The translations under genes and the position numbers were made by a program. Positions 1 to 64,000 of a stretch of DNA of 64,000 nt are shown here, one piece after another (positions within the stretch are counted from its first letter, which is position 1; each line of letters starts with the position of its first letter). Below the pieces are notes generated by a model, which saw nothing but the letters and a program-made list of their open reading frames with translations, was not told the origin of the DNA and ran no database searches. Source of the stretch: an uncultured Nitrososphaerota archaeon (GTDB taxonomy: Archaea; Thermoproteota; Nitrososphaeria; Nitrososphaerales; Gagatemarchaeaceae); NCBI GenBank assembly GCA_963718895.1, contig CAVRAG010000004.1, forward strand, positions 325,456 through 389,455, read 5' to 3'.

Positions 1-190
1 TGAACCGCGTGGCGTCTACGCCGCCGACCACGACCCGTCCCATGTGCGAGACGTCGAAGATCCCGGAGTGGTTTCTTACCGCAAGGTGCTCTTCGGTAAT
101 GCTGGAGTACCAGATCGGCATGTCGTAGCCCGCAAATTCGACCACTCTTCCGTTTGCCGCATGGAAGTCATAAAGTGGGGTTCGCTTCAA
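1..190 (-). CDS. gcvT: Glycine cleavage system T protein (aminomethyltransferase), N-terminal part; runs off the window
   Basis: Manual translation from TTG at 190: [52 protein letters not shown], the classic GcvT N-terminus. Not in the ORF track. Confidence 0.93.
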
Positions 191-241
191 CTCTTCACGC
201 CCCCTCACTTCTTTATTTAAGCGGAATATGGAAGCGCGGTC

Positions 242-1027
242 GTGATAACGCTCTCACCGCTCAAGACCGAGAGGAGGAGCGGCGCCTTCAATCTTCTCGA
301 CCTTCTCGACGGACTCGTTGGCAGGAAGCTGCAGACAGGCGACGTCCTGGTCGCGTCCAGCAAGTTCATCGCGATCTCTGAGGGCAGGGTCCTATCCCTG
401 AACACGGTCGTGCCCACCGGCTATGCGAAGGAACTCTCGTCGAGATTCAACATGTCGCCGCAGCTCTGTGAACTGATAATCAGGGAATCTGATGAAGTGC
501 TTGGAGGAGTCATCGGGTTCATACTCGCTTCCAAGGACGGACTTTTGTCTCCCAATGCGGGGATCGACAAGTCGAATATCGAACCGGGCAAAGTCGTGCT
601 CTATCCCAGGAACGCGCTGGAGTCAGCCTCCGCCATCGTCGACGCGATGGAGTTCCGGCACGGCGTGCGCATCGGCGTGGTCGTCTCCGATAGCCGGCTG
701 ATGCCCACCCGCCGCGGCACGACGGGCGTCGCACTAGCGGCCGCCGGTCTGGAGGCGGTCGTCGACCTTCGAGGCAAGGAAGACCTGTTCGGGAACATCC
801 TGAGGGTTACAAGCCAGGCCATAGCCGATGACCTCTGCTCGGCGGCTCAGCTGGTCATGGGAGAATCTGACGAGGCCACACCGTTCGTCCTGGTCAGGGG
901 CGTGAATGATAGTCTGATTGGGAAGGCGAAGTACTCTGCCTCGAGTTTCTCCGTAAGAGCAGATCAATGCGTGTACATGAGGAGCCTCGGGTACTCGGCT
1001 AGGCGAACTTTCCCTCGAGCTTCATGA
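242..1027 (+). CDS. cofE: Coenzyme F420-0:L-glutamate ligase
   Basis: [56 protein letters not shown] motifs. Confidence 0.9.
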
Positions 1028-1193
1028 CGTCGACCTTGAAGTTGCTCGGGCTCAGTTTCGCGCCGCACTTCTTGCAGGAGTAGCCCATCGGCTTGAGAAT
1101 ATCGTTTGGTGAACGGAGGTCGAAACCGGAGTATATCGTATGGCCGCATTTTGAGCAGATGAGTTCGTACGTCACGGACGCGGCCAATCTCAC
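999..1193 (-). CDS. Small zinc-ribbon protein
   Basis: CSKCG...CKKCG in 64 aa; TATA-like TTTTAA upstream. Confidence 0.7.
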   Translation of the reverse strand: MRLAASVTYELICSKCGHTIYSGFDLRSPNDILKPMGYSCKKCGAKLSPSNFKVDVMKLEGKFA

Positions 1194-1252
1194 CCTAATC
1201 TTAAAAGCATTACAAGAACCGTGACGCTTCAGCGACTGCGGATTGAAGCTCC

Positions 1253-3358
1253 ATGGACAAACTGCCCCCTGACTACTGCCTCGTCATCTGCGAGAAGCCC
1301 GACGCCGCTAGGAGGGTAGCTGATGCACTGGCGAGTGATGGGGTGGAGTCGATGCTGGTCAACGGGGTCCAGGTCTTGAGCTTGGAAAACGGGGGTCGCA
1401 GCTACGTCGTCTGCTCCGCGATGGGCCATCTGTACGCAATCTCGGACTCGTTCCGCCGGAGGGAGACCTATCCCGTCTTTGACCTCGAGTGGTACCCTGC
1501 CCACCTGATAGACAAGGAGGCGGGGCACATCGAAAAGCGCATCATCTCGATAGGGAAACTGGCGGTTGGGGCTGGGTCATTTGTCAATGCGTGTGACTAC
1601 GACGTGGAGGGAGAGACGATTGGCCACAACATCCTGAGGTATGCCTGTGGCGGCAGAGAGGACACGGCGCTCCGAGCCAAGTTCTCCACCCTGACGAAGG
1701 AAGAGCTGGTCGCGGCCTTCGGAGAGGCGGAGGTCGGTCTCGGCAAGGGGCTGGCGAAGGCCGGCAGGGCCAGGCACTTTCTGGACTTCGTCTGGGGAAT
1801 CAATCTGTCCCGCGCCCTCTCAGGGGCACTCTCGACCTCATATTCAGGGTACAGGACGGTCAGCATTGGACGTGTCCAAGGTCCGACGCTTGGGTTTGTG
1901 GTGGAGAGGGAGATCGAGATTCGAAGCTTCGTGCCAACACCCTACTGGACAGTCACAGGGCTCTTCGACAAGGACGGGTTCAGTTTCGAGGCGCCGAGCG
2001 CCGAGTCCAGCTTCGCGAAGAGGGCTGATGCCGAACAGGTGAGAGACGGATGCCGGGGGAAGGCCGCTCGCGTCTCCGAACTCACACGGAGTGTCTTCAA
2101 GCAGCCCCCTCCTCCGCCCTTCAACATAGGAGATTTGCAGAAGGAGGCGTACAGGAGCTTCGGTTACACGCCGAGCAGGACTCTGCAGATCGCCGAAAGG
2201 CTGTATCTCGACGCGCTGATATCATACCCCAGGACGAGCAGCCAGAAGCTCCCCCCCTCAATCAGGTATCGTGAGATTCTATCGAACCTTGGCAAGATGA
2301 GTGAGTACGCCGTGCCGGTCGAGGAGCTGCTCAAGGAAGAGCTACGGCCGAGAGAGGGCGACAGGTTCGATTCCGCGCACCCAGCCATATACCCCACGGG
2401 TGAGATCCCGAGGCGCCCGCTGAGTACCTGGGAGGGCAGGTTGTTCGACCTGATAGTCCGACGCTTCCTCGTCAGCTTCGCAAGAGACGCCATCCGTGAG
2501 AGGGTAGGTGCGGAAATCAGAGTGGGGGAGCACCTGTTCCGGATGACCGGGAGGAGGACCCTCAAAGCGGGCTGGATGCGCTATTATGCAAGGTACACCG
2601 GAATCGAGGACCGGGCCATCCCGTCGCTGAAGAAGGATGACGTGCTTTCCTTGGTCGGGGTCGATTGTGCGGAGAAGCTTGAGGCTGCTCCCCCAAGATA
2701 CAATCAGAGCAGTCTGCTCGAGAAGATGGAAAGGGAGGGCATCGGCACGAAGGCGACCCGCGCCGAGACCATCTCGACCTTGATAAGCAGGGGCTACGTG
2801 TCGGGGGACAGCCTCATCGCCACCGAGCTGGGAATCTCGGTGGTTGAAACGATGCAGGAATACTGCCCTCAGATAATCTCTACAGAACTGACGCGTGAGA
2901 CAGAGGCAGCGCTAGAAGCGGTGGAGCGCGGCGAAGACGACGGGACGGCGCTCATAGAACGGGCAATCGATCTTCTCTCCGGGCAGATCGAGAGGCTGAA
3001 GCTGAACGAGCTGGAGATTGGTCGCAGGATCAACGATTCTGCCGTCCAGACCAGCATCTCCCAGAGCGTCCTGGGCGCTTGCCCCGTCTGCAAGACCGGG
3101 AAGCTCAGGCTCATCCGGTCCTTCAAGACCAAGAAGAGATTCGTCGGCTGTACGAACTACCCGGCCGGGTGCAGGGCCTCGGCGCCGCTCCCACAGAGAG
3201 GCACGATAAAGGCCACGAGCAGGCCCTGCAAGGTCTGTGGGTGGCCCGTGGTCTACGTCAGGGCGGGAAGGTATCCCTGGAGGCTGTGCGTCAACATCAA
3301 CTGCCCAAGCAAGGAGGAGAAGAAACATGCAGTGCAAACTTTGCAGAAGAGAAGCTAG
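1253..3358 (+). CDS. topA: DNA topoisomerase I (type IA) with C-terminal Zn fingers
   Basis: TOPRIM ICEKP and ACDYDVEGE, SIGRVQGPTL, catalytic ISYPRT, GIGTKATRA, C4 fingers. Confidence 0.96.
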   Translation: MDKLPPDYCLVICEKPDAARRVADALASDGVESMLVNGVQVLSLENGGRSYVVCSAMGHLYAISDSFRRRETYPVFDLEWYPAHLIDKEAGHIEKRIISIGKLAVGAGSFVNACDYDVEGETIGHNILRYACGGREDTALRAKFSTLTKEELVAAFGEAEVGLGKGLAKAGRARHFLDFVWGINLSRALSGALSTSYSGYRTVSIGRVQGPTLGFVVEREIEIRSFVPTPYWTVTGLFDKDGFSFEAPSAESSFAKRADAEQVRDGCRGKAARVSELTRSVFKQPPPPPFNIGDLQKEAYRSFGYTPSRTLQIAERLYLDALISYPRTSSQKLPPSIRYREILSNLGKMSEYAVPVEELLKEELRPREGDRFDSAHPAIYPTGEIPRRPLSTWEGRLFDLIVRRFLVSFARDAIRERVGAEIRVGEHLFRMTGRRTLKAGWMRYYARYTGIEDRAIPSLKKDDVLSLVGVDCAEKLEAAPPRYNQSSLLEKMEREGIGTKATRAETISTLISRGYVSGDSLIATELGISVVETMQEYCPQIISTELTRETEAALEAVERGEDDGTALIERAIDLLSGQIERLKLNELEIGRRINDSAVQTSISQSVLGACPVCKTGKLRLIRSFKTKKRFVGCTNYPAGCRASAPLPQRGTIKATSRPCKVCGWPVVYVRAGRYPWRLCVNINCPSKEEKKHAVQTLQKRS

Positions 3359-3545
3359 GGCGGGGGGTGAGCTCTGTCGCTACCATTCGGAGGCGAGAGA
3401 TGCACTTAAAAGGGCTTACGAGGCCTGGGAGCAAGCCTATTCTGGCGTGGCGTGGCGAGATTACTTGAATAGAGTTAAAGCCCTTGACGAGACGGGTCAG
3501 TGGATAAAAGACGTGATTACTTTGGAGGAGGCGAGCGGTCTTTGA
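3327..3545 (+). CDS. Small conserved hypothetical protein (CxxC...CxxH)
   Basis: MQCKLCRREARAGGELCRYH; overlaps the topA 3' end, operon-like. Confidence 0.65.
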   Translation: MQCKLCRREARAGGELCRYHSEARDALKRAYEAWEQAYSGVAWRDYLNRVKALDETGQWIKDVITLEEASGL

Positions 3546-3937
3546 TAAGAACGTGGGTTGAGTCTCGCTTAGGCGGAGTCTGGCAGAGGCTTGGCAAAGC
3601 CGCCGACAAGAGCGGACTTGTCTCCGAGCTGAAGGACAGATGGATGGAGATACTCTACATCCTAGGAATCGTCCTCATGACGGCTGGGATAGTCAACGCG
3701 GCCATACAGCCCGTGAACTTCGGATACGTGATATTCCCGTCGACGGGTGCGCAGTCAGCCACTGAGACCGGGGTCGACGCGCTGGCGCTCATCATAGGGG
3801 CGGCTGGAATCTACATGTCATACCTCAGTGGAAGGCAGACGACGAAGCCGAGGATGGTCAACTTCTTCCTTGCGATCGGCCTGCTCCTGATCGCCATCGC
3901 CGTCTACATCGGAATCTACGTGCTCGGCTCCAAGTAG
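3500..3937 (+). CDS. Membrane protein, possibly OST3/OST6-like C-terminal TM module
   Basis: Three hydrophobic segments; QSATET resembles the OST3/6 Q-x-x-x-E motif; real start may be TTG near 3542. Confidence 0.5.
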   Translation: MDKRRDYFGGGERSLIRTWVESRLGGVWQRLGKAADKSGLVSELKDRWMEILYILGIVLMTAGIVNAAIQPVNFGYVIFPSTGAQSATETGVDALALIIGAAGIYMSYLSGRQTTKPRMVNFFLAIGLLLIAIAVYIGIYVLGSK

Positions 3938-4542
3938 AGCGGAGTACTGAACCTGCCGTTCGGCCAGCTCTGGACCCCGTCGCATCTGAACGTGAGACGG
4001 TCCACGTGGACTTCGGTCAAGACCTGCAGATCTGCCGCGGCCGAGAGCGACCTCTTCGTCGTCCTGTCGGCCGCCGAGTCCCCCTCTGTCTTGTAGACTG
4101 TTCCGAAGACGAACAGGTCGTTGATCCGAGCCTCGTAGGAGAGCAGCCGGATGAAGGCGAAGAGACGCTGGGTCCCGGACCGGCGCTTGTCTGAGGAGAG
4201 GAGATAATACAAAGCGTTTAGGTCGTCGATGAGGACTGCGCCCGTCTTCATGGCGAGGACCTCGGTTATCGAATCTTCGAGCCGTTGGCCATCTTGCGGT
4301 GTAATCAGCGTCGATTGCTGCAGGAAACCCCTTGGCAGCGACTGCGTAAGGGCGCCCATGTTGGCTCCATAGAACGAGCTCGTGTCGAATATGACGGCGT
4401 GCGTCCTCGATGCCGCCAGGCACCCCAGAAGGAGGTGAGCGACCCTGGAGTTCGTTCTCCTGTTCGGTGTGATGAATACCGACGCCCTCCCCCTGAGCGG
4501 CGCGAGGAATGCAAATGCCTGTCTTGGTGTAGGAACGCTCAT
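3916..4542 (-). CDS. Degenerate RecA/RadB-like fold protein
   Basis: hhhhD-like VIFDT and Walker-B-like AVLIDD, SLSAAADLQV; no intact Walker A. Confidence 0.5.
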   Translation of the reverse strand: MSVPTPRQAFAFLAPLRGRASVFITPNRRTNSRVAHLLLGCLAASRTHAVIFDTSSFYGANMGALTQSLPRGFLQQSTLITPQDGQRLEDSITEVLAMKTGAVLIDDLNALYYLLSSDKRRSGTQRLFAFIRLLSYEARINDLFVFGTVYKTEGDSAADRTTKRSLSAAADLQVLTEVHVDRLTFRCDGVQSWPNGRFSTPLYLEPST

Positions 4543-4568
4543 TAAGTGCTACCGTCCCAAGAACAGAT

Positions 4569-5183
4569 ATGAAGGTTGTTGGCGTCGCAACCTCCGATAG
4601 CAGGGCTTACTATTCGATTCTATCCAGGCTCAAGGAGACCAACCTGCGGTTCGTGAGTCTGACGCCCTCCCAGGTGGTGAACGAGGTCCCCGAGCCGATC
4701 ATAACCACCAAAAGCGAACTCGGATTGTTCAGCGTCGTCTCCATCCCGATAGAGGACCTCGACGAGAATCCACTTGTAATGGAGGGGCAGATCATCTCGA
4801 AGACGCTCAGCGAGAGCAAGCGAGCTATCTTGATAGGGGTGGACCCAGGCTTGAGGATAGGGGTCGTGGTCTTCTATGGAGGTTCCGGGCTGGGGTCGTT
4901 CACTGTCAACTCGATAGACTCGCTCCAGTCCAAGATAGTCAGCCTCGTGCACAACATACCGAATTCCGACGTTGTAATCAAGGTCGGGGATGGGGCTCCG
5001 AAGCTCTCGAGGAGGATTGTCAGAGCGATAGTAGAGCAGCTTCCGCAGGCGAAGGTCGAGGTCGTGGATGAGAGGGGCACGACCATCAACAAGCCAAAGT
5101 CAAGAGGGTTGACGAAGGATCAGCGCGCTGCGGAGAGGATAGCCTTTCGCAAGGGCACCAGCTTCAGGCAGAAATCCAACTAA
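4569..5183 (+). CDS. RNase H-like (YqgF/RuvX-type) domain protein
   Basis: LIGVDPG, IKVGDG, VVDERGTT, DQRAAERIA motifs. Confidence 0.7.
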   Translation: MKVVGVATSDSRAYYSILSRLKETNLRFVSLTPSQVVNEVPEPIITTKSELGLFSVVSIPIEDLDENPLVMEGQIISKTLSESKRAILIGVDPGLRIGVVVFYGGSGLGSFTVNSIDSLQSKIVSLVHNIPNSDVVIKVGDGAPKLSRRIVRAIVEQLPQAKVEVVDERGTTINKPKSRGLTKDQRAAERIAFRKGTSFRQKSN

Positions 5184-7042
5184 ATCGCAAAATCCCTCAC
5201 TATCTGCTCGATTTCTTGGTATTTGAAGTCGCCTTCGTGCAAATCCTGCTTTAGCCATGCCGGGAGCATCTCAATTACCTCCTGGTCATCGAACCTCGAG
5301 TCGAGCAAGAACACCATGCCCCGTTTGTCCGGACTCCGCATGTGCCGGCCAGCCGACTGTATTGCTTTTCTCACCGCAGGCAGCAGAGATATCACTAGAT
5401 AGGCATCGTGCTTGCTGAAACCTGACCGGGTGTACTCCGCGTACATGGTCGGGGATGGAGGAGGGAGGGAGAGGCCCACCACTACGGAAGCGTCCATCTG
5501 TTCCCCAGGGAAGTCCTCGCCCTCCGAAAACCGGGCACCCTGGACGGCGAGCAGGATGGAGCCAGGTCTAGACTTGAAGGACTGCATTATCTCGTCCGCC
5601 TCCACGTTTCCCAGGTTGCGGGCCTCGGTCAGCAGGTTCCGGCCTCTCCCTGCATCAAGGAGCAGGGGTCGGAGAGACTCCAGCACGCCGTATGAGGGCA
5701 CGAATATGCCTATCCCGCCGTGGACAGCGGCGCATATCGCCGAGATCTTCTGGGTCATCTTACTGAACATCTCTGCCGTCCGCTGTTTGAAGCGCGTGCT
5801 GACTCCCACGTCGATGACCGTCCTGACCCTGAAGGTCTTGCTCGGATTGACCTTGTGAATCCGGGTGCGCCCGTCCAACCCGATTGATTTCAGGAACAGG
5901 TCGCTTGGATTTATCGTCGCGGAGAGCAGCACCAAGCTCTTGTAGTCCTGTACAAAGCTTGTGAATCGGCCGGGCGTGTCGGTATCCACCAGGAACAGGG
6001 CTCTGTCTGATTTCGCAAGGATCGTCTTGTCAGAGCCGGGCGAAGAGAGGAGCTCTCTCAGGAAATCGCCGACCTTGGTGATCGAAGTCGGCAGGTTTCT
6101 TCCGGTCGCGATCGACTGCCAGGCCACGCCGGAACAGGTCGAGAGCTCGAATGCGATGTTGGATAGCCAGGTCGCATCGTGCGATTGGGAGACCCTCTCT
6201 ATCAGCCGACGCTTGTCCACATACCAGGATGCGTTCTTGGCACAGAAATCTATGAGCGATTCCAGAATCTCCGCGAGCGACGACTCGATTTGCCCCAGGT
6301 ACAGCTCGCGCGCATCCTTCAGCGCCTTTTCGAGGTCGGCAAAGGAGAGTTCGGTCGTGGACGAGTCTCTGATGAAGTCTCTCAGGTTGTGCGCCTCATC
6401 TATGACGACTATGGTCTGTGAAGGGGTCCACCTGGCGCTGTTGAGCAGGAGTGACCTTGACGCGTCATCGAAGAGATAGTGGTAGGTCGTGACCAAGACC
6501 CGTGAATCGGCTATGGCCAGACGAGCCACCTCATACGGACATACGTGCGAGGTCCTGCACATCCCAAGGAATCTTGAATGGCTCTGTACCGACGAGCTGA
6601 ACTCTCTCACCAGTGATTCTACCTCCTTGCTCAGCAGACTGATGTTCAAGAAGTAGGAGCAGAGGTTGTTTGTGACGTTGAAGCTGCAGTACCACTTGAA
6701 GGACTCTTGGCTTACGGGAAAACGCGATGTCTCCTTGAGCAGACAGTAGTCGTTCTTGGCGAAGAGGTACGTCGTGCGCACCGGAGTCTTCCTCTGTATT
6801 CGTTCTATCTCCTCCATCACCCGGAAGACCTGCCTCTTGGTCCTACAGGCGTAGATTATGCGATTGTCGTCCTCTTCTGCCGCGAGGATCGAACCTGTAA
6901 GGACCGGTGCAGTCTTTCCGAAGCCGCTCATCGCCTCGACGACGAGTCGGTTTCTGGTCTTGCAAGTCTCGTAAACAGAACCGGCCAGGTCTGACTGCCC
7001 TTCCCTGAAGGAAGAGTACGGGAATAGCTCTTTGAGGTTCAC
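5180..7042 (-). CDS. XPD/Rad3/DinG-family ATP-dependent DNA helicase (Fe-S)
   Basis: Q motif REGQ, SGFGKT, Cys ligands, DEAH, LSAT, SEGEDF, QSAGRHMR. Confidence 0.92.
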   Translation of the reverse strand: MNLKELFPYSSFREGQSDLAGSVYETCKTRNRLVVEAMSGFGKTAPVLTGSILAAEEDDNRIIYACRTKRQVFRVMEEIERIQRKTPVRTTYLFAKNDYCLLKETSRFPVSQESFKWYCSFNVTNNLCSYFLNISLLSKEVESLVREFSSSVQSHSRFLGMCRTSHVCPYEVARLAIADSRVLVTTYHYLFDDASRSLLLNSARWTPSQTIVVIDEAHNLRDFIRDSSTTELSFADLEKALKDARELYLGQIESSLAEILESLIDFCAKNASWYVDKRRLIERVSQSHDATWLSNIAFELSTCSGVAWQSIATGRNLPTSITKVGDFLRELLSSPGSDKTILAKSDRALFLVDTDTPGRFTSFVQDYKSLVLLSATINPSDLFLKSIGLDGRTRIHKVNPSKTFRVRTVIDVGVSTRFKQRTAEMFSKMTQKISAICAAVHGGIGIFVPSYGVLESLRPLLLDAGRGRNLLTEARNLGNVEADEIMQSFKSRPGSILLAVQGARFSEGEDFPGEQMDASVVVGLSLPPPSPTMYAEYTRSGFSKHDAYLVISLLPAVRKAIQSAGRHMRSPDKRGMVFLLDSRFDDQEVIEMLPAWLKQDLHEGDFKYQEIEQIVRDFAI

Positions 7043-7076
7043 GAGCCCGTAGTCCGCTGCACTATTTTAGGACAAC

Positions 7077-8369
7077 CTAGAGCGAGATACGCGACGTGAA
7101 ATCCTCCCTTCCAAATATGGTCTGTACGGCACGGCCCACCTTGTTTCTCTGCTCCGGAAGAGAGTAGACGCGCAGCACGTCGGTGAAGCCTGTGATCGAG
7201 CCGACGAGAGGGAGTTCCGTGATTGATATCCTCTCGCTGCGCCTTCCGCTGAAATCGTCGGAGACCAGGGTAATCGAGTTCAGGGCCTCTCTCGTGTAGG
7301 TGTGCGGGACGGAGGGGGTCGTTGGCACGTCGATGTAGACGTTCGTCGCCTCGACACCTGCCTGTTTCGCTATCTCGCCGATGAGCTCATCCCTGACTCT
7401 CTTCTGACTGAAGATCTTCTCAACGACGCGATCCTTGCGCTGCATCACCTTTTCGAAGACGCATTTGACGAGCCTCCTGTTGTTGTAGTTCTCGGCCAGT
7501 TCTCTTGCGAGCCTGAGCTTCTTGTTCTTGGGTCGGAGAGAGATTAGGCGGTGAACGACGACCTCGTCGGTAAGCTCCAGGTATCTCCCTATCTTTGATA
7601 GGTTCGTCAGTCCGAGCTCTTCGTCAGCTAGGGCCATAGAATGGGCGAGCATCAGTTCTGCCGCCCTGACGGTCCTGTGAAAGTACACGGCCTTGAACAT
7701 CTCGTACCTGGCAATCAGGAGAGCCTCGAAGGCGTACAGCGCAGCCTGGTCGAGAACCAGGTGGCCCTCCATCACCTCGAGCGAGTCGATCACACGGTGG
7801 ATGTCCACCTTGCCGTATTCGACGCCGGTGAAATAGGAGTCTCTGAGCAGGTAGTCCATGATATCGGCGCTCAGACCGCCTGCAATCACCTCGTTCATGA
7901 AGGGCCGAGTCTTCTGCTTGCCTATGCAGAGCTGAGACATGGCTCTTGGCGAGATGCTGTATCTCTCGAGGATCTCTTTTATGTCCGACTCCATGACTAT
8001 CCGTTGCGACATTTCTTCGTGGCTGAGACCTGTCTTCTCGGTAAGGACCTCCTCAAAGAGGTGCGAGAACGGCCCGTGACCCACGTCGTGCAGCAGGGCG
8101 GCCAGTCTCAGTTCCTGTATCTGTTCCTCGTCGATGTCGACCTTGTCGGCGATTGACTCGGCTATGAGCCCGGCCACGTGCATCGTGCCTAGCACGTGCT
8201 CAAACCTGCTGTGGACGCCTCCCGGATAGACCATGTAGGCGCCCGCCAGCTGATGTATCCTCCTTAGTCTCTGCACGAAGGGCGAGTCTATTATGGCGCG
8301 CTCTTCCTCTGTGATCTTGATGTAACCGTGTACCGGGTCTCTGATCTCCGCCACGTATCGAAGCGTCAT
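7077..8369 (-). CDS. HD-superfamily phosphohydrolase (SAMHD1/dNTPase-like)
   Basis: IRDPVHG, QRLRRIHQL, HSRFEHVLG, LLHDVGHGPFSH, DIMDYLLRDS; start moved to ATG 8369 overlapping the tmk stop. Confidence 0.92.
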   Translation of the reverse strand: MTLRYVAEIRDPVHGYIKITEEERAIIDSPFVQRLRRIHQLAGAYMVYPGGVHSRFEHVLGTMHVAGLIAESIADKVDIDEEQIQELRLAALLHDVGHGPFSHLFEEVLTEKTGLSHEEMSQRIVMESDIKEILERYSISPRAMSQLCIGKQKTRPFMNEVIAGGLSADIMDYLLRDSYFTGVEYGKVDIHRVIDSLEVMEGHLVLDQAALYAFEALLIARYEMFKAVYFHRTVRAAELMLAHSMALADEELGLTNLSKIGRYLELTDEVVVHRLISLRPKNKKLRLARELAENYNNRRLVKCVFEKVMQRKDRVVEKIFSQKRVRDELIGEIAKQAGVEATNVYIDVPTTPSVPHTYTREALNSITLVSDDFSGRRSERISITELPLVGSITGFTDVLRVYSLPEQRNKVGRAVQTIFGREDFTSRISL

Positions 8370-9004
8370 AGTCTGGACCTCAGCCGGGCATCGAGGTTGC
8401 CTTTCACGACTTGGACGATTGAGTTGTGCACACCCCTGACGCTCCCTGACCCGTCGACGGTCATCCAACCGAACTTCGGCGCCAGCTCTTTGTAAAGCGA
8501 TTGGACGCTGACCTGCAGTGCGTGGTCCTTTTCGTATGAGTCCTTTGTCCCCGGCCGCCTCGATGCCATGGCCTTGGAGGGTGCGTCGAGCACGATGACC
8601 AGGTCGGACTTCGGAATCCCCTCCTCCAGCGCGGCCAGCCATTCGAGGCGAAGCCCGTGCGCGGCACCATAGACCAAGTTTGACTCTGTGTACCTGTTTA
8701 CGATTACTATCTCGTTCGCGATCTGCGATTCTCTTATCACAGGCACTTTCTCCCACCTGTTTGCTGCGAACAGCATGTGCCTCACCTCGGCTTGGAAATC
8801 GCGTTTGCCTGCCAGGAAGGCCTTGATCTCTCTCCCGATCGGGGTTTCATAGTCTGGGAATGAAAGCGACGTCACCTTGATCCCGTTCCTCCTGAGCCAG
8901 TTCTGCAGTCGAAGGCTCTGCGTGCGCTTTCCTACCGCGTCAATGCCCTCTATGGCGATTATTCGCCCTCTACGGCTCAACGAGCGCGACTTGGATGTCT
9001 TCAA
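8366..9004 (-). CDS. tmk: Thymidylate kinase
   Basis: IEGIDAVGKRTQ P-loop, LFAANRWE, NRYTESNLVYG. Confidence 0.93.
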   Translation of the reverse strand: MKTSKSRSLSRRGRIIAIEGIDAVGKRTQSLRLQNWLRRNGIKVTSLSFPDYETPIGREIKAFLAGKRDFQAEVRHMLFAANRWEKVPVIRESQIANEIVIVNRYTESNLVYGAAHGLRLEWLAALEEGIPKSDLVIVLDAPSKAMASRRPGTKDSYEKDHALQVSVQSLYKELAPKFGWMTVDGSGSVRGVHNSIVQVVKGNLDARLRSRL

Positions 9005-10752
9005 TAAAAGAGTGTTATGGCAGTAAGCAGAAGGATTGCCGGCACCACCACCTTCACGTAGGCTTTGGCGAGGGATATCGCGTCCTTCGTCAGCCCCGCG
9101 AAATCGTCGAGTGATTCAGTGCCTATCAAGGGAGTTTCCATCTCGAATCGCGCAACTGTAAGCTCGCAGGGAGCCACCCTGCTCTCCGCGACGGCGACAA
9201 GTTTCTTGACCGCGTCTACTACAGTGTCCGCTCCGCTGCCCTCGCCCAGAGCGAAGTATCCTCGGTCGGTCCGGTTCCTCGCTGCGAAGTTGTGGGTGTC
9301 TGAGGTGCAAAGTTCGATCAACCCCGTGCCGGTCTTTCCTAACTCCTCTGTGATTCGTTCCCTCAAGCCTGAAACAGCGTTGTTGGAATCTGCGCTCACG
9401 AGCGCGTTCTTGGTGCCATCGGTAGCGAAGAGTGTGACGCATATCCCGCCTTCGCTGACATCGGGACCGAGTTTCAGCCCCGTCTCTGTTGAATCTGCGA
9501 ACCCCATGCTGAATGTTCTCTCTGGGAGCGCCAGGACTCTTGCGAATATGGACTCCCACTGATTTCGAGAAATCTGAGATTGTGGTCGGCTTTCGCCGTC
9601 TACCGAGTTGTGAGCATCCACCATCGAGAGCTTGAGGCCGAGCTTCGCCGCGGCGTCTGATGCGTCCGTCACGGTCATTGGATCGAGATCGTCAGAGAGG
9701 AAGGGTGAGTTTGAGATTATCGAGAGGATGCTGCTCCCAAAAGCCAGCGTGGTTATGTTGGTGATACCAACCTTTTCATGCACCGGGCCTCTCATCAGGG
9801 CCCTCCCCGAGACGCGCAGTGAACCGACGAATCGTGCAATCTCTGAGGCATACGCCGCAGCGAGATTGTTCGTCGGTGTGTTCCTCTCATGCCCACCGGT
9901 CCCATGGAGTACGACCGGAGCAACCCCATCGGCTTGGAGAGCTCGGTGGATCAGTTCGGAGAGATTGTAACTTCCGACCGGGAAGAACGGGCCGGGATGA
10001 ACGCCCGGGAGGACCAAGGCGACCTTCTTCCCCTTGCTTTCAGCCAGCACGACGTCTGTGACCACCGATTCGCTCTCCGCATAGTTCGAGAAGTATCCTT
10101 CAAGGTCGTCGGGTTCATGAGCGACCCAGGTCTTCAGGAATGATTGGAGGACCTGCAGTGCCGGTATTCCGTGTTTTGTCTTCAGGTTCTCAAGCCTGAG
10201 CAGAAAGAGCACCATCAGGATCAGGGCTGCCGCCCCGGTGACGGCGGGATACACGTACAGGTATCCCCCGGCAGATAGAGCGATTATCAGTATAGAGAGC
10301 GGGTGAACTGCGGCGAGGACGAGTGCAATCAGGGTGTTCCTGACGAACGCCCCGTTGATGACGACGGATTCGAACCCCCAGACAAGAAACGCGCCGAAGA
10401 TGAACTCGTTCATGCCTGCGTGCAGCCCAGTGAACGACGAGACCGCCACCCCCAGCGTCAATGGAACAATCCAAACCAGCGTCGATACGAAGAGCAGGCC
10501 GAAGAGCCGTCTGGCCGATGCGATCGACTTGTGGTCGATGATTCGAACCAGACCCGTCAGAAGAAATCCCGCGGCAGGCGTCGCGATGATGCACGCGATG
10601 ATTACCTCAAGGGAGAGTTGCCTGGCGAGCGACGCTAGTCCCACGAGCGCGCTGCTCGATACTACCAGGAGTACGAATGAGACTGCGAAGGAGGGCAGGA
10701 CGAAGAGATGTCTGTATCTCTTTGCTAGCTGCGCCGTTGATGACCCGTACAG
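9001..10752 (-). CDS. DUF2070-family membrane protein
   Basis: HPGPF, HGTGGHE, DAHNS, DSNN, TSDTH motifs; frame stays open upstream of the called start to a CTG at 10752 just after the Sec61-beta stop. Confidence 0.82.
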   Translation of the reverse strand: MYGSSTAQLAKRYRHLFVLPSFAVSFVLLVVSSSALVGLASLARQLSLEVIIACIIATPAAGFLLTGLVRIIDHKSIASARRLFGLLFVSTLVWIVPLTLGVAVSSFTGLHAGMNEFIFGAFLVWGFESVVINGAFVRNTLIALVLAAVHPLSILIIALSAGGYLYVYPAVTGAAALILMVLFLLRLENLKTKHGIPALQVLQSFLKTWVAHEPDDLEGYFSNYAESESVVTDVVLAESKGKKVALVLPGVHPGPFFPVGSYNLSELIHRALQADGVAPVVLHGTGGHERNTPTNNLAAAYASEIARFVGSLRVSGRALMRGPVHEKVGITNITTLAFGSSILSIISNSPFLSDDLDPMTVTDASDAAAKLGLKLSMVDAHNSVDGESRPQSQISRNQWESIFARVLALPERTFSMGFADSTETGLKLGPDVSEGGICVTLFATDGTKNALVSADSNNAVSGLRERITEELGKTGTGLIELCTSDTHNFAARNRTDRGYFALGEGSGADTVVDAVKKLVAVAESRVAPCELTVARFEMETPLIGTESLDDFAGLTKDAISLAKAYVKVVVPAILLLTAITLFY

Positions 10753-10758
10753 TTGGAC

Positions 10759-10923
10759 CTACCTGAAGAGCAGGTTCATTATGATGGAGCCGACTATGAG
10801 TGCCATGGAAGCAGCCAGGACGAATTGAGGCCTCACCTTCACCCCTTCGGTTTCGTCTTCGAAGAAGCGCAGTAGACCCGCACTGGATGCCGGCATCGGC
10901 GCATTTTTCTTCTTGCTGCTCAT
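10759..10923 (-). CDS. secG: Preprotein translocase subunit Sec61-beta
   Basis: Manual translation MSSKKKNAPMPASSAGLLRFFEDETEGVKVRPQFVLAASMALIVGSIIMNLLFR; SAGLLRFF signature; missing from the ORF track. Confidence 0.92.
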   Translation of the reverse strand: MSSKKKNAPMPASSAGLLRFFEDETEGVKVRPQFVLAASMALIVGSIIMNLLFR

Positions 10924-11051
10924 TGCTTGCTCGCTCCGCTACGCTCGTTGTGGCGCCCTCCAAGCCTTCTAAAATAGGTTGTGTAGTGGAGGAGTTTGCA
11001 GCTTCCCTTCCGCAAACATATAATTAGCGAAAGGTCCCTCAAGAGGGCTGG

Positions 11052-12380
11052 ATGTCATATTCGTCAGATTACAAGAAGATCACTAGTCTGGTGGCGGAAC
11101 ACGAGAAGTGGTTCTCCGAGAGCCTGCCTCTGGTTGCAAGCGAGAACGTTGCGTCGCGCGGGGTCAGGGAGGTCCTTTCTTCCGACCTTGGACAAAGATA
11201 CGCCGAAGGATGGCCGGGTGAGAGGGTCTACGCTGGCTGCAAGTACATCGACCAGATTGAGCTCTACGCGATTGATCTGGCAAAGGAGCTGTTCAAGGCA
11301 GAGTTCGTCGACGTCAGGCCCGTCTCCGGCGCCTGCGCGAATCTGGCAGTCTACTCGGCAATCTCCGACCCCAACGACACTTTGATGGCGCTCTCCATCC
11401 CCAACGGCGGTCACGTGTCAGCGGCGAAGAAGGAGTTCTCCGGGACGGCTGGTCTCGTCCATGGTCTGCAGATAGAGTACTTCGCCTTCGACAAGGCGAG
11501 CATGAACATCGACGTTGACGAGTCGAAGAAGAAGCTGAGAGCGCTCCGGGCGGAGGGGCGCAGGCTGAAGATAGTGATGTTCGGAGGCAGCCTCCTGCTC
11601 TTCCCTCAGCCCGTGCGAGAATTGAGCGAGGTAGCAAGGGAGATCGGGGCCGTCCCATGCTATGACGCGGCGCACGTTGCTGGCCTCATAGCAGGCGGGC
11701 AGTTCCAGGATCCTCTGCGGGAGGGCGCCCACCTCATGACCTTCAGCACCCACAAGACCCTCTTTGGCCCCCAGGGTGGCGCGATAGCAGCGAAGGCGGA
11801 ATATGGCGAGGCCATAAAGAAGGCGGTCTTCCCGGGAACCTCGAGTAACCATCACCTTCACAACGTGGCCGCCAAGGCGCTGACGTTCGCTGAGTTCCTG
11901 AAGTACGGCAGGGCGTACGCGAGCGACGTCACCAAGAACGCGCTTGTACTCGCCGAGCGACTCTCAGAGTTGGGCGAGAACGTGGTCGGGGAGAGCGTGG
12001 GCTTCACCAAGTCCCATCAGGTCGCCCTTGACGTGACGCGGTATGGAGACGGCGGAGTCGTGGAGAAGAAGCTCGAGTCCATGAACATAATTGCCAACAG
12101 GCAGCTGCTCCCGGGCGACCTCGCGGCAGGACGGCACTACACCAACCCCGGCGGCGTCAGGCTGGGCGTCTCTGAGCTTACGAGGCTGGGCATGAAGAAG
12201 GACGACATGGAGGAAGTCGCGGATATCCTCCATCTGGCTCTGAGGTCGGACAAGGTCGCGGAGGTCAAGAAGCGCGTCCGAAGCCTGCGCAAGTCGCACC
12301 AGAATGTCCACTACTCGTTCAAGACGTCGGCGGCGTACTTCTATGCTCAGACGGGCGCGAAGTCTGTCAGCTCCAATTGA
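11052..12380 (+). CDS. glyA: Serine hydroxymethyltransferase
   Basis: LVASEN, YAEG, YDAAHVAGLIAGG, PLP lysine STHKT. Confidence 0.96.
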   Translation: MSYSSDYKKITSLVAEHEKWFSESLPLVASENVASRGVREVLSSDLGQRYAEGWPGERVYAGCKYIDQIELYAIDLAKELFKAEFVDVRPVSGACANLAVYSAISDPNDTLMALSIPNGGHVSAAKKEFSGTAGLVHGLQIEYFAFDKASMNIDVDESKKKLRALRAEGRRLKIVMFGGSLLLFPQPVRELSEVAREIGAVPCYDAAHVAGLIAGGQFQDPLREGAHLMTFSTHKTLFGPQGGAIAAKAEYGEAIKKAVFPGTSSNHHLHNVAAKALTFAEFLKYGRAYASDVTKNALVLAERLSELGENVVGESVGFTKSHQVALDVTRYGDGGVVEKKLESMNIIANRQLLPGDLAAGRHYTNPGGVRLGVSELTRLGMKKDDMEEVADILHLALRSDKVAEVKKRVRSLRKSHQNVHYSFKTSAAYFYAQTGAKSVSSN

Positions 12381-15300
12381 GTGGAGCGTTCACGCTCGTT
12401 GAAGAGCTGATCCAGCTCTCTCACCAAGAGGTCGAGCCTGCCCTTGATGTACTCGTCCACGTCGTAGTCGTTCGCGAGTCTCCTCGCCAGAGAGAGGTAC
12501 TTCTCGACTGAGCCGCGCGTCAGGGTCTCCCTCAGGTCCTGGCCGCACATGTCACACGTGCCGGATATCGTCGGTCTTCGGAAGGAACGGCCGCAACCTC
12601 TGCACTTGAACGATTGGGTGGCGTACTTCTTCATGTTCCCCATGATGTCTCTCAGAAGGTGGGTCTTGATTATCGACTCCACGACATCCTTGGTCGAGAC
12701 AGCCTCAATCTTCTCCGCCACCTCGATTTGTTTGGATATCTTCTCGTTGAGGCTCGTCAGTGTGGGGTACGCGCTCCTCGGATGCTTGATCGTTATCGAC
12801 TCTGTCCCGTTTGTGAAACCGTATCCGTAGAACTGTCCCTCCTTGTTGAGTCTGTCGCCGATCCGCTCGATCAGGCGTGACACCTTCGATGGGTTTGGGG
12901 TCTCTTGGCTCAGCCTGTAGAATTCCGATGGGTACGTCCACGCTACGTCGAAGTTGTGCGCCTGATCGTCCACCTCGGCCGGTAGAAGTATCGGCTGGAT
13001 GAGCAGGGGCGTGTCCATGAGGCCGCCTATCTGGTTCGGAATGTACTCCACCGAGAAGTTCAGCAGCACGTCCACGAGGAGCAGGAGCGAATCGCCGTCG
13101 CCGTCGCAGTCCCTCCTCTTCGCCGCGTGCCAGCAGGGATTAGCGAAACACACCTGGGCGTTGGTGAAGCCGACTATCCTCCCGACCACTCCCACAGAGG
13201 TGTGCGGCGCCAGGCCGACCGCTATCTTTCCCAGGAGGTCCGGGACCGTGTTGATGTTGTATATCTTGTCTAGGTTGTATATGGTCTCCAGCTCTTCATC
13301 TGCGAACTTCGCGATTCTTACGAGGTCGGAGGCGATGTTCTCCGGGATGATTATGTCCTGCGGTTTGAGCTCGAGTATCTGGTCGACGCTGGTGAGAGGC
13401 GCCCGATGGATGTCCTTGGTGTAGCCGAGTGAGATGAGCTTCTCGACAGCTATGTGAGTGTCACGCGGGCGGAAATGTGTCAGCGTCGCATTTGTAAGGT
13501 CGATCCTCGTCGTTCCGTCCTTGTAGACGTAGACTTCGTGCTTGCTTCGAAGCGCGCCCTTTTCGATGAGCTCGCAGAATTTTGACTCGCTCGAGAGCCC
13601 GCGGACCCCTTTGATGGGTTTCCCGCTCATCGTTGGTACTCTCCGCATCGCTCGTTCCATTCCAAACCTGAGGTCGTACCCGTAGCTCGAGTGTCTGACC
13701 CCGTCCACCTTGCAGTTCGGGCAGGTTCTCACGTCCTTCAGGACCTGGCCGCACCTCGGACAGCTCAGGAAACGTATGGTAGCCTCGCTGCATTCCTGGC
13801 ACTTGCTCGAGAGCCTTCTCTGGCCGCATGAAGGACAGATCACGTTGACCACGTCGATGGCCACGACCCCCGCCTTTGATGCCGTGAGCAGGTCTCTGGC
13901 GCTGCCCCCACCGCTCCCGACCGGGAAGAGAACGTGGACGGGCGGCTTCAGGTGCCTCAGCATCGCCTTCTCCGGCCGTCCCACCCGCATCCCTATGGTA
14001 GCGGTTGTCTGCCGGGTCACCCTTATTCCGGAGATCTTGCTCACCATCTCAACTGTGTCTGCAAACTGCTGCTCGGAATCGATGGTGCCGCCCAGCCGCA
14101 GCAACCTAGTCAGGACCAGGGCTGTGTCCCCCTCCATGACCGCCGTCCCCATCTCACGGGTGTAGGGTACGAGCAGACTATGCAGCATCGATTCTACGTG
14201 GCTTGATGCGATTTCGACGTGTACATGATGACCTACGAGCTTCATCGAGGATCTCAAGGTCAGAAGGTCGGGGATTGAGAGCCTGTCAAAGCGAGGATTA
14301 TGGAACGGGTTTATCGGTATGTCCATCCCTTCAGCTATCTTCATCGCCTCTGCGGCTGTCGGGAGGCTCCCGCTTCGGATTTCTGACATCCTCGCGTCTC
14401 CGATGATGCTTCGGGTGGAGGCGGCTCTCTCTTGATTGAGAAGGGCGTGCTCGAGGTCTTCCAGCCACCACTCCTGTACGTACGGGGACGGCTGGATGGC
14501 CTTGTTGTTCTCCAGGAAATCGCCGAAGCTAATCAGTGCGTCCCCCAGGTCGATTATTCGGACTACGTCGTCGTGGTAAATCTCCGCCTCCTTCACCGTG
14601 TTAATCTTCCGCACCGAGCCGTCCCGCATCACGACGGTCGGGCCTTCGATTGAGTCGACGAAGGCGATGGTCGCGGATTTGCCGGGCGTATCTACCTTGA
14701 CCTGGGTCCCGGCGACCACGGCATCATCCAGGAGCGTGGCAAGCACGGGGTGGATTCCCAGCGTCGACAGCCCGGTATTTATCGACCTGCCGTATCGTAT
14801 CCTGAAACCTCCCTTCGCGTTGTGGGATGAGAGGACTGCGCGGCCTGATATGACCTCCTCGAAGTGGGCACCAGCCTTCTCGGTCTCATTGGTGGACTCC
14901 TGCTTTCCTCCCTTCAGTTGAGGCAGCCACTCCCAACCGGAGATTTCCAGTTCCCGGAGGACCTTCGTCAGCTTGTGGGCGCGACCGATTATCCCGTCGT
15001 TCAGGACCCTGAGGGCTCCTCCCCTGACCCGGTCGGTGCTCACCCTCTTCAGGTTCCGGTGTACGACGACCTCGACCGGATCGGTCTCGACGCCGTCGAT
15101 TTCGACTGGGAGGTTTGATATCGCCACCCGTACGTCTTCGTCGGTGACCCGGTACTGGAAGTTGCCGACCTCGCGTTCGTACACTCGAAGCTCCTCGATG
15201 TATCGTCCAATCTCCTCTTCGCGCGCCCGGTATGGTGAGAGCCCCAGCTTCTTCCTTACGACATCTCCGATCAGCACTGAAAGTGCGGCTTCGGTCCCTC

Positions 15301-15796
15301 CTGCGGAACGCATGGGACCGGCATACGAGATTGACGCGTAATCGCTATTGTCATCGTTCTTCTTTATTGAGACGGAGTAGATTCCCTGTATCGGGGCGAC
15401 GGTCACGCCGTCGGTGATTACTGCCAAGCCTGCTCGCACAGCATGGTCCAGCGCCTGCTCGATCTTCATGGGTCCGAACTTCCCGAGTGCTATCTCCTCC
15501 GCTATGGTCAGGGTGGCCCTCTCCTTCGAGGTTGACTTGAGGAGCTCCCGGAGCCTGTCGGCCAAGCCTTCGAACTGGGTGAGACCGAGCATCTGGTTGA
15601 CCCTGTCCGCCAGATCGAAGACGACCTTCGACTCGACGAACTCGTTGGGGTCTAGACCCTTCGCCTTCGCCTTCTCGGCCGTGTTGAACGTAGATTCGTA
15701 CTCCGCGAGTATGCCCTTGTAGTAATCCTCGAGATGAGGGGGGAACGCCGTGAGCTGCCTCATTCGCTCCCAAGAGGTCTCGGCCGAGAAGGGCAT
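12347..15796 (-). CDS. polC: DNA polymerase II (PolD) large subunit DP2, no intein evident
   Basis: YAGPMRSAGGT, GFRIRYGR, IGMRVGRPEKA, HAAKRRDCDGDGD, GGLMDTPL, Zn fingers. Confidence 0.97.
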   Translation of the reverse strand: MPFSAETSWERMRQLTAFPPHLEDYYKGILAEYESTFNTAEKAKAKGLDPNEFVESKVVFDLADRVNQMLGLTQFEGLADRLRELLKSTSKERATLTIAEEIALGKFGPMKIEQALDHAVRAGLAVITDGVTVAPIQGIYSVSIKKNDDNSDYASISYAGPMRSAGGTEAALSVLIGDVVRKKLGLSPYRAREEEIGRYIEELRVYEREVGNFQYRVTDEDVRVAISNLPVEIDGVETDPVEVVVHRNLKRVSTDRVRGGALRVLNDGIIGRAHKLTKVLRELEISGWEWLPQLKGGKQESTNETEKAGAHFEEVISGRAVLSSHNAKGGFRIRYGRSINTGLSTLGIHPVLATLLDDAVVAGTQVKVDTPGKSATIAFVDSIEGPTVVMRDGSVRKINTVKEAEIYHDDVVRIIDLGDALISFGDFLENNKAIQPSPYVQEWWLEDLEHALLNQERAASTRSIIGDARMSEIRSGSLPTAAEAMKIAEGMDIPINPFHNPRFDRLSIPDLLTLRSSMKLVGHHVHVEIASSHVESMLHSLLVPYTREMGTAVMEGDTALVLTRLLRLGGTIDSEQQFADTVEMVSKISGIRVTRQTTATIGMRVGRPEKAMLRHLKPPVHVLFPVGSGGGSARDLLTASKAGVVAIDVVNVICPSCGQRRLSSKCQECSEATIRFLSCPRCGQVLKDVRTCPNCKVDGVRHSSYGYDLRFGMERAMRRVPTMSGKPIKGVRGLSSESKFCELIEKGALRSKHEVYVYKDGTTRIDLTNATLTHFRPRDTHIAVEKLISLGYTKDIHRAPLTSVDQILELKPQDIIIPENIASDLVRIAKFADEELETIYNLDKIYNINTVPDLLGKIAVGLAPHTSVGVVGRIVGFTNAQVCFANPCWHAAKRRDCDGDGDSLLLLVDVLLNFSVEYIPNQIGGLMDTPLLIQPILLPAEVDDQAHNFDVAWTYPSEFYRLSQETPNPSKVSRLIERIGDRLNKEGQFYGYGFTNGTESITIKHPRSAYPTLTSLNEKISKQIEVAEKIEAVSTKDVVESIIKTHLLRDIMGNMKKYATQSFKCRGCGRSFRRPTISGTCDMCGQDLRETLTRGSVEKYLSLARRLANDYDVDEYIKGRLDLLVRELDQLFNERERSTQLELTDFAPV

Positions 15797-15942
15797 TTGG
15801 GCACCTGAAAGTGTGAGGGGCTTAAAGGCTTACTTCGGCACTACCGTACGCCTTGAAGAAATCGGAGAGACCCGACTGAAGGCGGACAAACGCTGTTAGC
15901 GGGTCTCGTCGGCTGCGCCGCAAGGTCGTCTTAGGATGACGA

Positions 15943-16239
15943 CTAGCCTTCTAGACTGATTCGGGCGATGTACGCGTACTCGTGGGGCGTGGGCGGATGA
16001 TGCTCATCCTGGTGCTCTGGCTTCGGGGTTCCTTCGCGCTTGTCAGATTTCAGGTGGACCTGAAACTCTGGGTCAGTCAGCTGGTACGTCAGGATGATCT
16101 TCTTGCTGGAAGTATCGATTATCTCGACGCTGGAGATTGGTTGGAAGCCTTTCTCTTCGAGACCCTCCATCCTCTTCCACATATCGCGGGCGGCGTCCCT
16201 CACAGTATCACCTCTCCCATCAATCGTTATGGCAGGCAA
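15943..16239 (-). CDS. Hypothetical protein
   Basis: 98-aa ORF, TATA-like TTTAGTAT upstream. Confidence 0.5.
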   Translation of the reverse strand: MPAITIDGRGDTVRDAARDMWKRMEGLEEKGFQPISSVEIIDTSSKKIILTYQLTDPEFQVHLKSDKREGTPKPEHQDEHHPPTPHEYAYIARISLEG

Positions 16240-16265
16240 CCCACGACCGAGGTGTGTGGGTGATA

Positions 16266-17042
16266 CTAAACCTTAGTCCTCAATTCAGCGCTGGTCGCAT
16301 TTCCCGCCGGATGATTCACGAGGCACAATGAGCAATCTCCACACAAACAGTCTGCCGGGCAACACCTATCGCTGCAAGGTTGCGCGGGGATGTTCTGAAA
16401 GTGCGTCGCCGCCTCCCTCACACATAGAAAGGTCGCGATCGTGAGGACAGACCAGTTGCTGACGAGGGGGATATAGTTCCAACCGCGCAGGTTCAAGTCC
16501 CACTGTATCAGATTACTGATAGAGCTCGTCATCTGCAGGTAGTTTGCAGCCAGAAGGATGACCGTGGAGAACACTATGGCCGGAAGGCCGAAGATCTTGA
16601 CGGCGTTTATTATTCCTGTTCTGAAAGACACGCAGACGATGGTCAGGCTCCAGACCGCGAAGGCTGCGGCCCCGGATTCATAGGAGGATGCAAAACTGTA
16701 GTACGTTGCGTCTACTATGGCAAACAGGATATAGACAAGGCCTCCGGAGAGCGTCAGAGTCATCACCAACCATCTGGGAAAGCGCGGAGCAATCGGCCTG
16801 CTGAGCCAAGACGGGAGAGACGGCTTGATGATCAGGAACAGGGCCACGACGGATGCGATTACCAGTCCCTCTGCGATCTCACTGAGGGAGTCCAGGCGAA
16901 AGGGAGACAGAAGGCAGGCCTCTTCGCATCCTCTCGAGACGAGCACAAACAGAGCAAGGGAGACAGTCATGAAGGCGAAGACGACCAGCATCCAGCGACC
17001 CCTGCTCATCATTTGATTCGTCCCATTCCCGCCATCTAACAA
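16266..17042 (-). CDS. Multi-pass membrane protein with Cys-rich C-terminal tail
   Basis: About 6 hydrophobic segments; tail CSDRCCPADCLCGDCSLC; start probably ATG near 17011. Confidence 0.6.
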   Translation of the reverse strand: MLDGGNGTNQMMSRGRWMLVVFAFMTVSLALFVLVSRGCEEACLLSPFRLDSLSEIAEGLVIASVVALFLIIKPSLPSWLSRPIAPRFPRWLVMTLTLSGGLVYILFAIVDATYYSFASSYESGAAAFAVWSLTIVCVSFRTGIINAVKIFGLPAIVFSTVILLAANYLQMTSSISNLIQWDLNLRGWNYIPLVSNWSVLTIATFLCVREAATHFQNIPAQPCSDRCCPADCLCGDCSLCLVNHPAGNATSAELRTKV

Positions 17043-17118
17043 GTTCGACTTGACCGTCCTAGTGAGGAATGCCCTGGTACTGAAAAGGGTTGCCGTCGGC
17101 TGAATCGAAAGGTTGGAT
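17034..17118 (-). repeat. attC-like imperfect hairpin
   Basis: Minus strand ATCCAAC-CTTTC-GATTCAGC...GAACTT-GTTAGAT; RYYYAAC and GTTRRRY ends are complementary, TTCGA/TCGAA inner stem. Confidence 0.5.
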
Positions 17119-17269
17119 GTCCGCGAGTCGGATGGATGGGAAGTAGGTGCCGCGCTGTGTATGATGAATCGTCCCCCTCGACATCTTGGGCATGTTCTAG
17201 TCCGGAACGCTCCCTCATCTAAAGTTATGTCAGAGCTACCCCGGCCGTCCTGGGGATTACATGGTCGGA

Positions 17270-18190
17270 TTAGTTCTGAGCTGGCGATTGACCATCATGA
17301 TGGGAGCGGGGTCGTGGCGGTGCGGTCGCGACCGACTCCGGCTCTTCAGCGACGACCAGCTTCCCTGCGAGCCATGGCTTCATCACGAGGTCCCACCGAG
17401 TAATCACCTTGCCTCCCCGGATCACAAGGCATTCGGCCCCGTGCTTCTGCAGCTTCAGGGCCGCCTCCCCAAGGTTCGTCCGCTGGCCGACCGCGACGGG
17501 TCCGGCGCTCCAGAGTTCGCCTATCGGCGTAACCAGCGGGTCGCGATGAGGCTCATAGACCAGCGAGTCGAGGCTCTCCGGGTTGAGGATGTAATCAATC
17601 ATGGACCTGTCGGAGACGTAGCACCCGTCACCTTCGATGAATATCCGTCTGTACTGGCGCTCGAACATGGTCTCAAGCGCATCGCGGACGGGCGTGTCGC
17701 CCGGCATGGAAAAGATCGGGCTCGCGACATCCTCGGCCGTCATGTCAGTCTTGAGCAATCCCGTGTCATAGAGCCTGAGGACGTCACCGAGCGTCACGAG
17801 GCTCGGCCTCCCGCGTGAACCGGACGCTCTCAAGCCTGCGCAACCGAGCTTCCTGGACCTGAAACAATCCAGCAGCTCCCCGAGCTCCTGGTCTGCTGTG
17901 AGGGAGTCCAACCGGTCCGAGGCCTTGACGCATGGTCCCTGGACAAAAGAGGCAAAGCGCTTGTGCCCCATCGTGACGAGCTTCTCCAGACTCGAGAACC
18001 CGAGGACGGCCCTGCATTCGTCGTTGTCAGAGGTGAGGGGGACCGCAGCCAAGTCCTGCATCCTGAGCAGGTACAGGACGGTGATGAGCGGAAAGTCCGG
18101 TTTTACTATGGCACGCTGCCTTTCGAGTACGAATGGGAGCGCCGAGCCTAGCCGCAATCCTTGTAACCCCACGTGTAGCATAACCCTCAC
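17270..18190 (-). CDS. CBS-domain protein
   Basis: Repeated CBS-like segments (LVTLGDVL, TPVRDALETM, KVITRWDLV). Confidence 0.75.
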   Translation of the reverse strand: MRVMLHVGLQGLRLGSALPFVLERQRAIVKPDFPLITVLYLLRMQDLAAVPLTSDNDECRAVLGFSSLEKLVTMGHKRFASFVQGPCVKASDRLDSLTADQELGELLDCFRSRKLGCAGLRASGSRGRPSLVTLGDVLRLYDTGLLKTDMTAEDVASPIFSMPGDTPVRDALETMFERQYRRIFIEGDGCYVSDRSMIDYILNPESLDSLVYEPHRDPLVTPIGELWSAGPVAVGQRTNLGEAALKLQKHGAECLVIRGGKVITRWDLVMKPWLAGKLVVAEEPESVATAPPRPRSHHDGQSPAQN

Positions 18191-18293
18191 ATCTTAACTA
18201 TTTGTCCGAATTTCGAGAGAGAATTGGTGTTTTTTGCCACTTTTCGAAATTCGGCGGCGGGAGACAGGTTAAAGGCCCCGGGCCGGGCCGCAC

Positions 18294-18548
18294 TTGATGC
18301 AGATGCCTGACGACAACGTCATCGTGAAGGTCTCGAAGGTCCTCGACAAGGGACTAGTCTCGATCCCGCTCGAGATAAGGGAGAAGCTCGACTTGCAGCC
18401 TGGTACCAAGATGATCGTTTTCGCCACGGAGGACGGGGTAGTGCTGAGAAAAGCGGAGCTCTTCTTCGAGAGGGAACCCCCGGCTGGGTTGCTGAGCAGG
18501 ATTCGCGGGATATTCTCAAAGGTCCCGATAAGGGACATAGAGGAGTGA
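18294..18548 (+). CDS. AbrB/MazE/SpoVT-family DNA-binding protein
   Basis: KVLDKGLVSIPLEIREKLDLQPGTKM. Confidence 0.85.
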   Translation: MMQMPDDNVIVKVSKVLDKGLVSIPLEIREKLDLQPGTKMIVFATEDGVVLRKAELFFEREPPAGLLSRIRGIFSKVPIRDIEE

Positions 18549-18607
18549 CTTGGCGGTAGTCTGAAAGCTCTTGCCTGGCTGATGCCGGGTGGTGTCCGAG
18601 TGTGGGG

Positions 18608-18635
18608 GAAACCGACCCAGTTAGGGTCGGTTCCT
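18608..18635. terminator. Hairpin between convergent genes
   Basis: AACCGACCC-AGTTA-GGGTCGGTT perfect stem. Confidence 0.45.
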
Positions 18636-18653
18636 GGCTCACGAACCTGACCT

Positions 18654-19139
18654 TCAGGCCGGGCCCTTGATCTGTCCTGCCGTCGCGCTCATTGATGCCA
18701 CCTGTGCCAAAGGCGCTGGTCCTCTCCACCTGAGGGTCATTATGCCGCCCGCTATACCCAATACCGCTCCTATGACGAATCCTCCCGTCCCTAAGAAGCC
18801 CAGAATGGAGAAGATGACTATCAACAGTCCGAAGAGGACCGACTGGTTCGGGTACACCCTCAGCATGACGCCGGAGCCGAGCACGATGAGACCCGAGATG
18901 AGCCCGAACGAGCCTACCCCTTCCAAGACACCGCTCACGAAGCTGGGAATGTTCTGAGCCGATATCGATCCCATCGGGTTGTTGAATACGGACGCGTTCA
19001 GATGAGGAGTCACGAAGACGGAGACCCCAAGAATGAGGAGCCCGGCCGCGATCATGAGACAGCCACCTACCATAGCGAGTACAGATCCCGTGTTGGGATA
19101 TCCTGTTGCCGTTTTTTGTGAAGTCATTTTTTGAATCAC
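18654..19139 (-). CDS. Gly-rich membrane protein (DUF6114-like)
   Basis: GGFVIGAVLGIAGG, 4 TM segments. Confidence 0.7.
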   Translation of the reverse strand: MIQKMTSQKTATGYPNTGSVLAMVGGCLMIAAGLLILGVSVFVTPHLNASVFNNPMGSISAQNIPSFVSGVLEGVGSFGLISGLIVLGSGVMLRVYPNQSVLFGLLIVIFSILGFLGTGGFVIGAVLGIAGGIMTLRWRGPAPLAQVASMSATAGQIKGPA

Positions 19140-19229
19140 AGGGAGTGTATGGTACTGGTGCGACTAAATCGGTTCGCTGATACGATAATGATATGGTAGC
19201 GAGTTGGATGAAACGATTCTGATACGGAT

Positions 19230-19778
19230 TCACGTCGCTGCCTTCGGAATCTCTTCGAGGGAGCGCGCGATGTCAGTGCTCCAGGCCTCGATGTCCTGCC
19301 AGTCCCTGAAGTCGCCCTCCTGCATCGTCTTGCGAATCGTCTCTGACTTCCGCAGTTGGCGGTAGAGGAAGCCCTGTTTGTCGCCCTCCAGAGCGCCGAA
19401 GAAGACCCGATGGCCCTTTGCCTGCAGGTCTCGTTTCAGCCCATCAAGCTCGGACGGACCGGAGACCGAAGGATCGAGAAGGTCTTGGCCTTTGGCATTC
19501 TTTTTCTCCTTGCCTGTCGGACCGCTGCTGAAGAGCCAGACCGGCCGCGTCGACAGGATGGCGTTGTTCCGCGATGCAAACCGTTTTGCCTCTTTCATCC
19601 AGTGAAACATGTACAGGGCGCTGCCAAGCACGAAAGCGTCGTAGGCCCCAAGATTCTGGACTTGGCTGACCTCAAGGACGTCGACGTCCAGCCCTCTCTG
19701 GCGGAGCTTCTCTCCGATGAAGTCGGCGATACCTTTGGTCGACCCGTGTTTGCTCGCGTAGGCGACAAGAATCTTCAT
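19230..19778 (-). CDS. Flavodoxin-domain protein (HemG-like)
   Basis: ILVAYASKHGSTKGIA, WLFSSGP, GDFRDW. Confidence 0.88.
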   Translation of the reverse strand: MKILVAYASKHGSTKGIADFIGEKLRQRGLDVDVLEVSQVQNLGAYDAFVLGSALYMFHWMKEAKRFASRNNAILSTRPVWLFSSGPTGKEKKNAKGQDLLDPSVSGPSELDGLKRDLQAKGHRVFFGALEGDKQGFLYRQLRKSETIRKTMQEGDFRDWQDIEAWSTDIARSLEEIPKAAT

Positions 19779-19895
19779 CTTCGTTCGCTCACCTTTTGGT
19801 GAGCGGCATAACGGTTTTTTGACGGCGGTGTTCAGACGTACACAATGCTGTGCATAAGACCGAGGTCAGTTTGATGGAGGTGACTGTCCTTCGTT

Positions 19896-21038
19896 CTATC
19901 CGACACTGTTCCAGATTTGCGTTCCTGGAGGCAGTGGTTGAGTGGCGCTGATGCTGAATTGGTCGCCTGCATAGGCGGTCGGATTCTGGATCTGCCCTTG
20001 GACATTCCAAGGAGATGCAGAGTATGACACCGCAGACGCGATGTAGTGCCACACGCCGCTGCTCATGTACTGCGCAGATTGGATGTTTATAGTGTTGAAC
20101 CTGAAAGGAGCTACAGCTGTCGTCTGTTGTTCGAGTAGCACATGCGGCTGGGTCGAGATGGACGCGATACTTGAGCCGAAGTCATAGGTTCCAAATTCTA
20201 TTCCGTTGAAGTAGAATCCCCATATGTCGGAGTTGGGAGCTATGGCCTCGGCCATGAAGGTGTTGTATGAAGGTTGCGAGACGGTGGTCGAAGGCCCGGA
20301 ACTGGAAGACATGGGGGCGTAGGGCAGAGTTGTCACGTTCCATACTTGGCCGAACGGTAGGATCGTGTCGTTTCCCGTCTGGAAGTACCCTACTTGGATG
20401 AAGAGATCGTCCGGGAGGTAGTCGTCGATGAAGACGGCAATCAGATTTGAGGACCTTTCGCCTACCGTGGTCTGGGGAACAGCTTCTATTGTCGCCCTTA
20501 TCCCGGAGTTGCCTGCCATATTGACGTCAGACGATGTGATACCCGTGTAGAAGTAATTGACCGCGTCCGCTATTGAGGTCGTGGTTGTTGTACCCGACGA
20601 TGAGGTGGAGCTCGAACAGAAAGAACCCTCCCCACACGTAGAACTTGACGTGGTGGTGGTCGATATGGTGGTGCTTGAAGTCGTCGACGCAGTTGTGGTC
20701 GATTTGCTTGATTCCGCTGAAGAACTCGAAGTTGTAGATGAGGTGATCGTGATGCTTGTTGTTGAAGGCGGCGGGCTAGTTATGGAGGCTGTGCTCGAGA
20801 TAGTCGTGCTGGATGTGGTAGTGCTTGGGGTGGTTGCGCTTGGCGTCGAGTATGTTGAGGACGATAGAGTCGACTCGGTGGTCGCCAGCTTGCTCACGCT
20901 CTGCTCCCCGAACCTCGTGTACGCCAGGACGACCGTGAGGGACGCTAAAGCTACCACCACCACAATAGCCACTGCCAGTATCTTGCGAGATGGTCCTCCG
21001 GTTGCTATTGCCGTCAAGCGAGCCAGCCTCGTAATCAT
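19896..21038 (-). CDS. Membrane-anchored Ser/Thr-rich protein with a possible glutamic-peptidase (G1/neprosin-like) C-terminal domain
   Basis: N-terminal TM, long S/T linker, then GIRATI...FIQVGY...WGFYFNG...VLLEQ. Confidence 0.6.
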   Translation of the reverse strand: MITRLARLTAIATGGPSRKILAVAIVVVVALASLTVVLAYTRFGEQSVSKLATTESTLSSSTYSTPSATTPSTTTSSTTISSTASITSPPPSTTSITITSSTTSSSSAESSKSTTTASTTSSTTISTTTTSSSTCGEGSFCSSSTSSSGTTTTTSIADAVNYFYTGITSSDVNMAGNSGIRATIEAVPQTTVGERSSNLIAVFIDDYLPDDLFIQVGYFQTGNDTILPFGQVWNVTTLPYAPMSSSSGPSTTVSQPSYNTFMAEAIAPNSDIWGFYFNGIEFGTYDFGSSIASISTQPHVLLEQQTTAVAPFRFNTINIQSAQYMSSGVWHYIASAVSYSASPWNVQGQIQNPTAYAGDQFSISATQPLPPGTQIWNSVG

Positions 21039-21053
21039 TTCGGGCCGGATTGC

Positions 21054-21073
21054 GATTAATAGTTATGTCCGAA
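21054..21073 (-). repeat. Conserved 20-bp motif TTCGGACATAACTATTAATC (exact)
   Basis: Identical to the copies at 45435, 48071 and 60484. Confidence 0.9.
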
Positions 21074-21163
21074 CGGTGGCTCTATCTGAGTGCACGATCT
21101 AACTAAGCCACTGACAAAGCCGTATATCTCGGAGGTTCAGAGTTCGTACAAGGGTGCTGAGCC

Positions 21164-21423
21164 ATGGGATTCTTCAGCCGTTGTCCGGCGTGCAGGGGAC
21201 GCTTTGGAGTCAAGCGCCTGGACCGGAAGCTCGTTAAGAGTGAACGGGAACCGAGACGATAATGCGGCCGGTCGCAGCCAGCCCGGCAAACGTCAAGGGG
21301 GCTTCGAGGGTCGTCGAGGTCCCGGAAGTGATCTCATTCACGAAGAAGGAGTTCGAGGAGAGCTACAGATGCCCAAAGTGCGGGCACCAGTGGTCCGTCC
21401 AAATCGATGTGGTATCTCGCTGA
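21164..21423 (+). pseudogene. Frameshifted zinc-ribbon protein
   Basis: MGFFSRCPAC... in one frame and ...YRCPKCGHQW in another; shift near 21250. Confidence 0.6.
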
Positions 21424-21482
21424 AAGGAACCTCGATGACCGACTTCTTCCCCTTGTTTGTGGCGCTTCACTGGGCTTCCTAA

Positions 21483-21965
21483 TCACCCATGGGACGTTCG
21501 CCGGGTGATGTCCTTCTTCATTGCCGCCGCGAGATTGACCCACGCCTGTGAGTCTTCCTCCATGAGCTTCTTCGACATGGCAGCAATCTCGGACGGGGAG
21601 GGAATCTTCTTCCCTTCTTCGATCTGAGCGCCGTTGTAGTCCAGGCGCGAGGCGTTCTCACCCTCGGAGACGATCTGGTAGATGAATTGTGAGTACTTTC
21701 CCGGGTCGGAGACTCTCGTGTTGGTCCACATCAACAGCTTCGGGTAGAGCCGCACGACCTTCACCTTCGTGGTCTTCGCGCTCCCGGTGTCGACTTCGTC
21801 CGTCAGGATGACCGTGGCATCGTCGGTCCACTCTATCCGTCGAGAGCCTTTCATGCCTTCGAGCGCGATGTCGCCCGCGTCATAGTCGGTGCACCATCGA
21901 TACGCCTCGGCGGCCGGGAACGGGAACCGCTGGCTGAAACCAAAATGGACGGTATAGCTTGGCAT
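21483..21965 (-). CDS. Hypothetical protein, possibly SRPBCC-like
   Basis: MPSYTVHFGFSQRFPFPAAEAYRWCTDY; C-terminal helix AWVNLAAAMKKD. Confidence 0.6.
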   Translation of the reverse strand: MPSYTVHFGFSQRFPFPAAEAYRWCTDYDAGDIALEGMKGSRRIEWTDDATVILTDEVDTGSAKTTKVKVVRLYPKLLMWTNTRVSDPGKYSQFIYQIVSEGENASRLDYNGAQIEEGKKIPSPSEIAAMSKKLMEEDSQAWVNLAAAMKKDITRRTSHG

Positions 21966-22064
21966 AGGCTTCGCTATGGAAACTCGCAGTAATAGAATCT
22001 CCGCCCTTTTCGTTCGATATTTCATCTGGAGGAGGGGTATTCGCGACCGGATGGATTCTTTGTG

Positions 22065-22226
22065 CTAGTCCTTCTCGATGACCAACTTCCCTTTCTTGAG
22101 CCTCTGCCGCAGTTCCTGACCCTCCTTCCAGCCCAGCTCCTTGACCTTGGCCGGAGGGATGACGACCGTCCACCGGAAGTACTCCTTCCCCTTGACTTCT
22201 CGCGTCTTTTGCTTCTGGAGGCGCAT
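22065..22226 (-). CDS. Small AbrB-like DNA-binding protein
   Basis: Manual translation MRLQKQKTREVKGKEYFRWTVVIPPAKVKELGWKEGQELRQRLKKGKLVIEKD. Confidence 0.75.
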   Translation of the reverse strand: MRLQKQKTREVKGKEYFRWTVVIPPAKVKELGWKEGQELRQRLKKGKLVIEKD

Positions 22227-22342
22227 GCAGACGACGTGGTAATGGTTTAGACGCCTAATAAGCGCGATTCAGGTAGCGCTTGCACACAGCACTGTGTAAG
22301 CGTACACATCTTCGCCAACTAAACGCTATCTGCGGCAGCGGA

Positions 22343-22876
22343 TTACCGGTTGGGCAGTCTGCGGTGGTTCAGTATCGCCCTGAGCTCCGCGAGCGAGAAC
22401 GGCTTCTGGATGGTCTCCAGCCCGGAGGCGTGGGCCTTCCCGATGATCGAGTCGTCCGCGGTGGCGATTATGATCCTCACGGACCTGTTCACCTCCCGTA
22501 TCCTCATGGCAGCGTCGAGGCCGCTCATGCGCGGCATCCGGTAGTCCATGAGTATTATGTCGGGGTGGACCTGCTCCTGCATCAGCGCCTCGACAATCTC
22601 GCTCCCGTCATAGCCGACGAACTCCTCAGTGTACCCAAGGTCACGCAGCGCGTATCGGTAGACTCCGACCAGGTCCCTCTCATCCTCGACGATTGCTATC
22701 CGGGTGAGCGCCTGCGCGGAGGACTTCTGTTTCGGTCCTGCTGGGGCGTCCTTGTCCGCGGTGTCGCTCTCCAGGCCTGCCGCGGCTTTCTTCCTCTGTG
22801 GGTGTTCCCGGCCGTCGCCTTCGTCCTCCAGCGTGTAGACGCGAACGTGCACCTGCTGCCACGCGCGGTCCCTCAT
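22343..22876 (-). CDS. Response regulator (receiver domain)
   Basis: IAIVEDE, ILMDYRMPRMSG, ATAD, QKPFS. Confidence 0.9.
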   Translation of the reverse strand: MRDRAWQQVHVRVYTLEDEGDGREHPQRKKAAAGLESDTADKDAPAGPKQKSSAQALTRIAIVEDERDLVGVYRYALRDLGYTEEFVGYDGSEIVEALMQEQVHPDIILMDYRMPRMSGLDAAMRIREVNRSVRIIIATADDSIIGKAHASGLETIQKPFSLAELRAILNHRRLPNR

Positions 22877-24672
22877 GCCGGGCCTCGCGGCAGAAGCACC
22901 TCCACCCTAGTGCCCTTCGAAGGGTCACCGGCCACCCTGTCGAGGACCCTCACCATCCCGCCGTATCTTGCGACCACGAGGGCGTGGACTATCGAGAGGC
23001 CAATGCCGCTCCCGCTCTCACTCTTCTGGTATCTGGTGAAGACCCTCGGCTTGACCTTGTCGTCTATCCCCCTGCCATGGTCGGTTATCGCGACCTTCCA
23101 GCATTTCGTGCGCCGCGTTTCCCCTCCCGCGCCCTCGGCCGCCGCGGCGAGGTCCGCCTCCTCCTCTGTCAGCTCGATGGCTATGGGGACGTCGACGCCG
23201 TCGGTGTACTGCACCGCGTTCGAGAGGATGTTCCTGAAGACCTCGTCCAGAAGGTCGTCAGCGAGCACTTGGGCGGCGGACCATCCCCCCAGCTCGGGGG
23301 CGTAGGTGACGGTTACCGCCCTCTTGAGGTTCGCCTGTGTTATCAGTTCGACCGACCTCTCGACCGGGGACCGCAGGTCGAGGAGCCACAGCTCCGGGAT
23401 CTGCTCAGTTATCCTTGCGAGCTTCTTCGCCCTGTCTATCAGGTTGGTCGTGCCGTCGGCGGCGTCATCTATCGAGTCCAGGAGCGCCGCGAGCCGAAGC
23501 GAGTCCAGCTGCTGCCTCAGCAGGTCGACGGACAGCTTCGAGACCTGGACGAAGTTCCTGATGTCGTGCGTGAGTATGTCCTGGAGGAGCTGGGCCTGGC
23601 GCCTGCTGCTCCTCTCCTTCTCGAGCAGGGCCTGCTCCCTCTCCCGGAGCTCGGTGTCCTCCATCACCCTCTCGAAGAACCTGATGCTCGCGTTCACGGT
23701 CGGGCCCGTCGTGGCATAGGTCGCGAAGCCGATGGCGTCGGCGAAGTCGGGGGTCGATGAGTCCCTTTCCTCGATGACCAGCGTCGCGCTCTTGTCCACG
23801 ACAAGCACCGTAATCCCGTTCCCGCCGCGCGCCTGCTGGATTGCCTTGAGCGTGATGGACCCCTTCCCCTGTGCGTCCGCCATGCCCTTCTCGGCGCTGC
23901 CGGACTGGATGGGGATTCCCTGCGGGCCGGCCCCTATCGCCGCGTCGATAGGAGAGAGTATCTGCACCACCGCCCCGCGCCTGGCGGCCTGCGCGAGCGA
24001 GTCGAATATCCCAATCTTCTCCTGGCGGTGGAACGCGTTCGAGGTGGGGAGCAGCAGCAGAACCTCCTCGTGGGCCTGCTGGACGAGCCTAACGTAGATG
24101 TCGCGCACTTCGGCGGGGCTCGTGACGACCCGCAGGCTCTGGGCCTCCGTCCCCTCCTCCAGCGCGCGAATGCGCAGCCGGCCGGGGGTCGCGGACCGCC
24201 ACATGAGCTGGAATATCTGGTGCGCCTGCGAGACGACGTCGGCACTCGTGGACCAGACGATCTCGCGTGGCGTCGCAGCCCCGGAGGAGACCTGCTCGTC
24301 CATCGCCGAAAGTGGGGTCGCGCAATACTCGCCCTTGCTTAGCAGGAAGGAGACTTTGTTGTCTTCGATATGCTTGACGTCGATGCCCGCGTCCATGACC
24401 TGCCTGTAGTAGTCCATATTCTCGCGCCGGAGGTCGACTATCATCTCGAAGCGGAACCCAGGGTTGCGCGCGAACATACCCTTGACATACTCCACCACCG
24501 GCTTGGTCTCCTTCGGGATCTTGTCGTCTGTCACGGCGGCGAGGTAGGACGACGTGACGGCCCTGTCGGTCACGGCGAATGAGACCTCGATTATCTCCTT
24601 GTCGCCCCTTACGACCTTCGTCTCTCCGCCCTCGACCAGAGTGTTGGGAGGTGCGGTCTGCTCTTCGTTCAA
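22873..24672 (-). CDS. Sensor histidine kinase
   Basis: H-box ILTHDIRN, N-box NILSNAVQY, DHGRGI, GSGIGL; translationally coupled to the response regulator. Confidence 0.92.
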   Translation of the reverse strand: MNEEQTAPPNTLVEGGETKVVRGDKEIIEVSFAVTDRAVTSSYLAAVTDDKIPKETKPVVEYVKGMFARNPGFRFEMIVDLRRENMDYYRQVMDAGIDVKHIEDNKVSFLLSKGEYCATPLSAMDEQVSSGAATPREIVWSTSADVVSQAHQIFQLMWRSATPGRLRIRALEEGTEAQSLRVVTSPAEVRDIYVRLVQQAHEEVLLLLPTSNAFHRQEKIGIFDSLAQAARRGAVVQILSPIDAAIGAGPQGIPIQSGSAEKGMADAQGKGSITLKAIQQARGGNGITVLVVDKSATLVIEERDSSTPDFADAIGFATYATTGPTVNASIRFFERVMEDTELREREQALLEKERSSRRQAQLLQDILTHDIRNFVQVSKLSVDLLRQQLDSLRLAALLDSIDDAADGTTNLIDRAKKLARITEQIPELWLLDLRSPVERSVELITQANLKRAVTVTYAPELGGWSAAQVLADDLLDEVFRNILSNAVQYTDGVDVPIAIELTEEEADLAAAAEGAGGETRRTKCWKVAITDHGRGIDDKVKPRVFTRYQKSESGSGIGLSIVHALVVARYGGMVRVLDRVAGDPSKGTRVEVLLPRGPA

Positions 24673-25039
24673 CCGTGGTAGGGCCTCGCGTTAGGGCGGA
24701 ATGGGCTGCACAGACCGACGACGGGACTCTGGCGTCCTGTCACTTCATCACTCGAGTGCAAATTCGTGGAGATGATATATGAAGATTCCTCCAAGGCTGC
24801 ACGGCCGCTGGAGGGCACCACAGAACATGTAAGGTTCGGACGCCAAGAAAGTGAAGGGTGTTACATAACAAAACTACTCGGACAAATGTATAATCAGAAA
24901 TCCTCTCTTTAGTATTCAATGTCTCGCAGCCATCCGCGGCTCGGTATAGCGCTGCTGGCAGTAGTCTATGCGCTGAAACCCTCCTTCGCCGGCACGACCA
25001 GCGCCAGAACCAATATCGCGGCTCCGGCTCGTACCAGCC

Positions 25040-25369
25040 TCATCTGCCCGCGGGCTCTCCGAGCAGCTCAAGCAACGACCGTCCGAAGGGCGTGACCCGG
25101 TACATCTTCACCCGACCGTAGGTTGCATCCTCATCCACCAGGCCGTGCCTGCTCATCACGACGACGTGATAGTCCACGGCGCCCCAATCGAGGTCCAGCT
25201 CTTGCGCGAGTTGCAGCCTGTCCTTCGGCTCCGACAACGCACACAGGAGATTCAGCCGCGTCCTGGCTCCCTTCATCCTTGTGAAGAGATGGAACGTACC
25301 GGAATCGAACCCGAGGCTCTCCCAGCGGGATCTCGTCGTCCCCCGCCATATCCAGGCCCGCGTGCTCAT
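25040..25369 (-). CDS. Winged-helix (ArsR-like) transcriptional regulator
   Basis: GARTRLNLL, QLAQELDLDWGAVDYH, YRVTPFG. Confidence 0.8.
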   Translation of the reverse strand: MSTRAWIWRGTTRSRWESLGFDSGTFHLFTRMKGARTRLNLLCALSEPKDRLQLAQELDLDWGAVDYHVVVMSRHGLVDEDATYGRVKMYRVTPFGRSLLELLGEPAGR

Positions 25370-25395
25370 GAGAGCTTCTTCGGGGTCGGGGGCCC

Positions 25396-25448
25396 ATAGT
25401 CCTACGCTTTAGGGCGGAGTCGGAACGCTGTCCTAATCCTTAGGACAG
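25396..25448. promoter_or_regulatory. Two TCCTA-N5-TAGG(A/G) palindromic boxes
   Basis: tcctacgctttaggg at 25400 and ctgtcctaatccttaggacag at 25428-25448; third copy at 25952. Confidence 0.55.
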
Positions 25449-25469
25449 GTCCCGATTGCACACCCCGAA

Positions 25470-25952
25470 CTAGGTATCCCGGGTCGTTGCGTAGGTCTTG
25501 AAGGCCTCGTACGCCGTTATGACTACAGCCGCGGAGTTCACGATTAGCGCGAAGAAGTAGAGGGAGGTGACCGAGGCCGGCCGGAACACCGTCAGCAGGA
25601 TTGCCAGGGTGCTCAGGAAGAAAGCCGCGTACGCCGTCTGAAGCGGTATTATCGTCTTCCTTATCCTGATGACGTTCTCGAAGATGACCCTGTCGACCGC
25701 GTAGCCCCCCTCCCTTTCCTGGACGAGCCCGGCTCGGACGAGCTTCTTGATGTGGTACTCGGCCACCGAGGGCGAGCTCAGCGAAAGCGCCCTCTGGACG
25801 TCGCGGATGCCCACCGCAGTACCCGCTCTGTACATGTAGCGATAGACGCGGAGCGTGGTGCCGCTGACGTAGTCCTTGAAATCCTCACTCATGGCATCAC
25901 GCGTCCACACGGTATCGCCGCGTTGCGGACTTATCCTTATGGAACCGGGCAT
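25470..25952 (-). CDS. Membrane-anchored winged-helix regulator
   Basis: GTTLRVYRYM, GIRDVQRALSLSSPSVAEYHIKKL plus two C-terminal TMs; start likely MSEDF near 25892. Confidence 0.8.
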   Translation of the reverse strand: MPGSIRISPQRGDTVWTRDAMSEDFKDYVSGTTLRVYRYMYRAGTAVGIRDVQRALSLSSPSVAEYHIKKLVRAGLVQEREGGYAVDRVIFENVIRIRKTIIPLQTAYAAFFLSTLAILLTVFRPASVTSLYFFALIVNSAAVVITAYEAFKTYATTRDT

Positions 25953-25997
25953 CCTAAAACGTAGGACTATATCGATAGGGTCCGAGATACCCTCAGG

Positions 25998-26699
25998 ATG
26001 TCACAGCCGGGAAAGGTGGTTGCCGGGGCGGGGGTAGCGGTCATCGCAGCCGTCCTGCTCGGAGTGCTGGCGAGCGCCAGCTTCCCGTCGGGGGCGCCGT
26101 CCCTGACCTTCACCACCACGACCACACCCACCGTCGCCGTCACATTCACGGTCATCGCCACTTCGACGGTCACGGCCACCTACGGCGTCTCCACTTCCGC
26201 GTCGACGGTGAGCTCCTTGAGCACCACAACGACTTCGGTGGCGACGACGAACTCGGCCACAGTCAGTGCTACAACGTCTGCCACATCGACGAGCACTGGG
26301 ACAACTGAATCTTCGACCACGACGTCGCCGTGCGGATCGCCGGGGGTGTACTGCGGGAACATCCAGATCACTTCGGCGAACCTGACCGTCGGCGCAAGCG
26401 GCAGTTTCCTGCAGGTCACTTTGCTCGAGGTGGGCAACTCCTACATCGGCAGCGCGACCGTGTACGTCAACGGGACGGTCATCGGCGTCCCGCCCGCCTC
26501 CCAATACGAACCTCCTGGGAACATCATACTGAACGTCCAACCCGGAGAGCAGGTCGTCCTCGTGCTCACGATTCCGAGCAGCACGCTGTCGGTCCAGTCG
26601 GGAAGGACCTACTCCGTCCTGGTCTATGCCTGGCTTGGGCCACCTGGCCAGAGGGCGAGCTCCGGCCTTCCGGCGACTGTCAACGTCACCGCTGACTGA
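25998..26699 (+). CDS. Membrane-anchored Thr-rich exported protein
   Basis: N-terminal TM, T/S linker, beta-rich C-domain. Confidence 0.75.
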   Translation: MSQPGKVVAGAGVAVIAAVLLGVLASASFPSGAPSLTFTTTTTPTVAVTFTVIATSTVTATYGVSTSASTVSSLSTTTTSVATTNSATVSATTSATSTSTGTTESSTTTSPCGSPGVYCGNIQITSANLTVGASGSFLQVTLLEVGNSYIGSATVYVNGTVIGVPPASQYEPPGNIILNVQPGEQVVLVLTIPSSTLSVQSGRTYSVLVYAWLGPPGQRASSGLPATVNVTAD

Positions 26700-26841
26700 G
26701 GGCTCTTTCACCTTCACTTTTCAGACGGTCGGGGGTACCCAGCGTAGCCGTAGCGAACATTAGATAGCGCCAGTGGGAATCAAAGTAGAATTGCTGTGGA
26801 TGAGACGAGAATGGACTCGAACATTCGACTTCTTCTGGACT

Positions 26842-27624
26842 TCACATGGTTTGAAGGCCGAACTCCTCCACCAGCGACGTGGCCTCCTTCATCTTCCTGA
26901 AGACCTCCTGCGGAAGGTGTGAGTCCGAGCCGAGGCTCACCCTGCAGCCGGCTATCGAGCACGCCTTGGCGACCCTGCGGACGAGTTTCGATTGGTGGCC
27001 CAGGTCGTTCCCGTTGAGCTCGAGGGCCCTGCCGCGTCGCTTCGCCGTCTTCGCGAGGTCTAGGAGGAGGTCGTCGAGGTCATCTGGCAGGCGGTCGATT
27101 CCCTTCGCCATCCTAGTGGGGTGGGTCAGCACGTGGAACGGTACGAAGTCGCTCTCGAGCGTCGACCGCTGGAGGTCGAAGTACTCGTGCCACAGCCTGC
27201 CCGCCTCGGCGCGGTTGGTGGCTCTCGTCCCGGCGGCCTCGATATCGGTCCCGTCCGCCAGCTCGTGGATGGAGCAGAGTAGGACGTCCCACTCCTCCTG
27301 ATTGACGAACTCGCCGACTTTGGCCTCATAGCGAGGCGAGAAGTCGACCTCTAGTCCCATCCGGAGCTTCATCCCAGACAGGGCGGACTCGGGTACTTTG
27401 GAGAACTCGTTCCTGTACTCCCCGAGGTCCTCGAAAATCCTACCCTTGGCGTGCACGGACCCGAAGGCGACGGACTCCCTCATCGGCCTGAACTGCGAGA
27501 CGTGTTCGGTGATGGAGTACCGCTCGATCTTGTGGACCCTGGCGGCCGCGACCATCTCCCCGATGCCTGCGAGGATTATGTGGCTGTGGTTGTCGACTCT
27601 GGCTGCTTCGGAGGGCGGTGGCAA
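26842..27624 (-). CDS. PHP-domain phosphoesterase (HisK-like)
   Basis: DNHSH, ITEH, GLEVDF, LTHP, GSDSH. Confidence 0.88.
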   Translation of the reverse strand: MPPPSEAARVDNHSHIILAGIGEMVAAARVHKIERYSITEHVSQFRPMRESVAFGSVHAKGRIFEDLGEYRNEFSKVPESALSGMKLRMGLEVDFSPRYEAKVGEFVNQEEWDVLLCSIHELADGTDIEAAGTRATNRAEAGRLWHEYFDLQRSTLESDFVPFHVLTHPTRMAKGIDRLPDDLDDLLLDLAKTAKRRGRALELNGNDLGHQSKLVRRVAKACSIAGCRVSLGSDSHLPQEVFRKMKEATSLVEEFGLQTM

Positions 27625-27858
27625 TTTCTCCTGCGTCCGGAACAGGTTTCAAATAGCTTGCGCCGCCAGGATCTGCTAACTTTTCCGGACATCCGAATGG
27701 GCATTAACTGTCGGGACACGTGAGGCCGTTCACCCCTAAGGTCTTGGCGTGGTGACTGTCGCTACGTCGCGTTCGAGAATGAATGTGTAGGCAATAGTAT
27801 CGACATTGATTTCAACCCTAACTCTCCTCCTTTGTACCGCGTCGTTGCGCTCCCGAGC

Positions 27859-28431
27859 TCACGTCCTTGCGCTGTAGCCCTGTATGGCGCCCGCGGTGAT
27901 GGCGAGGGAGGTCGCGTTCGGGAGCGACAGCTCGACCAGGTAGTAGGAGGTTTGCTTCTGCACTGCCAGGTACTCGGAGTGGCTCTCTGCGGACTGCGAC
28001 GAATACAGGAAGGTCGGAGGGTAGCTCGGCGGGCTCCAAGAGGAGGTGCCGGGTACGGTGGTGTTGAGCATGAGCGGGAGGTCGTAGATGTTGGCATTCG
28101 CGTCCATGTAGTACTCGGTCATCTGCGCGCCGTTCAGCAGGTAGAGGACGCTCGGGCTGGTGGTGCTGACGGAGATGTGGAGGAGGTCTGCGCTGCTGCT
28201 GTTGAAGCTTATCACCTCTCCCACGATCTGCGGAGAGCTTACCGGGCCGACGGTCCAGCCGCCCAGGTTCTCGGTGAGGACCTGCTGGCCGGGGCACACC
28301 TCGTAGTAGACCAAGGCGTACGCGGCTCCACCTGGGAACACGATCAGGAGCGCGGCGATCAGGGCACGGAAGCGCGTTCGCATCTGGTCCGTCGGCCGCT
28401 GCGGGCTTGGATGTATTACGAGTTGTGGCAT
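27859..28431 (-). CDS. Exported hypothetical protein
   Basis: MRTRFRALIAALLIVFPGG leader (start near 28383). Confidence 0.6.
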   Translation of the reverse strand: MPQLVIHPSPQRPTDQMRTRFRALIAALLIVFPGGAAYALVYYEVCPGQQVLTENLGGWTVGPVSSPQIVGEVISFNSSSADLLHISVSTTSPSVLYLLNGAQMTEYYMDANANIYDLPLMLNTTVPGTSSWSPPSYPPTFLYSSQSAESHSEYLAVQKQTSYYLVELSLPNATSLAITAGAIQGYSART

Positions 28432-28497
28432 GTCTCTTCAGACAAGACTTCTTATGATGAAGAGGGCGTATAAGCAACCGAACTGAGTTTCGACGCA

Positions 28498-28812
28498 ATG
28501 GAAAGCGGGCCGCTCCTCTGGCTCAGGAGCAATGCATGGGTCATCGTGGCGCACGCATCCCTGCTTGCGGGCATGGTAGGGTTGCTCTTCCTGCAGAGGT
28601 ACATCTGGATGCTGCCGTTAGCCGAGCAGAGCTACGGGCCTTACCAGAGCGCCTCCTATCTGGGGGGACTGTCGGCGGTGATCGTCGTCATCGATCTGCT
28701 GATTCTGCGGTCAGTGCGCAACGGTTCTCGATGGGACAGGGTCCTGTCGCTGGTCTGGCCCGCCGCGTTCTTCTGCCTGGCAGCGTCGATTCTCGTCGTC
28801 AACAACGCCTAG
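28498..28812 (+). CDS. Small membrane protein
   Basis: 3 TM segments; GCGTATAA box about 28 nt upstream. Confidence 0.65.
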   Translation: MESGPLLWLRSNAWVIVAHASLLAGMVGLLFLQRYIWMLPLAEQSYGPYQSASYLGGLSAVIVVIDLLILRSVRNGSRWDRVLSLVWPAAFFCLAASILVVNNA

Positions 28813-29026
28813 GTCGGTCGGGGCTATCTGAAATCTATTCGTCCCTCTTGCGGAAGCGCAGTTTGAGGTCGATTTCGCCCTCGATGTCGCAGTCGTCCCA
28901 GGGTATGTTCAACAGGCTGCGGGTCCCTCCTCGCTGGGTTCGCGCTAGGAATCACACACGGCTGCGCGTTGAGAATCTTGCGGAGGCACGATGAACCCGG
29001 CAGGTGGCAGGTCGTCCTTCGGCGTC

Positions 29027-29446
29027 TCAGTCGGGTTTCGCTTGATCCTCGACGTGTGAACTTTCGTCGGATGCCGCCTTGAAGGTCTTCAAGAACTTGG
29101 CCATGTCTCTGAAGACGGGATTGTCCTCTGCCTTGTTCAGTCTGATCGGGACATCTCTTCCGTTCAGTGTCACCCGCTTCTGAGCTTCGTAGCCTGTCTC
29201 TGTGAAGATCACGATCGGATAGTGGATTCGCCCTTTGAACTGGTCTTCGGTCACCTGTGGGGGGACGGGTGCCGCATAGTCTCCTTTCACAAAAGCTATT
29301 CCGTCGACCCACTCGACGGCGGGAGTTGCTCCTTGTTTCTGTGCTTCGACCTGGGACGCGACCATGAGCAGGAAGTCTTGAAGCGTCAGCTTCTTGATTT
29401 CATGGATTATGAGTTCCTTGTACGGCTGGTACTTCACTTCGACCAT
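29027..29446 (-). CDS. Hypothetical protein
   Basis: 139 aa, MVEVKYQPYKELIIHE...WVDGIAF; TATA-like box upstream. Confidence 0.7.
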   Translation of the reverse strand: MVEVKYQPYKELIIHEIKKLTLQDFLLMVASQVEAQKQGATPAVEWVDGIAFVKGDYAAPVPPQVTEDQFKGRIHYPIVIFTETGYEAQKRVTLNGRDVPIRLNKAEDNPVFRDMAKFLKTFKAASDESSHVEDQAKPD

Positions 29447-29564
29447 TGATTCAATCGCCGAAATAGCTCAATCTGGCGTTCTGAATTAAAACTATCCGCT
29501 CGTTCTCGCCCTTGACCTCGATTCCCTGAAAGCCGTATAAGACGATATGTCGGTCGCGGACGTA

Positions 29565-29932
29565 ATGGCCTTCTGCCCCAACTGTGGGAAGAAGTATCGC
29601 CTCAGGCTTTCTACTGTCCGAACTGCGGCCATGCGCTGAGCCAGCAGGCGTCGCCTGCTGCCACGACCCAGGCGACCGAGATGGTCAGCGGACTGTACTG
29701 GCTGCTCCCCTTGTTCTTCGCGTTGCTGGGTGGAATCATCGCATATCTTGTGGTCAAGGACAGGGACCGGAAGCAGGCCAATTACATGCTCATCTTCGGC
29801 CTGGTATGGACCTTTGTCTGAGTCGTCATCATCTTCGCATTGTTTGCCTTCGTAATCGGATTGTTCGGAGGCGTGAGCGCGACCGCGGCGACCAGCACCT
29901 TCACGTACACATACACATCTATCTCGCCGTAG
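29565..29932 (+). pseudogene. Zinc-ribbon membrane protein, disrupted
   Basis: MAFCPNCG, frameshift, FYCPNCG...YWLLPLFFALLGGIIAY, in-frame TGA near 29819. Confidence 0.7.
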
Positions 29933-30225
29933 GGGGACCTGTCAGCCCATCCAGTTGATTAGGTGCCTAAAATAGTCAGGTTTGGTATCTAAGGCCCGAT
30001 TCGTGGCGATTCCGGACAGCTCATAGCTTGTGAGAGGTGCGGAAGCTTCGGAGCGCCATGCGGGCCACGCCTGCGAAGTCACCTTTGGCCAGGATGAACG
30101 GGGTCACAGGGTCACAACCTCTACCATATTGCGTCATGGCTTCTTGGTAGATGCCAGACGTGTGTGGTGCACTGGATTCAGAGGGCTGAGCTGGAGGGGG
30201 CCTGATCCTGGCAGTCTGACGATGG

Positions 30226-31413
30226 TCACTGAGAGTCGTCGTTCTCTCCCTGTCCATCGTCGCCCCCGTGGGCTTGGACGAAGAGCAGTCCCTTCGGGCT
30301 CTGGAAGCTGTTCCCCAAGGGCGTGATGTGTCCGGTGGAGAGGTTCAGAGTCCCGAGGATTGGGTTCCCGTTGTCGTTCGGCTCGCCAACGAACACGGTT
30401 CCCTTGGCGCATCCCGTCGTGTCGAGGGCTGTGATCGTCCCAGCTGAGGCGTCGACCACGTAGAGGGTACCACTACCGGAGGTCGCCACGGCCAGGCCGT
30501 CTATGGGGGGCACGTTGCCCGGGACGTTGTCGGTCACGCTGAGGACCTTGAGCTGCGGGCGCCCGTTGACGTGCGATGTGAAGACTATCAGTCCGTCGCC
30601 CTGGCTGATAGTGGCCAAGTCCCCGCCGAAGGCCTCTCCTGCGTGGGGCATGATGTAGTTGGTGTCCGGGTCAGTCAGAGCGAGCTGCACCTTGGTGCCG
30701 GTCAGCACGTTGGTCGCCGTGCTGTCATCGTAGAAGACCGGAGTCAGGTTCGCAGTGTGGGTCGAGAAGTCGAGGGTGACCTTGTACTCGGTCGCCTGGG
30801 TCGTGTCGAGGGGGTTCGAGTGGGACACGTAGATATTGCCGCCGCTGACGGCGATGCTGTCCGTCCCACCCGCCCCCCCGACCTCGGGGTTGGGGCTGTA
30901 GGTGAAGGCTGTCGCCGCTCCCGTGAGCGGGTCCAGGAGGTAGAAGACGGAGTTGGCGTCCTCGTTCGCCGTCGCTATGATCTTCCCAAGTGCCTGGTCG
31001 GCCGTCAGCCCGTCGACGTGCCCGGTCACCATGGCGGTCCTCTCGAGCGCTCCTGTCACTGGGTCGTACGCTGCTATGGTGGACTGGGTCGCACCGCTGG
31101 GTCCCGGAGTGCCATCGGGGTTAATCCCGTTCTGGTACTCGGTCCAGATCAGCGCCCGTCCTTTGTCGAGTCCAGGAACCCCGAGCTGTGTGATGTCGTC
31201 GGGGCCCTTGGCGCCCGTGGGTGGCGCCGCTACAAATGTAGTGCTCGGTAGAGTGGTCCCCGCGCACGAACTCGACGGGGGAGAGTCATGTGCGGCCGCG
31301 GGGAGAGCCATAAGGCTGAATGAGGAGACCAGAAGAACAGTGATCAACGAAGAACGAAGCAGCAGTTTTCCTCGAATTTGAAGAAGATTCACGACGACAT
31401 TTGTCGGCTCCAA
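30226..31413 (-). CDS. Secreted beta-propeller-like protein
   Basis: Signal peptide; repeated GPDDI/VDGL/TDSI/IDGL blade-like motifs. Confidence 0.7.
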   Translation of the reverse strand: MEPTNVVVNLLQIRGKLLLRSSLITVLLVSSFSLMALPAAAHDSPPSSSCAGTTLPSTTFVAAPPTGAKGPDDITQLGVPGLDKGRALIWTEYQNGINPDGTPGPSGATQSTIAAYDPVTGALERTAMVTGHVDGLTADQALGKIIATANEDANSVFYLLDPLTGAATAFTYSPNPEVGGAGGTDSIAVSGGNIYVSHSNPLDTTQATEYKVTLDFSTHTANLTPVFYDDSTATNVLTGTKVQLALTDPDTNYIMPHAGEAFGGDLATISQGDGLIVFTSHVNGRPQLKVLSVTDNVPGNVPPIDGLAVATSGSGTLYVVDASAGTITALDTTGCAKGTVFVGEPNDNGNPILGTLNLSTGHITPLGNSFQSPKGLLFVQAHGGDDGQGENDDSQ

Positions 31414-31465
31414 TTAGATATCGTTTTCCAACCTAAATTGGGTTTGGTCATGAAGGACCATATGG

Positions 31466-31610
31466 CGCTGCTTACGAGAAACGTGAAGCACTTCGGCGGG
31501 ATTCCTGGCCTTAAGGTCGAGGGCTACTGACCCGGGAGAGCGGACCCGTTCGGAAAGGCGTATAACAAGCCGGCGGCCGGCGAGACTCGACCGGCATGAA
31601 GCGAAGGGCG
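31466..31610 (+). repeat. ~145-bp near-identical copy of 58871-59015 (vapC 3' end, intergenic, MKRR leader)
   Basis: Direct sequence comparison. Confidence 0.9.
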
Positions 31611-32036
31611 AAGTTGGTTGTTGCTGCCGCGTCGATCATAGTCGTAACGGTCTTGTTGGGGCTCCTCGTCCTTCCGGCGCTGTTTCCGCCGACCTCCGTC
31701 TCCCTGCCCTACAAGGCGGGAGATGTGCAGTCGTATGCCTCCGGGAGCAGCAGTTGCGTGGTCTTCAGCTTGCAGCGCGCGGCCGTCCTGACCGGAAGCT
31801 TCGCCACGAATTCGAGCCTCACGGCCGCCATCTCGCAGGTCAGCAACCCGCAGGAGAACACCGTGTGCCAGAACGTCAATGGGTACTACTATACCACCGG
31901 CAACGTGAACCATGCGACCCTCAGCGTGGTGCTGCCGGCCGGCACGTACCTGCTGGTCTTCATGTTCACGAATGATACGACAGCGCAGACTGGCTTCAAC
32001 GTCACCCAGAGTTTCGTCGCGACCTATCACAAGTAA
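31596..32036 (+). CDS. Membrane-anchored exported protein (MKRR leader)
   Basis: MKRRAKLVVAAASIIVVTVLLGLL; LPAGTYLLVF. Confidence 0.75.
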   Translation: MKRRAKLVVAAASIIVVTVLLGLLVLPALFPPTSVSLPYKAGDVQSYASGSSSCVVFSLQRAAVLTGSFATNSSLTAAISQVSNPQENTVCQNVNGYYYTTGNVNHATLSVVLPAGTYLLVFMFTNDTTAQTGFNVTQSFVATYHK

Positions 32037-32154
32037 TCAGGTAAGCCCCGGTCAACCACTCTCAAGAACGCGACTGAAATAGTAAATCAGTTGTCTCTTG
32101 ATCACATTGCTTGAGGGATTCGAACCTAGATGCGTCCCAATTGTCACAGGATCT

Positions 32155-32222
32155 TTTCAACCGAGAGCGTGAGGGCAGAGCATCCTGCTATTGGCATGTT
32201 GCTTTCATCGCTGCGGTTAGAG
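32155..32222 (-). repeat. attC-like imperfect hairpin overlapping the stop of the 32217 gene
   Basis: Plus strand AACCG-AGCG-TGA-GCA-CAT.../...ATG-TGC-TCA-CGCT-CGGTT with G-T pairs. Confidence 0.5.
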
Positions 32223-32801
32223 TAGTACCCCGTTTTTAGATACTTCAGGTTCGGTGCATTGGCTACGATTGAAGCAACATGCTGTCCGCTTTCCTGACCT
32301 GAGTTTCGAGAGTGTCTTCTCGATTCGTATACTGCGTGTTTCTGGGTTTTTGGTTGCGTTTATCCAACGAATCCAGTCCCATCGTGCGTTTGGCGTGATG
32401 TCCATCCACAAGTTGTATGCCCGTTGGTCGGCCGCTAGGGCTTTCTCCAAGTCATCTGGCACCCTGGGCTCCGGCCATTTCTTAATCGGTTCAATCGCCA
32501 GCGTTGCCGTGTCACCTGCATCTGCCCTGATGGCTTTACGCATGGCGTTATCCACTTTTAGCCAATGGCCTCCCTTCCCATCAGGTTCGAGCGCGGCCTG
32601 AAAGTGGAAACCGTTGATAGTTCCCTTGGCCATGACCATGCCTCGTGATGGAAGCTTCGCGCTCGCGCCCTTTGGGAGCCTAAGAAGCGTCCATGCGCCA
32701 ATCTTGGACAATTTGGTTTCAAAACGGATTGTCGCCATATCTTCCTCACTCTGGTTTTCCGACGTCTTAGCAAGACCCACTGTCAGATCTAGCATGAGCA
32801 C
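32217..32801 (-). CDS. DUF1905 / YdeI-OmpD-associated family protein
   Basis: LPSRGMV, LEPDGKGGHW, VPDDLEKAL, ARWDWIRWI, TRSIRI. Confidence 0.85.
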   Translation of the reverse strand: MLMLDLTVGLAKTSENQSEEDMATIRFETKLSKIGAWTLLRLPKGASAKLPSRGMVMAKGTINGFHFQAALEPDGKGGHWLKVDNAMRKAIRADAGDTATLAIEPIKKWPEPRVPDDLEKALAADQRAYNLWMDITPNARWDWIRWINATKNPETRSIRIEKTLSKLRSGKRTACCFNRSQCTEPEVSKNGVLL

Positions 32802-32923
32802 TCCCCGCTCAAGGTAAAATCCATTCGCCTCACCACGAATCTGCGGACCGGATCGCCAGCTGCCGAAGGTGGCGCTTCCGAATCTGTGTTGACTGTCACC
32901 CCGAAGAGTGGGATAGGCGTTGA

Positions 32924-32999
32924 TATCAACCTGCGCCTCACTTGATTAGGCAGGAGAAGACGTAATCGCCGTGCCGGTGTGGCGCGCGGCAGGTTAGAG
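32924..32999 (-). repeat. attC-like imperfect hairpin just after the 33002 gene stop
   Basis: AACCTGC...GATTA...TAATC...GCAGGTT; same CAACC...GGTTAGAG ends as the 32155 hairpin. Confidence 0.5.
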
Positions 33000-33001
33000 G
33001 G

Positions 33002-33451
33002 TCACTTTATTGCTCTTAGGACAAGGTAATCTTGAATGGCGTCGTAGGACAAAACTAAAGGGAGCAGGGTAAAGGCGAACGAAAGAACAAGAATGTGAAA
33101 GAACTTGAAGAACAGGAGAATCGTTGCATATGCAACGGGAATCCCAATCAATACTTGAGCGTAACCTGAGTCAAGACCGAATCTCCTGTAAAAAGCCCTC
33201 TGGAACGGGTTGGCCTCTCCTTGAAATCCAACCTTGCTGATGTGAGATGTGGTCAACTTGTTTGCGACTAGGTTTGATGCCACTGATGCGACCAAACTGA
33301 CAAGTAGAAGAATGGAAAAGATCTCTAGGTCTGAGCTGTAGAGTTGGTTCCATTGGGTGACGGATTCAATGCTGACTGTGATAGCAATGATGAAGACAAT
33401 CACGAAGAAGAATGTTTGTCTTTTCGACAGCCCTCGTTTTGATTGGTCCAT
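33002..33451 (-). CDS. Membrane protein (AT-richer than flanks)
   Basis: 4 TM segments, GEANP motif; start at MDQSKRG. Confidence 0.65.
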   Translation of the reverse strand: MDQSKRGLSKRQTFFFVIVFIIAITVSIESVTQWNQLYSSDLEIFSILLLVSLVASVASNLVANKLTTSHISKVGFQGEANPFQRAFYRRFGLDSGYAQVLIGIPVAYATILLFFKFFHILVLSFAFTLLPLVLSYDAIQDYLVLRAIK

Positions 33452-33741
33452 ACAAGTGTTTCTTGTGCATATTGGGTATTTCTTGATTGCTGTAGAAGTT
33501 GGTGTGAGTGGGAGAGCGGGACGCCCCGCAGAAGGGGAGACCCTCGGGACCACGACTTAATCGACCACCTCCATTGGCCGGAACTAGAGACTCGGCTCAA
33601 ACGGCACGACCGTCTTTCGCCGCCACGACCACGTCTTACGGTCTGACTGACGCTCCCGATGCCGAGTGGACCGTCACGGCCTACACCTACCCGAAGTGAG
33701 AGGCAAACGTCTATTAGCGGCCGCCGCCTAACCATCTATCG

Positions 33742-34671
33742 TTGGGATTCAAGGCGCTGGGAGCGTCGCTGCTTCTGGTGCTTGTCCTCTTGAACATGAA
33801 CCTGCAAGTCCCGTCAGCCTCCAGTCCGGTCACGGCCGCCCCGGCGCCGAAGGCCGACCTGCCGATGCCGGGGCCTCTCGCGACGACCAACGTGACGAGC
33901 ATCCAGTACACTACCGAAAGCGGACAGACATACCTGGCCTGCGCGGGGCTCAACGCAAATGACTGTGGAGTCTGGCAGGACGGCAACGGCAACACGTTCC
34001 ACGTGGAGCAATTCAGAGGCAACGGATACTTCGAGCTCACCGCCACCTATGTGACGGATCCGGCCTGCCCCCCGGCCTTGAGTACTCCCTATTTCTTCGA
34101 CTCCGATTTCCTCTCCAACGGCAGCAGTTGGAATCACCCTAGTCTCACTTCTACCATCTACACGTGCACCCGCGCCACCAACCCAATAGTCGAGAACTGC
34201 AGCCAGCCTGCCATCTGGTCGACGACGTTCAACGCCACCGTGCACGCGAACGCCGCCACGGGCCAGATCAGCATCATGGGCCAGTACATGAATCAGGACT
34301 GGACCTGGGACGTTTCGAACGGGACCATCACGAACTGCCGTCTCGACGGCATGAGTCCGGCCGACTTCACATTGACGCCTGTCACCCCGGCGGGCTCCTC
34401 CACCAGCTCGACAGCGGGGACGCCTATCCCCTCGTCGACGGCGTCGCAGGGACAGGGCTCAGGTAATGGGAACACAGGCAATGGGAACACCTCCCCCGGC
34501 CAGACTTCAAGTCGCTCGTCTTCGACAACAAGCAACTCCACGTCGACCCACTCGGGCTCCGGGGTACCGGGATTTGCGGTCTTGCTGACCGCGCTGGCCG
34601 TCGTGGTAGTGGTCGTAGCCGGAGTGTCCTGGTCGATCCTGAGGAAACGGCCGAAAGTGGCTCAGCCATAG
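33742..34671 (+). CDS. Secreted protein with PGF-CTERM-like sorting signal
   Basis: Signal peptide, S/T/G linker, then VPGF + TM + RKRPK. Confidence 0.75.
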   Translation: MGFKALGASLLLVLVLLNMNLQVPSASSPVTAAPAPKADLPMPGPLATTNVTSIQYTTESGQTYLACAGLNANDCGVWQDGNGNTFHVEQFRGNGYFELTATYVTDPACPPALSTPYFFDSDFLSNGSSWNHPSLTSTIYTCTRATNPIVENCSQPAIWSTTFNATVHANAATGQISIMGQYMNQDWTWDVSNGTITNCRLDGMSPADFTLTPVTPAGSSTSSTAGTPIPSSTASQGQGSGNGNTGNGNTSPGQTSSRSSSTTSNSTSTHSGSGVPGFAVLLTALAVVVVVVAGVSWSILRKRPKVAQP

Positions 34672-34748
34672 AGGAACTCGTCGATTCGCTCTGATGCGTC
34701 AGAAACGCCCCAATCATCGGGACTCTGGAGCTGTTTCCACGCTGGGTC
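34662..34748 (-). pseudogene. 3' fragment of the antitoxin gene at 47587
   Basis: 87-bp near-copy of 47587-47673. Confidence 0.8.
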
Positions 34749-34826
34749 GACAGCGTCCCGTTGCCAGTACCGATCGGGACGAGGATAGAACCGGTGGAGA
34801 GGATGGAAGGGGCGCCCTGGCCGGGC

Positions 34827-35699
34827 TCAAGAGGGAGTCTGAGCAGGGGCACCGGCGGTCGCTTGACCGCCTTGCTGGGCAGGCGGGGTCTTCAGGACCG
34901 TCTGCATCACTCCTTTGATGTATTGGTGCGCTCCGCCCCAGTCGAAGCCCAGGAAGAACGCGACGGCAACGAAAAGATCGGGCGAGCTCGTTGAGACCTT
35001 TTGAGTCGTGACCAACAGCCCCGCAGCCAGAATGAAGAAGGCAATGAATCCGAAAAGGATGCCTATGAAAGGAGTCGCGAGGACATCCATGGAAATGGCC
35101 TTTTGATACTGCCGCACTTTGACTTGGTAGGACACATCGTAGATCTGTCTCAGAATCGCACCTAGACCTCCACTGACCGCCGTCAGGATCAACAGGCGCA
35201 ACAACTTCGGAATGGACAAGTTCACGTTGATGAAGTGGAGGTTCAGGGTCAGCATGTTTGAGTGCAAAGGAGCTACGTAGGCGGCGTAACCGAGCCACAC
35301 CAAAGGTATGATCCACAGAATCAACCATGCATGACAATGAAGTGCCAAAATGTTAGTGGCTCGCCATCCGAATCCCCTGCCTTCGATCACCTGGGATAGA
35401 ATCGAATCCGCATTGTTCGCGTGAGAGATTGCACCAGGGTAGTCCTGGTCCTTGTAGGCCTCCCACGCCGCAGAAAGCTCGTCGCTGATCTTTTTCACAT
35501 CAGCAACGTTTCCCGCGTTCGAGAGTCCGTTCTTCGTGGTCGAGAGTCCGTTTCCCACGGCCGAACTGTAGGCATTCTGGACCTCATTCAGGCGTGTGGA
35601 CGCGGTAGATTGGAGGATTGCCAATGGGGCCGGAGTATTCTTGCCATCAGCTCCCTTGCCATCAGCTACGTTGTTGTTGCCAATGTTATCGTTTGTCAT
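34827..35699 (-). CDS. Membrane protein
   Basis: Helical N-domain plus 4 TMs (SGGLGAILR, TPFIGILFG, AFFLGF). Confidence 0.7.
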   Translation of the reverse strand: MTNDNIGNNNVADGKGADGKNTPAPLAILQSTASTRLNEVQNAYSSAVGNGLSTTKNGLSNAGNVADVKKISDELSAAWEAYKDQDYPGAISHANNADSILSQVIEGRGFGWRATNILALHCHAWLILWIIPLVWLGYAAYVAPLHSNMLTLNLHFINVNLSIPKLLRLLILTAVSGGLGAILRQIYDVSYQVKVRQYQKAISMDVLATPFIGILFGFIAFFILAAGLLVTTQKVSTSSPDLFVAVAFFLGFDWGGAHQYIKGVMQTVLKTPPAQQGGQATAGAPAQTPS

Positions 35700-35792
35700 T
35701 TGCGAGCCCTTCTAGTTTCTTCTGGCTCGAGTGTAGTTTTGCAAAATGACATGCGTAAATACCTTCCGAATGAGAGCGTTCAATCCATTAGT

Positions 35793-36443
35793 TCAGCCAT
35801 TTGTCACGGGGCTTCCTTTCGCCTTTACAGAGCCATAATTGGTCGGAATCAGGGTCTGGAATATTTCTAGTGCAATTCCCGTCAAAGAGACAAGTGCGGC
35901 GGCGACGATGTCGTAAGACCCTATTACGAAGAACAACCCGATGAACAGCAAGAAGATTGAGGTGTTGTAGGTATCCTGCGCGTAGCGTTGGAAGTGCTTG
36001 CAACTTTCGAGCTGGTCTTTTCTGACGTCCTCCCACTCTTCATTCCATTCGGGGCTTCCCTTCCAATCTCGACCCTTCATGTAATCTTCATATCGTTCTG
36101 GGAGGTCCCAGGGATCAAAGGACTTCGCTCTCAGATATAGTTCGGTGGCGGCAATGAAAGTTGCGGAAGTCAGGCCGAGCACGAGAACCGCGACGTCGCC
36201 CCATCGAATCGTCCAGAACAAAGTCCGCCCTCCCACGTCAGAGGAGATGACGATGGTAACGAACGCTATGGAGAATCCAGCGAGGATTCCCGAAGTCGCT
36301 GCGAAATCGGAGAGAGTGTTCCGCCAGTTTAATCCAGCCTTCATTCGGTTCGTATGGCTTCCGGCGGGTTTTCCATCCTTAGCGGGTTCCACCACTTCTA
36401 AATCACCTCCACGCATCTCTGGGGTAGATGCGACGCTCATCAT
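35793..36443 (-). CDS. Membrane protein
   Basis: 4 TM segments; SGILAGFSIAF. Confidence 0.7.
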   Translation of the reverse strand: MMSVASTPEMRGGDLEVVEPAKDGKPAGSHTNRMKAGLNWRNTLSDFAATSGILAGFSIAFVTIVISSDVGGRTLFWTIRWGDVAVLVLGLTSATFIAATELYLRAKSFDPWDLPERYEDYMKGRDWKGSPEWNEEWEDVRKDQLESCKHFQRYAQDTYNTSIFLLFIGLFFVIGSYDIVAAALVSLTGIALEIFQTLIPTNYGSVKAKGSPVTNG

Positions 36444-36836
36444 GCCTTAAGAAGCGTTCAACCGGAGTTCGCTTACGGGGGGTCTTCGCCGTGGCCATTT
36501 ACCTTTGGGAGGTTTACCTTTTTCTTCTTAGCCACTTGTCTCAGCTGCTCTTAGAGAGCATCCTCTCCGGTATTTAGCCTCTATGGAGCAGTCGACTCGA
36601 CGTGTCCCCTGACTTGGAATGAACAAGGCCTCTTTATCACCAATCTCCACCATCTACAACCTCGTCTATCCGACGCTTGACGCGTAACCCTTCCAGCCAG
36701 ATGACGTCGAGTATCCAAGAAGGAACCTAACCGGGGTTGTGGGTAAATTCGGGGCCTTGATGGGCAAGAAGTGCAAGCCGGAGAGATCAGTCAACCTGAC
36801 CGAGTCAATGCGAGGCTCGGGGTGGCTCCGGAGGAA

Positions 36837-37637
36837 CTATGGGTACCAAGGCTTCGCCTTCTCCCATTGATCGCTGAAGAGGTCGCTCGCCCAGCGGAGA
36901 AAAACACTGTCGCTCCCGATGAATCCCACTTGGTCGAACTTCCCGTCGACCCGAGGCAGGGTGATTGCCGCCTCCTTTTCAGTCATTATCATGACCGCGC
37001 GAACCTTGGGGATGACCCGCATCTCCGGGATTAGCTTGGCCCCGTGCATGAGCGTCCTTGTCTCGGGTATCATCGTCTCCTGGATTAGGGCTCTGAACTC
37101 GAGGCCCTCGGCCTGCTTCTCCGTCATGATCTCTCCGTGGACCCCGAACCGCTCTTCCACCATTATGTCAATTCTCTCGCGGGCGTTCCTCAGCATCTCT
37201 GTCACCTTGTTCAGACTGGCGACGCTCTCGGTGAAAAGTGCGCCGCCGGAGAGTTCCCCGAGTCTGCCCCGAAACTCGACGGGGAGCTGCGTCGCATCGT
37301 GGTCTGTGAAGTACTCCCTGTAGCGTGCGATGAATCCTGTGGAGGACGTAGAATCCATGGCGAGCCTCGCGTAGGCGGTCAGCCCGTACCTGGTGTCGGG
37401 CAGCTTCCTCAGGAGGCCGGCCTCGGTGAGCTTCTGGAGCTGCCTGAACGTCTCGGTCGGGGCCATTCCGAGCCTCTTGGCGGTCTCGTTCAGTCTGAGG
37501 TCCTCCTTCAGTAGGGCCGCGAGTATCCTTCGCCTGTCCCAGCTAGAGAGTTGAAAGAGGAGTTCTCCTTGCCTGTCCTTGCCCTCTCCCGTTTCGGACA
37601 TCGAGCGTAGTATGCCGGGTTGTGTATATAGACACAA
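36837..37637 (-). CDS. Archaeal wHTH transcriptional regulator (ArsR/DUF1724-like)
   Basis: LFQLSSWDRRRIL, YGLTAYA, FLRWASDLFSDQW; start likely MSET at 37601. Confidence 0.8.
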   Translation of the reverse strand: MCLYTQPGILRSMSETGEGKDRQGELLFQLSSWDRRRILAALLKEDLRLNETAKRLGMAPTETFRQLQKLTEAGLLRKLPDTRYGLTAYARLAMDSTSSTGFIARYREYFTDHDATQLPVEFRGRLGELSGGALFTESVASLNKVTEMLRNARERIDIMVEERFGVHGEIMTEKQAEGLEFRALIQETMIPETRTLMHGAKLIPEMRVIPKVRAVMIMTEKEAAITLPRVDGKFDQVGFIGSDSVFLRWASDLFSDQWEKAKPWYP

Positions 37638-37698
37638 TCAAGACAACGAACAATCAACTGGGCACCCGAGCCGCACTTCGCCCAGGTGAACGAGAAAG

Positions 37699-37974
37699 AT
37701 GGTCCTCAAGAAAAGGGCGGCTGTCGAACGGGTCTTCTCGGTCGACCTGAAGTCGAGAAACGGCCTGAAGACGGCTTCCCTCGATAACAGGAAAGGAAGC
37801 GGAGTGGCGATCGAGGGGACGTTGGGAGTGCTCGAGCGGGCGGGCTTCCTCGATGGGACGGTCCTCGAGGTTGCAGGGACGATGGGGGTCTTGAGAGTAG
37901 ACCTCCAAAGGGAGGAGCTTCTCGGAATGCCGGAGAAGCGGGCATCTGGCCGCGAAAAGGGCGGTTCGAGTTGA
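37699..37974 (+). CDS. Hypothetical protein
   Basis: IEGTLG...LEVAGTMGVLRVDL; first gene of a coupled operon. Confidence 0.7.
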   Translation: MVLKKRAAVERVFSVDLKSRNGLKTASLDNRKGSGVAIEGTLGVLERAGFLDGTVLEVAGTMGVLRVDLQREELLGMPEKRASGREKGGSS

Positions 37975-38474
37975 CTGCGGAACCCAGATCTCTCAGGTCG
38001 ATCGTGGTCTTCTCTTCGAGATACGGTAACACGGAAAGGGTCGCAAAGTCGCTCGAATCGGGGCTCAGGGAAGCGGGCGTTGAGGCTTCGTGCCTCGGAG
38101 CGGGCGAAGTCGCTGTCGGTTCGTTGAGTCAGTACGACCTGATTTGTGTCGGAGCCCCGACGGAATGGCACACGGCGTCCAAGGCGATGAAGGCGCTCTT
38201 ACGAAATCTCAAGGGCATCGATCTATCTGGAAAGCGTGGCTTCGCCTTTGACACAAGGTTCGCTGCTCCGCTCTCTGGTAGCGCAGCCAAGCTGATCGAG
38301 AAGGAGCTGAAGGACCATGGCGTTCTCATGATCGCCTCGCGCGAGTCGGCAATCGTCGCCAGCGCGAAGGGGGGCGTCATGTTACTCAAGGAGGGCGAAG
38401 AGGAGAGGTTCAAGGAGGTCGGAGCGCGACTCGGAACAACTCTTGCACTCAAGGGGAGGATTGTTCCGGTGTGA
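37971..38474 (+). CDS. Flavodoxin family protein
   Basis: SRYGNTERVA, VGAPT, AFDTR, GSAAK. Confidence 0.88.
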   Translation: MTAEPRSLRSIVVFSSRYGNTERVAKSLESGLREAGVEASCLGAGEVAVGSLSQYDLICVGAPTEWHTASKAMKALLRNLKGIDLSGKRGFAFDTRFAAPLSGSAAKLIEKELKDHGVLMIASRESAIVASAKGGVMLLKEGEEERFKEVGARLGTTLALKGRIVPV

Positions 38475-38761
38475 GTGGCAGTAAGAACCGGTGGCTTGCC
38501 GCGATTCTGAACCTCGTCCTCGGGATCGGCTACCTCTACCTCGGCTACAGGAAGGTCTTGGGCCTGCCCACGATTCTGTTTGTCTTCGTGGTACTGGTCA
38601 TCGATGTCGTGGTCGGGTTTTTCACGCTCGGTTTGGTGCCCGTCATCCTCGCGCTCCCCTTTGCGTACGACGGGTATGTGAAGGCCAAAGGTGAGGAGGG
38701 CTACATCAGCACCGAACCCGCCATGAGCTTCTCCCAACAGAAGCAGGTGTCCAAAGAATGA
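38471..38761 (+). CDS. Small membrane protein (TM2-like)
   Basis: KNRWLAAILNLVLGIGYLYLG. Confidence 0.75.
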   Translation: MSGSKNRWLAAILNLVLGIGYLYLGYRKVLGLPTILFVFVVLVIDVVVGFFTLGLVPVILALPFAYDGYVKAKGEEGYISTEPAMSFSQQKQVSKE

Positions 38762-39576
38762 ACGCGCTGGTTGGTCCGGGCCAACGCTGGACGGATGAAT
38801 CCAAAGCCGAGGCTGCGGACCCTGCCTGGGAGGGTCTCTACCGAATCGGCGGCTACGCTGCCCTCGCGGCTTTGGCGATTGTGCTGATTGAGGGTGTCGC
38901 AGATTTCATCATTCAGGTGGTCTGGTTGAACTCGGGGAGTTACGGGGCCAGCTCCGGTCTGCAACCCAGCACCGTGATCGGGTGGTTCCAGCTGTTTCAG
39001 AACAATAGGCTCGCCGGACTCATCGACGATGCTGTCCTGGACATTGCAGTCGCCGCCCTCTTGGCCCCGCTGTTTCTTGCCCTCTTTGCTGCCCTCAGAC
39101 GAGCCAATGAAGCCTGGATGGCAGTAGCCGCGACCCTCGTCTTCGCAGGCATAGCGGCATACATACCGACGAACACGGGCTTCTCCTTGCTCTACGTCAG
39201 CGACCAGTACGCGGCTGCGTCAATCGATGCACAGAGGTCGCTCTTCTTGGCAGCGGGCCAGGCGACAGTCGCCGCAGGCGGGAACGGCCTGTTCGAGAGC
39301 AATGGGTTCATCCTCGTGGCTGTGGCCGGCCTCATCGTCGCATTGATTATGCGCAGGAGCAAGGTCTTCGGCAGAGCGACCTCGTGGGTCGGGGTCCTTG
39401 CGAATGGGCTCTTCATGGTGAATTACGTCGCCCTCGCCTTCGTGTCGGCGGCATCCGTCTTCTCAACGGACCTTTTCGCTTCTGCCTCGATTTTGGTGTT
39501 CATATGGTGGCTCTTGATTGCCCGCAGACTCCTTCGGCTTGGACGGGGTGCCTCGAAGGAAGACGAGGCGAAATAG
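38758..39576 (+). CDS. DUF4386-like membrane protein
   Basis: LYRIGG, WFQLFQNNRLAGL, SDQYAAA, VFGRAT. Confidence 0.72.
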   Translation: MNALVGPGQRWTDESKAEAADPAWEGLYRIGGYAALAALAIVLIEGVADFIIQVVWLNSGSYGASSGLQPSTVIGWFQLFQNNRLAGLIDDAVLDIAVAALLAPLFLALFAALRRANEAWMAVAATLVFAGIAAYIPTNTGFSLLYVSDQYAAASIDAQRSLFLAAGQATVAAGGNGLFESNGFILVAVAGLIVALIMRRSKVFGRATSWVGVLANGLFMVNYVALAFVSAASVFSTDLFASASILVFIWWLLIARRLLRLGRGASKEDEAK

Positions 39577-39690
39577 GAGTCCCCGCGAGTTGCCTCTAGC
39601 TGACATCCTTATCCCCTAAATCCCTCCTTGTTGCCGAAGTCTTGGGGCCTGCCCACGATAATTCCTTGAGACTGGTTCACAGCTGAGTAA

Positions 39691-39843
39691 TCAGGACCTG
39701 CGCTCTCTTGAACTCAGTAATCTCTTCTGGCACCTGACTAGCGTGACCCGAAGAACCTCCTCCATCTCCACACCCATCTCGTTGGCCATGCACAGCAGCG
39801 AGAAGAGAGAGTCGTCGAGCTCGGCCACGGTCCTGTCGCTGAC
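39691..39843 (-). pseudogene. MazG-like 3' fragment
   Basis: SDRTVAELDDSLFSLLCMANEM matches the 50645 gene. Confidence 0.8.
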
Positions 39844-39908
39844 CCTCGAAGATAGACGTAGAGGCGGCCGACCGGACAAAGCGAGTAGAATATCGACTCT
39901 CTCAGAGA

Positions 39909-40685
39909 CTAGACGTTGTGATCAAGAAAGAGGGCTATCAGATTCAACGTGTTGCCGACGATCGACTCTCTTTGGGGACCCATCGGGTTCGAAACTGTTC
40001 CTCTTAGTTCCATCTCTGACAGCAATCCGTTATTCACCATGGTCACATACTGAACGATAATCGGGTCTTCCAAATCGTTCGTTATTGTCTTATCATTCTT
40101 GCCTTTGCGCACTGCTTTCACCCATAGCTCGCCGTTCCTCAAGAACTGAACAAAGAACTCAAAGAAGTGAGGCTCCTCAAAGTACCTCTCGAATCCATAA
40201 TCTTCCAGTGGAGACAGGTCGTGAGTGAGCTTGTTCAAGGCTGCCGCTCCCAGCTTCTCCTGGATGGTCGCGATGAGGACCTCGGGCATCCACTTCATGT
40301 TCTTGATGTGGTCGAAAGTCGCATTCGTGATTTTCAGCACTATTGGATTATCGACGCCGTCCTTGAACGTCATCCTACAGAGGAACAGAACCTGCTCCTT
40401 CCCGGACAACTCGGCGGGCAGGGTCGCAACGATTTTTTCGTTGAGTTCTTTGATCACCTTGTTACCGACGGCAAAGAAGAGGGCGTCCTTGTTTTCAAAA
40501 TAGTTGTAGATAGTCGTACGGCTTACAAAGGCCGCTTCGGCGATGTCTTCCAGAAGGATCTCGTTCGCGGGTTTCTCAGAGTAGAACCTCTCAGCCACGG
40601 CGAGAATCTCTTCTCTCGTTCTCTCCTTCTTCCTATAGCGCAATTGCCTTTTTTCTTTTGAGGCATCGTTCTGTACCACTCTCAT
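39909..40685 (-). CDS. TetR/AcrR-family regulator
   Basis: TREEILAVA, LEDIAEAAFVSRTTIYNYFENK. Confidence 0.9.
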   Translation of the reverse strand: MRVVQNDASKEKRQLRYRKKERTREEILAVAERFYSEKPANEILLEDIAEAAFVSRTTIYNYFENKDALFFAVGNKVIKELNEKIVATLPAELSGKEQVLFLCRMTFKDGVDNPIVLKITNATFDHIKNMKWMPEVLIATIQEKLGAAALNKLTHDLSPLEDYGFERYFEEPHFFEFFVQFLRNGELWVKAVRKGKNDKTITNDLEDPIIVQYVTMVNNGLLSEMELRGTVSNPMGPQRESIVGNTLNLIALFLDHNV

Positions 40686-40764
40686 GACCTACCTTGTGGA
40701 CGACTCCAACAGGTGCTTTATAAATAATTTTACAAGGCGATAATATCAACACACGCAATACATA

Positions 40765-40782
40765 ATTGGACACAGTGTCAAT
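40765..40782. promoter_or_regulatory. Candidate TetR operator next to a TATA box
   Basis: attggacacagtgtcaat near-palindrome between the divergent tetR and operon. Confidence 0.45.
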
Positions 40783-40793
40783 CTTTATATATA

Positions 40794-41534
40794 GTGTCTA
40801 ACAACCAGATTGCCATGTCTCAAATGGGAACGGAAGGAGTAGATTCGGTGAAGAAGGAGAGGAGTTTTCTGAGGTTGGGCGGTCTTGCTGGCATCCTGGC
40901 TGGCGTCATCTTCCTGCTGACCATCTTCACGCTGATTGCGTTCGGGCCATCGACGACCGCCTCTTTCGCGGCTAGAGTGATGAACTTCCCCAACGTCAGG
41001 ACGGGCCTCGCGGCGGGGAACACCCTGTACTTCTTTGTCAGCGTCGGGTTGGTCGGCCTCGCCCTCGGCATCTATCGGGCTCTCAGCGGGAAGAGCCCTG
41101 CACTCGCGCTCTTCGGGACCGTCCTCTACCTCCTGGGCATTGGAGTGACTTTCGTTGAAGACACCACGCAGGTCGCCTTCGACCCGATCTCCACCCTCTA
41201 CAATGCTCCCGGGGCGACCCCCGCTGACCAGCACACGCTAACCCTCTTGTGGCAGGCGACCCAGGGCATGTTCAACGAGTTCGACGTCGCAGCGACGCTC
41301 CTCCTGTCGACGGCCTTGATAGTCCTCGGAGTGGTGATGTTCAGGTCTGCAGCCTTCGGCAAGGTCTTCGGCGCGCTGAGCATCGCAATCGGCGCGGCCC
41401 AGCTCGTGGGGATCACCCTCCTTTCGACCAACTCCGCCTCGTACGCCCCCTTCGCGCTCCTGGCCTTCCTCGTCTTCCCCTTGGTCTTCGGACTGAAGCT
41501 CTTCAGACTGTCAAGGGCCGCCAGGGTATCTTGA
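40794..41534 (+). CDS. DUF4386-like membrane protein
   Basis: LRLGGLAGILAG, multiple TMs, AFGKVFG. Confidence 0.72.
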   Translation: MSNNQIAMSQMGTEGVDSVKKERSFLRLGGLAGILAGVIFLLTIFTLIAFGPSTTASFAARVMNFPNVRTGLAAGNTLYFFVSVGLVGLALGIYRALSGKSPALALFGTVLYLLGIGVTFVEDTTQVAFDPISTLYNAPGATPADQHTLTLLWQATQGMFNEFDVAATLLLSTALIVLGVVMFRSAAFGKVFGALSIAIGAAQLVGITLLSTNSASYAPFALLAFLVFPLVFGLKLFRLSRAARVS

Positions 41535-41554
41535 GGAAGGGGGTGGTTCCTTTG

Positions 41555-42193
41555 ATGGCGAATCCAAGGCTCTATGCTCTCGGCGGAGTCGTCGCACCCT
41601 TCTTCTTTCTCGCGATGATACTCCTGGAGCATTCGCTGATTCCTAGCTTCAGCTGGACGACCCAACAGACGAGCGACTTGGGTGCATGGGCCCTCTATGG
41701 AACATACGCCCTCCTCCAGAACGCAAATTTCATCGTCTTCGGAGTCTTGGTGTTTGCGCTTGCGGTCGGGCTTCGGCGTGAGCTCCCGGCCCTCAGGGCC
41801 ATAGGGCCTCTCGTTGGTCTCTTCGGGGCTACGTTCGCCCTGACCGGTGTCTTCCCCGACCAGCCTATGCCCTGGCCAGGGGAGGTGCACGGCCTGCTTT
41901 CATCGGTGGGTAGCATCTCGCTGATCGTGGCCATGTTCTATGCATGGATGAGGCTCCGCCGCAGAGGCGACCACACGAGGAGCGGCTGGACCAGCTATGC
42001 CATCTTTTCGCTCGTCTGTTTCATGGCGAGTCTGGCCCTGCTGTTCGTCTACCTGACCTTCGGACAGCCAGGCTCGTCGATGGCGGGAGTGCTTGAGAAC
42101 GCCTTTTCAGCACCGCTGTTGATTTGGTTGGAAGTCACGTCGCTTGGGCTTCTCCGCCCGTCGTTGGCCAAGTGGTTTGGGCGGCGGGACTAG
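41555..42193 (+). CDS. DUF998-family membrane protein
   Basis: QTSDLGA, QNANFIVFG, GVFPDQP, VHG; start at MANPRLY. Confidence 0.8.
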   Translation: MANPRLYALGGVVAPFFFLAMILLEHSLIPSFSWTTQQTSDLGAWALYGTYALLQNANFIVFGVLVFALAVGLRRELPALRAIGPLVGLFGATFALTGVFPDQPMPWPGEVHGLLSSVGSISLIVAMFYAWMRLRRRGDHTRSGWTSYAIFSLVCFMASLALLFVYLTFGQPGSSMAGVLENAFSAPLLIWLEVTSLGLLRPSLAKWFGRRD

Positions 42194-42205
42194 GAGCTGG
42201 TTCTC

Positions 42206-43210
42206 TTGATGATGAAAGCGATTGTGTGCCCGAGGTACGGCACCCCCGATGTCCTTAAGCTCACGGAGACAGAGAAGCCTGCTCCCAAGGACGACGAAGT
42301 ACTGGTAGAAGTCCTTGCGGCGTCGGTGAACGCAGCTGACTGGCACATCATGAGCGGCAAGCCGTCGATGATGCGCTTGATGGGCGTCGGGCTCCTAAGA
42401 CCGAAGAACAAGATACTCGGGTCCGACATTGCGGGGCGGGTCGAAGCCGTCGGCATGAACGTGAAGAGGTTTCGACCAGGCGATGAGGTATTCGGGAACA
42501 CGCCGGGAGGTTTCGCCGAATACGTATGCGCCCGTGAAGACGCGTTGGTGTCGAAGCCCGCCAATATACCGTTCGAGGAAGCGGCGGCCGTTCCTCTGGC
42601 GGCAGTCACCGCCCTGCAGGGTCTTCGCAAAGGAAAGATCGGGCCAGGGCAAAAGGTCCTGATCAACGGTGCGTCTGGCGGTGTCGGTACGTTTGCGGTG
42701 CAGATTGCCAAATCGTTCGGGGCTGAGGTGACCGCAGTGTGCAGCGCCAGGAACCTGGACCAGGCGCGCTCGATCGGGGCAGACCACGTCATCGACTACA
42801 ACCAGGAAGATTTCACCAAGAACGGGCAGCATTACGACCTGATTCTGGCTGCCGGCGGATACCATTGGATCTCAGACTACAAGCGCGCGCTGGGTCCAAA
42901 GGGGATCTACGTCATGACCGGAGGTTCCATGGCCCAACTGTTCCAGGCCATTCTCCTGGGACCATGGATGTCGATGACCGGGAGCAAGAAGATGGGTAAC
43001 ATGATGGCGCGGACGAACCAAGAGGACCTGGCCTTTCTCGGAGGGCTCCTTGGAGCGGGCAAGATAGTGCCGGTCATAGAGAGACGCTACCCCTTGAGCC
43101 AGGTTCCTGAGGCTATCCGGTATCTGGAGGAAGGACACGCTCGAGGAAAGCTGGTGATAACCTTGGAGGATGAAGAGACGGTCACGGCAGGGTCGGCTTC
43201 GGCGAAATGA
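42206..43210 (+). CDS. MDR-family NAD(P)-dependent oxidoreductase (quinone reductase-like)
   Basis: AASVNAAD, GSDIAG, NGASGGVG, GHARGKLV. Confidence 0.92.
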   Translation: MMMKAIVCPRYGTPDVLKLTETEKPAPKDDEVLVEVLAASVNAADWHIMSGKPSMMRLMGVGLLRPKNKILGSDIAGRVEAVGMNVKRFRPGDEVFGNTPGGFAEYVCAREDALVSKPANIPFEEAAAVPLAAVTALQGLRKGKIGPGQKVLINGASGGVGTFAVQIAKSFGAEVTAVCSARNLDQARSIGADHVIDYNQEDFTKNGQHYDLILAAGGYHWISDYKRALGPKGIYVMTGGSMAQLFQAILLGPWMSMTGSKKMGNMMARTNQEDLAFLGGLLGAGKIVPVIERRYPLSQVPEAIRYLEEGHARGKLVITLEDEETVTAGSASAK

Positions 43211-43368
43211 CCTGGGGAATTGGGACGCTCGCTTGGGCTGCGGCGGTCATCCTCCTTGCCATCGGTCTGATTGAACTGGCCGGGGGTGATTTCGCGAGCG
43301 GGGCAGGCCTCCTTGTCGTCTTCGCCGTCTTGTGGGCCGTCCTTCGGCGGCTCAAAGTGAAGAGTTAA
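43207..43368 (+). CDS. Small 2-TM membrane protein
   Basis: Manual translation MTWGIGTLAWAAAVILLAIGLIELAGGDFASGAGLLVVFAVLWAVLRRLKVKS; ATGA overlap with the upstream gene. Confidence 0.55.
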   Translation: MTWGIGTLAWAAAVILLAIGLIELAGGDFASGAGLLVVFAVLWAVLRRLKVKS

Positions 43369-43557
43369 TCGAAGACCGGTTGTGGTGCCTCATTACACCC
43401 AGAGGAGATTCGAACCCATAATAGGTCTGGGCTCCTTCGGGCCCACTTCACTCATTTCACGCTCGCTCTCCCAGCCATCGAGAGCACCAGCGTCCTGCCG
43501 CCGCCAGGTCACATGAGACTCGCACAGAATCGTTTATTAGCATGATATCCATGTCAT

Positions 43558-43902
43558 ATGACTGATATGTCAGTTGTAAGGCTTGAACCCTCGAAGCCGT
43601 TCGGCCTATTCTTCCAGGCACTCGCCAATCCTGCACGCATGCGAATCATCCATTACCTCAAGACTGTGAAGAGCGGTCGCTCTGTATCCCAGATATGTCA
43701 CGAAGTGGGCCTGGAGCAGACGCAGGGGTCTCATGCACTCCGATGCTTGGCCTTCTGCGGTCTCGTCACTTCGGCGAGAAACGGTAAGTCCGTAATCTAT
43801 ACGCTGAACAGCGAGACGATGCTTCCTCTGCTGGGTGTGGTGGAAACCCATCTCAAGAAGTATGGGTCAAATCTCTACGCCTGCGACGCATTGGAGAGAT
43901 GA
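43558..43902 (+). CDS. ArsR/SmtB-family regulator
   Basis: FQALANPARMRI, SHALRCL, GKSVIY; several Cys. Confidence 0.88.
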   Translation: MTDMSVVRLEPSKPFGLFFQALANPARMRIIHYLKTVKSGRSVSQICHEVGLEQTQGSHALRCLAFCGLVTSARNGKSVIYTLNSETMLPLLGVVETHLKKYGSNLYACDALER

Positions 43903-44288
43903 CCATGGCCGCCAAAAGCCCTCTCGACACATCATATGGGAGAAACTACGAGAGAGCTCCATGGGTCTACCTTCTCTGGGGGGTCCCGTTTGCCTTGGTG
44001 GCAGCGACTTCAGTGGCTTTCTCGGCATCTCTGATCTCGCTCACTCTCGCAGGAGCCCTATGGACGCTCTCAGTGGGCTGGTTTGGCGTCGGTTGCTTCA
44101 TCAACGGCAGATCGTGTGGAAGGGTGCATTGCAAGATCGACGGAATCGCCTTTCCCGTGCTGGCCTTGGTCGGCGTCCTGAACGTCCTGTCCGTTGTTTC
44201 GTTCAGTTGGAACTTCTTTTGGGGTGCCTTCATTGTCATTCTAATCGCAAGCTTTCTTCCTGAGTTCGTCTGGAAGAAGTATTCATGA
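43899..44288 (+). CDS. Cys-containing membrane protein (possible metal transport)
   Basis: GCFINGRSCGRVHC between TMs; coupled to ArsR. Confidence 0.7.
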   Translation: MTMAAKSPLDTSYGRNYERAPWVYLLWGVPFALVAATSVAFSASLISLTLAGALWTLSVGWFGVGCFINGRSCGRVHCKIDGIAFPVLALVGVLNVLSVVSFSWNFFWGAFIVILIASFLPEFVWKKYS

Positions 44289-44618
44289 ACAAGACGAAGC
44301 CGACATGTAGCGACAACTCGCCGGCGTGAAGATGCTGGTGATATTCACGCTAGCCATAGCCAGCGCTCTCACTCTCTACTTGATCTTGCTGTTAGTCGCG
44401 CGGGAACCTGTCCTAAGGCCATCCTGCGCGCATTGCTATTCGTCCCGAGCTTCAATGGATAGAGGGTGATGTGGGCTGCTGCTAGCAAGGGGTGCGAGAA
44501 ATCGCATGATGCTGCACGCTTAACAGTCACTTCCGCTTGTAAGATAGACATGTCAGACGACGGCGCTGACAACAAAGCCAAGTCCCCACGCCCGGTCGGC
44601 GACAGAAAGGTCATTCCT

Positions 44619-44638
44619 GATTGATAGTTATGTCCGAA
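44619..44638 (-). repeat. 20-bp motif copy (1 mismatch)
   Basis: TTCGGACATAACTATCAATC. Confidence 0.85.
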
Positions 44639-44698
44639 TGGCTGTGATAGCCTCTCGGCTCGCGAGCTTGTCCTGTTAGGCGAGGAGGCGCAAGGGAG

Positions 44699-45397
44699 TC
44701 ACTGCCAACAATAGGAGCCTTGTCCGTTCATCACGAATGTGGTAGTTACATTTGCCGAGGGAACATGAAGGGTCACGCAAGAAGTTCCAATCGGTGGAAC
44801 GGTTGCCGTGAAATGATAAGTCGACCCCTGATAGACAACGGTGAAGCTGAGCTGCCCGCCCGACTCTGCTTGATTCGGGAAGACGGGGGTCAGCCATCCC
44901 TCTTGTCCGACGCTGAAGCTGTCTATGTGAACGACCTGTGTTTCGGGAGGGTTTCCGACTATATCGCATCCGAGCGTATCGACTGCATTGACCAACTCCC
45001 CGCTAACCGACGCGTTTGTGGAATCGGATGCTATTCGAATCTGTAGTCCCCCGATTCCGGTAACAACGCAAGAAGTGAGATATGTGTCAGTCGCGTTGGT
45101 GAAGCTTGTTCCAGTAACATATCCAGTGTTACCTGCGGATGAAGTAGTAGGAGCAGAAGTAACAGTAGCTGTGATTGTAACAGTTGTCTTGAATGTGGTG
45201 GTCGTTGTTACGGTTGTGCCGTTAGGAGCAACGGAGAAAACTGTCATCGTAGATGTCTGTGTGTTCGTGATGGCGGTTGTCCTTGTGACGGTGGCGGTAG
45301 CCGCCGTCTCTAAGTAAAGAGTGCCTCCTACGATGAGCGCGGCGACCACTATGGCGATCGCCAGTCGGGAGAAGCTCCGGACCGGTGTAGCGCTCAT
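44699..45397 (-). CDS. Membrane-anchored Thr-rich protein (MS..P.RS leader family)
   Basis: MSATPVRSFSRLAIAIVVAALIV, T-rich linker, Cys-containing C-domain. Confidence 0.75.
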   Translation of the reverse strand: MSATPVRSFSRLAIAIVVAALIVGGTLYLETAATATVTRTTAITNTQTSTMTVFSVAPNGTTVTTTTTFKTTVTITATVTSAPTTSSAGNTGYVTGTSFTNATDTYLTSCVVTGIGGLQIRIASDSTNASVSGELVNAVDTLGCDIVGNPPETQVVHIDSFSVGQEGWLTPVFPNQAESGGQLSFTVVYQGSTYHFTATVPPIGTSCVTLHVPSANVTTTFVMNGQGSYCWQ

Positions 45398-45434
45398 CAG
45401 AGAAAGGCCTCAAAGAAGATTGCGCCTTGACTTC

Positions 45435-45454
45435 GATTAATAGTTATGTCCGAA
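45435..45454 (-). repeat. 20-bp motif copy (exact)
   Basis: TTCGGACATAACTATTAATC. Confidence 0.9.
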
Positions 45455-45519
45455 CTGCAACCTCTAGCGTCTGTCGGTCTTAGAAGCCTAAAAGTGACGG
45501 TGCCACGCCAAGGTTGATT
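45455..45519 (-). repeat. attC-like imperfect hairpin abutting the motif
   Basis: CAACCT..GCGT..GTC..TTAG / CTAA..GAC..ACGC..AGGTTG. Confidence 0.5.
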
Positions 45520-45546
45520 GCGCTCTCCCATATGGCAGTCGCGGTC

Positions 45547-46194
45547 TCATGCGGTTGCCGCGGAAGTCGAGGTGCAGGATATCGCCGGACCCAGGAGGAC
45601 GACCGTGACGTCATTCCCGTTGACGTTGATGACCCCAGAGGGGTTTCCGAAGTTCCACGCCACGGCCATGCTGTACTGGTATTGCCCGTTTGGAACGGAG
45701 AACGCGATCACCGAGGAGTTTGCGTAGGAGGGGCCGGCGGCTCCAGAGCCGGTCGAGACGGGAAAGGCGGCATTCGACGGCTCCACCACGGTCCAAGGTC
45801 CAAGCGTTACGGACCATGGGGCAGCATAGGACGTGGGCGTGCAATCCCCGCTCTGCTTGAAAATCACTTCGTAGAGGCGCGCGCCCGCCGGAAACGTCAG
45901 TGTCCCTGTGACGATCACGGTGGCATTTCCTAGAGTCCGTGTCGAGACGGACGTGATAGTGGTCGTTGTGGTCGCGGTGGATGCGATGGGAGTTCCGATG
46001 GGAGTTTCAGTGACTGTTGAGAGTATTGTGAACGCCGTGGTTGAGATCGACGTGGTGGTCTCTGGTATCGTCTTGGTGATCGTGACAGTGCCCCCAAAGG
46101 TAGACGTGGCGACGATTGCGGCGGCGACTACGACCGCTGCCACGACCATCGCCGCTGCGATTCGGGTGTAACTCCGTGGTGGTTGACCACTCAT
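45547..46194 (-). CDS. Membrane-anchored Thr-rich protein (same leader family)
   Basis: MSGQPPRSYTRIAAAMVVAAVVV; WSVTL...IAFSVPNGQYQY surface-protein beta-domain. Confidence 0.75.
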   Translation of the reverse strand: MSGQPPRSYTRIAAAMVVAAVVVAAAIVATSTFGGTVTITKTIPETTTSISTTAFTILSTVTETPIGTPIASTATTTTTITSVSTRTLGNATVIVTGTLTFPAGARLYEVIFKQSGDCTPTSYAAPWSVTLGPWTVVEPSNAAFPVSTGSGAAGPSYANSSVIAFSVPNGQYQYSMAVAWNFGNPSGVINVNGNDVTVVLLGPAISCTSTSAATA

Positions 46195-46209
46195 AGAAAT
46201 CCAACCTTA

Positions 46210-46237
46210 TGAAGCGTGATTAGTAGTTTTGTCCGAA
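46210..46237 (-). repeat. 28-bp site, inverted partner of 48071-48098
   Basis: TTCGGACAAAA CTACTA ATCACGCTTCA. Confidence 0.85.
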
Positions 46238-46383
46238 TGGTGTAGCCTCGTAGTAAATCCTCGCCGTACATCGGTTGGACATGCAGCTAAGTTTCGGCTT
46301 CGAAGGGCCCTCGCCGGCCGTAATACGTCTTCTTGGGCCTCCGCCAAGTCCCCGTCCCGAATACGCATGAGGCCTGAACAGGT

Positions 46384-46761
46384 CTATCTGGCGCTTTCCT
46401 TCCGCATCACCGCGGCCTGCCGCCGGTCGTAGGTCTTCAGCGCAGCGCCGACCTCCAGCGCCAGCGCTATGAACACGGCGTCGTAAATGGACAGCCCGTT
46501 CCTCGCGGCGAGCGCATAGGACCGCTCCATCAGGCCCGGGCTGGGACGGACCGCCCTAATCTTGTTCGTCTCGAGCAGCCCGTGGAATATCGAGAGATAC
46601 TTAGGCCCGTCTTTGAGGTCCTTCAGCAGGTGCTGGTGCTTCCAGACGGAGTTCGCCACCTCGTAGACGGCCAGGTCGAGGGTGATGATGTCCTCCTCCC
46701 TGAGCAGCTCCTGGTCCTTCAGGAGGCCCTCGACGATGAAGCTGGAGTCGGCGACCATCAA
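46384..46761 (-). CDS. vapC: VapC PIN-domain toxin
   Basis: VADSS, YEVANSVWK, SIYDAVFIALA, TYD. Confidence 0.9.
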   Translation of the reverse strand: MMVADSSFIVEGLLKDQELLREEDIITLDLAVYEVANSVWKHQHLLKDLKDGPKYLSIFHGLLETNKIRAVRPSPGLMERSYALAARNGLSIYDAVFIALALEVGAALKTYDRRQAAVMRKESAR

Positions 46762-46976
46762 CGCCCTCTGTCCTCCCCGATGAGCCTGGCGTCCTCGGCG
46801 GAGGTCGTCCTGACGCGGTCCTCGCCCTGGAGCTCCCGCAGCTTGACCAGGAGCCGCTCGCTCCGCTTCGAGTCGAGGTAGAGGCGGAGTGCGTCCCTGA
46901 TGGAGTTGGAGAGGGGGCCGTACTCGAGCAGGGCCCTCTTCTGCTCGTCGGAGATCCTCACGCTTATGGTCGGCAT
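46758..46976 (-). CDS. vapB: VapB-like antitoxin (RHH)
   Basis: TISVRI...LIGEDR; overlaps the vapC start. Confidence 0.8.
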   Translation of the reverse strand: MPTISVRISDEQKRALLEYGPLSNSIRDALRLYLDSKRSERLLVKLRELQGEDRVRTTSAEDARLIGEDRGR

Positions 46977-47053
46977 GTATGACGCTTTGTAGGACAGAGT
47001 GTAATATTTAGCGTTTGGGTTTGAGCAGTCTCCACTGGTAGCGGGCCATGCTG

Positions 47054-47151
47054 CCCCTCAGCACGTCGTCGACGTCAAGTTCTATCTCGTTGACCTATAC
47101 AGCAGCGAGAAGAACGAGTCGCCGAGCTCCGCCACGGTCCTCTCGCTCGGC
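47054..47151 (-). pseudogene. MazG-like 3' fragment
   Basis: SERTVAELGDSFFSLL... matches the 50645 gene; frameshifted. Confidence 0.7.
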
Positions 47152-47152
47152 T

Positions 47153-47575
47153 TTACGGCCCTGGGACTCTCTCCACCAAGCCGTCGAACTCGGCGTCGAA
47201 GCTCATGATCCTCTCGATTCCGTGGACCTGCATCAGCGCAAGAGAGGTGCAGTCGGTGAAGCTCATCGGCCGCTCGCGCATCTCCCGGAACTTGTCCCAG
47301 GCCGACTGGAATTCGCCACGGCCGACGGGCAAAAGCTCGATTCTCGGTGAATCTATCACGAGCCTGCCCGTATTGACCGCGAGGTCGTGCCTGTGGGTCC
47401 TCGCCAGAGCTGTCGTGATCGCTTCATCGACGATGAAGTCTGAGGTGCAGACCCGCCCGAACTCTCCCCGGAGCGCTCTCTCCATGAGCGGCACCGCCTT
47501 TGCATGCAGGTTGTCGGAGCGGTTTCGTGCCGCGACGAGGATTCCCGTGTCTATGAATATCGCCGTTCGCACCAC
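47153..47575 (-). CDS. vapC: VapC PIN-domain toxin
   Basis: IFIDTG, IVDEAIT, SFTDCTS, SFDAEF. Confidence 0.9.
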   Translation of the reverse strand: MVRTAIFIDTGILVAARNRSDNLHAKAVPLMERALRGEFGRVCTSDFIVDEAITTALARTHRHDLAVNTGRLVIDSPRIELLPVGRGEFQSAWDKFREMRERPMSFTDCTSLALMQVHGIERIMSFDAEFDGLVERVPGP

Positions 47576-47586
47576 ACCTCCGTGGT

Positions 47587-47859
47587 TCAGCCGTAGAGGA
47601 ACTCGTCGATTCGCTCTGATGCGTCGGAGACGCCCCAGTCATCGGGGCTCTGGAGCTGTTTCCACGCCGGGTCCTCCTCCAACGGAGGCAGGCGCTTGAG
47701 CCTGCTCACGACCTCTTCTCTGTGTTCCATCGAGTAGTCCAGCATGGTTCCCATAGCCTCTTGAAGTGATACTTTCAGCCCCTCGTTGATTATCAAGGAG
47801 GCGACGAACCTCTCGAGGTTCTTCTTCCGCTGCTCGTCGATCTTCACTGAAGCAGACAT
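47587..47859 (-). CDS. vapB: Putative antitoxin
   Basis: MSASVKID...DASERIDEFLYG directly upstream of vapC. Confidence 0.75.
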   Translation of the reverse strand: MSASVKIDEQRKKNLERFVASLIINEGLKVSLQEAMGTMLDYSMEHREEVVSRLKRLPPLEEDPAWKQLQSPDDWGVSDASERIDEFLYG

Positions 47860-48070
47860 GGCTGTTTTGACTACTTTTCTACTTTTATACTTTGCGACAA
47901 TGATTGTTGGTGGGGTCCTCGGGCGGCCGTCTGACCGATGGTCTTCAGGGGTGTTGATGCCCAATCATTCATACGTGGTTGTCGCGTCGTCAGATATTGC
48001 TCAGTGCCGTAATCTATGATGAGGGATCCTGCGCCTGAGTGAAGCACCCCGACAAATCACCCCAGAACCG

Positions 48071-48098
48071 TTCGGACATAACTATTAATCACGCTTCA
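48071..48098 (+). repeat. 28-bp site containing an exact 20-bp motif
   Basis: TTCGGACATAA CTATTA ATCACGCTTCA. Confidence 0.9.
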
Positions 48099-48124
48099 GA
48101 GACTTTGCACTCAGGCCGCATGCC

Positions 48125-48565
48125 TTGCAACTCGGGAGAACGCTTCTGCTCTCAGTCACCCTCGTCTTCGTAGCCCTCGGCCTCGGAATCTCCATCGGAT
48201 ACGGCATCTCTCCCGTAACGACCCGGACCACCACGCTTACGCGCCTCACCACCTTGGTCGAGACATCCCCGACTACCATAACTCAAACAGGGCCGACGAC
48301 GATAACAGTTGTTGCGCCACCCGGCGAACCCTACACGGTGTACACCGTAACAGAGCAAACCGCCCAGGTCCTAATCGTTGTGCCCGAGTGCGCCACGAGC
48401 TCCGGACAGGTCATCGCCACGACCACCACTGTAGAGGCGAGCACGACCGTGATTTTCATCACCCCGACAGGGATCGACTATTCCGGTGCGGTCTCCTTCA
48501 CCACCGTGACCAATAGCACGTTTGGCATCTCGCTTCGGACGCAGACCGAGAGCACCTCCTGCTGA
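48125..48565 (+). CDS. Membrane-anchored Thr-rich protein
   Basis: N-terminal TM then T-rich body. Confidence 0.7.
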   Translation: MQLGRTLLLSVTLVFVALGLGISIGYGISPVTTRTTTLTRLTTLVETSPTTITQTGPTTITVVAPPGEPYTVYTVTEQTAQVLIVVPECATSSGQVIATTTTVEASTTVIFITPTGIDYSGAVSFTTVTNSTFGISLRTQTESTSC

Positions 48566-48664
48566 CGAATGCCCACTGTACACCGGTTGGACATGCAGCT
48601 TAGCCTAGGAGGGTAGAATATGTTCGCTGGTCATCCGGACGGTCGCGACTCCCATGACAAGCCT

Positions 48665-49027
48665 TCATATCATCTCCACTCCCGGCAGGTTCCTGAAATG
48701 GTGGTCCCCCGTGACCACCGTCATCTTCCTCTGCAGGCCGGTCGCGTACACTATCGCGTCGACCGTGTGCAGCCCTCGTCTCTGTCTTTCATCTGCCGCT
48801 TGGAGTGCGATCTCCTGAGACAGGGGTACGATGAAGCTTCTCTCCACGATGAAATTCAGGCTCGGCGCAGGATCCCTTTGGTCCCTCAGATATCTCGCCT
48901 TCACCTCGGTCAGGCAGATGGAAGGGGTGTAGAGAGGCTCGCCGCCATCGACGTAAGGCTTCACCGCGGCACCCCTGTCCGAACCCTTCAGATACTCGAT
49001 CCAGGCAAAGGAATCAAGGACCTTCAT
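48665..49027 (-). CDS. vapC: VapC PIN-domain toxin
   Basis: VLDSFAWIEY, DAIVYAT, TGDHHF. Confidence 0.9.
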   Translation of the reverse strand: MKVLDSFAWIEYLKGSDRGAAVKPYVDGGEPLYTPSICLTEVKARYLRDQRDPAPSLNFIVERSFIVPLSQEIALQAADERQRRGLHTVDAIVYATGLQRKMTVVTGDHHFRNLPGVEMI

Positions 49028-49217
49028 GGGGTTCCTTCTCGTCTCTGAGATTGGTCACGGTCAGCCAGGGGTCTGCTCCGAACATGCTCTTCTTTGGGGT
49101 CGAGAATTGCTTCGTCAGAGCCTCGTTTATGGTCTTCGAGATCTTCCGCCTGCCGTACTTCTTGACAATCTGCTCGTAAATCTCATCTTTGAGGAGAATC
49201 GTGGTCTTTACTGGCAT
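49014..49217 (-). CDS. vapB: Putative antitoxin (RHH)
   Basis: MPVKTTILLKDEIY...SMFG; overlaps vapC. Confidence 0.75.
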   Translation of the reverse strand: MPVKTTILLKDEIYEQIVKKYGRRKISKTINEALTKQFSTPKKSMFGADPWLTVTNLRDEKEPHEGP

Positions 49218-49454
49218 CAAGTCACCGTAGATGTAATACATCGATGTCATATTTAAGCCCTGTTGAGTTTTTGGATTGACCCCCTGCATTGGGGATGCTA
49301 TCGCTCAGCCGACCTGCTCAGCCTGCTGCCCGAGCGGGTTGTAGGTGAGCCCCTCGGAAAACCGTCACCCTACGGAAGAACCATTGGTAGGTCAATCGAC
49401 TGCTACGAGCAGTTGATGGGCATGGTCGAAGGATGACGCGCAGCTGCTCTGGAC

Positions 49455-49922
49455 TCATTGTGTTGAATTGGTGGGGAAGAACTTTCTGTAAGGTAGGAGC
49501 AGGCCAGCGACCAGAATCGCTGCAATGAACATGGAACCGACATCCACGTACCTGAATGCAAGATAGTCATTAGACACGTCGAGCAGAAAGAGCACGGGCA
49601 CAACCCACGTCAGGTACCAGGCCCACGCTTCTCCCTTCCTGTAGGCCGTCGCCGATAGAACCGCCAAGAAGGCCCCGAGGCCTGCGCTGAAGATGGCAAA
49701 GATCCTGATGAGATAGTAGATGTAATCGGCAACGCCCGGGCTCGACGCGGCTAACTGGGAAAATGTGGAGCCGGTCAGGCTCTCGACGGCGCCTTCGGCT
49801 TCGGTGAGGATTCCAGGCGAAACGAGAGTGGCGGACATGGAGAGCAGGAAGAATGACCCCATTAGGAATGGAATCACCCAAGCATACTTCTCATACGCTT
49901 TCTCCTTTCGAACTACAGCCAT
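49455..49922 (-). CDS. Membrane protein
   Basis: 4 TMs; YRKGEAWAW, LLLPYRKFFP. Confidence 0.7.
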   Translation of the reverse strand: MAVVRKEKAYEKYAWVIPFLMGSFFLLSMSATLVSPGILTEAEGAVESLTGSTFSQLAASSPGVADYIYYLIRIFAIFSAGLGAFLAVLSATAYRKGEAWAWYLTWVVPVLFLLDVSNDYLAFRYVDVGSMFIAAILVAGLLLPYRKFFPTNSTQ

Positions 49923-50034
49923 GAAACATGCCCCAAGTCAACGACATGAGCGAGCGCTCTTCGCCTGTCTTCACGGACGGGAATGCCGTCGATGTACGCC
50001 CTTCCTTCCGTGCCTCTCAAGCGAGTGAAGGTCT

Positions 50035-50517
50035 TCATGGTTGCTGTCTTCCCGGCGTCGTCTGGCCCACGAACTCGTAGATGGTTCCCAGAAGCGGCTC
50101 GGTGTCCATGTAGTAGAATGTGCTGTCGCCGATCCTGCCACTCATGAGCACGCCGACTCCCATCTCCCTGAACGCTGCAAGCACCGCGTCAGGGTCCTGA
50201 ACGAGCGACTGGACATGGTGGAGGCCCTCGCCCCTCTCCTCCAGGAACTCCTTCCAGATGCTCGGGCCCTCAAGGGGCTCTATCAGTTCCACCTGAATGC
50301 TGCCACTCTGTGCGATTGCGGCCAGCATTGAAGCCTCGACGGGTTTCCCCCGCAGAGTCACGTCCCTGAGGAGCGGCGGCTCGATTCTGAGGGTCATCCA
50401 AGGTCCGATTCCCAGCGTCGCCCAATAGTTGTCAGTTGCCTTCTGCAGGTCCCTGACAACAATCCCGATCTGACATACCTCGCCTATCTTTATTTTGGGT
50501 ACGGCCGGATTGCTCAT
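50035..50517 (-). CDS. VOC/glyoxalase family protein (methylmalonyl-CoA epimerase-like)
   Basis: QIGIVVRDL, ELIEPLEGPS, GEGLHHV. Confidence 0.88.
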   Translation of the reverse strand: MSNPAVPKIKIGEVCQIGIVVRDLQKATDNYWATLGIGPWMTLRIEPPLLRDVTLRGKPVEASMLAAIAQSGSIQVELIEPLEGPSIWKEFLEERGEGLHHVQSLVQDPDAVLAAFREMGVGVLMSGRIGDSTFYYMDTEPLLGTIYEFVGQTTPGRQQP

Positions 50518-50644
50518 TGTTTTCCAACTTGAATGAGGTGGTCGCCGTATTTAGCCTCGTATACTCTCACTAGAAGTTCCGATTCCCGACTTCAGGCTCG
50601 GCCCTGAGGTCTGCAAGGCCTTCAGAGGCTGGGCGTGGGACTCT

Positions 50645-50950
50645 TCAAGGGAGAGTCGGTCCCCTTTGATCTCGTTTCGCATACCTAACCAGGGTGCTTC
50701 TCAGCACATCTTCGACGTCGACGTGCATCTCGTTCGCCATGCACAGCTGCGAGAAGAGCGAGTCGCCGAGCTCCGCCACCGCCCTCTCGCCCGGCCTTGC
50801 GGCCCCGCGCTTCCCGTAGCCCGAGTCCCGGAGTATCTCCTGGGCGAGCTCGCCGGTCTCGGCGCAGAGTTCGAGGGCCCGGTACGGAAGGGAGAGCCTC
50901 GTGCCCGTCTTCTCGGTGTGCTCGGCCGCCAGCTGCTGGAGGAGGTTCAT
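50645..50950 (-). CDS. MazG-like nucleotide pyrophosphohydrolase
   Basis: LCAETGELAQEIL...ELGDSLF (ExGE...ELGD pattern). Confidence 0.8.
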   Translation of the reverse strand: MNLLQQLAAEHTEKTGTRLSLPYRALELCAETGELAQEILRDSGYGKRGAARPGERAVAELGDSLFSQLCMANEMHVDVEDVLRSTLVRYAKRDQRGPTLP

Positions 50951-51040
50951 GGGCCCCTGGAAGGATCCGGGGGGATTTGTCCTTGTCCCGTCCGACAGGG
51001 GTTCTGCTTCATTGGTGGAGTGGTGAAGTTTGTGAGCGCC

Positions 51041-51430
51041 TCATTTCGATGTGGTGCTCGGCGATGCTCCGTCCACGTCGAAATGCCAAGGGCTGTCTAG
51101 CTTGCCTGCTCTCTCCGCCTGAATGGCAAGGGCCTCCATGAGAGCCGCGTAGAAGCGCTTGGGGACGCTCGGCATCGGATCCAGACAGCTTTGGATTGCT
51201 CTTAGCAGGCACAACACAGCGTCAGAGTCCGAAGCATCTACATCTAGGGTGAACCTGTCACCATCAATAGCCCCTCTGAAGATGATACGTGCACCGTCTC
51301 GATCGTTGCACATCTCCTTGGATTTCTTCTCGATGATGCCAGACCATTCGGCGAAGACATCGGCATCCGCGCCTCGAAGCTGTGACCTTATTTGGTCCAA
51401 CCAGAAGGCGCCTCCCTCACTGAAGGCCAA
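51041..51430 (-). CDS. Hypothetical protein
   Basis: 129-aa ORF. Confidence 0.5.
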   Translation of the reverse strand: MAFSEGGAFWLDQIRSQLRGADADVFAEWSGIIEKKSKEMCNDRDGARIIFRGAIDGDRFTLDVDASDSDAVLCLLRAIQSCLDPMPSVPKRFYAALMEALAIQAERAGKLDSPWHFDVDGASPSTTSK

Positions 51431-51743
51431 TGAAGGTCAAGAGCCAATGACCACATAATGAACGTTGGCCTGCTGTACTCTCACTGTGTATTCCTCGGGT
51501 GATATGCGTAAAGTCCTTTGGATGGGAGTCCACTCAGGCCACCATCGGAATCGAAGCAGACCTAGTCACCACCCCACCAATGAAACAGAACATCAACGAC
51601 AGGTCCAACGCTTAAATCAGCGGATGTGGGTGGAGAACCTGAGAGACCTGGACGCAAGCCGCCTGTGCGATCCTTATGTTGGAGGAGACTGATACGTCGT
51701 TAACTCAAGGGTTCACCGGACTAATAATAGCAAGACTCGTTTC

Positions 51744-53252
51744 TTGGCATCCGTCTCTCTTGCGCTGATCCTTCTCGTCGTGGCCGTCCCGACCGCGCCT
51801 CGGGCGGAAGCGAAAGTTTCGGTCTTCTCGATGCAATCGAGCGCAGTCTGCGAGAACCCGAGTTTGCTCTTCCAGCAAAAAGCATATTCCTTCGGGTGCC
51901 CGCTGCGGACGCACGTCGGTGACGCGATAATCTTCCTTGTCGGGTGCATAGGCGGCCCGACAGAATGCACGATTTCGGTCCAAGACACTCAAAACGATAC
52001 GTACTCCAGCTCTGGGTCGATCGAGACCGTGTGCGGCAGCTTTGCATGCACTGAATTCGAGTTCTCGACGACCGCACACGCCACCGGTAACGACACAATC
52101 ACGGCCACGGCGGACGAAAAGGCCCCAATCGGGGGCGACGCCTATGACATCGCGGGGGTAAACGCTTCCAAGCAGATGAGTGCCTTCGGCTCATCCCCCA
52201 TGTCCAATTTCCCCTCCACAATCCCTATCACTCCTTTTCCGAACGGCTTCGTCGTGGCTGGAGTCGCCGCGAACAACGCTTTGCAGTTCGGGCCCGGGAA
52301 TGGGTACACCCTTGTCGCGAACCAGCCATGCCAGCAGTGCGGACAGCCCGGTGGCTGGCAGGCTAGCGAGTTCGCGTTCTGGGGAGCAAGCGGCAACACC
52401 AACGCACCCTTCAACTATCCCCTGGAGAACGACGGGTGGGGGGAGATCGTGACGAGCTACGCGCCCAACGTAGCGAATGTGTCGATTTCGTGTTCTCCAT
52501 CGGCAGGGACGGTCTCCATCGCGAGCACCTGTACGGCGAGCGTCAAGGGAGATGTCCCGACCGGTACCGTGGCCTGGATGACGAACGGGACTGGCGGATT
52601 CTCCGCGTCTTCTTGCTCCCTTTCATCAGGCTCCTGTTCTGTCGGCTATACCCCCTCCGTTCCGTCGAAGAACCTGATAACTGCGACATATGGTGGAGAC
52701 ACCGACAACCCAGTCGCCTCGTCCAGCGTGGTGCTGCAAGCGGGAAAGCACTCTTCCACAACTGCCGTCGCGTGTTCCCCGGCGTCGGCCGCCGTCGGCT
52801 CTCCGTCTACGTGCACTGCGACGGTCTCCGGGGCGAACCCGACTGGGACGATCACGTGGGCCAGCAGCGGAGTGGCCAACTTTTCGCCCTCCGGGACGTG
52901 CACTCTCGCGTCGGGGACCTGCGCTGTAAACTACATCCCATCTTCAACAGCTTCACCGATAACCCTGAACGCATTGTACTCTGGTGACTCTAACAACACC
53001 GTGAGCACGGGCGCGTTTTCGCTGTCCGTCACGCTGGCGACGGCCTCGAATGGCATCTCCTCCCCAACGAGCACGACAGCAGAGTCCTCGAGCACCCAGA
53101 ACTCGTCGGCGTCCTCTTCTGCAAGCGCATCGAGCAGTTCCCTCACGTTATTGTCGAGTTATCTCCTCATAGTTCCGACGGCCGCTGCCGTACTCCTTCT
53201 GGCCCTGGTGGGATCTTCTAGGCGGAGGCGCGTCCCATCGGGACTCACCTAG
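51744..53252 (+). CDS. Cell-surface protein with two Ig-like repeats and C-terminal TM anchor
   Basis: Repeated CSP...TCTA.V.G..PTGT..W...ITA.Y.GD; S-rich linker, TM, RRRR. Confidence 0.8.
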   Translation: MASVSLALILLVVAVPTAPRAEAKVSVFSMQSSAVCENPSLLFQQKAYSFGCPLRTHVGDAIIFLVGCIGGPTECTISVQDTQNDTYSSSGSIETVCGSFACTEFEFSTTAHATGNDTITATADEKAPIGGDAYDIAGVNASKQMSAFGSSPMSNFPSTIPITPFPNGFVVAGVAANNALQFGPGNGYTLVANQPCQQCGQPGGWQASEFAFWGASGNTNAPFNYPLENDGWGEIVTSYAPNVANVSISCSPSAGTVSIASTCTASVKGDVPTGTVAWMTNGTGGFSASSCSLSSGSCSVGYTPSVPSKNLITATYGGDTDNPVASSSVVLQAGKHSSTTAVACSPASAAVGSPSTCTATVSGANPTGTITWASSGVANFSPSGTCTLASGTCAVNYIPSSTASPITLNALYSGDSNNTVSTGAFSLSVTLATASNGISSPTSTTAESSSTQNSSASSSASASSSSLTLLSSYLLIVPTAAAVLLLALVGSSRRRRVPSGLT

Positions 53253-53273
53253 GGCGCTGGATGGAGGGTCTCG

Positions 53274-53366
53274 TTACGACATGACGCCGGTGCTGTCGTG
53301 GTAGACCTCGTAGTCCTCGGGCTTGAGCTTGCGGACGGGTTCCTTCTCTTTCTTCGTCTCGGCCAT
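53274..53366 (-). CDS. Candidate 30-aa mini-protein
   Basis: MAETKKEKEPVRKLKPEDYEVYHDSTGVMS with a TTATA box upstream; YHDSTGV stretch duplicated at 55321. Confidence 0.4.
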   Translation of the reverse strand: MAETKKEKEPVRKLKPEDYEVYHDSTGVMS

Positions 53367-53537
53367 GGTGGAAGAGGAGCGCGGGGGAGGCTATAACGGG
53401 CGGGGAGGGCGGAGGTGATTAGGACTGGGGAGGGGGATGAAAGTGAGCGGTCAAATCGAAGAAGAGAAATCTTCGCGCCTTCGCGCTTCGGGCGACAAAC
53501 TTCCAGTCTTTTCCTGTCCTCTCTTCACTAGCGCAAT

Positions 53538-55034
53538 CTACACAAGTAGCAAGAACGCCCATACGGGAATAACAACAGCGTTACTCCCCTCTCTCAATTC
53601 ATTTCTGCTCAACAGTATTCCGGCACGCTTTGAACCGGTCGCCTTGGCGAAATCAATGATTCCGAACTTATCATCTCTCGTGATGGATCTCTGGTACTTC
53701 AGTTCAATTGCCATGTAAGTCAAAGTCGAGTCCTTAAGAACGAAGTCAACTTCACGGCTTTTGTTGCTCCGCCAGTAGAACAGCGATGTCTGGTAATCGA
53801 ACAGCTGCTTCTGTTTGCTGAAAGCGTATGAGAGCCGTACCAAGTGATCCGCAACAACCGATTCCACCAAACAAGCCACATTCCGCTCTTCCCTCATGTA
53901 GTCAACGCACATCTGGAATGGGGCAAGTCCTTTGCACCATGCTCGTAGCGAATGGAAGAAGAATGGATCCTCAAAGAATAGCTTCTTCTCCTTCTCGTAG
54001 GCAGGACTTCCCCTATTGGAATCCAACCGGTACAGGTATAGCAATGCGAAAGTGTCGGTAATGTAGTCAACGTACTCGGCTACGGTGGCATGACTCGCAA
54101 TGTCTGTGCCGTTTCGCATTGTGTTCCATCCGACAGAAGTCCCTTGGGTGTCGAGGATCCGACCTACAACCTGTCTGACATAGGTTTCGCGCTTGCCCCA
54201 TCTCTGCAGATCACCTAGGACCGAGTCAACATAGGTCTTGTAGATTCCCTCGCCAATCTCATTGTTCACTTTATACTCGTTGACCACCCGGGGAATTCCA
54301 CCGGTCATGAGATAGTCCGAAAACAGCTGCTGCAGTTCCTTAGAGTAGAGTACGATTTCCTTCACTATCTCCTTGACCTCTCCCTTGAGAAGCGAGCCGA
54401 AGATTCCTTTTCTTGCTTCAGCAGACAGGAGAACAGGCCCCATTATGTCACTAGCCAATTGAGGGTTCACTGATTCGACGTACTCGGCGAATTTCATGGG
54501 TAACATGATCTTGTCAAGTGTTTGGCTAGAAGTTCCTCTTCTCCCTGGAAGACGTTCTGCGTTTCTCTTCACATCGATAGAATGAGAACCAGTCAACACC
54601 ATCGTTACATTGGCTAGCTTCCCAACATCCGCTAGGTGCTTAACACCGTTCTGCCAATCTTTGACTGATGAGACCTCATCCAAGAAGACATATGCTCTTT
54701 TCCCGGCGATGCGTACCGAGTCACAATACGTGGACACTATTTCGGCAAGAACCTTCGGGCTGTCCACCAGATTGCAAGTGTAGTAGAAGACGTTTTTGGG
54801 GTCAGTAGTCTTGAGTCTCTCGGCTATCATCGTCTTCACCAAAGTTGTCTTCCCTACCTGCCGGGGACCTCTCAAAGTGTATACCGCGTCCTTATCCCAA
54901 TCGAAGAAATGCTTCATTCTGGGCTCCCATTTGATCTTGCTGCGCCTCAAATTGGCGATGTCCTTATCCGACTGAATCGCTGTCTTGTTCCTCCACCACT
55001 TGTTTTGGTCTACCAAATCAATCGGGAAAGACAT
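53538..55034 (-). CDS. AAA+ ATPase with C-terminal DUF4143/restriction-endonuclease-like domain
   Basis: GPRQVGKTT, FLDEV, LTGS, TGGIP, EVDFV...IELKY; visibly AT-richer than flanks. Confidence 0.88.
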   Translation of the reverse strand: MSFPIDLVDQNKWWRNKTAIQSDKDIANLRRSKIKWEPRMKHFFDWDKDAVYTLRGPRQVGKTTLVKTMIAERLKTTDPKNVFYYTCNLVDSPKVLAEIVSTYCDSVRIAGKRAYVFLDEVSSVKDWQNGVKHLADVGKLANVTMVLTGSHSIDVKRNAERLPGRRGTSSQTLDKIMLPMKFAEYVESVNPQLASDIMGPVLLSAEARKGIFGSLLKGEVKEIVKEIVLYSKELQQLFSDYLMTGGIPRVVNEYKVNNEIGEGIYKTYVDSVLGDLQRWGKRETYVRQVVGRILDTQGTSVGWNTMRNGTDIASHATVAEYVDYITDTFALLYLYRLDSNRGSPAYEKEKKLFFEDPFFFHSLRAWCKGLAPFQMCVDYMREERNVACLVESVVADHLVRLSYAFSKQKQLFDYQTSLFYWRSNKSREVDFVLKDSTLTYMAIELKYQRSITRDDKFGIIDFAKATGSKRAGILLSRNELREGSNAVVIPVWAFLLLV

Positions 55035-55124
55035 GTTGTAAGAGCATTTACAAGATACTTATAAATGACATGTAACAGCATCTTTAGTGGGCTAAATGTC
55101 CCAATTATCTGGTTAGCCAGTCGT

Positions 55125-55204
55125 CACCAACTGCCCACGAAGCCTTTCGTCCAGAGTACGTTCTGATCACTATGAGGTATGTCTGGGCTTTACGCGAGTT
55201 GATG
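55125..55204. repeat. attC-like imperfect hairpin
   Basis: CAACT..AAGC..CCAGA-GTAC / GTAT-TCTGG..GCTT..AGTTG. Confidence 0.45.
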
Positions 55205-55353
55205 GGATTACCTGGAGAGGCTTTGGTGAAGAGCTAAACTTCTTTGGAGGAGTCTCCCTTCGCCTTTCGTTTCTCTCGCTCGTCTAACGCAGTCATGACC
55301 GCTTCGGCGGGAGGAAGTGCATCACGCCGGTGCTGTCGTGGTAGAGGAGTTCA

Positions 55354-55373
55354 TTCGGACATAACTACTAATA
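55354..55373 (+). repeat. 20-bp motif copy (2 mismatches)
   Basis: TTCGGACATAACTACTAATA. Confidence 0.85.
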
Positions 55374-55409
55374 AGAAATCTCGACCGCTCTCACCCGGAA
55401 GCCCTCAGA

Positions 55410-55988
55410 ACGAGCAAACAGACCTCCCGAAGCTACCTCGCCATCGCTTCGGCGATAATCGTAGCAGGGGTGCTGATCTCCGCGAGCGTCTTCGTAGCGG
55501 TCGGAGAGCCTCCAAAGACGACGACCACGACGACTATCATCACCACTCTCACGACCACCACTAACACGATGGTGACGATCGTGACCACCACCAGCACGAC
55601 CACGACGCAGACCGGTCCCAAGTACCTCACCGCGTCCCAGGGGGCCGCCGAGGGCGGTCAGTACTTTCTCTATGCCTGTCCGTCGGGGTGCAACTCCACG
55701 AACGGCAACGGCCTCATCACCAGTCCAATAGTCGGCATGACGGTCTTCTACTCGCAGGTGGACGTCAACGCGTCTTCCGGCATGAGCGCCATCGTCTCTT
55801 CTAATCTCGGCGACAGGATCGCCGTCTACTTCGCGGGTCCCACCCCGTACACCGCCTGCTTCGAGATTCTCCTCCAGATGGACGGGAAGAGCGTACAGAT
55901 CGGGACGGCGGTGCCGCCTGGTCTCCAGCTCCCTCCCACAATCTACGTATGGTACGTCGGGCAGAGCTGTCCTTCCAATCCGCCATAG
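55410..55988 (+). CDS. Membrane-anchored Thr-rich protein (leader family), ACG at the expected start
   Basis: In-frame extension (T)SKQTSRSYLAIASAIIVAGVLISAS aligns with the 60539 leader. Confidence 0.65.
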   Translation, partial: TSKQTSRSYLAIASAIIVAGVLISASVFVAVGEPPKTTTTTTIITTLTTTTNTMVTIVTTTSTTTTQTGPKYLTASQGAAEGGQYFLYACPSGCNSTNGNGLITSPIVGMTVFYSQVDVNASSGMSAIVSSNLGDRIAVYFAGPTPYTACFEILLQMDGKSVQIGTAVPPGLQLPPTIYVWYVGQSCPSNPP

Positions 55989-56137
55989 CGCCAGAGGTCG
56001 GCGCTCGGACCGGGCGTGACAGCGGCGAGCAGCACGTTCACGTACACGTTCACCTCACCATGACGCGGACCTGTCAGGGTCGAGTCAAGTCTTGATAATG
56101 TAATCCGTCGAACATGAAGGGATGTTATGTAATGAGG

Positions 56138-56600
56138 TTACTCGGACGGTTCTGGGTAGTCCTCGGTTGCTCTGCGAAAATCTTCTGCTTGTGTAATGTT
56201 GGTTGCTGTGAACGAATTCCTGTTGCCCATACTCAGCCAACTTCCTCCTTGCACATAGTAATCAGGCCTTGAAGTCCTTTCAGAGTTACGCGAGATATTG
56301 CTCTTGTCACTGCTGCGTGGCGCCATGTCCTCGGTTTCAGGTGCTCGAACTCCGAGCTGGCTCTTCCCGTCCACGAGCACCTTCACTTCCCTCCCCTTGA
56401 AGTACGAAAACCTTCCCAGGGTGACTTCGACCTTGTGTACCTCGGAGCTTCCTACGTCGAAGGACCATGTCTTCGCAAGGGGCGAGTAGTGGTATTCCTC
56501 GGCCAGCTTCTCTGCGTCCAGCTCGATGTGGGTTCTCTTCATTACCCGGTCGTGGTCTACTGTAAGTGTGTGCTTTTCCTTCTCTCCGATTCCAAATTGT
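56138..56600 (-). pseudogene. Frameshifted paralog of the 61801 gene
   Basis: EKEKHTLTVDHD / HIELDAEKLAEEY...KTWSFDVGSSEVHKVEV split across frames. Confidence 0.7.
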
Positions 56601-56906
56601 TGTTTCGCCGTTTTCCTTCACCTCTATCTCCAGTCTCTCGCATAAATCAAGAAGACCCTCGACCCCTAAACTTCCATACGCTGCCCAGGACTACCACAAT
56701 CACGGTAAGGACGACAACCAATTCAATCTGATGAGTACCGATCAATTCATGCGACCAGCTTTAGGACCTTCCATCACCGGATAGATGTAGTTCGACAGGT
56801 ACAAAATTTGTACCTAGAGCCGAGGTTTGCTCATGGTTCGTCAGCACTCATCTCTGGGCGGCTTTTTGGAAACTTTATACATCGTCGGAACCTCTTCTAA
56901 CCCAAG

Positions 56907-57979
56907 ACGAAGACGCCAACCCTCCTCGACCCTGAACGGTTGACTATTCTGGAGAGAGCGATCGCTGCGGCGCATCTCCCCTTTTCTGTAGGGTGCCTTG
57001 TCTTTGCGCTCGTCGGGGGAACGCCAGGATGATTCCTAGTCTTCTATCTCGGGACTCACAGCCTGACCGAGGCCTGGAGCAAGACTGCTTCGACGTCCTT
57101 CAACACGGTCTTGTCCAGCGTTCCTCAGGTTACGACCCCGGTGGCGGTCGTGGCGTCAATTCTAATCACCTTCTCCCTCTTCATTGACCTTTACTTGGTT
57201 CGATATCTTCGGCGCAAGATACAAGCGGCGGAACCGGAGCTGTCGGCGCTCGCAGCTGATGGAGCGCCCGCCTACGCCCGGGCCTTCAGAGTGATGGGTG
57301 GCACGGCCGGTATAGCCTTCTTTGCGCTCGTATTCTTCACCTTGTACTTTCCATCGAGGGCGCAGGTCGCACCCGACCCGGTATCCCTGCTAGGTATGGT
57401 CGTGGTGACCTCGATTGCCACTCTCGTCTACGGGAGCGCGTTCTGGACATATCTGAGCGGGCTCTGGGGCGTCTACAGGTTTGGCCGCGAACGCCTAATC
57501 CTGAGACCCTTCTACGAAGACAGGCTGCTAGGTCTTCGGCCGCTGGGCCACGTCGTAACCACTTTCGCACTCATCTTTTCGGTGGCCATTACGGTGACCC
57601 TGAACGGCGAATTTGTAGTAGGGGCAACTGATTCCATCGCAGTCAATCTGGTGATAGTCGCGCTCAGGGATCGCGATGCTCTTCCTTCCCTTGAGGGGAA
57701 TTCACTCGATCATGGACCGAGTGAAAGACGAAGAGATGGCGAAGCTGAGCTCGAGAGGCGAGGGGCTCCTGACCGAAGCCGTGCATGAGGAGCATGGAGG
57801 TGAGCCGACCCTCTCGAGGATACAAGAGCTCCTCGAGATTCAGAGGTTCCAGTTCCTCAAGACTGAGGCGTCGAATATCTCCGAGTGGCCGTTCCAGCCC
57901 GTCCATTGAGAGGCTGGTCGCCATCCTGCTGGCAATCTTGGGTGTCCTGCTGGGTCGACTTCTCGAGCTGATTCACTAG
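56907..57979 (+). pseudogene. Disrupted membrane protein
   Basis: In-frame TGA near 57030, frameshifts near 57665 and 57900; PFYEDRLLGLRPLG, WPF. Confidence 0.7.
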
Positions 57980-58255
57980 GGCCGTACATGGACTACGTGG
58001 CACATCGCAAGGCCCTTGCGTGAGATTATCTCGACGCCGGATTGGTACCCGCAATTGCGCTTCTTTGTCCCTAAAGTGACGGGGCGTCCCGAATTTGCTA
58101 TGACAGCCTTGACGATAGCGGCCGGCTTGGCTTCGAAGCCCTCTTTCTCGAGCAGATTTCCGATGACGATCACGTCTGCGCCAGCCTTGGCGATGGTCTT
58201 CGCCACTTCTGGGTTTGTGAACCCCCCACGATGAGAAACCCAGGGTAGTACGCCT
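57976..58255 (-). pseudogene. 3' fragment of geranylgeranylglyceryl phosphate synthase (GGGPS/PcrB family)
   Basis: FLIVGG/..PEVAKTIAKAGADVIVIGNLLE, the C-terminal TIM-barrel segment of this family. Confidence 0.65.
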
Positions 58256-58307
58256 CGACGCGAGTTCCGTAAGCTCTATATCTCTCTACATATAGATATA
58301 CACAGAA

Positions 58308-58541
58308 TTGGCGACCAAGAACATAGCCATATCGGAGGAGGCTTACGAGCGGCTCAGGGCCCTCAAGAAGCCCGGTGAGAGCTTCACCGAGGTCATTGAG
58401 AGGATGACGCGGAGCAGAGGAATCCTGGACTTGGTGGGAGTGATGTCAAAGTCAGAGGCGAAGGGCGTGTCAGAGAGAATCCGTGAGAGCCGGGAGCAGA
58501 CCTCCCGCCGCCTCCAGCGCACGGTCGAGAAGCTGAGCTAG
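58308..58541 (+). CDS. vapB: VapB antitoxin (DUF217-type)
   Basis: KNIAISEEAYERLRALKKPGESFTEVIERM. Confidence 0.88.
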   Translation: MATKNIAISEEAYERLRALKKPGESFTEVIERMTRSRGILDLVGVMSKSEAKGVSERIRESREQTSRRLQRTVEKLS

Positions 58542-58542
58542 G

Positions 58543-58935
58543 ATGCTGGCCGACACGAGCTACCTCATCGATCTAATGCAGGACGACGAGGCTGCGAAGA
58601 CGAAGGCTGAGGAACTGGTCTCCGAGTCCGTCCCGGTGATGGTCGGCACCCCGACAATCTTCGAGCTGTACGTCGGAGTCGGCCTCGCCATCAAGTCCTC
58701 TGAGGAGAGGGAGAGGGTGCTCGACGTCATCCGGGCATTGACCCAGATACCGCTGGACGCCTCATCGGCCACTAGGGCCGGTATCGTGTATGCGCAAAAG
58801 GTGAGGGAGGGGGCGAGGATCGATGCCGAAGATGCCATGATTGCTGGTATCGCCCTCGAGAACCAGCAGACGCTGCTTACGAGAAACGTGAAGCACTTCG
58901 GCGGGATTCCTGGCCTTAAGGTCGAGGGCTACTGA
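58543..58935 (+). CDS. vapC: VapC PIN-domain toxin
   Basis: LADTSYLIDL, FELYVG, DAMIAGIAL, LLTRNVKHF. Confidence 0.92.
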   Translation: MLADTSYLIDLMQDDEAAKTKAEELVSESVPVMVGTPTIFELYVGVGLAIKSSEERERVLDVIRALTQIPLDASSATRAGIVYAQKVREGARIDAEDAMIAGIALENQQTLLTRNVKHFGGIPGLKVEGY

Positions 58936-59149
58936 ACCGGGAGAGCGGACCCGTTCGGAAAGGCGTATAGCAAGCCGCCGGCGGGCGAGATTCGACCGGC
59001 ATGAAGCGACGGGCGGCTACAGTTCAGCGACCAGTTCCGCTTCGGTCATGGGCTCGCTGTCGGGGGCTGATGTTATTCAGTGAAGTCGCAGTTTGTGGTC
59101 TTTGCGCGCTTCTGAAGCTTGCGTAGGAGCTCTATGAGGGCTATGAGGG

Positions 59150-59798
59150 CCCTGACGGCGCCACGATCTACATCATCAACTGTACAACCGATACACAGAC
59201 GGGCAGTTTCGCGGGACAGAACGACTCCTCACCTGTTGCCTTCGACACGCAGCGGAACCTCCTGTACGTGACAGGGAGTTCCGGCCTCGACATCTACAAC
59301 GTGTTCACCGACACCCTGATTCAGTCGCTGGATGTCGGCCACTGTCAGGGTGCCGTTGCGGTCAACACAGCGACGGACTACGTCTACGTGACCGACTATG
59401 CGGACGACTCAGTCTGCGTGATACAGGGGACCTGGGTCGGCTCTCCGAGCACGAGCTCGTCGTCGACCTCCTCTACTACGTCGGCATCTTCGTCCAGCTC
59501 CGGTTCGAGCACAACTTCGACAAGCGTGACTTCTGCATCGTCATCCCTGAGTACGACGTCCTCGCACTCCGCCATGTCTTCAGAGACGGTTAGCTCGACC
59601 TCCTCATCGGCGGCTACGAGTCAATCGACGGCCTCGATTTCACCCACTTCGGCTCTCACGTCATCATCAAGTGCGGCCAACGACAACTTAACCACTCAGC
59701 GACGGGCGGCTACAGTTCAGCGACCAGTTCCGCTTCGGTCATGGGCTCGCTGTCGGCCGCAGCCGCAGTCATCCCATCGACGGTCTTGGCAATCGTGA
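59150..59798 (+). pseudogene. YVTN/YncE beta-propeller surface protein fragment
   Basis: VAVNTATDYVYVTDYADDSVCVI then S/T linker; no 5' end; bracketed by a 59-bp direct repeat. Confidence 0.6.
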
Positions 59799-59964
59799 TT
59801 GTCCTTGCCGGCGCTTCGAGCAGGTTGCGTAAGAGATAGACTATTTGCCGGCGGAGAGGCGCAATGAACCCTAGCATGGCTAGAGCTTTTCTTCTAGCAG
59901 AGTCGTTTTTTTGAGCCACAACGCTTAACCTTACGAAAGCTGAAGAATCCGGCAGGCAATCGAA

Positions 59965-60483
59965 TTGCAAAGGAGGCTCGCTCCTGTGGCCGTTCTCCTC
60001 GGTGTCGCTCTGGTCGTCTCGGGGATTCTTATTGGAGCGAACCTTGTTCCTGCTAATACCTACCAAGGAACCGCGACGACGGTCGGGAGGACCGTTCCGA
60101 TGCTCGCTTCTGAGACGTTCGCGACAATATCTACCACGACCTTCACCTCGACTGATGCGTCCACTCAGACGTTCGCTGGAACTTCTGTTGTATCCAACCA
60201 TAGGATGGTGCAAATCATGATCCCAAGTCCTCAGAACAACTCGAATTTCCAGCCTTTGTACATACACCTGGTGATCGGGGTCAACAACACCATCGCGTTC
60301 GTGAACCCTAACGGCATAGCTGCGAACATCGAACCGACGTCTTGGCCGAAAGGCGCAAACCCGTCTTATTCCATCGTGAATCCGGGCCAGTCCTGGACGG
60401 TCAGCCTGGATGCTCCCGGTGTGTATCATTACGAGAACGTTTGGAGACCGGTATGGACGGACCTGACGCTGGTCGTGTCGTAG
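59965..60483 (+). CDS. Membrane-anchored cupredoxin-fold protein lacking Cu ligands
   Basis: FQP...GVNNTIAFVN...PGQSWTVSLDAPGVYHY. Confidence 0.7.
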   Translation: MQRRLAPVAVLLGVALVVSGILIGANLVPANTYQGTATTVGRTVPMLASETFATISTTTFTSTDASTQTFAGTSVVSNHRMVQIMIPSPQNNSNFQPLYIHLVIGVNNTIAFVNPNGIAANIEPTSWPKGANPSYSIVNPGQSWTVSLDAPGVYHYENVWRPVWTDLTLVVS

Positions 60484-60503
60484 TTCGGACATAACTATTA
60501 ATC
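60484..60503 (+). repeat. 20-bp motif copy (exact), directly after a TAG stop
   Basis: TTCGGACATAACTATTAATC. Confidence 0.9.
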
Positions 60504-60538
60504 ATCAAATTCACATCTACGCCTCAAGGCGCTTCGGT

Positions 60539-61252
60539 TTGAGCTCTCAACCGGCTCGGGGCTATCTCGTCATCGCCGCGGCGATAGTCATAGCAGGCGT
60601 GCTGATATCTGCGAGCCTCCTTGTCGTCTTCACGAGGCCACCCCAGACGACCACCACGACTGAGACGACGACATCCACCATCACCTCGACCATGATTCTG
60701 CCCTGCGACCTGCCGGTGTGGAACAGCAGCCAGACCCCGTCGAACGAGATACCCGTGCTGCTCATGCAGCCGGGCTCGACTGCGTACGTCTGCGTGACCT
60801 ATCAGTCGGCCTGGCAGGGCAACCAGACCCTGTATAACAACGAGACTCTGAACTCATCCCTTTTCACGAACGGCACGTATCAATTCGGCCTCTACATCAT
60901 CAAGGCGCACTGCGTCGTGAACGCGACCGAGTTCGGATGTGACTCGTCCGTCTCGCACTCCTTCACGATCAGCGCCACCCCTGGTTCGATTCGACCCCTG
61001 GCCACCACGAGTTACGTCACGGTGGTGTACGTAGTCGATGCTTTGAGCAACTCGACGGGATTCTATGACGGTTCAGCGCCGTTCGAGTACTGCTACGCTC
61101 TGCCTATGGCGGTGGGCTACCCGGCCTCCCAGGTCAACGCATCCGACTTTGCTCCGAGGATGATTCACAGCTGCGCGTTCTCGCCGTTCACGCCTTCGGC
61201 GGTCAGCGTCGGAGGGATGAGCGTGACGCACCTCACGTTCCCCACCTTGTAG
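60539..61252 (+). CDS. Membrane-anchored Thr-rich protein (leader family)
   Basis: MSSQPARGYLVIAAAIVIAGVLISAS, Cys-containing C-domain. Confidence 0.75.
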   Translation: MSSQPARGYLVIAAAIVIAGVLISASLLVVFTRPPQTTTTTETTTSTITSTMILPCDLPVWNSSQTPSNEIPVLLMQPGSTAYVCVTYQSAWQGNQTLYNNETLNSSLFTNGTYQFGLYIIKAHCVVNATEFGCDSSVSHSFTISATPGSIRPLATTSYVTVVYVVDALSNSTGFYDGSAPFEYCYALPMAVGYPASQVNASDFAPRMIHSCAFSPFTPSAVSVGGMSVTHLTFPTL

Positions 61253-61385
61253 TCTGAAGGCGCGATGAACTCCGGCGGATGGCAGGCGGTTCTCCAGCAC
61301 CTCAGACAGACAAGCCGCTATTGATCCTGCTGTTCAGAAGGAGCGTCGGCGCGGCGCCCTAGGATTCCGTGGTCTGCGCGCCTCG

Positions 61386-61616
61386 GCAATCTTTTCTGGT
61401 ACCGGGCAAGGGTGACCCTCAGGACCTCCTCGACGTCCACGTTCATCTCGTTAGCCATGCACAGCAGAGAGAAGAGCGAGTCGCCGAGCTCCGCCACCGT
61501 CCTCTCGCTCGGCCTCGCGGCCCCGCGCTTCCCGTAGCCCGAGTCCCTGAGTATCTCCTGGGCGAGCTCGCCGGTCTCGGCGCAGAGGTCGAGGGCCGGT
61601 ACGGCAGGGAGAGCCT
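61386..61616 (-). pseudogene. MazG-like copy lacking its N-terminus
   Basis: LCAETGELAQEILRDSGYGKRGAARPSERTVAELGD, nearly identical to the 50645 gene. Confidence 0.8.
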
Positions 61617-61800
61617 GGTGACGCAGGAGGGGCGCATTCCTATCTACAACTTCCTCAGCGACGAGGAGAGGAGACTGTTCACCACGAAACCCGAAGGAAG
61701 TCACCGCCTGAAGATTCGCAATCACATTCGCAGCAGCCCGGGGTTGCATCAAGGCACGATTAGGATGGCGTCAGTGGCGCAGAGCGCCATATTCTCGGTT

Positions 61801-62085
61801 TCAGGTGCTCGAACTCCGCGCTGGCTTCCCGTCCACGAGCACCTTCAAATCCCTCCTCTTGAAAATTGCGACCAGGGGCAAAGCCATTCCTAGTCTGACT
61901 TCGACCTTGTGCACCTCAGAGGTTCCTACGTCGAAAGACCATGTCTTCGCACCGAGCGAGTAGTAGTATTCATCGGCCAGCTTCTCTCCGTCCAGCTCGA
62001 TGCGGATATGCTTCGTTGCCCAGTCATGATCTACTGTAAGAGTGTGCTTCTCCTTCTCTCCTACTTCGAAACTGGATTTGGTCAT
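61801..62085 (-). CDS. Small beta-rich hypothetical protein
   Basis: MTKSSFEVGEKEKHTLTVDHDW; paralog at 56.3-56.6 kb. Confidence 0.7.
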   Translation of the reverse strand: MTKSSFEVGEKEKHTLTVDHDWATKHIRIELDGEKLADEYYYSLGAKTWSFDVGTSEVHKVEVRLGMALPLVAIFKRRDLKVLVDGKPARSSST

Positions 62086-62208
62086 GGGTCTTGCGAATGG
62101 CGACAGAACATAAAAGAGATTCCGGAGTACAAATTTCGTACCTCCTCTCCGCGCCGCACGTGAAGACCTGGGACTAGGCAGGCGAATACGGGTATGAAGT
62201 CGAGGCGC

Positions 62209-62955
62209 CTACTTCCATCTCGTGAGAATCTCCTCTCTGCTGAATGTGGTCCTGACCAGGAAGAGGAGTACGGCTACGGCTGCCAGGAGGATGCCCGAGA
62301 TCGCGAGGAGGTCGTTGGTGTCTCCAAGGTTCACGAAGTTCCGCTGGCCGGCGAGATAGATTCCGGCGTAGGGAAGTGCCATCAGGTAACCGAGTTGCTG
62401 CGCAGCTCGCACGTCGCTCACTCTTGACGATATCATTACGTTCACCTCGACGCTCAGCATCACCGCCAGAGGAACCAGCACGAGCAGGAAGACCGCCGTG
62501 TTCCAGGTTGGAAAGTAGTAGTACCCCAGCTCGTCGTGCGTCACAGCGTCCATCAGTATCATGAGAAGGGCCGCGCCGCCCCAGACGCTCCCGATGGGCG
62601 GCAGGAACGCTGCAATCCCCTTCCCGAGCAAGATCTCTCCATCCGTCGTTGGGGTGGCCAAGAGCGGCTCCAAGCTCTTCTCTACCTTTTCGCCCACTAT
62701 GGTGTAGGACGCGATGGCGTTCGGAACCACTCCGGCGAGGATGAGGTAGAACGAAAGGAAGGCGGGCAGGAGGATTAAGAGCTCGGCCGGGGCCAAGCGA
62801 GGCCCGCCCTTCCCATACTCCGCATAGTAGACGACGAGCGGAAGAAGCGAGCCGACTATGAGAGGGACGGCCACGAGCGAGTAGATTACGTACTTCTTCT
62901 TCGAGAAGATCTTGAAGTCCTTGGTTGCGATGATCCACGACTTGGAAAGTCTCAT
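62209..62955 (-). CDS. ABC-2 type permease subunit (no ATPase partner adjacent)
   Basis: IVGEKVEKSLEPLLATP, ILLGK, ISSRVSDVRAAQQ, FSREEILTRWK. Confidence 0.88.
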   Translation of the reverse strand: MRLSKSWIIATKDFKIFSKKKYVIYSLVAVPLIVGSLLPLVVYYAEYGKGGPRLAPAELLILLPAFLSFYLILAGVVPNAIASYTIVGEKVEKSLEPLLATPTTDGEILLGKGIAAFLPPIGSVWGGAALLMILMDAVTHDELGYYYFPTWNTAVFLLVLVPLAVMLSVEVNVMISSRVSDVRAAQQLGYLMALPYAGIYLAGQRNFVNLGDTNDLLAISGILLAAVAVLLFLVRTTFSREEILTRWK

Positions 62956-63666
62956 TTCTCGTCCTCTCTTACCAGTTTCAGATAGGTGTCCTCCAAGGTC
63001 GAACCCGACTACAGACAATCCAACGTCTCGGGGGCACGTGGAATGGGCAACGTCCAAGGAGTCCGAGAAGGATTGAGTCCTTGAACTTGTACGTTAACAA
63101 GCCCACTTCAGTGTTTGACTCCCTGCTAAAGTCGATGGAACCCGCGGGCCGCGCCTACAACGACTATCACAATCACAGTTAGGACGACAATCAAAACGAT
63201 TCTTTGAGTAGTCGACAATTCATGCGACCAGTCTTACTGGATTTCCATCCTCAGATAAATACAGTTCGATTCGTACAAGACTTGTACCTGTCCCATCATC
63301 CTCTGTTTCTTGTTTGGGGCAGAGTTCGACCTTCAATCTTCCCCAAAACATAGACTCCGGCCACGAGGAAACCGAAGAATGTCATGAGGAAGTATTCCTC
63401 ATTCGGCGGCGGAGGTATGCGAGCGACATTGTCGTGGGTCCGGAAGACGCTGCTCACCTCCAGGAGTTGGTGATTCCGAACTGGTACGTCCCGTTCACAC
63501 TCATCGGAAACGGCCATGACGCGGAGAGGTACGTGGAGCTGCTCGAGGACGCGTGCAGGACGGTGCTCGAGCCCTTCGCTACCTGAAAACAACATAGTCC
63601 TGCAGTTCGGACAAAGGCGTATAACAGCAGGTTTGCCTATGGATTAGTTGCTGATGGTGTGGAACC

Positions 63667-63900
63667 TTGAAGCGTAGAACCTTGGTGGTGAGCTTCTTTG
63701 TCATCGCCGTGATAGCCTTCGCGGCCACCTTCGTCTTCCTGCCGACGGAACAGGTGTATGGAACCTGTTTTGGCGGTGGCGCTTGTGTTCATCAGGCCTC
63801 TTTGTCTTGTAGCGTATTCGGGTTCGGAGGCATCGAGAACTACTTTGGTTACTATTCCTTCACCTATCATTGCTCGGGATTCCTCAAACCGATGTTTTGA
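63667..63900 (+). CDS. Small exported Cys-containing protein (MKRR leader)
   Basis: MKRRTLVVSFFVIAV; preceded by TTCGGACAAAGGCGTATAAC. Confidence 0.6.
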   Translation: MKRRTLVVSFFVIAVIAFAATFVFLPTEQVYGTCFGGGACVHQASLSCSVFGFGGIENYFGYYSFTYHCSGFLKPMF

Positions 63901-64000
63901 GATAAATCTCTGCAGCGTTTCGTCAGCAAGCCGTATCTAGCTAGCCAATCTCTTCAAGCGGATGTGCCATGAAGCGGCGAACGAAGCTCGCAGCATCGAT

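Follow-up and report, generated by a model that had tools for sequence, protein, structure and literature searches.

Gene cassettes in a soil archaeon, a non-ammonia-oxidising thaumarchaeon of the Gagatemarchaeaceae group, are joined by a repeat derived from the end of the 23S rRNA gene. Each cassette ends in this repeat, termed E2, which is the junction between neighbouring cassettes. The window analysed here is a stretch of 64,000 nt from a MAG of this organism (3.13 Mb; 80.5% complete, 5.4% contamination), in which ORFs were called with a crude longest-ORF caller. Its part from 17 to 64 kb is a variable region carrying cassette-type genes and marked by two conserved elements, E2 and a second motif, M1. 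In our joint reading, to which we give a probability of about 0.6, the hairpins of the window are ordinary, M1 would be a promoter module, and E2 would be a cassette junction that originates from the 23S end and is served by a recombinase acting in trans.

E2 is the junction between gene cassettes behind the 23S rRNA gene

E2 is a direct repeat of the final bases of the 23S rRNA gene and the first ~25-40 nt of its 3' trailer, with the core GGCGG(ag)AGGCGCAATGAACCC. The Rfam LSU model stops at C8:1568000, where the sequence is E2, and the core begins 11 nt past the 23S end. The 23S trailer pairs with the 23S 5' leader, and the trailer part of E2 is the 3' strand of this rRNA processing stem. 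In 48 of the 83 genomic copies detected with an E2 profile, the repeat takes in 15 nt or more of the 23S end. The extent of the repeat differs between copies on both sides and reaches ~45 nt of 23S and ~100 nt of trailer in M1-type cassettes. The core is near-identical across four genera of the family. E2 exhibited no excess folding on either strand and did not match any of the 21 tRNAs found by aragorn.

The majority of the copies (65 of 83), every one on the minus strand, form a 115-kb array at C8:1452.7-1568.0 kb, on another contig than the window. The array begins precisely at the 3' end of 23S, and its copies follow each other at a median spacing of 938 bp. Within 60 kb of the array 75 ORFs were examined, among them 11 PIN, 3 MazE and 1 Fic as well as GNAT, methyltransferase and PNPOx domains; PIN/MazE pairs were present, and 38 of the 75 ORFs had no Pfam match. 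Cassettes with opposite-strand ORFs keep E2 in the orientation of the array. Some cassettes have a promoter-like module of their own, M1, and in some C8 copies E2 is followed by GGCTAGAGGTTCCG and then by M1.

Five duplicates within the array (79-97% identity) had their 3' ends -9 to +14 nt from the E2 junction. Only two alignments were used to locate the break point to the exact base; in both, homology broke directly after GAACC (...ATGAACC) on both sides. One cassette was 94.8% identical between G000 and G007, compared to 78-81% for the housekeeping genes beside the rRNA operon, and the cassettes neighbouring it have only E2 in common. The array layout downstream of 23S was found in all five relatives with a located 23S gene. 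In G007 the E2 array likewise lies at the 23S end. The E2 core is found 11-12 nt past the 23S end, or overlapping it, in G009, G018 and G021, and the first matched copy in G060 lies 1.66 kb downstream. In G009 the 23S gene ends at 1867442 and E2 copies run from 1867454 to at least 1897844.

Hairpins, E2 relics and the M1 motif in the window

A first-pass annotation had described ten imperfect hairpins of the window as attC-like. Their sequences and end motifs are indeed present (Table 1). Each site was folded on both strands with DNA parameters and compared with 300 dinucleotide shuffles. Three of the ten reached z < -2 on at least one strand, and the other seven folded at chance level (z between -0.07 and -1.8). 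Both canonical boxes as written occur at a single site. Pairs of RYYYAAC...GTTRRRY spaced 50-150 nt apart were found at three loci of the window (17034-17118, 40796-40880 and 46199-46280), and the 59 loci in the 3.13-Mb genome correspond to 1.2 expected per 64 kb (Poisson estimate for at least three, ~0.12). These pairs are 23.7 and 5.4 kb apart, so that no two of them fall within 4 kb, whereas the criterion given in PMC9668308 is two attC within 4 kb. When 70-nt folds were slid across all 1892 intergenic regions, the median minimum free energy was -12.2 kcal/mol in the 31 regions between 17 and 55.3 kb and -12.1 kcal/mol elsewhere (Mann-Whitney p = 0.71). GC-corrected folding residuals in 17-55.3 kb were no lower than elsewhere either (p = 0.92). 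An integron integrase was not found (best TIGR02249 match 33.8 bits, cut-off 265), and an Rfam search gave no match. The claimed hairpins are ordinary intergenic sequence and not attC sites.

Since the hairpins and the AAC/GTT ends occur at background level, the outcome that the annotation itself had set against its proposal, the attC reading fails as written, and the suggested degenerate CALIN falls with it. The reported strand asymmetry is slight: the + strand was stabler in 59% of the overlapping folding windows between minus-strand genes versus 49% elsewhere. The TTCGGAC motif (TTCGGACA) is real, with 13 copies in the window versus 2.41 expected, a number reached in 0 of 100 shuffles. The broader hunch was right: mobile gene cassettes make up the variable region, their junction is non-canonical, and TTCGGAC is part of the picture. 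The junction is the conserved repeat E2 and not a single-strand hairpin site.

The window holds one clear E2 copy and four weak relics, those within 17-55 kb being weak evidence (E 0.034, 0.44 and 1.6). With one intact E2 and a few such relics, it has the look of an outpost of the E2 cassette system that has become dispersed or has decayed.

Table 1. Coordinates of hairpins, M1 and E2 copies and cassette-type genes in the window (z, folding against shuffles; E, nhmmer with the E2 profile unless Pfam is named)
Feature	Position	Strand	Score	Remarks
Hairpin	17034-17118		z -0.67/-0.81	both boxes (ATCCAAC...GTTAGAT, minus strand); no E2, no M1
Hairpin	32055-32123		z -0.82/-0.07
Hairpin	32155-32222		z -2.8 (+), -2.6 (-)	overlaps stop of gene 32217-32801; single local hairpin outside any repeat family
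Hairpin	32835-32894		z -1.80/-0.41
Hairpin	32924-32999		z -1.64/-0.71	in 3' flank of gene 33002-33553; conserved in 0/5 orthologous loci
Hairpin	44632-44681		z -1.12/-1.13
Hairpin	45455-45519	+	z -2.06
Hairpin	46231-46280		z -0.47/-0.40
Hairpin	49378-49428	+	z -3.3	beats shuffles on + strand; outside the block kept with the neighbouring gene in relatives (window 49468-49960 only)
Hairpin	55125-55204		z -0.16/-0.68
M1	21053-21073	-		TTCGGACATAACTATTAATCG; upstream of gene 19896-21038 (380 aa, N-terminal anchor and Ser/Thr-rich stretch)
M1	44618-44638	-		downstream ORF uncertain (44369-44614 doubtful); first bases are one arm of hairpin 44632-44681 (z -1.1)
M1	45434-45454	-		upstream of gene 44699-45397; homology to G002 stops exactly at its 5' edge (block 44755-45454, 74% identical)
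M1	46217-46237	-		upstream of gene 45547-46194; first bases are one arm of hairpin 46231-46280 (z -0.4)
M1	48070-48091	+		upstream of gene 48125-48565 (146 aa, signal anchor and Thr-rich stretch)
M1 variant	55354-55374	+		…CTACTAATAA; upstream of gene 55470-55988
M1	60483-60504	+		upstream of gene 60539-61252 (protein begins MSSQP...)
E2 relic, weak	28980-29009	+	E 0.034	GCGGAGGCACGATGAACCC
E2 relic, weak, degenerate	45489-45523	-	E 0.44, weak alone	GCGCAATCAACC...; begins 24 nt past stop of gene 45547-46194, runs into M1 45434-45454; overlaps hairpin 45455-45519, abuts TTCGGAC motif; by eye matches C8 copies with the order E2, GGCTAGAGGTTCCG, M1
E2 relic, possible	53213-53231	+	E 1.6, alone not significant	GGCGGAGGCGC; at 3' end of gene 51744-53252, a gene-end position that fits the pattern
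E2 copy	59847-59893	+	E 2e-09, 32.4 bits	~50 nt past stop of ORF 59268-59798
E2 relic, possible	61258-61270	+	E 1.4, alone not significant	AGGCGCGATGAAC; 6 nt past stop of gene 60539-61252
Gene	33002-33553	-		flanked by E2 on either side in relatives G021 and G003; no E2 in its 3' flank in the window
PIN toxin (46384-46761) and upstream small ORF	46384-46976	-	Pfam PIN E 2.5e-10	631-bp block 85-92% conserved in three relatives, at unrelated places
Small ORF and PIN toxin	58308-58935	+	Pfam PIN	matches G009:C3:1888311-1888961, within the stretch occupied by the G009 E2 array

M1 (GTTCGGACAWAACTATTAATCA) occurs in 32 copies in the genome, 7 of them in the window; the reversed-pattern control gave 0 copies in the genome. 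Near-perfect conservation extends over 19-22 nt in more than 100 copies, which is unusual for a promoter. Of the other genomes of the genus, 15 of 22 contain the motif, compared with 0 of 18 from other genera, and a search of 185,579 species genomes returned 79 loci, all in Nitrososphaerota MAGs. M1 lies ~50-57 nt ahead of the start codons of genes for membrane-anchored, Thr/Ser-rich proteins and always points toward the gene. Among 105 instances, which are drawn from related genomes and are not independent, 66 have their first long ORF beginning at +49 to +60 from M1, and 91 of the downstream ORFs encode an N-terminal hydrophobic segment, versus 560 of 3097 ORFs genome-wide. A 144-nt module consisting of M1, leader and signal anchor (60483-60626) recurs with 75-83% identity at many loci of this genome and of relatives. 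The position before start codons and the class of downstream genes suggest that M1 is an archaeal promoter module of the BRE/TATA type, one that moves together with genes for membrane-anchored surface proteins rich in Thr and Ser. Like archaeal BRE/TATA promoters, M1 has an AT-rich, TATA-like heptamer after a purine-rich stretch, keeps a constant spacing to the start codon downstream of it and points toward the gene. Unlike them, it is almost invariant over 22 nt and confined to one genus and one class of secreted or anchored proteins. Its heptamer TATTAAT also differs from the general TATA-like word before genes in this genome, TTAAATA; the AT-rich peak upstream of start codons lies genome-wide at -37 to -27.

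Two other readings of these elements were weighed. M1 could be a recombination or inversion site that shuffles surface-protein genes, in line with its near-invariance, with inverted neighbours such as 46237(-) and 48071(+), and with homology blocks in relatives that stop exactly at its 5' edge. The latter is expected anyway, because no functional part of a gene unit lies further 5' than its promoter. The fixed distance to the start codon, the gene-facing orientation, the single class of downstream proteins and a TATTAAT at a plausible distance make such a site distinctly improbable. That the hairpins are degenerate attC sites of a CALIN, or variant single-strand-folding sites used by an integron-type integrase, is barely credible. 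Such sites would agree with the boxes and the two-step stem on the + strand at 17034-17118, with the three sites that beat their shuffles, and with integrons reported in archaea, mostly as CALINs (Ghaly et al. 2022, PMC9668308). Against them stand the seven sites at chance, intergenic folding equal to the rest of the genome, box pairs at background without two candidates within 4 kb, and no IntI found. Moreover, the hairpins beside genes 33002-33553, 44699-45397 and 49455-49922 are not kept with those genes in relatives, although the attC of a cassette should be.

A possible mechanism and comparison with known systems

Integrative elements stack at tRNA genes by serial insertion. For E2, small circular cassettes would most likely bear the rRNA-end site in reconstituted form, and a recombinase supplied in trans would insert them successively into the rRNA-end site on double-stranded DNA. 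The outcome would be an integron-like array without attC hairpins or IntI. A recombinase was not found in or beside the arrays of G000 and G007, and G060 (96% complete, 18 E2 copies) had neither a Phage_integrase nor a Resolvase match. Circular cassettes, empty sites and alternative joints were not observed.

As E2 copies share up to ~90 nt or more, homologous recombination could do the same job. E2 might then be a mere homology patch, with cassettes exchanged by general homologous recombination between 50-170-nt rRNA-end repeats and no dedicated recombinase. The recombinase searches, including that of G060 for tyrosine and serine recombinases, are consistent with this, as are the length of the longest repeats and their variable extent on both sides. 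The common end point after GAACC in the two alignments, together with the 3' ends of the five duplicates, argues for a defined joint and renders the patch rather unlikely. Neutral patches would also be expected to drift, in contrast to the near-identical core in four genera, although gene conversion could keep patches alike as well. Very improbable is an action of E2 in RNA, in termination or processing of read-through from the rRNA promoter, with copies spread by duplication rather than as a recombination joint. In its favour, the 23S processing stem has E2 as its 3' strand, all array copies are oriented as the rRNA operon, and several are followed by a small hairpin and then a T-rich run. 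However, the partner strand in the 5' leader is present only once, and the mature 23S sequence in 48 of 83 copies is needless for a processing signal. The unchanged orientation of E2 in cassettes with opposite-strand ORFs, the break of cassette homology at E2 and its lack of excess folding likewise speak against an action in RNA.

Read as a row of cassettes joined by E2, the array resembles integron cassette arrays (attC/IntI; sedentary chromosomal, CALIN, archaeal) in that cassettes of one or two genes follow each other in a long, co-oriented series, with a median unit of ~0.9 kb and a repeat that closes each cassette. In both, frequent contents are toxin-antitoxin pairs, acetyl- and methyltransferases and unknowns, and cassettes occur in duplicate and in more than one species. 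In contrast to attC, E2 is conserved in sequence, shows no excess folding, lacks the R/L box architecture and originates from the 23S 3' end; there is neither IntI nor an integrase at the array head, and some cassettes carry M1. Islands also arise when elements integrate site-specifically, time after time, at the 3' end of tRNA or tmRNA genes, as in the tycheposons of Prochlorococcus. The E2 array is similar to these islands in that its direct repeats are copies of a structural RNA gene's 3' end, start at the true gene and continue downstream in one orientation, with units that differ between relatives. It departs from tycheposon-type islands in its anchor, the 23S end and processing-stem trailer instead of a tRNA, and in its tiny integrase-free units, up to 65 in a row, with no adjoining integrase. 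In this soil archaeon and in its relatives, small gene cassettes are lined up behind the 23S rRNA gene, with a copy of the 23S end as the joint.

Hairpins and box sequences in the window

Ten attC-like hairpins between 17034 and 55204 had been proposed by the first-pass annotation as a degenerate CALIN, that is a cluster of integron cassette sites (attC) lacking the integrase, or as a variant single-strand recombination site. The ten sequences are indeed present. Both strands of each site were folded with DNA parameters and compared with 300 dinucleotide shuffles. Only three of the ten sites passed the cut-off of z < -2 (Table), and the other seven folded at chance level (z -0.07 to -1.8). RYYYAAC and GTTRRRY pairs spaced 50-150 nt apart occur at three loci in the window versus 1.2 expected per 64 kb (59 in the genome). 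As written, one site in ten (17034-17118) carries both canonical boxes (RYYYAAC, R'', and GTTRRRY, R'). It is also the only one whose plus strand forms two stems, of 7 and 5 bp, separated by a 3/2-nt internal loop; this fold is at chance level. As a further control, 70-nt folds were calculated across all 1892 intergenic regions of the genome. The median minimum was -12.2 kcal/mol in the 31 regions from 17 to 55.3 kb versus -12.1 kcal/mol elsewhere (p 0.71), and after GC correction there was still no difference between this interval and the rest of the genome. The strand preference that had been ascribed to the hairpins survives as a small effect (59% versus 49% of overlapping windows). Since folds, boxes and intergenic control all lie at background, the hairpins fail by the annotation's own standard and are not real as a class. 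Hairpins with AAC/GTT ends, when picked by eye, occur at background frequency in DNA of 59% GC. In two of the proposed hairpins (44632-44681 and 46231-46280), one arm is simply the first bases of M1, a promoter-like motif described below.

Integron membership was addressed separately. By definition, a CALIN needs no IntI, the integron integrase. A profile search of the genome for IntI gave a best TIGR02249 match of 33.8 bits versus a cut-off of 265, in a MAG of 3.13 Mb and 11 contigs that is 80.5% complete, which leaves absence unproven. Rfam returned no match in the window at gathering thresholds. The CALIN criterion, as quoted in PMC9668308, asks for two or more attC sites separated by less than 4 kb, whereas the distances between the three box-pair loci are 23.7 and 5.4 kb.

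The window corresponds to G000:C4:325456-389455. Its first 16 kb hold core genes (for example PolD DP2, a topoisomerase, SHMT and F420 ligase), and from about 17 kb onwards many short ORFs without Pfam match are found together with regulators and PIN toxins. The four Phage_integrase matches of the genome are all outside the window. DNA contigs of four runs over positions 43000-50000 were 150-350-nt pieces at a depth of 2-5 from which the joints are absent, and are uninformative on cassette movement. Several repeats were observed in this region. Positions 31466-31610 and 58871-59015 (145 nt, same strand) are 96% identical, both at gene 3' ends. A repeat of about 120 nt (80-86% identity; 47035-47161, 50689-50805, 61396-61523 and 39776-39840), which also occurs in relatives, lies at plus-strand ORF starts and probably marks a paralogous N-terminus. 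A 359-nt block (61764-62122) is 95% identical in two other species (G001 and G010), far more conserved than its surroundings, and is repeated elsewhere in the genome at 82-83% identity.

The M1 motif

The TTCGGAC motif pointed out by the first-pass annotation was borne out: TTCGGACA is found 13 times in the window versus 2.4 expected. Seven of these copies belong to the 22-nt motif M1, GTTCGGACAWAACTATTAATCA. The genome carries 32 M1 copies clustered on contigs C4, C8, C10 and C7. Within the genus, M1 was detected in 15 of 22 further genomes, and among 18 genomes from other genera in none; the reversed pattern, used as a control, gave no match. Across 185,579 species genomes, 79 loci were obtained, all in Nitrososphaerota MAGs, Candidatus Gagatemarchaeum among them.

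An ORF follows M1 in 105 of 108 instances, counted across related genomes and hence not independent, and starts at +49 to +60 in 66 of the 105. At the start of 91 of these 105 ORFs (560 of 3097 ORFs genome-wide) there is a hydrophobic anchor, in most cases with a Thr/Ser-rich stretch behind it. Genes in general have an AT-rich peak at -37 to -27, with TTAAATA as the commonest upstream word, and the position of M1 relative to start codons is consistent with a promoter. Based on this position, the anchored Thr/Ser-rich ORFs downstream and the location of the AT-rich peak, M1 may be read as a BRE/TATA-type promoter module for surface proteins. The homology of relatives to window genes stops exactly at the M1 5' edge, and a 144-nt unit comprising M1, leader and signal anchor (60483-60626) recurs at many loci. 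Three M1 copies (G000:C8:1342579 (+) in the genome of the window, and in relatives the loci L023 and L066) precede a conserved, ORF-free leader some 150 nt long, beyond which a 482-aa protein with a strongly hydrophobic N-terminus of about 60 residues is encoded. The leader might be of a regulated type or correspond to a small RNA.

E2, a copy of the 23S rRNA 3' end in cassette arrays

About 80 further upstream bases are common to some M1 copies, and their core GGCGGAGGCGCAATGAACC defines the direct repeat E2. A profile search yielded 83 E2 matches in the genome, 65 of which are grouped within C8:1452.7-1568.0 kb, without exception in minus orientation and with a median spacing of 938 bp (range 285 bp to 18.8 kb). 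The segments between them carry small ORFs, one or a few apiece, that are predominantly in minus orientation. A 60-kb portion of the array has 75 ORFs that reach 90 aa or more; 11 encode PIN, three MazE and one Fic proteins, further domains being DUF4258, GNAT, two methyltransferases and PNPOx, and 38 are without Pfam match. In the 18.8-kb gap (G000:C8:1540551-1559324, locus L136) the genes are large; among their products are a TIG-domain protein of 1587 aa, a member of the Double-GTPase family and several without Pfam match. The gap may be a defence or surface-protein insertion. The E2 core, allowing up to two mismatches, was present in 12 of 14 other family genomes, six of the 12 having at least three copies, and in none of 106 genomes from 19 other families of the order. 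Arrays are present in roughly 20 genomes.

The ORF-poor conserved stretch adjoining the array is the rRNA operon, with 16S and 23S in minus orientation. C8:1568000 is where the Rfam LSU model ends, and the flanking bases on either side are E2. Here about 45 nt of the mature 23S 3' end pass into the trailer ATGCCCCGGCGGAGGCGCAATGAACC.... Of the 83 copies, 48 retain 15 nt or more of mature 23S sequence. Trailer and 23S 5' leader pair in two helices around an internal loop, in what is, judged from the predicted pairing, the layout of an archaeal processing stem. In five genomes (G000, G007, G009, G018 and G021) the array begins at the 23S 3' end and continues downstream in one orientation; in G009, G018 and G021 the E2 core lies 11-12 nt past the 23S end or overlaps it. 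In G060, which belongs to another genus, the first matched copy is found 1.66 kb downstream of 23S. Two E2 arrays of G060 (C4:2715-18095 (+) and 25599-32131 (-)) converge on an 8-kb centre encoding an HNH protein, a Schlafen-type helicase, a MazG-like protein and a Rad51/KaiC-like ATPase.

In G000 the 23S gene spans 4002 nt (G000:C8:1568000-1572001; L124:1-4002) versus 2987 model positions, indicating about 1 kb of insertions, and in G007 (L135:5780-6155; L126:4288-4836) the gene contains a group I intron (Rfam RF00028) as well as a LAGLIDADG ORF.

Two other identities of E2 were considered and rejected. As a hairpin, E2 is no more stable than its shuffles (z +0.24 to +1.33 for three copies; mean z +0.10 and +0.15 for 55 copies). 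As a mimic of a tRNA end, it has at most 8-nt words in common with 21 tRNAs predicted by aragorn, which probably missed some. E2 also matched no Rfam family in 40 kb of array at E up to 1.

Within the window, E2 is represented by one clear copy and four weak relics (Table), three of which follow gene ends. In G021 and G003, the gene at 33002-33553 has E2 copies on both sides; its flank in the window has no E2, and the adjoining hairpin is not conserved at five orthologous loci. The PIN module at 58308-58935 matches a stretch inside an E2-bearing array of G009.

Table. Window hairpins passing the folding cut-off, and E2 matches in the window
Feature	Position	Strand	Detail
Claimed hairpin	32155-32222	both	z -2.8/-2.6
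Claimed hairpin	49378-49428	+	z -3.3
Claimed hairpin	45455-45519	+	z -2.06
E2, clear copy	59847-59893	+	profile search; only clear copy in the window
E2, weak relic	28980-29009
E2, weak relic	45489-45523	-	E 0.44; sole overlap with a proposed hairpin (45455-45519)
E2, weak relic	53213-53231
E2, weak relic	61258-61270

Cassette movement and its possible mechanism

Five duplicates within the array (79-97% identity) have their 3' ends -9 to +14 nt from the E2 junction. Two base-level alignments revealed unrelated flanks and homology from just after ...ATGAACC(C) of the upstream E2 to just after GAACC of the cassette's own E2. As homology runs from the end of the upstream E2 to the end of the own E2, E2 travels at the cassette 3' end. 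A cassette shared by G000 and G007 has 94.8% identity, versus 78-81% for housekeeping genes beside the rRNA operon, and the neighbours of this cassette have only the 45-55-nt E2 in common. The same E2-bounded unit is therefore found in differing contexts, as expected of a mobile unit. In the 23S-anchored arrays, movable cassettes are thus delimited by E2, a copy of the rRNA end. The cassette idea of the first-pass annotation holds, but not its attC basis: it rests on a different element, E2.

The enzyme was sought in and around the arrays. No tyrosine or serine recombinase (Phage_integrase, Resolvase) is encoded in or beside the main array of G000 and G007, and G060, in which arrays are present, has no match to either family at all. 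A serine recombinase search in five genomes gave a single match, in G007, far from the array. Pfam searches of array flanks, of the 18.8-kb gap and of the centre of the convergent G060 arrays detected no recombinase. Tyrosine recombinases do occur at secondary sites: two lie at the inner ends of two diverging secondary E2 arrays in G021 (contig C3), and a divergent pair is located 1.4 kb from an E2+M1 junction at G000:C8:1189-1193 kb. The E2-adjoining tyrosine recombinases of G000, G021 and G009, only 16-36% mutually identical, give no single clear array-linked family. Candidates for the enzyme are this divergent pair (G000:C8:1190.9-1193.7 kb) with its G021 counterparts, and a tyrosine recombinase family of 462-487 aa that G000 has in common with the four other searched genomes of the genus. 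Elsewhere on C8 (G000:C8:1339140-1340211), a 462-aa tyrosine recombinase frame (domain match 1339140-1339640) lies beside, and maybe overlaps, tRNA-Leu (1340125-1340211), and resembles the type of integrated element in which the attachment site is part of the integrase gene.

In the favoured picture of cassette movement, circular cassettes would insert into the E2 site by the action of a trans-acting site-specific recombinase on duplex DNA, a mechanism to which we assign a probability of about 0.5-0.6. Its main rival is homologous recombination between the repeats, for which the E2 copies would provide the shared sequence; we consider this distinctly less probable. A wider proposal, which we rate at roughly even odds, is that the Gagatemarchaeaceae possess a gene-capture platform of their own, a functional counterpart of the integron. 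The 23S 3' end and its processing-stem trailer would serve as attachment site. Mini-cassettes lacking an integrase, many of them equipped with a promoter, would be stacked by the dozen directly behind the rRNA operon and exchanged between species, and the enzyme would be either a recombinase that has escaped recognition or one taken over from a mobile element.

The E2 arrays work like an integron cassette array, but differ from one in that neither attC sites nor IntI were identified. Closest in logic are the islands at tRNA gene ends. As in RNA-end islands, the direct repeats copy the 3' end of an RNA gene, and the array starts at the true gene and continues in one orientation downstream. Unlike in such islands, no integrase is found in or beside the arrays of G000 and G007, or anywhere in G060. 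From tRNA-end islands the E2 arrays are further set apart by their anchoring at 23S, by very small units devoid of an integrase and by how many of these follow one another. The main text of the Gagatemarchaeaceae genome paper (PMC10640624) does not mention integron, cassette, repeat, toxin, mobile or promoter. The portion of the thaumarchaeal mobile-element survey PMC6563490 considered here describes tandem integrations and no arrays of the E2 kind. No rRNA-end cassette array was found in the literature searched. Searches for archaeal integrons, as in Ghaly et al. 2022 (PMC9668308), rely on attC models and IntI, and would presumably miss an array jointed by an unfolded rRNA-end copy.

With M1, a candidate promoter or regulon marker is at hand for the surface glycoproteins of these archaea. 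The arrays supply a defined site, about 60-90 nt long, and narrow the candidate recombinases to a few. Their hosts are abundant, uncultured thaumarchaea of acid soil and peat, and if the arrays are an active capture system, they would give Archaea a second and independent way of exchanging genes as cassettes.

What the first reader, a model, noticed from the sequence alone, without database searches (positions are those of the whole stretch)
17217..63625. Dispersed 20-bp motif TTCGGACATAA-CTATTA-ATC resembling a Xer/dif arm plus spacer
Seen: exact copies at 21054(-), 45435(-), 48071(+), 60484(+); 1-2 mismatch copies at 44619(-), 46218(-), 55354(+). Degenerate copies at ~17217-17235(-), ~18191-18210(-), 24877(+), and a TTCGGA(CA)AAGGCGTATA variant at 31549, 58954, 63606(+). 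None was noticed in the 1-15.8 kb core. Flanks and downstream leaders differ, so the motif itself is conserved. Its reverse complement TTATGTCCGAA matches the E. coli XerD arm TTATGTTAAAT at 7/11 and follows a conserved 6-bp spacer, but the second arm is variable. The motif always points into a gene, mostly 16-38 nt upstream of the start, and contains TATTAA, so it may also be a BRE/TATA promoter. At 60484 it begins right after a stop codon; at 55354 it sits where a gene fragment is cut. Inference: a recombination site doubling as a portable promoter, or a dedicated operator-promoter.
Basis: partly seen in the sequence, partly recalled or inferred. Interest (0 to 1): 0.85.

Follow-up and report, generated by a model that had tools for sequence, protein, structure and literature searches.

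The report
Shared promoter box of surface-protein genes
The repeated 20-base motif is most likely a near-invariant archaeal promoter that sits in front of dozens of unrelated genes for membrane-anchored, threonine-rich surface proteins in one genus of soil and peat Thaumarchaeota, not a Xer/dif recombination site.

Summary
The window holds 7 copies of TTCGGACAWAACTATTAATC, 4 of them exact. The genome holds 58 sites at 20 bits or more, against none in a reversed control.

The element is about 29 nt long with sharp edges: cgTTCGGACAWAACTATTAATCA.rAA. It reads as a canonical archaeal promoter:
- a BRE-like ACAWAA;
- a TATA-like TATTAATC;
- a purine 43 nt after the first T in 80 of 89 metagenome copies, which puts the TATA centre about 27 nt upstream;
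- an extra GTTCGG directly upstream of the BRE.

No transcription start was mapped, because no RNA run was listed.

The gene that follows almost always starts with a hydrophobic N-terminal helix, usually followed by a Thr/Ser-rich stretch:

| Set | With helix |
|---|---|
| This genome | 37 of 45 |
| Background ORFs | 215 of 974 |
| Two sister species | 32 of 34 |
| Metagenome contigs | 74 of 79 |

These genes fall into many unrelated families, and include a PMT_2 glycosyltransferase and a TatC fragment.

The box occurs in 17 of 22 other species of the genus and in 0 of 18 genomes outside it.

I found no dyad symmetry and no second arm, and no recombinase among the 40 window ORFs scanned. Homology blocks often start at the box. 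Only 1 of 3 recent junctions lies there.

Verdict: a dedicated secretome promoter. The factor that reads it is unknown.

The parts
21054..21073 (-). Class-1 box, exact 20-mer. Drives ORF 19896-21038(-).
19896..21038 (-). Downstream gene, 380 aa as called: N-terminal helix, then a stretch that is 60% Ser/Thr. The likely true start is the TTG at +56.
   Evidence: (no Pfam family). The homologue in G010 (L036) starts at +54.
44619..44638 (-). Class-1 box, 1 mismatch. The ORF called downstream (44369-44614, 81 aa) has no helix, so the target is uncertain.
45435..45454 (-). Class-1 box, exact. Drives ORF 44699-45397(-).
44699..45397 (-). Downstream gene, 232 aa: N-terminal helix plus Thr-rich stretch. 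No Pfam family.
46218..46237 (-). Class-1 box, 2 mismatches. Drives ORF 45547-46194(-).
45547..46194 (-). Downstream gene, 215 aa: N-terminal helix plus Thr-rich stretch. Its C-terminal domain is shared with three C8 paralogues.
48071..48090 (+). Class-1 box, exact. Drives ORF 48125-48565(+).
48125..48565 (+). Downstream gene, 146 aa, TTG start at +54, N-terminal helix.
55354..55373 (+). Class-1 box, 2 mismatches.
55410..55988 (+). Downstream gene. The frame is open and encodes a full N-terminal anchor, but it has ACG where paralogues have the start codon. It is either a start-codon mutant or uses a non-canonical start.
60484..60503 (+). Class-1 box, exact, directly after a TAG. Drives ORF 60539-61252(+).
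60539..61252 (+). Downstream gene, 237 aa: helix at residues 10-24, disordered Thr-rich linker at 31-50, then an all-beta ectodomain with invariant cysteines. 101 homologues were found, one of them labelled Thaumarchaeota.
31549..31566 (+). Variant box TTCGGAAAGGCGTATAAC, related to class 2. Drives ORF 31596-32036(+), MKRRAKLVVAAASII.., which has an N-terminal helix.
58954..58971 (+). The same variant box, inside a 145-nt copy (58871-59015, 96% identical) of 31466-31610.
63606..63625 (+). Class-2 box TTCGGACAAAGGCGTATAAC. Followed by a 77-aa ORF, 63667-63900(+), with an N-terminal helix.
24877..24902 (+). Diverged box CTCGGACAAATGTATAATCAGAAATC, one base shorter. Followed by a 58-aa ORF, 24919-25095(+), with a hydrophobic N-terminus.
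18191..18210 (-). Half box only (TTCGGACAAA plus TAGTTAAG), before a CBS-domain ORF without an N-terminal helix. Doubtful member.

Best explanation
The motif is the core of a promoter module about 29 nt long. It is shared by a lineage-specific set of genes for exported or membrane-anchored proteins, mostly Thr/Ser-rich, together with some envelope-biogenesis genes.

**Layout, counting from the first T as position 0:**
- GTTCGG at -1 to 4: an extra element directly upstream of the BRE.
- ACAWAA at 5-10: fits the BRE consensus RNWAAW.
- TATTAATC at 12-19: a TATA variant.
- A at 20 and AA at 23-24.
- A purine at 43: the presumed start site. It puts the TATA centre about 27 nt upstream.

**Consequences.** Start codons at 42-60 would give leaderless mRNAs or 5' leaders of up to about 17 nt.

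**Inference.** Ordinary promoters of this genome show only a loose TATA, and the upstream half GTTCGGACAWA persists when the TATA half changes (class 2). So I infer that a dedicated factor reads that half and sets the whole regulon. It could be a specialised TFB or TBP paralogue, or an activator bound next to the BRE.

**Shown:** sequence anatomy, orientation, spacing, gene association and conservation across species.

**Inferred:** transcription start, factor binding and co-regulation.
For: 1. **A discrete class.** 58 sites score 20 bits or more and only 12 score 8-20 bits. A reversed-sequence control gives one hit above 8 bits.
2. **Sharp edges.** Information content is about 0 outside positions -2 to +26 in 45 sites, including the stretch between box and start codon. 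The same holds in 89 metagenome copies.
3. **Promoter geometry.**
   - Ordinary genes of this genome have TATA-like hexamers starting 29-32 nt before the ATG and no TTCGGA upstream.
   - In the box, TATTAA starts 31 nt before position 43, which is A or G in 80 of 89 metagenome copies.
   - Called starts peak at 49-57, and few credible ones lie below 42.
   - These features fit the published consensus RNWAAW-TTTAWATR: TATA centred about 27 nt upstream, purine at the start (passages read in bioRxiv 10.64898/2026.06.17.732947).
4. **Coherent targets.**
   - An N-terminal hydrophobic helix follows in 37 of 45 sites, against 215 of 974 background ORFs. A single helix follows in 31 of 45, against 83 of 974.
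   - In G007 plus G010 the figure is 32 of 34. In metagenome contigs it is 74 of 79.
   - The 45 proteins fall into 26 BLAST clusters, the largest with 11 members.
   - Pfam finds PMT_2, Beta_propel, PQQ_2, PBP_like_2 and a TatC fragment.
   - A model of one member shows a helix, a disordered linker and a beta ectodomain.
5. **The upstream half carries the specificity.** The 10-mer TTCGGACAWA occurs 58 times against 4 in the control, and 48 of the 58 precede helix-first ORFs. This includes 9 of 9 class-2 boxes, whose TATA half differs.
6. **Selection rather than recency.** The box is present in 17 of 22 other species of the genus, with up to 21 copies. Before the PMT_2 orthologues of G000 and G007 the box is identical, while the upstream DNA does not align.
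Against: - No transcription start was mapped and no RNA run is listed for this organism. The start at position 43 is inferred from a purine preference and from spacing.
- Gene calls are my own longest-ORF rule, and the helix test is a simple hydropathy window. The background set (ORFs of 200 aa or more with an ATG start) is not matched in length.
- 8 of 45 sites have no helix-first ORF as called.
- No factor was identified. Membrane-tethered DUF7347 regulators lie inside the C4 cluster, but their phyletic match is imperfect: G007 has only a weak partial match (51% over 61 residues), G013 has none, and G008 has one with no boxes.
- TBP copy number tracks box number only weakly.
- The box has no repeat or dyad, as many archaeal regulator sites do.
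- Near-invariance of the TATA/BRE half could equally mark a repressor's operator.
Confidence: 0.75

Rival explanations
1. The box is a site-specific recombination site. It would be either Xer/dif-like or the attachment site of a cassette system, and it only happens to contain TATA-like bases. Gene cassettes would be inserted, excised or swapped at it.
For: - Paralogous and inter-species homology often begins 0-1 nt from the 5' edge of the box or ends at its 3' edge. Of 35 HSP ends within 300 nt of a box, 9 fall 0-9 nt upstream of its first base.
- One junction of a 96.6% identical block between G000 and G010 lies exactly at the box.
- Ten HSPs from other genomes start 1-2 nt before the box at 60484.
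- Two tyrosine-recombinase hits lie inside the C8 cluster and one lies 3 kb from the C8:1342579 box.
Against: - No inverted arms: only ATTAAT is self-complementary, and no full palindromic site exists in the genome.
- 58 copies at 20 bits or more, mostly head to tail, 48 on one strand and 10 on the other.
- No recombinase among the 40 window ORFs scanned and no PF00589 hit in the window, on C10 or in the C7 cluster.
- The other two recent junctions lie 37 and 567 nt from a box.
- BLAST ends at box edges are expected anyway, because a selected identical 29-mer extends any flanking alignment up to its far edge.
- The fixed distance to start codons and the functional coherence of the targets are not explained.
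Confidence: 0.05
2. There is no special factor. The box is simply a strong general promoter that spread with duplicating surface-protein genes and is kept uniform by gene conversion and inter-species exchange (concerted evolution).
For: - Units of homology begin at the box.
- Blocks 95-99.8% identical are shared by G000 and G010, although their syntenic core is about 80% identical. This shows recent exchange of these regions.
- Several families have many paralogues, the largest cluster 11 of 45.
Against: - The 45 downstream proteins form 26 clusters with unrelated ectodomains.
- The DNA between box and start codon, and the DNA upstream, carries no information. Duplication or conversion tracts would carry it along.
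- Ordinary promoters of the same genome look different and are far looser.
- Class-2 boxes keep only the upstream half and still precede helix-first ORFs, 9 of 9.
- The box is identical before diverged PMT_2 orthologues, while the DNA upstream of it does not align.
Confidence: 0.12
3. The invariant 20-mer is mainly an operator. A repressor covers BRE and TATA and keeps the whole surface-protein repertoire silent, or expressed only in part. The extreme conservation then reflects repressor binding rather than recruitment of the initiation factors.
For: - Conservation runs across BRE, TATA and 5-7 nt on each side, the zone where archaeal repressors act by steric hindrance (introduction of PMC5512572, passages read).
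- Many box genes are variable, island-borne and partly decayed. Examples are ACG in place of a start codon at 55410 and an 81-aa ORF at 44369-44614. This would fit genes that are mostly kept off.
Against: - No dyad or direct repeat that a dimeric regulator would need.
- The specificity sits in the upstream half, next to the BRE. Per the same review passage, that is where activators bind.
- Nothing here separates activation from repression.
Confidence: 0.2
4. The boxes are promoters of integrated mobile elements (provirus, plasmid or conjugative element), read by an element-encoded factor, as the reader's 'island' idea implies.
For: - Sites cluster in a few variable regions on C4, C7, C8 and C10 that lack synteny with sister species.
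- Integrase hits lie in or near two of these regions.
Against: - No exact copy in 2.9 million viral contigs, and no plasmid match for window 44000-49000.
- Among the 40 window ORFs scanned with Pfam there is no capsid, terminase, replication, conjugation, integrase or transposase family.
- Targets are cellular envelope proteins, including PMT_2, a PBP-like binding protein and TatC.
- The box is shared by 17 of 22 other species of the genus.
Confidence: 0.04

Closest known systems
Archaeal BRE/TATA core promoter (Sulfolobales consensus RNWAAW-TTTAWATR; passages read in bioRxiv 10.64898/2026.06.17.732947)
   Same: A purine-rich hexamer ACAWAA sits next to an AT-rich octamer. It is oriented toward the gene. 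The octamer is centred about 27 nt before a conserved purine, and short leaders follow.
   Different: - About 20 of 29 positions are nearly invariant, where ordinary promoters of the same genome show only a loose TATA.
- One C separates BRE and TATA.
- TATTAATC matches the TATA consensus at only 5 of 8 positions (my own comparison).
- There is an added GTTCGG upstream and A-rich positions downstream.
Activator boxes next to the BRE: the EarA sites of the Methanococcus fla promoter and the Sulfolobus ara-box (PMC5512572, passages read)
   Same: A short specific element lies immediately upstream of BRE/TATA and marks a functionally related gene set. For EarA that set is also a cell-surface structure.
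   Different: - EarA has four 6-bp sites before one operon. Here there is a single copy before each of about 60 monocistronic genes.
- No cognate factor is known here.
- The BRE and TATA are conserved as well.
TFB/TBP paralogue-specific promoter classes of haloarchaea, and bacterial ECF sigma regulons for envelope genes (recalled knowledge; no paper read here)
   Same: The idea that an alternative initiation factor reads a distinctive, highly conserved promoter shared by a regulon. This genome has about 10 TFB-like genes and 2 TBP genes.
   Different: No paralogue could be tied to the box. TBP counts across the genus correlate only weakly. ECF sigma factors are bacterial and unrelated in mechanism.
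Xer/dif sites and integron attC sites
   Same: Short conserved sequences at the borders of exchanged DNA. Some homology junctions fall at the box.
   Different: The box has no inverted arms, occurs in many copies, lies at the 5' end of each gene, carries a promoter, and has no adjacent integrase in most clusters.

Membership tests
Xer/dif recombination site | Two inverted arms of about 11 bp around a 6-8 bp spacer | tested here: not met
   I searched arm-N4..9-reverse arm with up to 4 substitutions. The one hit is the box itself read against its own flank; the control gives 0. The longest self-complementary stretch in the 28-nt consensus is ATTAAT.
Xer/dif recombination site | One site per replicon | tested here: not met
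   58 sites at 20 bits or more, on four contigs.
Xer/dif recombination site | A cognate tyrosine recombinase acts on it | not testable with these tools
   The genome has 4 PF00589 hits, none in the window. Binding or exchange cannot be tested here.
Archaeal BRE/TATA promoter | AT-rich TATA element with a purine-rich BRE directly upstream, oriented toward a gene | tested here: met
   ACAWAA plus TATTAATC. All copies point into an ORF. The consensus comes from the passages.
Archaeal BRE/TATA promoter | Transcription starts about 27 nt downstream of the TATA centre | tested here: inconclusive
   Position 43 is a purine in 80 of 89 copies, and the lower bound of start codons is about 42. No RNA data are available.
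Activator-dependent promoter (ara-box / EarA type) | A conserved element immediately upstream of the BRE, shared by functionally related genes | tested here: met
   GTTCGG at -1 to 4. The 10-mer TTCGGACAWA occurs 58 times against 4 in the control, and 48 of 58 copies precede helix-first ORFs.
Activator-dependent promoter (ara-box / EarA type) | An identified factor that binds the element | tested here: inconclusive
   The phyletic pattern of DUF7347 membrane-tethered regulators is imperfect. The TBP copy pattern is weak. TFB paralogues were not resolved.
Integron-like cassette array | An integrase next to the array, and promoterless cassettes ending in an imperfect inverted repeat | tested here: not met
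   No integrase in the window, on C10 or in the C7 cluster. The conserved element is at the 5' end, is not an inverted repeat and looks like a promoter.
MITE or IS terminal repeat | Copies in inverted pairs bounding a unit, with a transposase somewhere | tested here: not met
   Of 20 neighbouring pairs under 3 kb apart, 17 are head to tail. No transposase family among the 40 window ORFs scanned.

The most novel reading that the evidence does not exclude
The box is the recognition site of a dedicated initiation factor, either a TFB or TBP paralogue or a BRE-adjacent activator. This factor would switch a whole exchangeable repertoire of surface glycoprotein genes together with their mannosyltransferase. 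That would be an archaeal counterpart of an extracytoplasmic-function sigma regulon. The identical 29-mer would also serve as the homology patch through which [promoter + gene] cassettes are shuffled within genomes and passed between species.
Probability: 0.25. Interest if true: 0.75.

Novelty: new variant of a known kind. Interest (0 to 1): 0.58.

Why it matters
Little is known about gene regulation in uncultured, non-ammonia-oxidising Thaumarchaeota. There is also no described archaeal promoter class that marks the secretome as a whole.

A near-invariant 29-nt box before about 60 otherwise unrelated envelope genes gives:
- a ready bait for finding the factor that reads it;
- a sequence tag for predicting surface proteins and their glycosylation enzyme in metagenomes;
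- a defined system for asking how hypervariable surface-protein islands are regulated and reshuffled.

I found no paper that holds the motif. The family-level genomics paper I searched does not contain the word promoter.

Tried and rejected

**RNA evidence.** No RNA holder was listed. Laying the contigs of X1-X4 on window 43000-62000 gave only low-depth pieces of 200-400 nt and a few loose ends inside the conserved N-terminal coding part. This is uninformative about starts or junctions.

**Mobile-element searches.**
- Plasmid collection with window 44000-49000: no match.
- Viral contigs with the exact box: 0.

**Organism.**
- mcrA: no hit.
- amoA: no hit, but that family rang in no control genome, so the blank means nothing.
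- The label Thaumarchaeota rests on the source name of one homologue.
- GC content and the peat and soil labels of the runs that hold a small share of its words would fit group I.1c or Gagatemarchaeaceae, GC 54-62% (PMC10640624, passages read). This is an inference, not a test.

**Fold of the 60539-61252 protein.** No Foldseek match at E of 0.001 or better (best 0.05). VIA-align against 48,161 chains gave Z of 4.6 or less, generic beta sandwiches only. No fold family is claimed.

**Regulator hunt.**
- DUF7347 HTH-TM-ectodomain proteins, TBP counts and TFB counts in five genomes gave no clean phyletic match.

**Other points.**
- A first pattern search with wrong spacing was useless.
- The first BLAST clustering, without composition correction, lumped Thr-rich proteins. 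I replaced it.
- In one search the alignment table on the TATA used only 34 of 133 sequences because of a length bug. I use only its position histogram.
- Supplements of papers were not asked for. Those of PMC10640624 (CAZyme and signal-peptide tables) might bear on the GT39/PMT genes.

Full report
**1. Observation**

The 11-mer TTCGGACATAA, with up to one mismatch, occurs 8 times in the window against 0.59 expected. None of 100 shuffles reaches 8.

Seven of these are the full 20-mer TTCGGACAWAACTATTAATC:
- Exact: 21054-21073(-), 45435-45454(-), 48071-48090(+), 60484-60503(+).
- One or two mismatches: 44619-44638(-), 46218-46237(-), 55354-55373(+).

The eighth, at 7979(-), is a bare 11-mer inside a core gene.

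The window is contig C4:325456-389455 of a 3.13-Mb, 11-contig archaeal genome with 59% GC. PolD and DUF2070 mark it as archaeal. It is not halophilic by amino-acid composition. It belongs to Thaumarchaeota by the source label of one homologue.

**2. Anatomy**

Genome-wide, 45 sites match the 20-mer with 3 or fewer mismatches, 17 of them exactly.

Their logo has sharp edges. Information is near zero upstream of -2 and downstream of +26. Positions 0-20 are almost invariant except for W at 8. There is a G at -1, an A at 20 and AA at 23-24.

A weight-matrix scan gives 58 sites at 20 bits or more and only 12 between 8 and 20 bits. The reversed genome gives one hit above 8 bits. So this is a discrete class, not the strong end of a continuum.

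Sites lie on four contigs only: C8 24, C4 23, C10 8 and C7 3. They are mostly head to tail, 48 on one strand and 10 on the other.

**3. It reads as a promoter**

For 974 long ORFs with an early ATG, TATA-like hexamers start mostly 29-32 nt before the ATG. Examples among 492 strictly chosen ORFs are TAAATA, TTAAAT and CTTATA. Nothing is conserved further upstream. This suggests leaderless messages and a loose general promoter.

In the box, TATTAA starts at position 12. In 89 independent metagenome copies, position 43 is A or G in 80, and positions 42 and 44 are also purine-rich. The same trend appears in the genome's own 45 sites.

That places the TATA octamer centre about 27 nt before the purine. 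The hexamer ACAWAA lies one base upstream of the TATA. This matches the published archaeal layout: BRE RNWAAW, TATA centred about 27 nt upstream, purine at the start (passages read).

Called start codons peak at 49-57 nt after the first T. Most calls below 42 have an in-frame start at 42-56 that fits the conserved N-terminus. Examples are 42 for the TatC fragment and 56 for window gene 19896-21038. I checked this by hand on the output.

No RNA data exist to confirm a start.

**4. What it drives**

The ORF after the box begins with a hydrophobic helix in most cases:

| Set | Helix-first ORFs |
|---|---|
| Genome sites | 37 of 45 |
| Background ORFs | 215 of 974 |
| Genome sites, single helix | 31 of 45 |
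| Background, single helix | 83 of 974 |
| G007 (14 sites) plus G010 (20 sites) | 32 of 34 |
| Metagenome sites, evaluable | 74 of 79 |

The metagenome set comes from 97 sites, 90 unique contexts, in 80 loci.

In 24 of the 45 genome sites, the 60 residues after the helix are at least 30% Ser/Thr.

The 45 proteins form 26 clusters. Of the 25 scanned (5, 20), 18 match no Pfam family. The ones that do are telling:
- a PMT_2 dolichyl-phosphate-mannose protein mannosyltransferase-like membrane protein;
- a secreted Beta_propel protein;
- a PQQ-like propeller;
- a PBP_like_2 binding protein;
- a TatC fragment.

A model of the window protein 60539-61252 has mean pLDDT 83.9. It shows a helix at 10-24, a disordered Thr-rich linker and an all-beta ectodomain with invariant cysteines. 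It has no convincing solved relative.

The set is therefore the exported or anchored, probably glycosylated, surface repertoire plus parts of its biogenesis machinery.

**5. The upstream half carries the specificity**

The 10-mer TTCGGACAWA occurs 58 times against 4 in the reversed control. Of the 58, 48 precede helix-first ORFs.

Besides 35 class-1 boxes there is a second class, GTTCGGACAAAGGYGTATW. It has 9 copies, all 9 before small helix-first proteins. Several one-off variants have other TATA-like halves.

Those at 31549 and 58954 are a shortened relative of class 2, TTCGGAAAGGCGTATA.

GTTCGG lies exactly where archaeal activators bind, immediately upstream of the BRE (passages of PMC5512572).

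**6. Conservation**

With one mismatch or fewer, the box is found in 17 of 22 other species of the genus: 14-21 copies in six of them and 1-4 in eleven. It is found in 0 of 18 genomes of other genera and families of the order. The reversed pattern is found nowhere.

Homologues of a box-driven gene in G009 (same genus) and G023 (sister genus) lack the box.

Before the PMT_2 orthologues of G000 and G007, the box and its A-rich tail are identical while the upstream DNA does not align.

**7. The recombination reading**

Evidence against:
- No inverted arms, and no palindromic full site in the genome.
- Four tyrosine-recombinase hits in the genome. None is in the window, two are inside the C8 cluster, and one is 3 kb from a C8 box.
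- No recombinase, transposase, viral or conjugation family among the 40 window ORFs scanned.

The region is nevertheless a mosaic:
- Window 1-15.8 kb is syntenic with G010 at about 81% identity. Beyond that, only gene-sized pieces match, and they are scattered.
- In 22 genomes of the genus, no alignment spans any box in window 43001-63000 with flanks on both sides. Ten alignments start 1-2 nt before the box at 60484.
- Within the genome, 9 of 35 alignment ends that lie within 300 nt of a box fall 0-9 nt upstream of its first base. Only 3 alignments span a box with 60 nt on both sides.

This is what a selected identical 29-mer at the head of each gene would produce in any case.

The better test is recent exchange. 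G000 and G010 share blocks of 95-99.8% identity, although their core is about 80% identical. The three junctions of these blocks next to a box lie 1, 37 and 567 nt upstream of it. One clean junction at the box does not make a recombination site. Homologous exchange that uses the box as a patch of identity remains possible.

**8. Who reads it**

This is unknown.
- The genome has about 10 TFB-like genes, half of them lacking the N-terminal ribbon, and 2 TBP genes.
- TBP gene number across the genus follows box number only loosely. For example G013 has 1 TBP gene and 14 boxes, while G008 has 2 and none.
- Two membrane-tethered ArsR/DUF7347 proteins (HTH, helix, Thr-rich linker, ectodomain) lie inside the C4 cluster. 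Their ectodomain-sharing relatives exist elsewhere. However, G007 has only a weak partial match, G013 has no match at all, and G008 has a match without boxes.

**9. Verdict**

The motif is a dedicated promoter module of a lineage-specific secretome regulon. I rate this at 0.75. It is not a Xer/dif site.

It is a new variant of a known kind, an archaeal BRE/TATA promoter with a BRE-adjacent specific element. It is unusual in three ways: its near-invariance, its roughly 60 targets, and its link to hypervariable surface-protein islands.

The full-text library holds no paper with the motif, and my keyword searches turned up no description of such a promoter class.

Noticed in passing
G000:C7:463384-466113, C7:473338-478759, C8:1219439-1220847, C8:1222526-1223461, against G010 (L089, L090): Blocks 95-99.8% identical between two species whose syntenic core is about 80% identical. 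This points to recent inter-species exchange of surface-protein regions.
   Followed up: partly
G000:C4:295400-297900 (L071) and C4:280900-282900 (L072): Two proteins built as ArsR/DUF7347 HTH, membrane helix, Thr-rich linker and ectodomain. They look like membrane-tethered one-component regulators and lie inside a box cluster. Relatives P0043 and P0061 carry the same ectodomain as the window protein 60539-61252.
   Followed up: partly
G000:C8:869972-870589, C8:989746-990327, C8:851589-852317, C8:457992-458645, C4:216257-216904: A family of TFB-like genes that keep the two cyclin repeats but seem to lack the N-terminal zinc ribbon. They share a basic C-terminal tail (..RLRKLV..RIEVPA).
   Followed up: no
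G000:C8:1342579-1342727 and L020 (G007): The 148-nt leader between the box and the PMT_2 gene has several blocks conserved between two species (for example CGTGATGTAGGTGGA and GGAGGA.TCTAT). It could be a structured leader or a small upstream ORF.
   Followed up: no
G000:C8:1510065, 1216144, 1512327, 1189481, 1535571, 1488040 (70 nt upstream of each box): Six C8 boxes share a further upstream element of about 70 nt (caatgaaccctatacatggca..ttttacggcatc..ggctagaggttccg). CTAGAGG-like words lie within 25 nt upstream of 9 of 58 boxes.
   Followed up: no
window 58871-59015 and 31466-31610: A 145-nt duplicate, 96% identical, that holds a variant box and the first codons of the gene 31596-32036. The copy at 58954 seems to head a truncated gene.
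   Followed up: partly
window 55410: ACG stands where paralogues have the TTG or ATG start codon, in an otherwise intact anchor-coding frame. The gene is either a start-codon mutant or uses a non-canonical start.
   Followed up: partly
whole genome (G000): Ordinary genes have TATA-like hexamers starting 29-32 nt before the ATG, which suggests mostly leaderless mRNAs. TTG start codons are frequent among box-driven genes.
   Followed up: partly
G000:C10:1-7981 and C8:1603000-1611051: Both stretches match the same G010 region at about 80-84% identity. The start of contig C10 therefore duplicates or overlaps the end of contig C8, through an assembly overlap, a second haplotype or a real duplication.
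   Followed up: no
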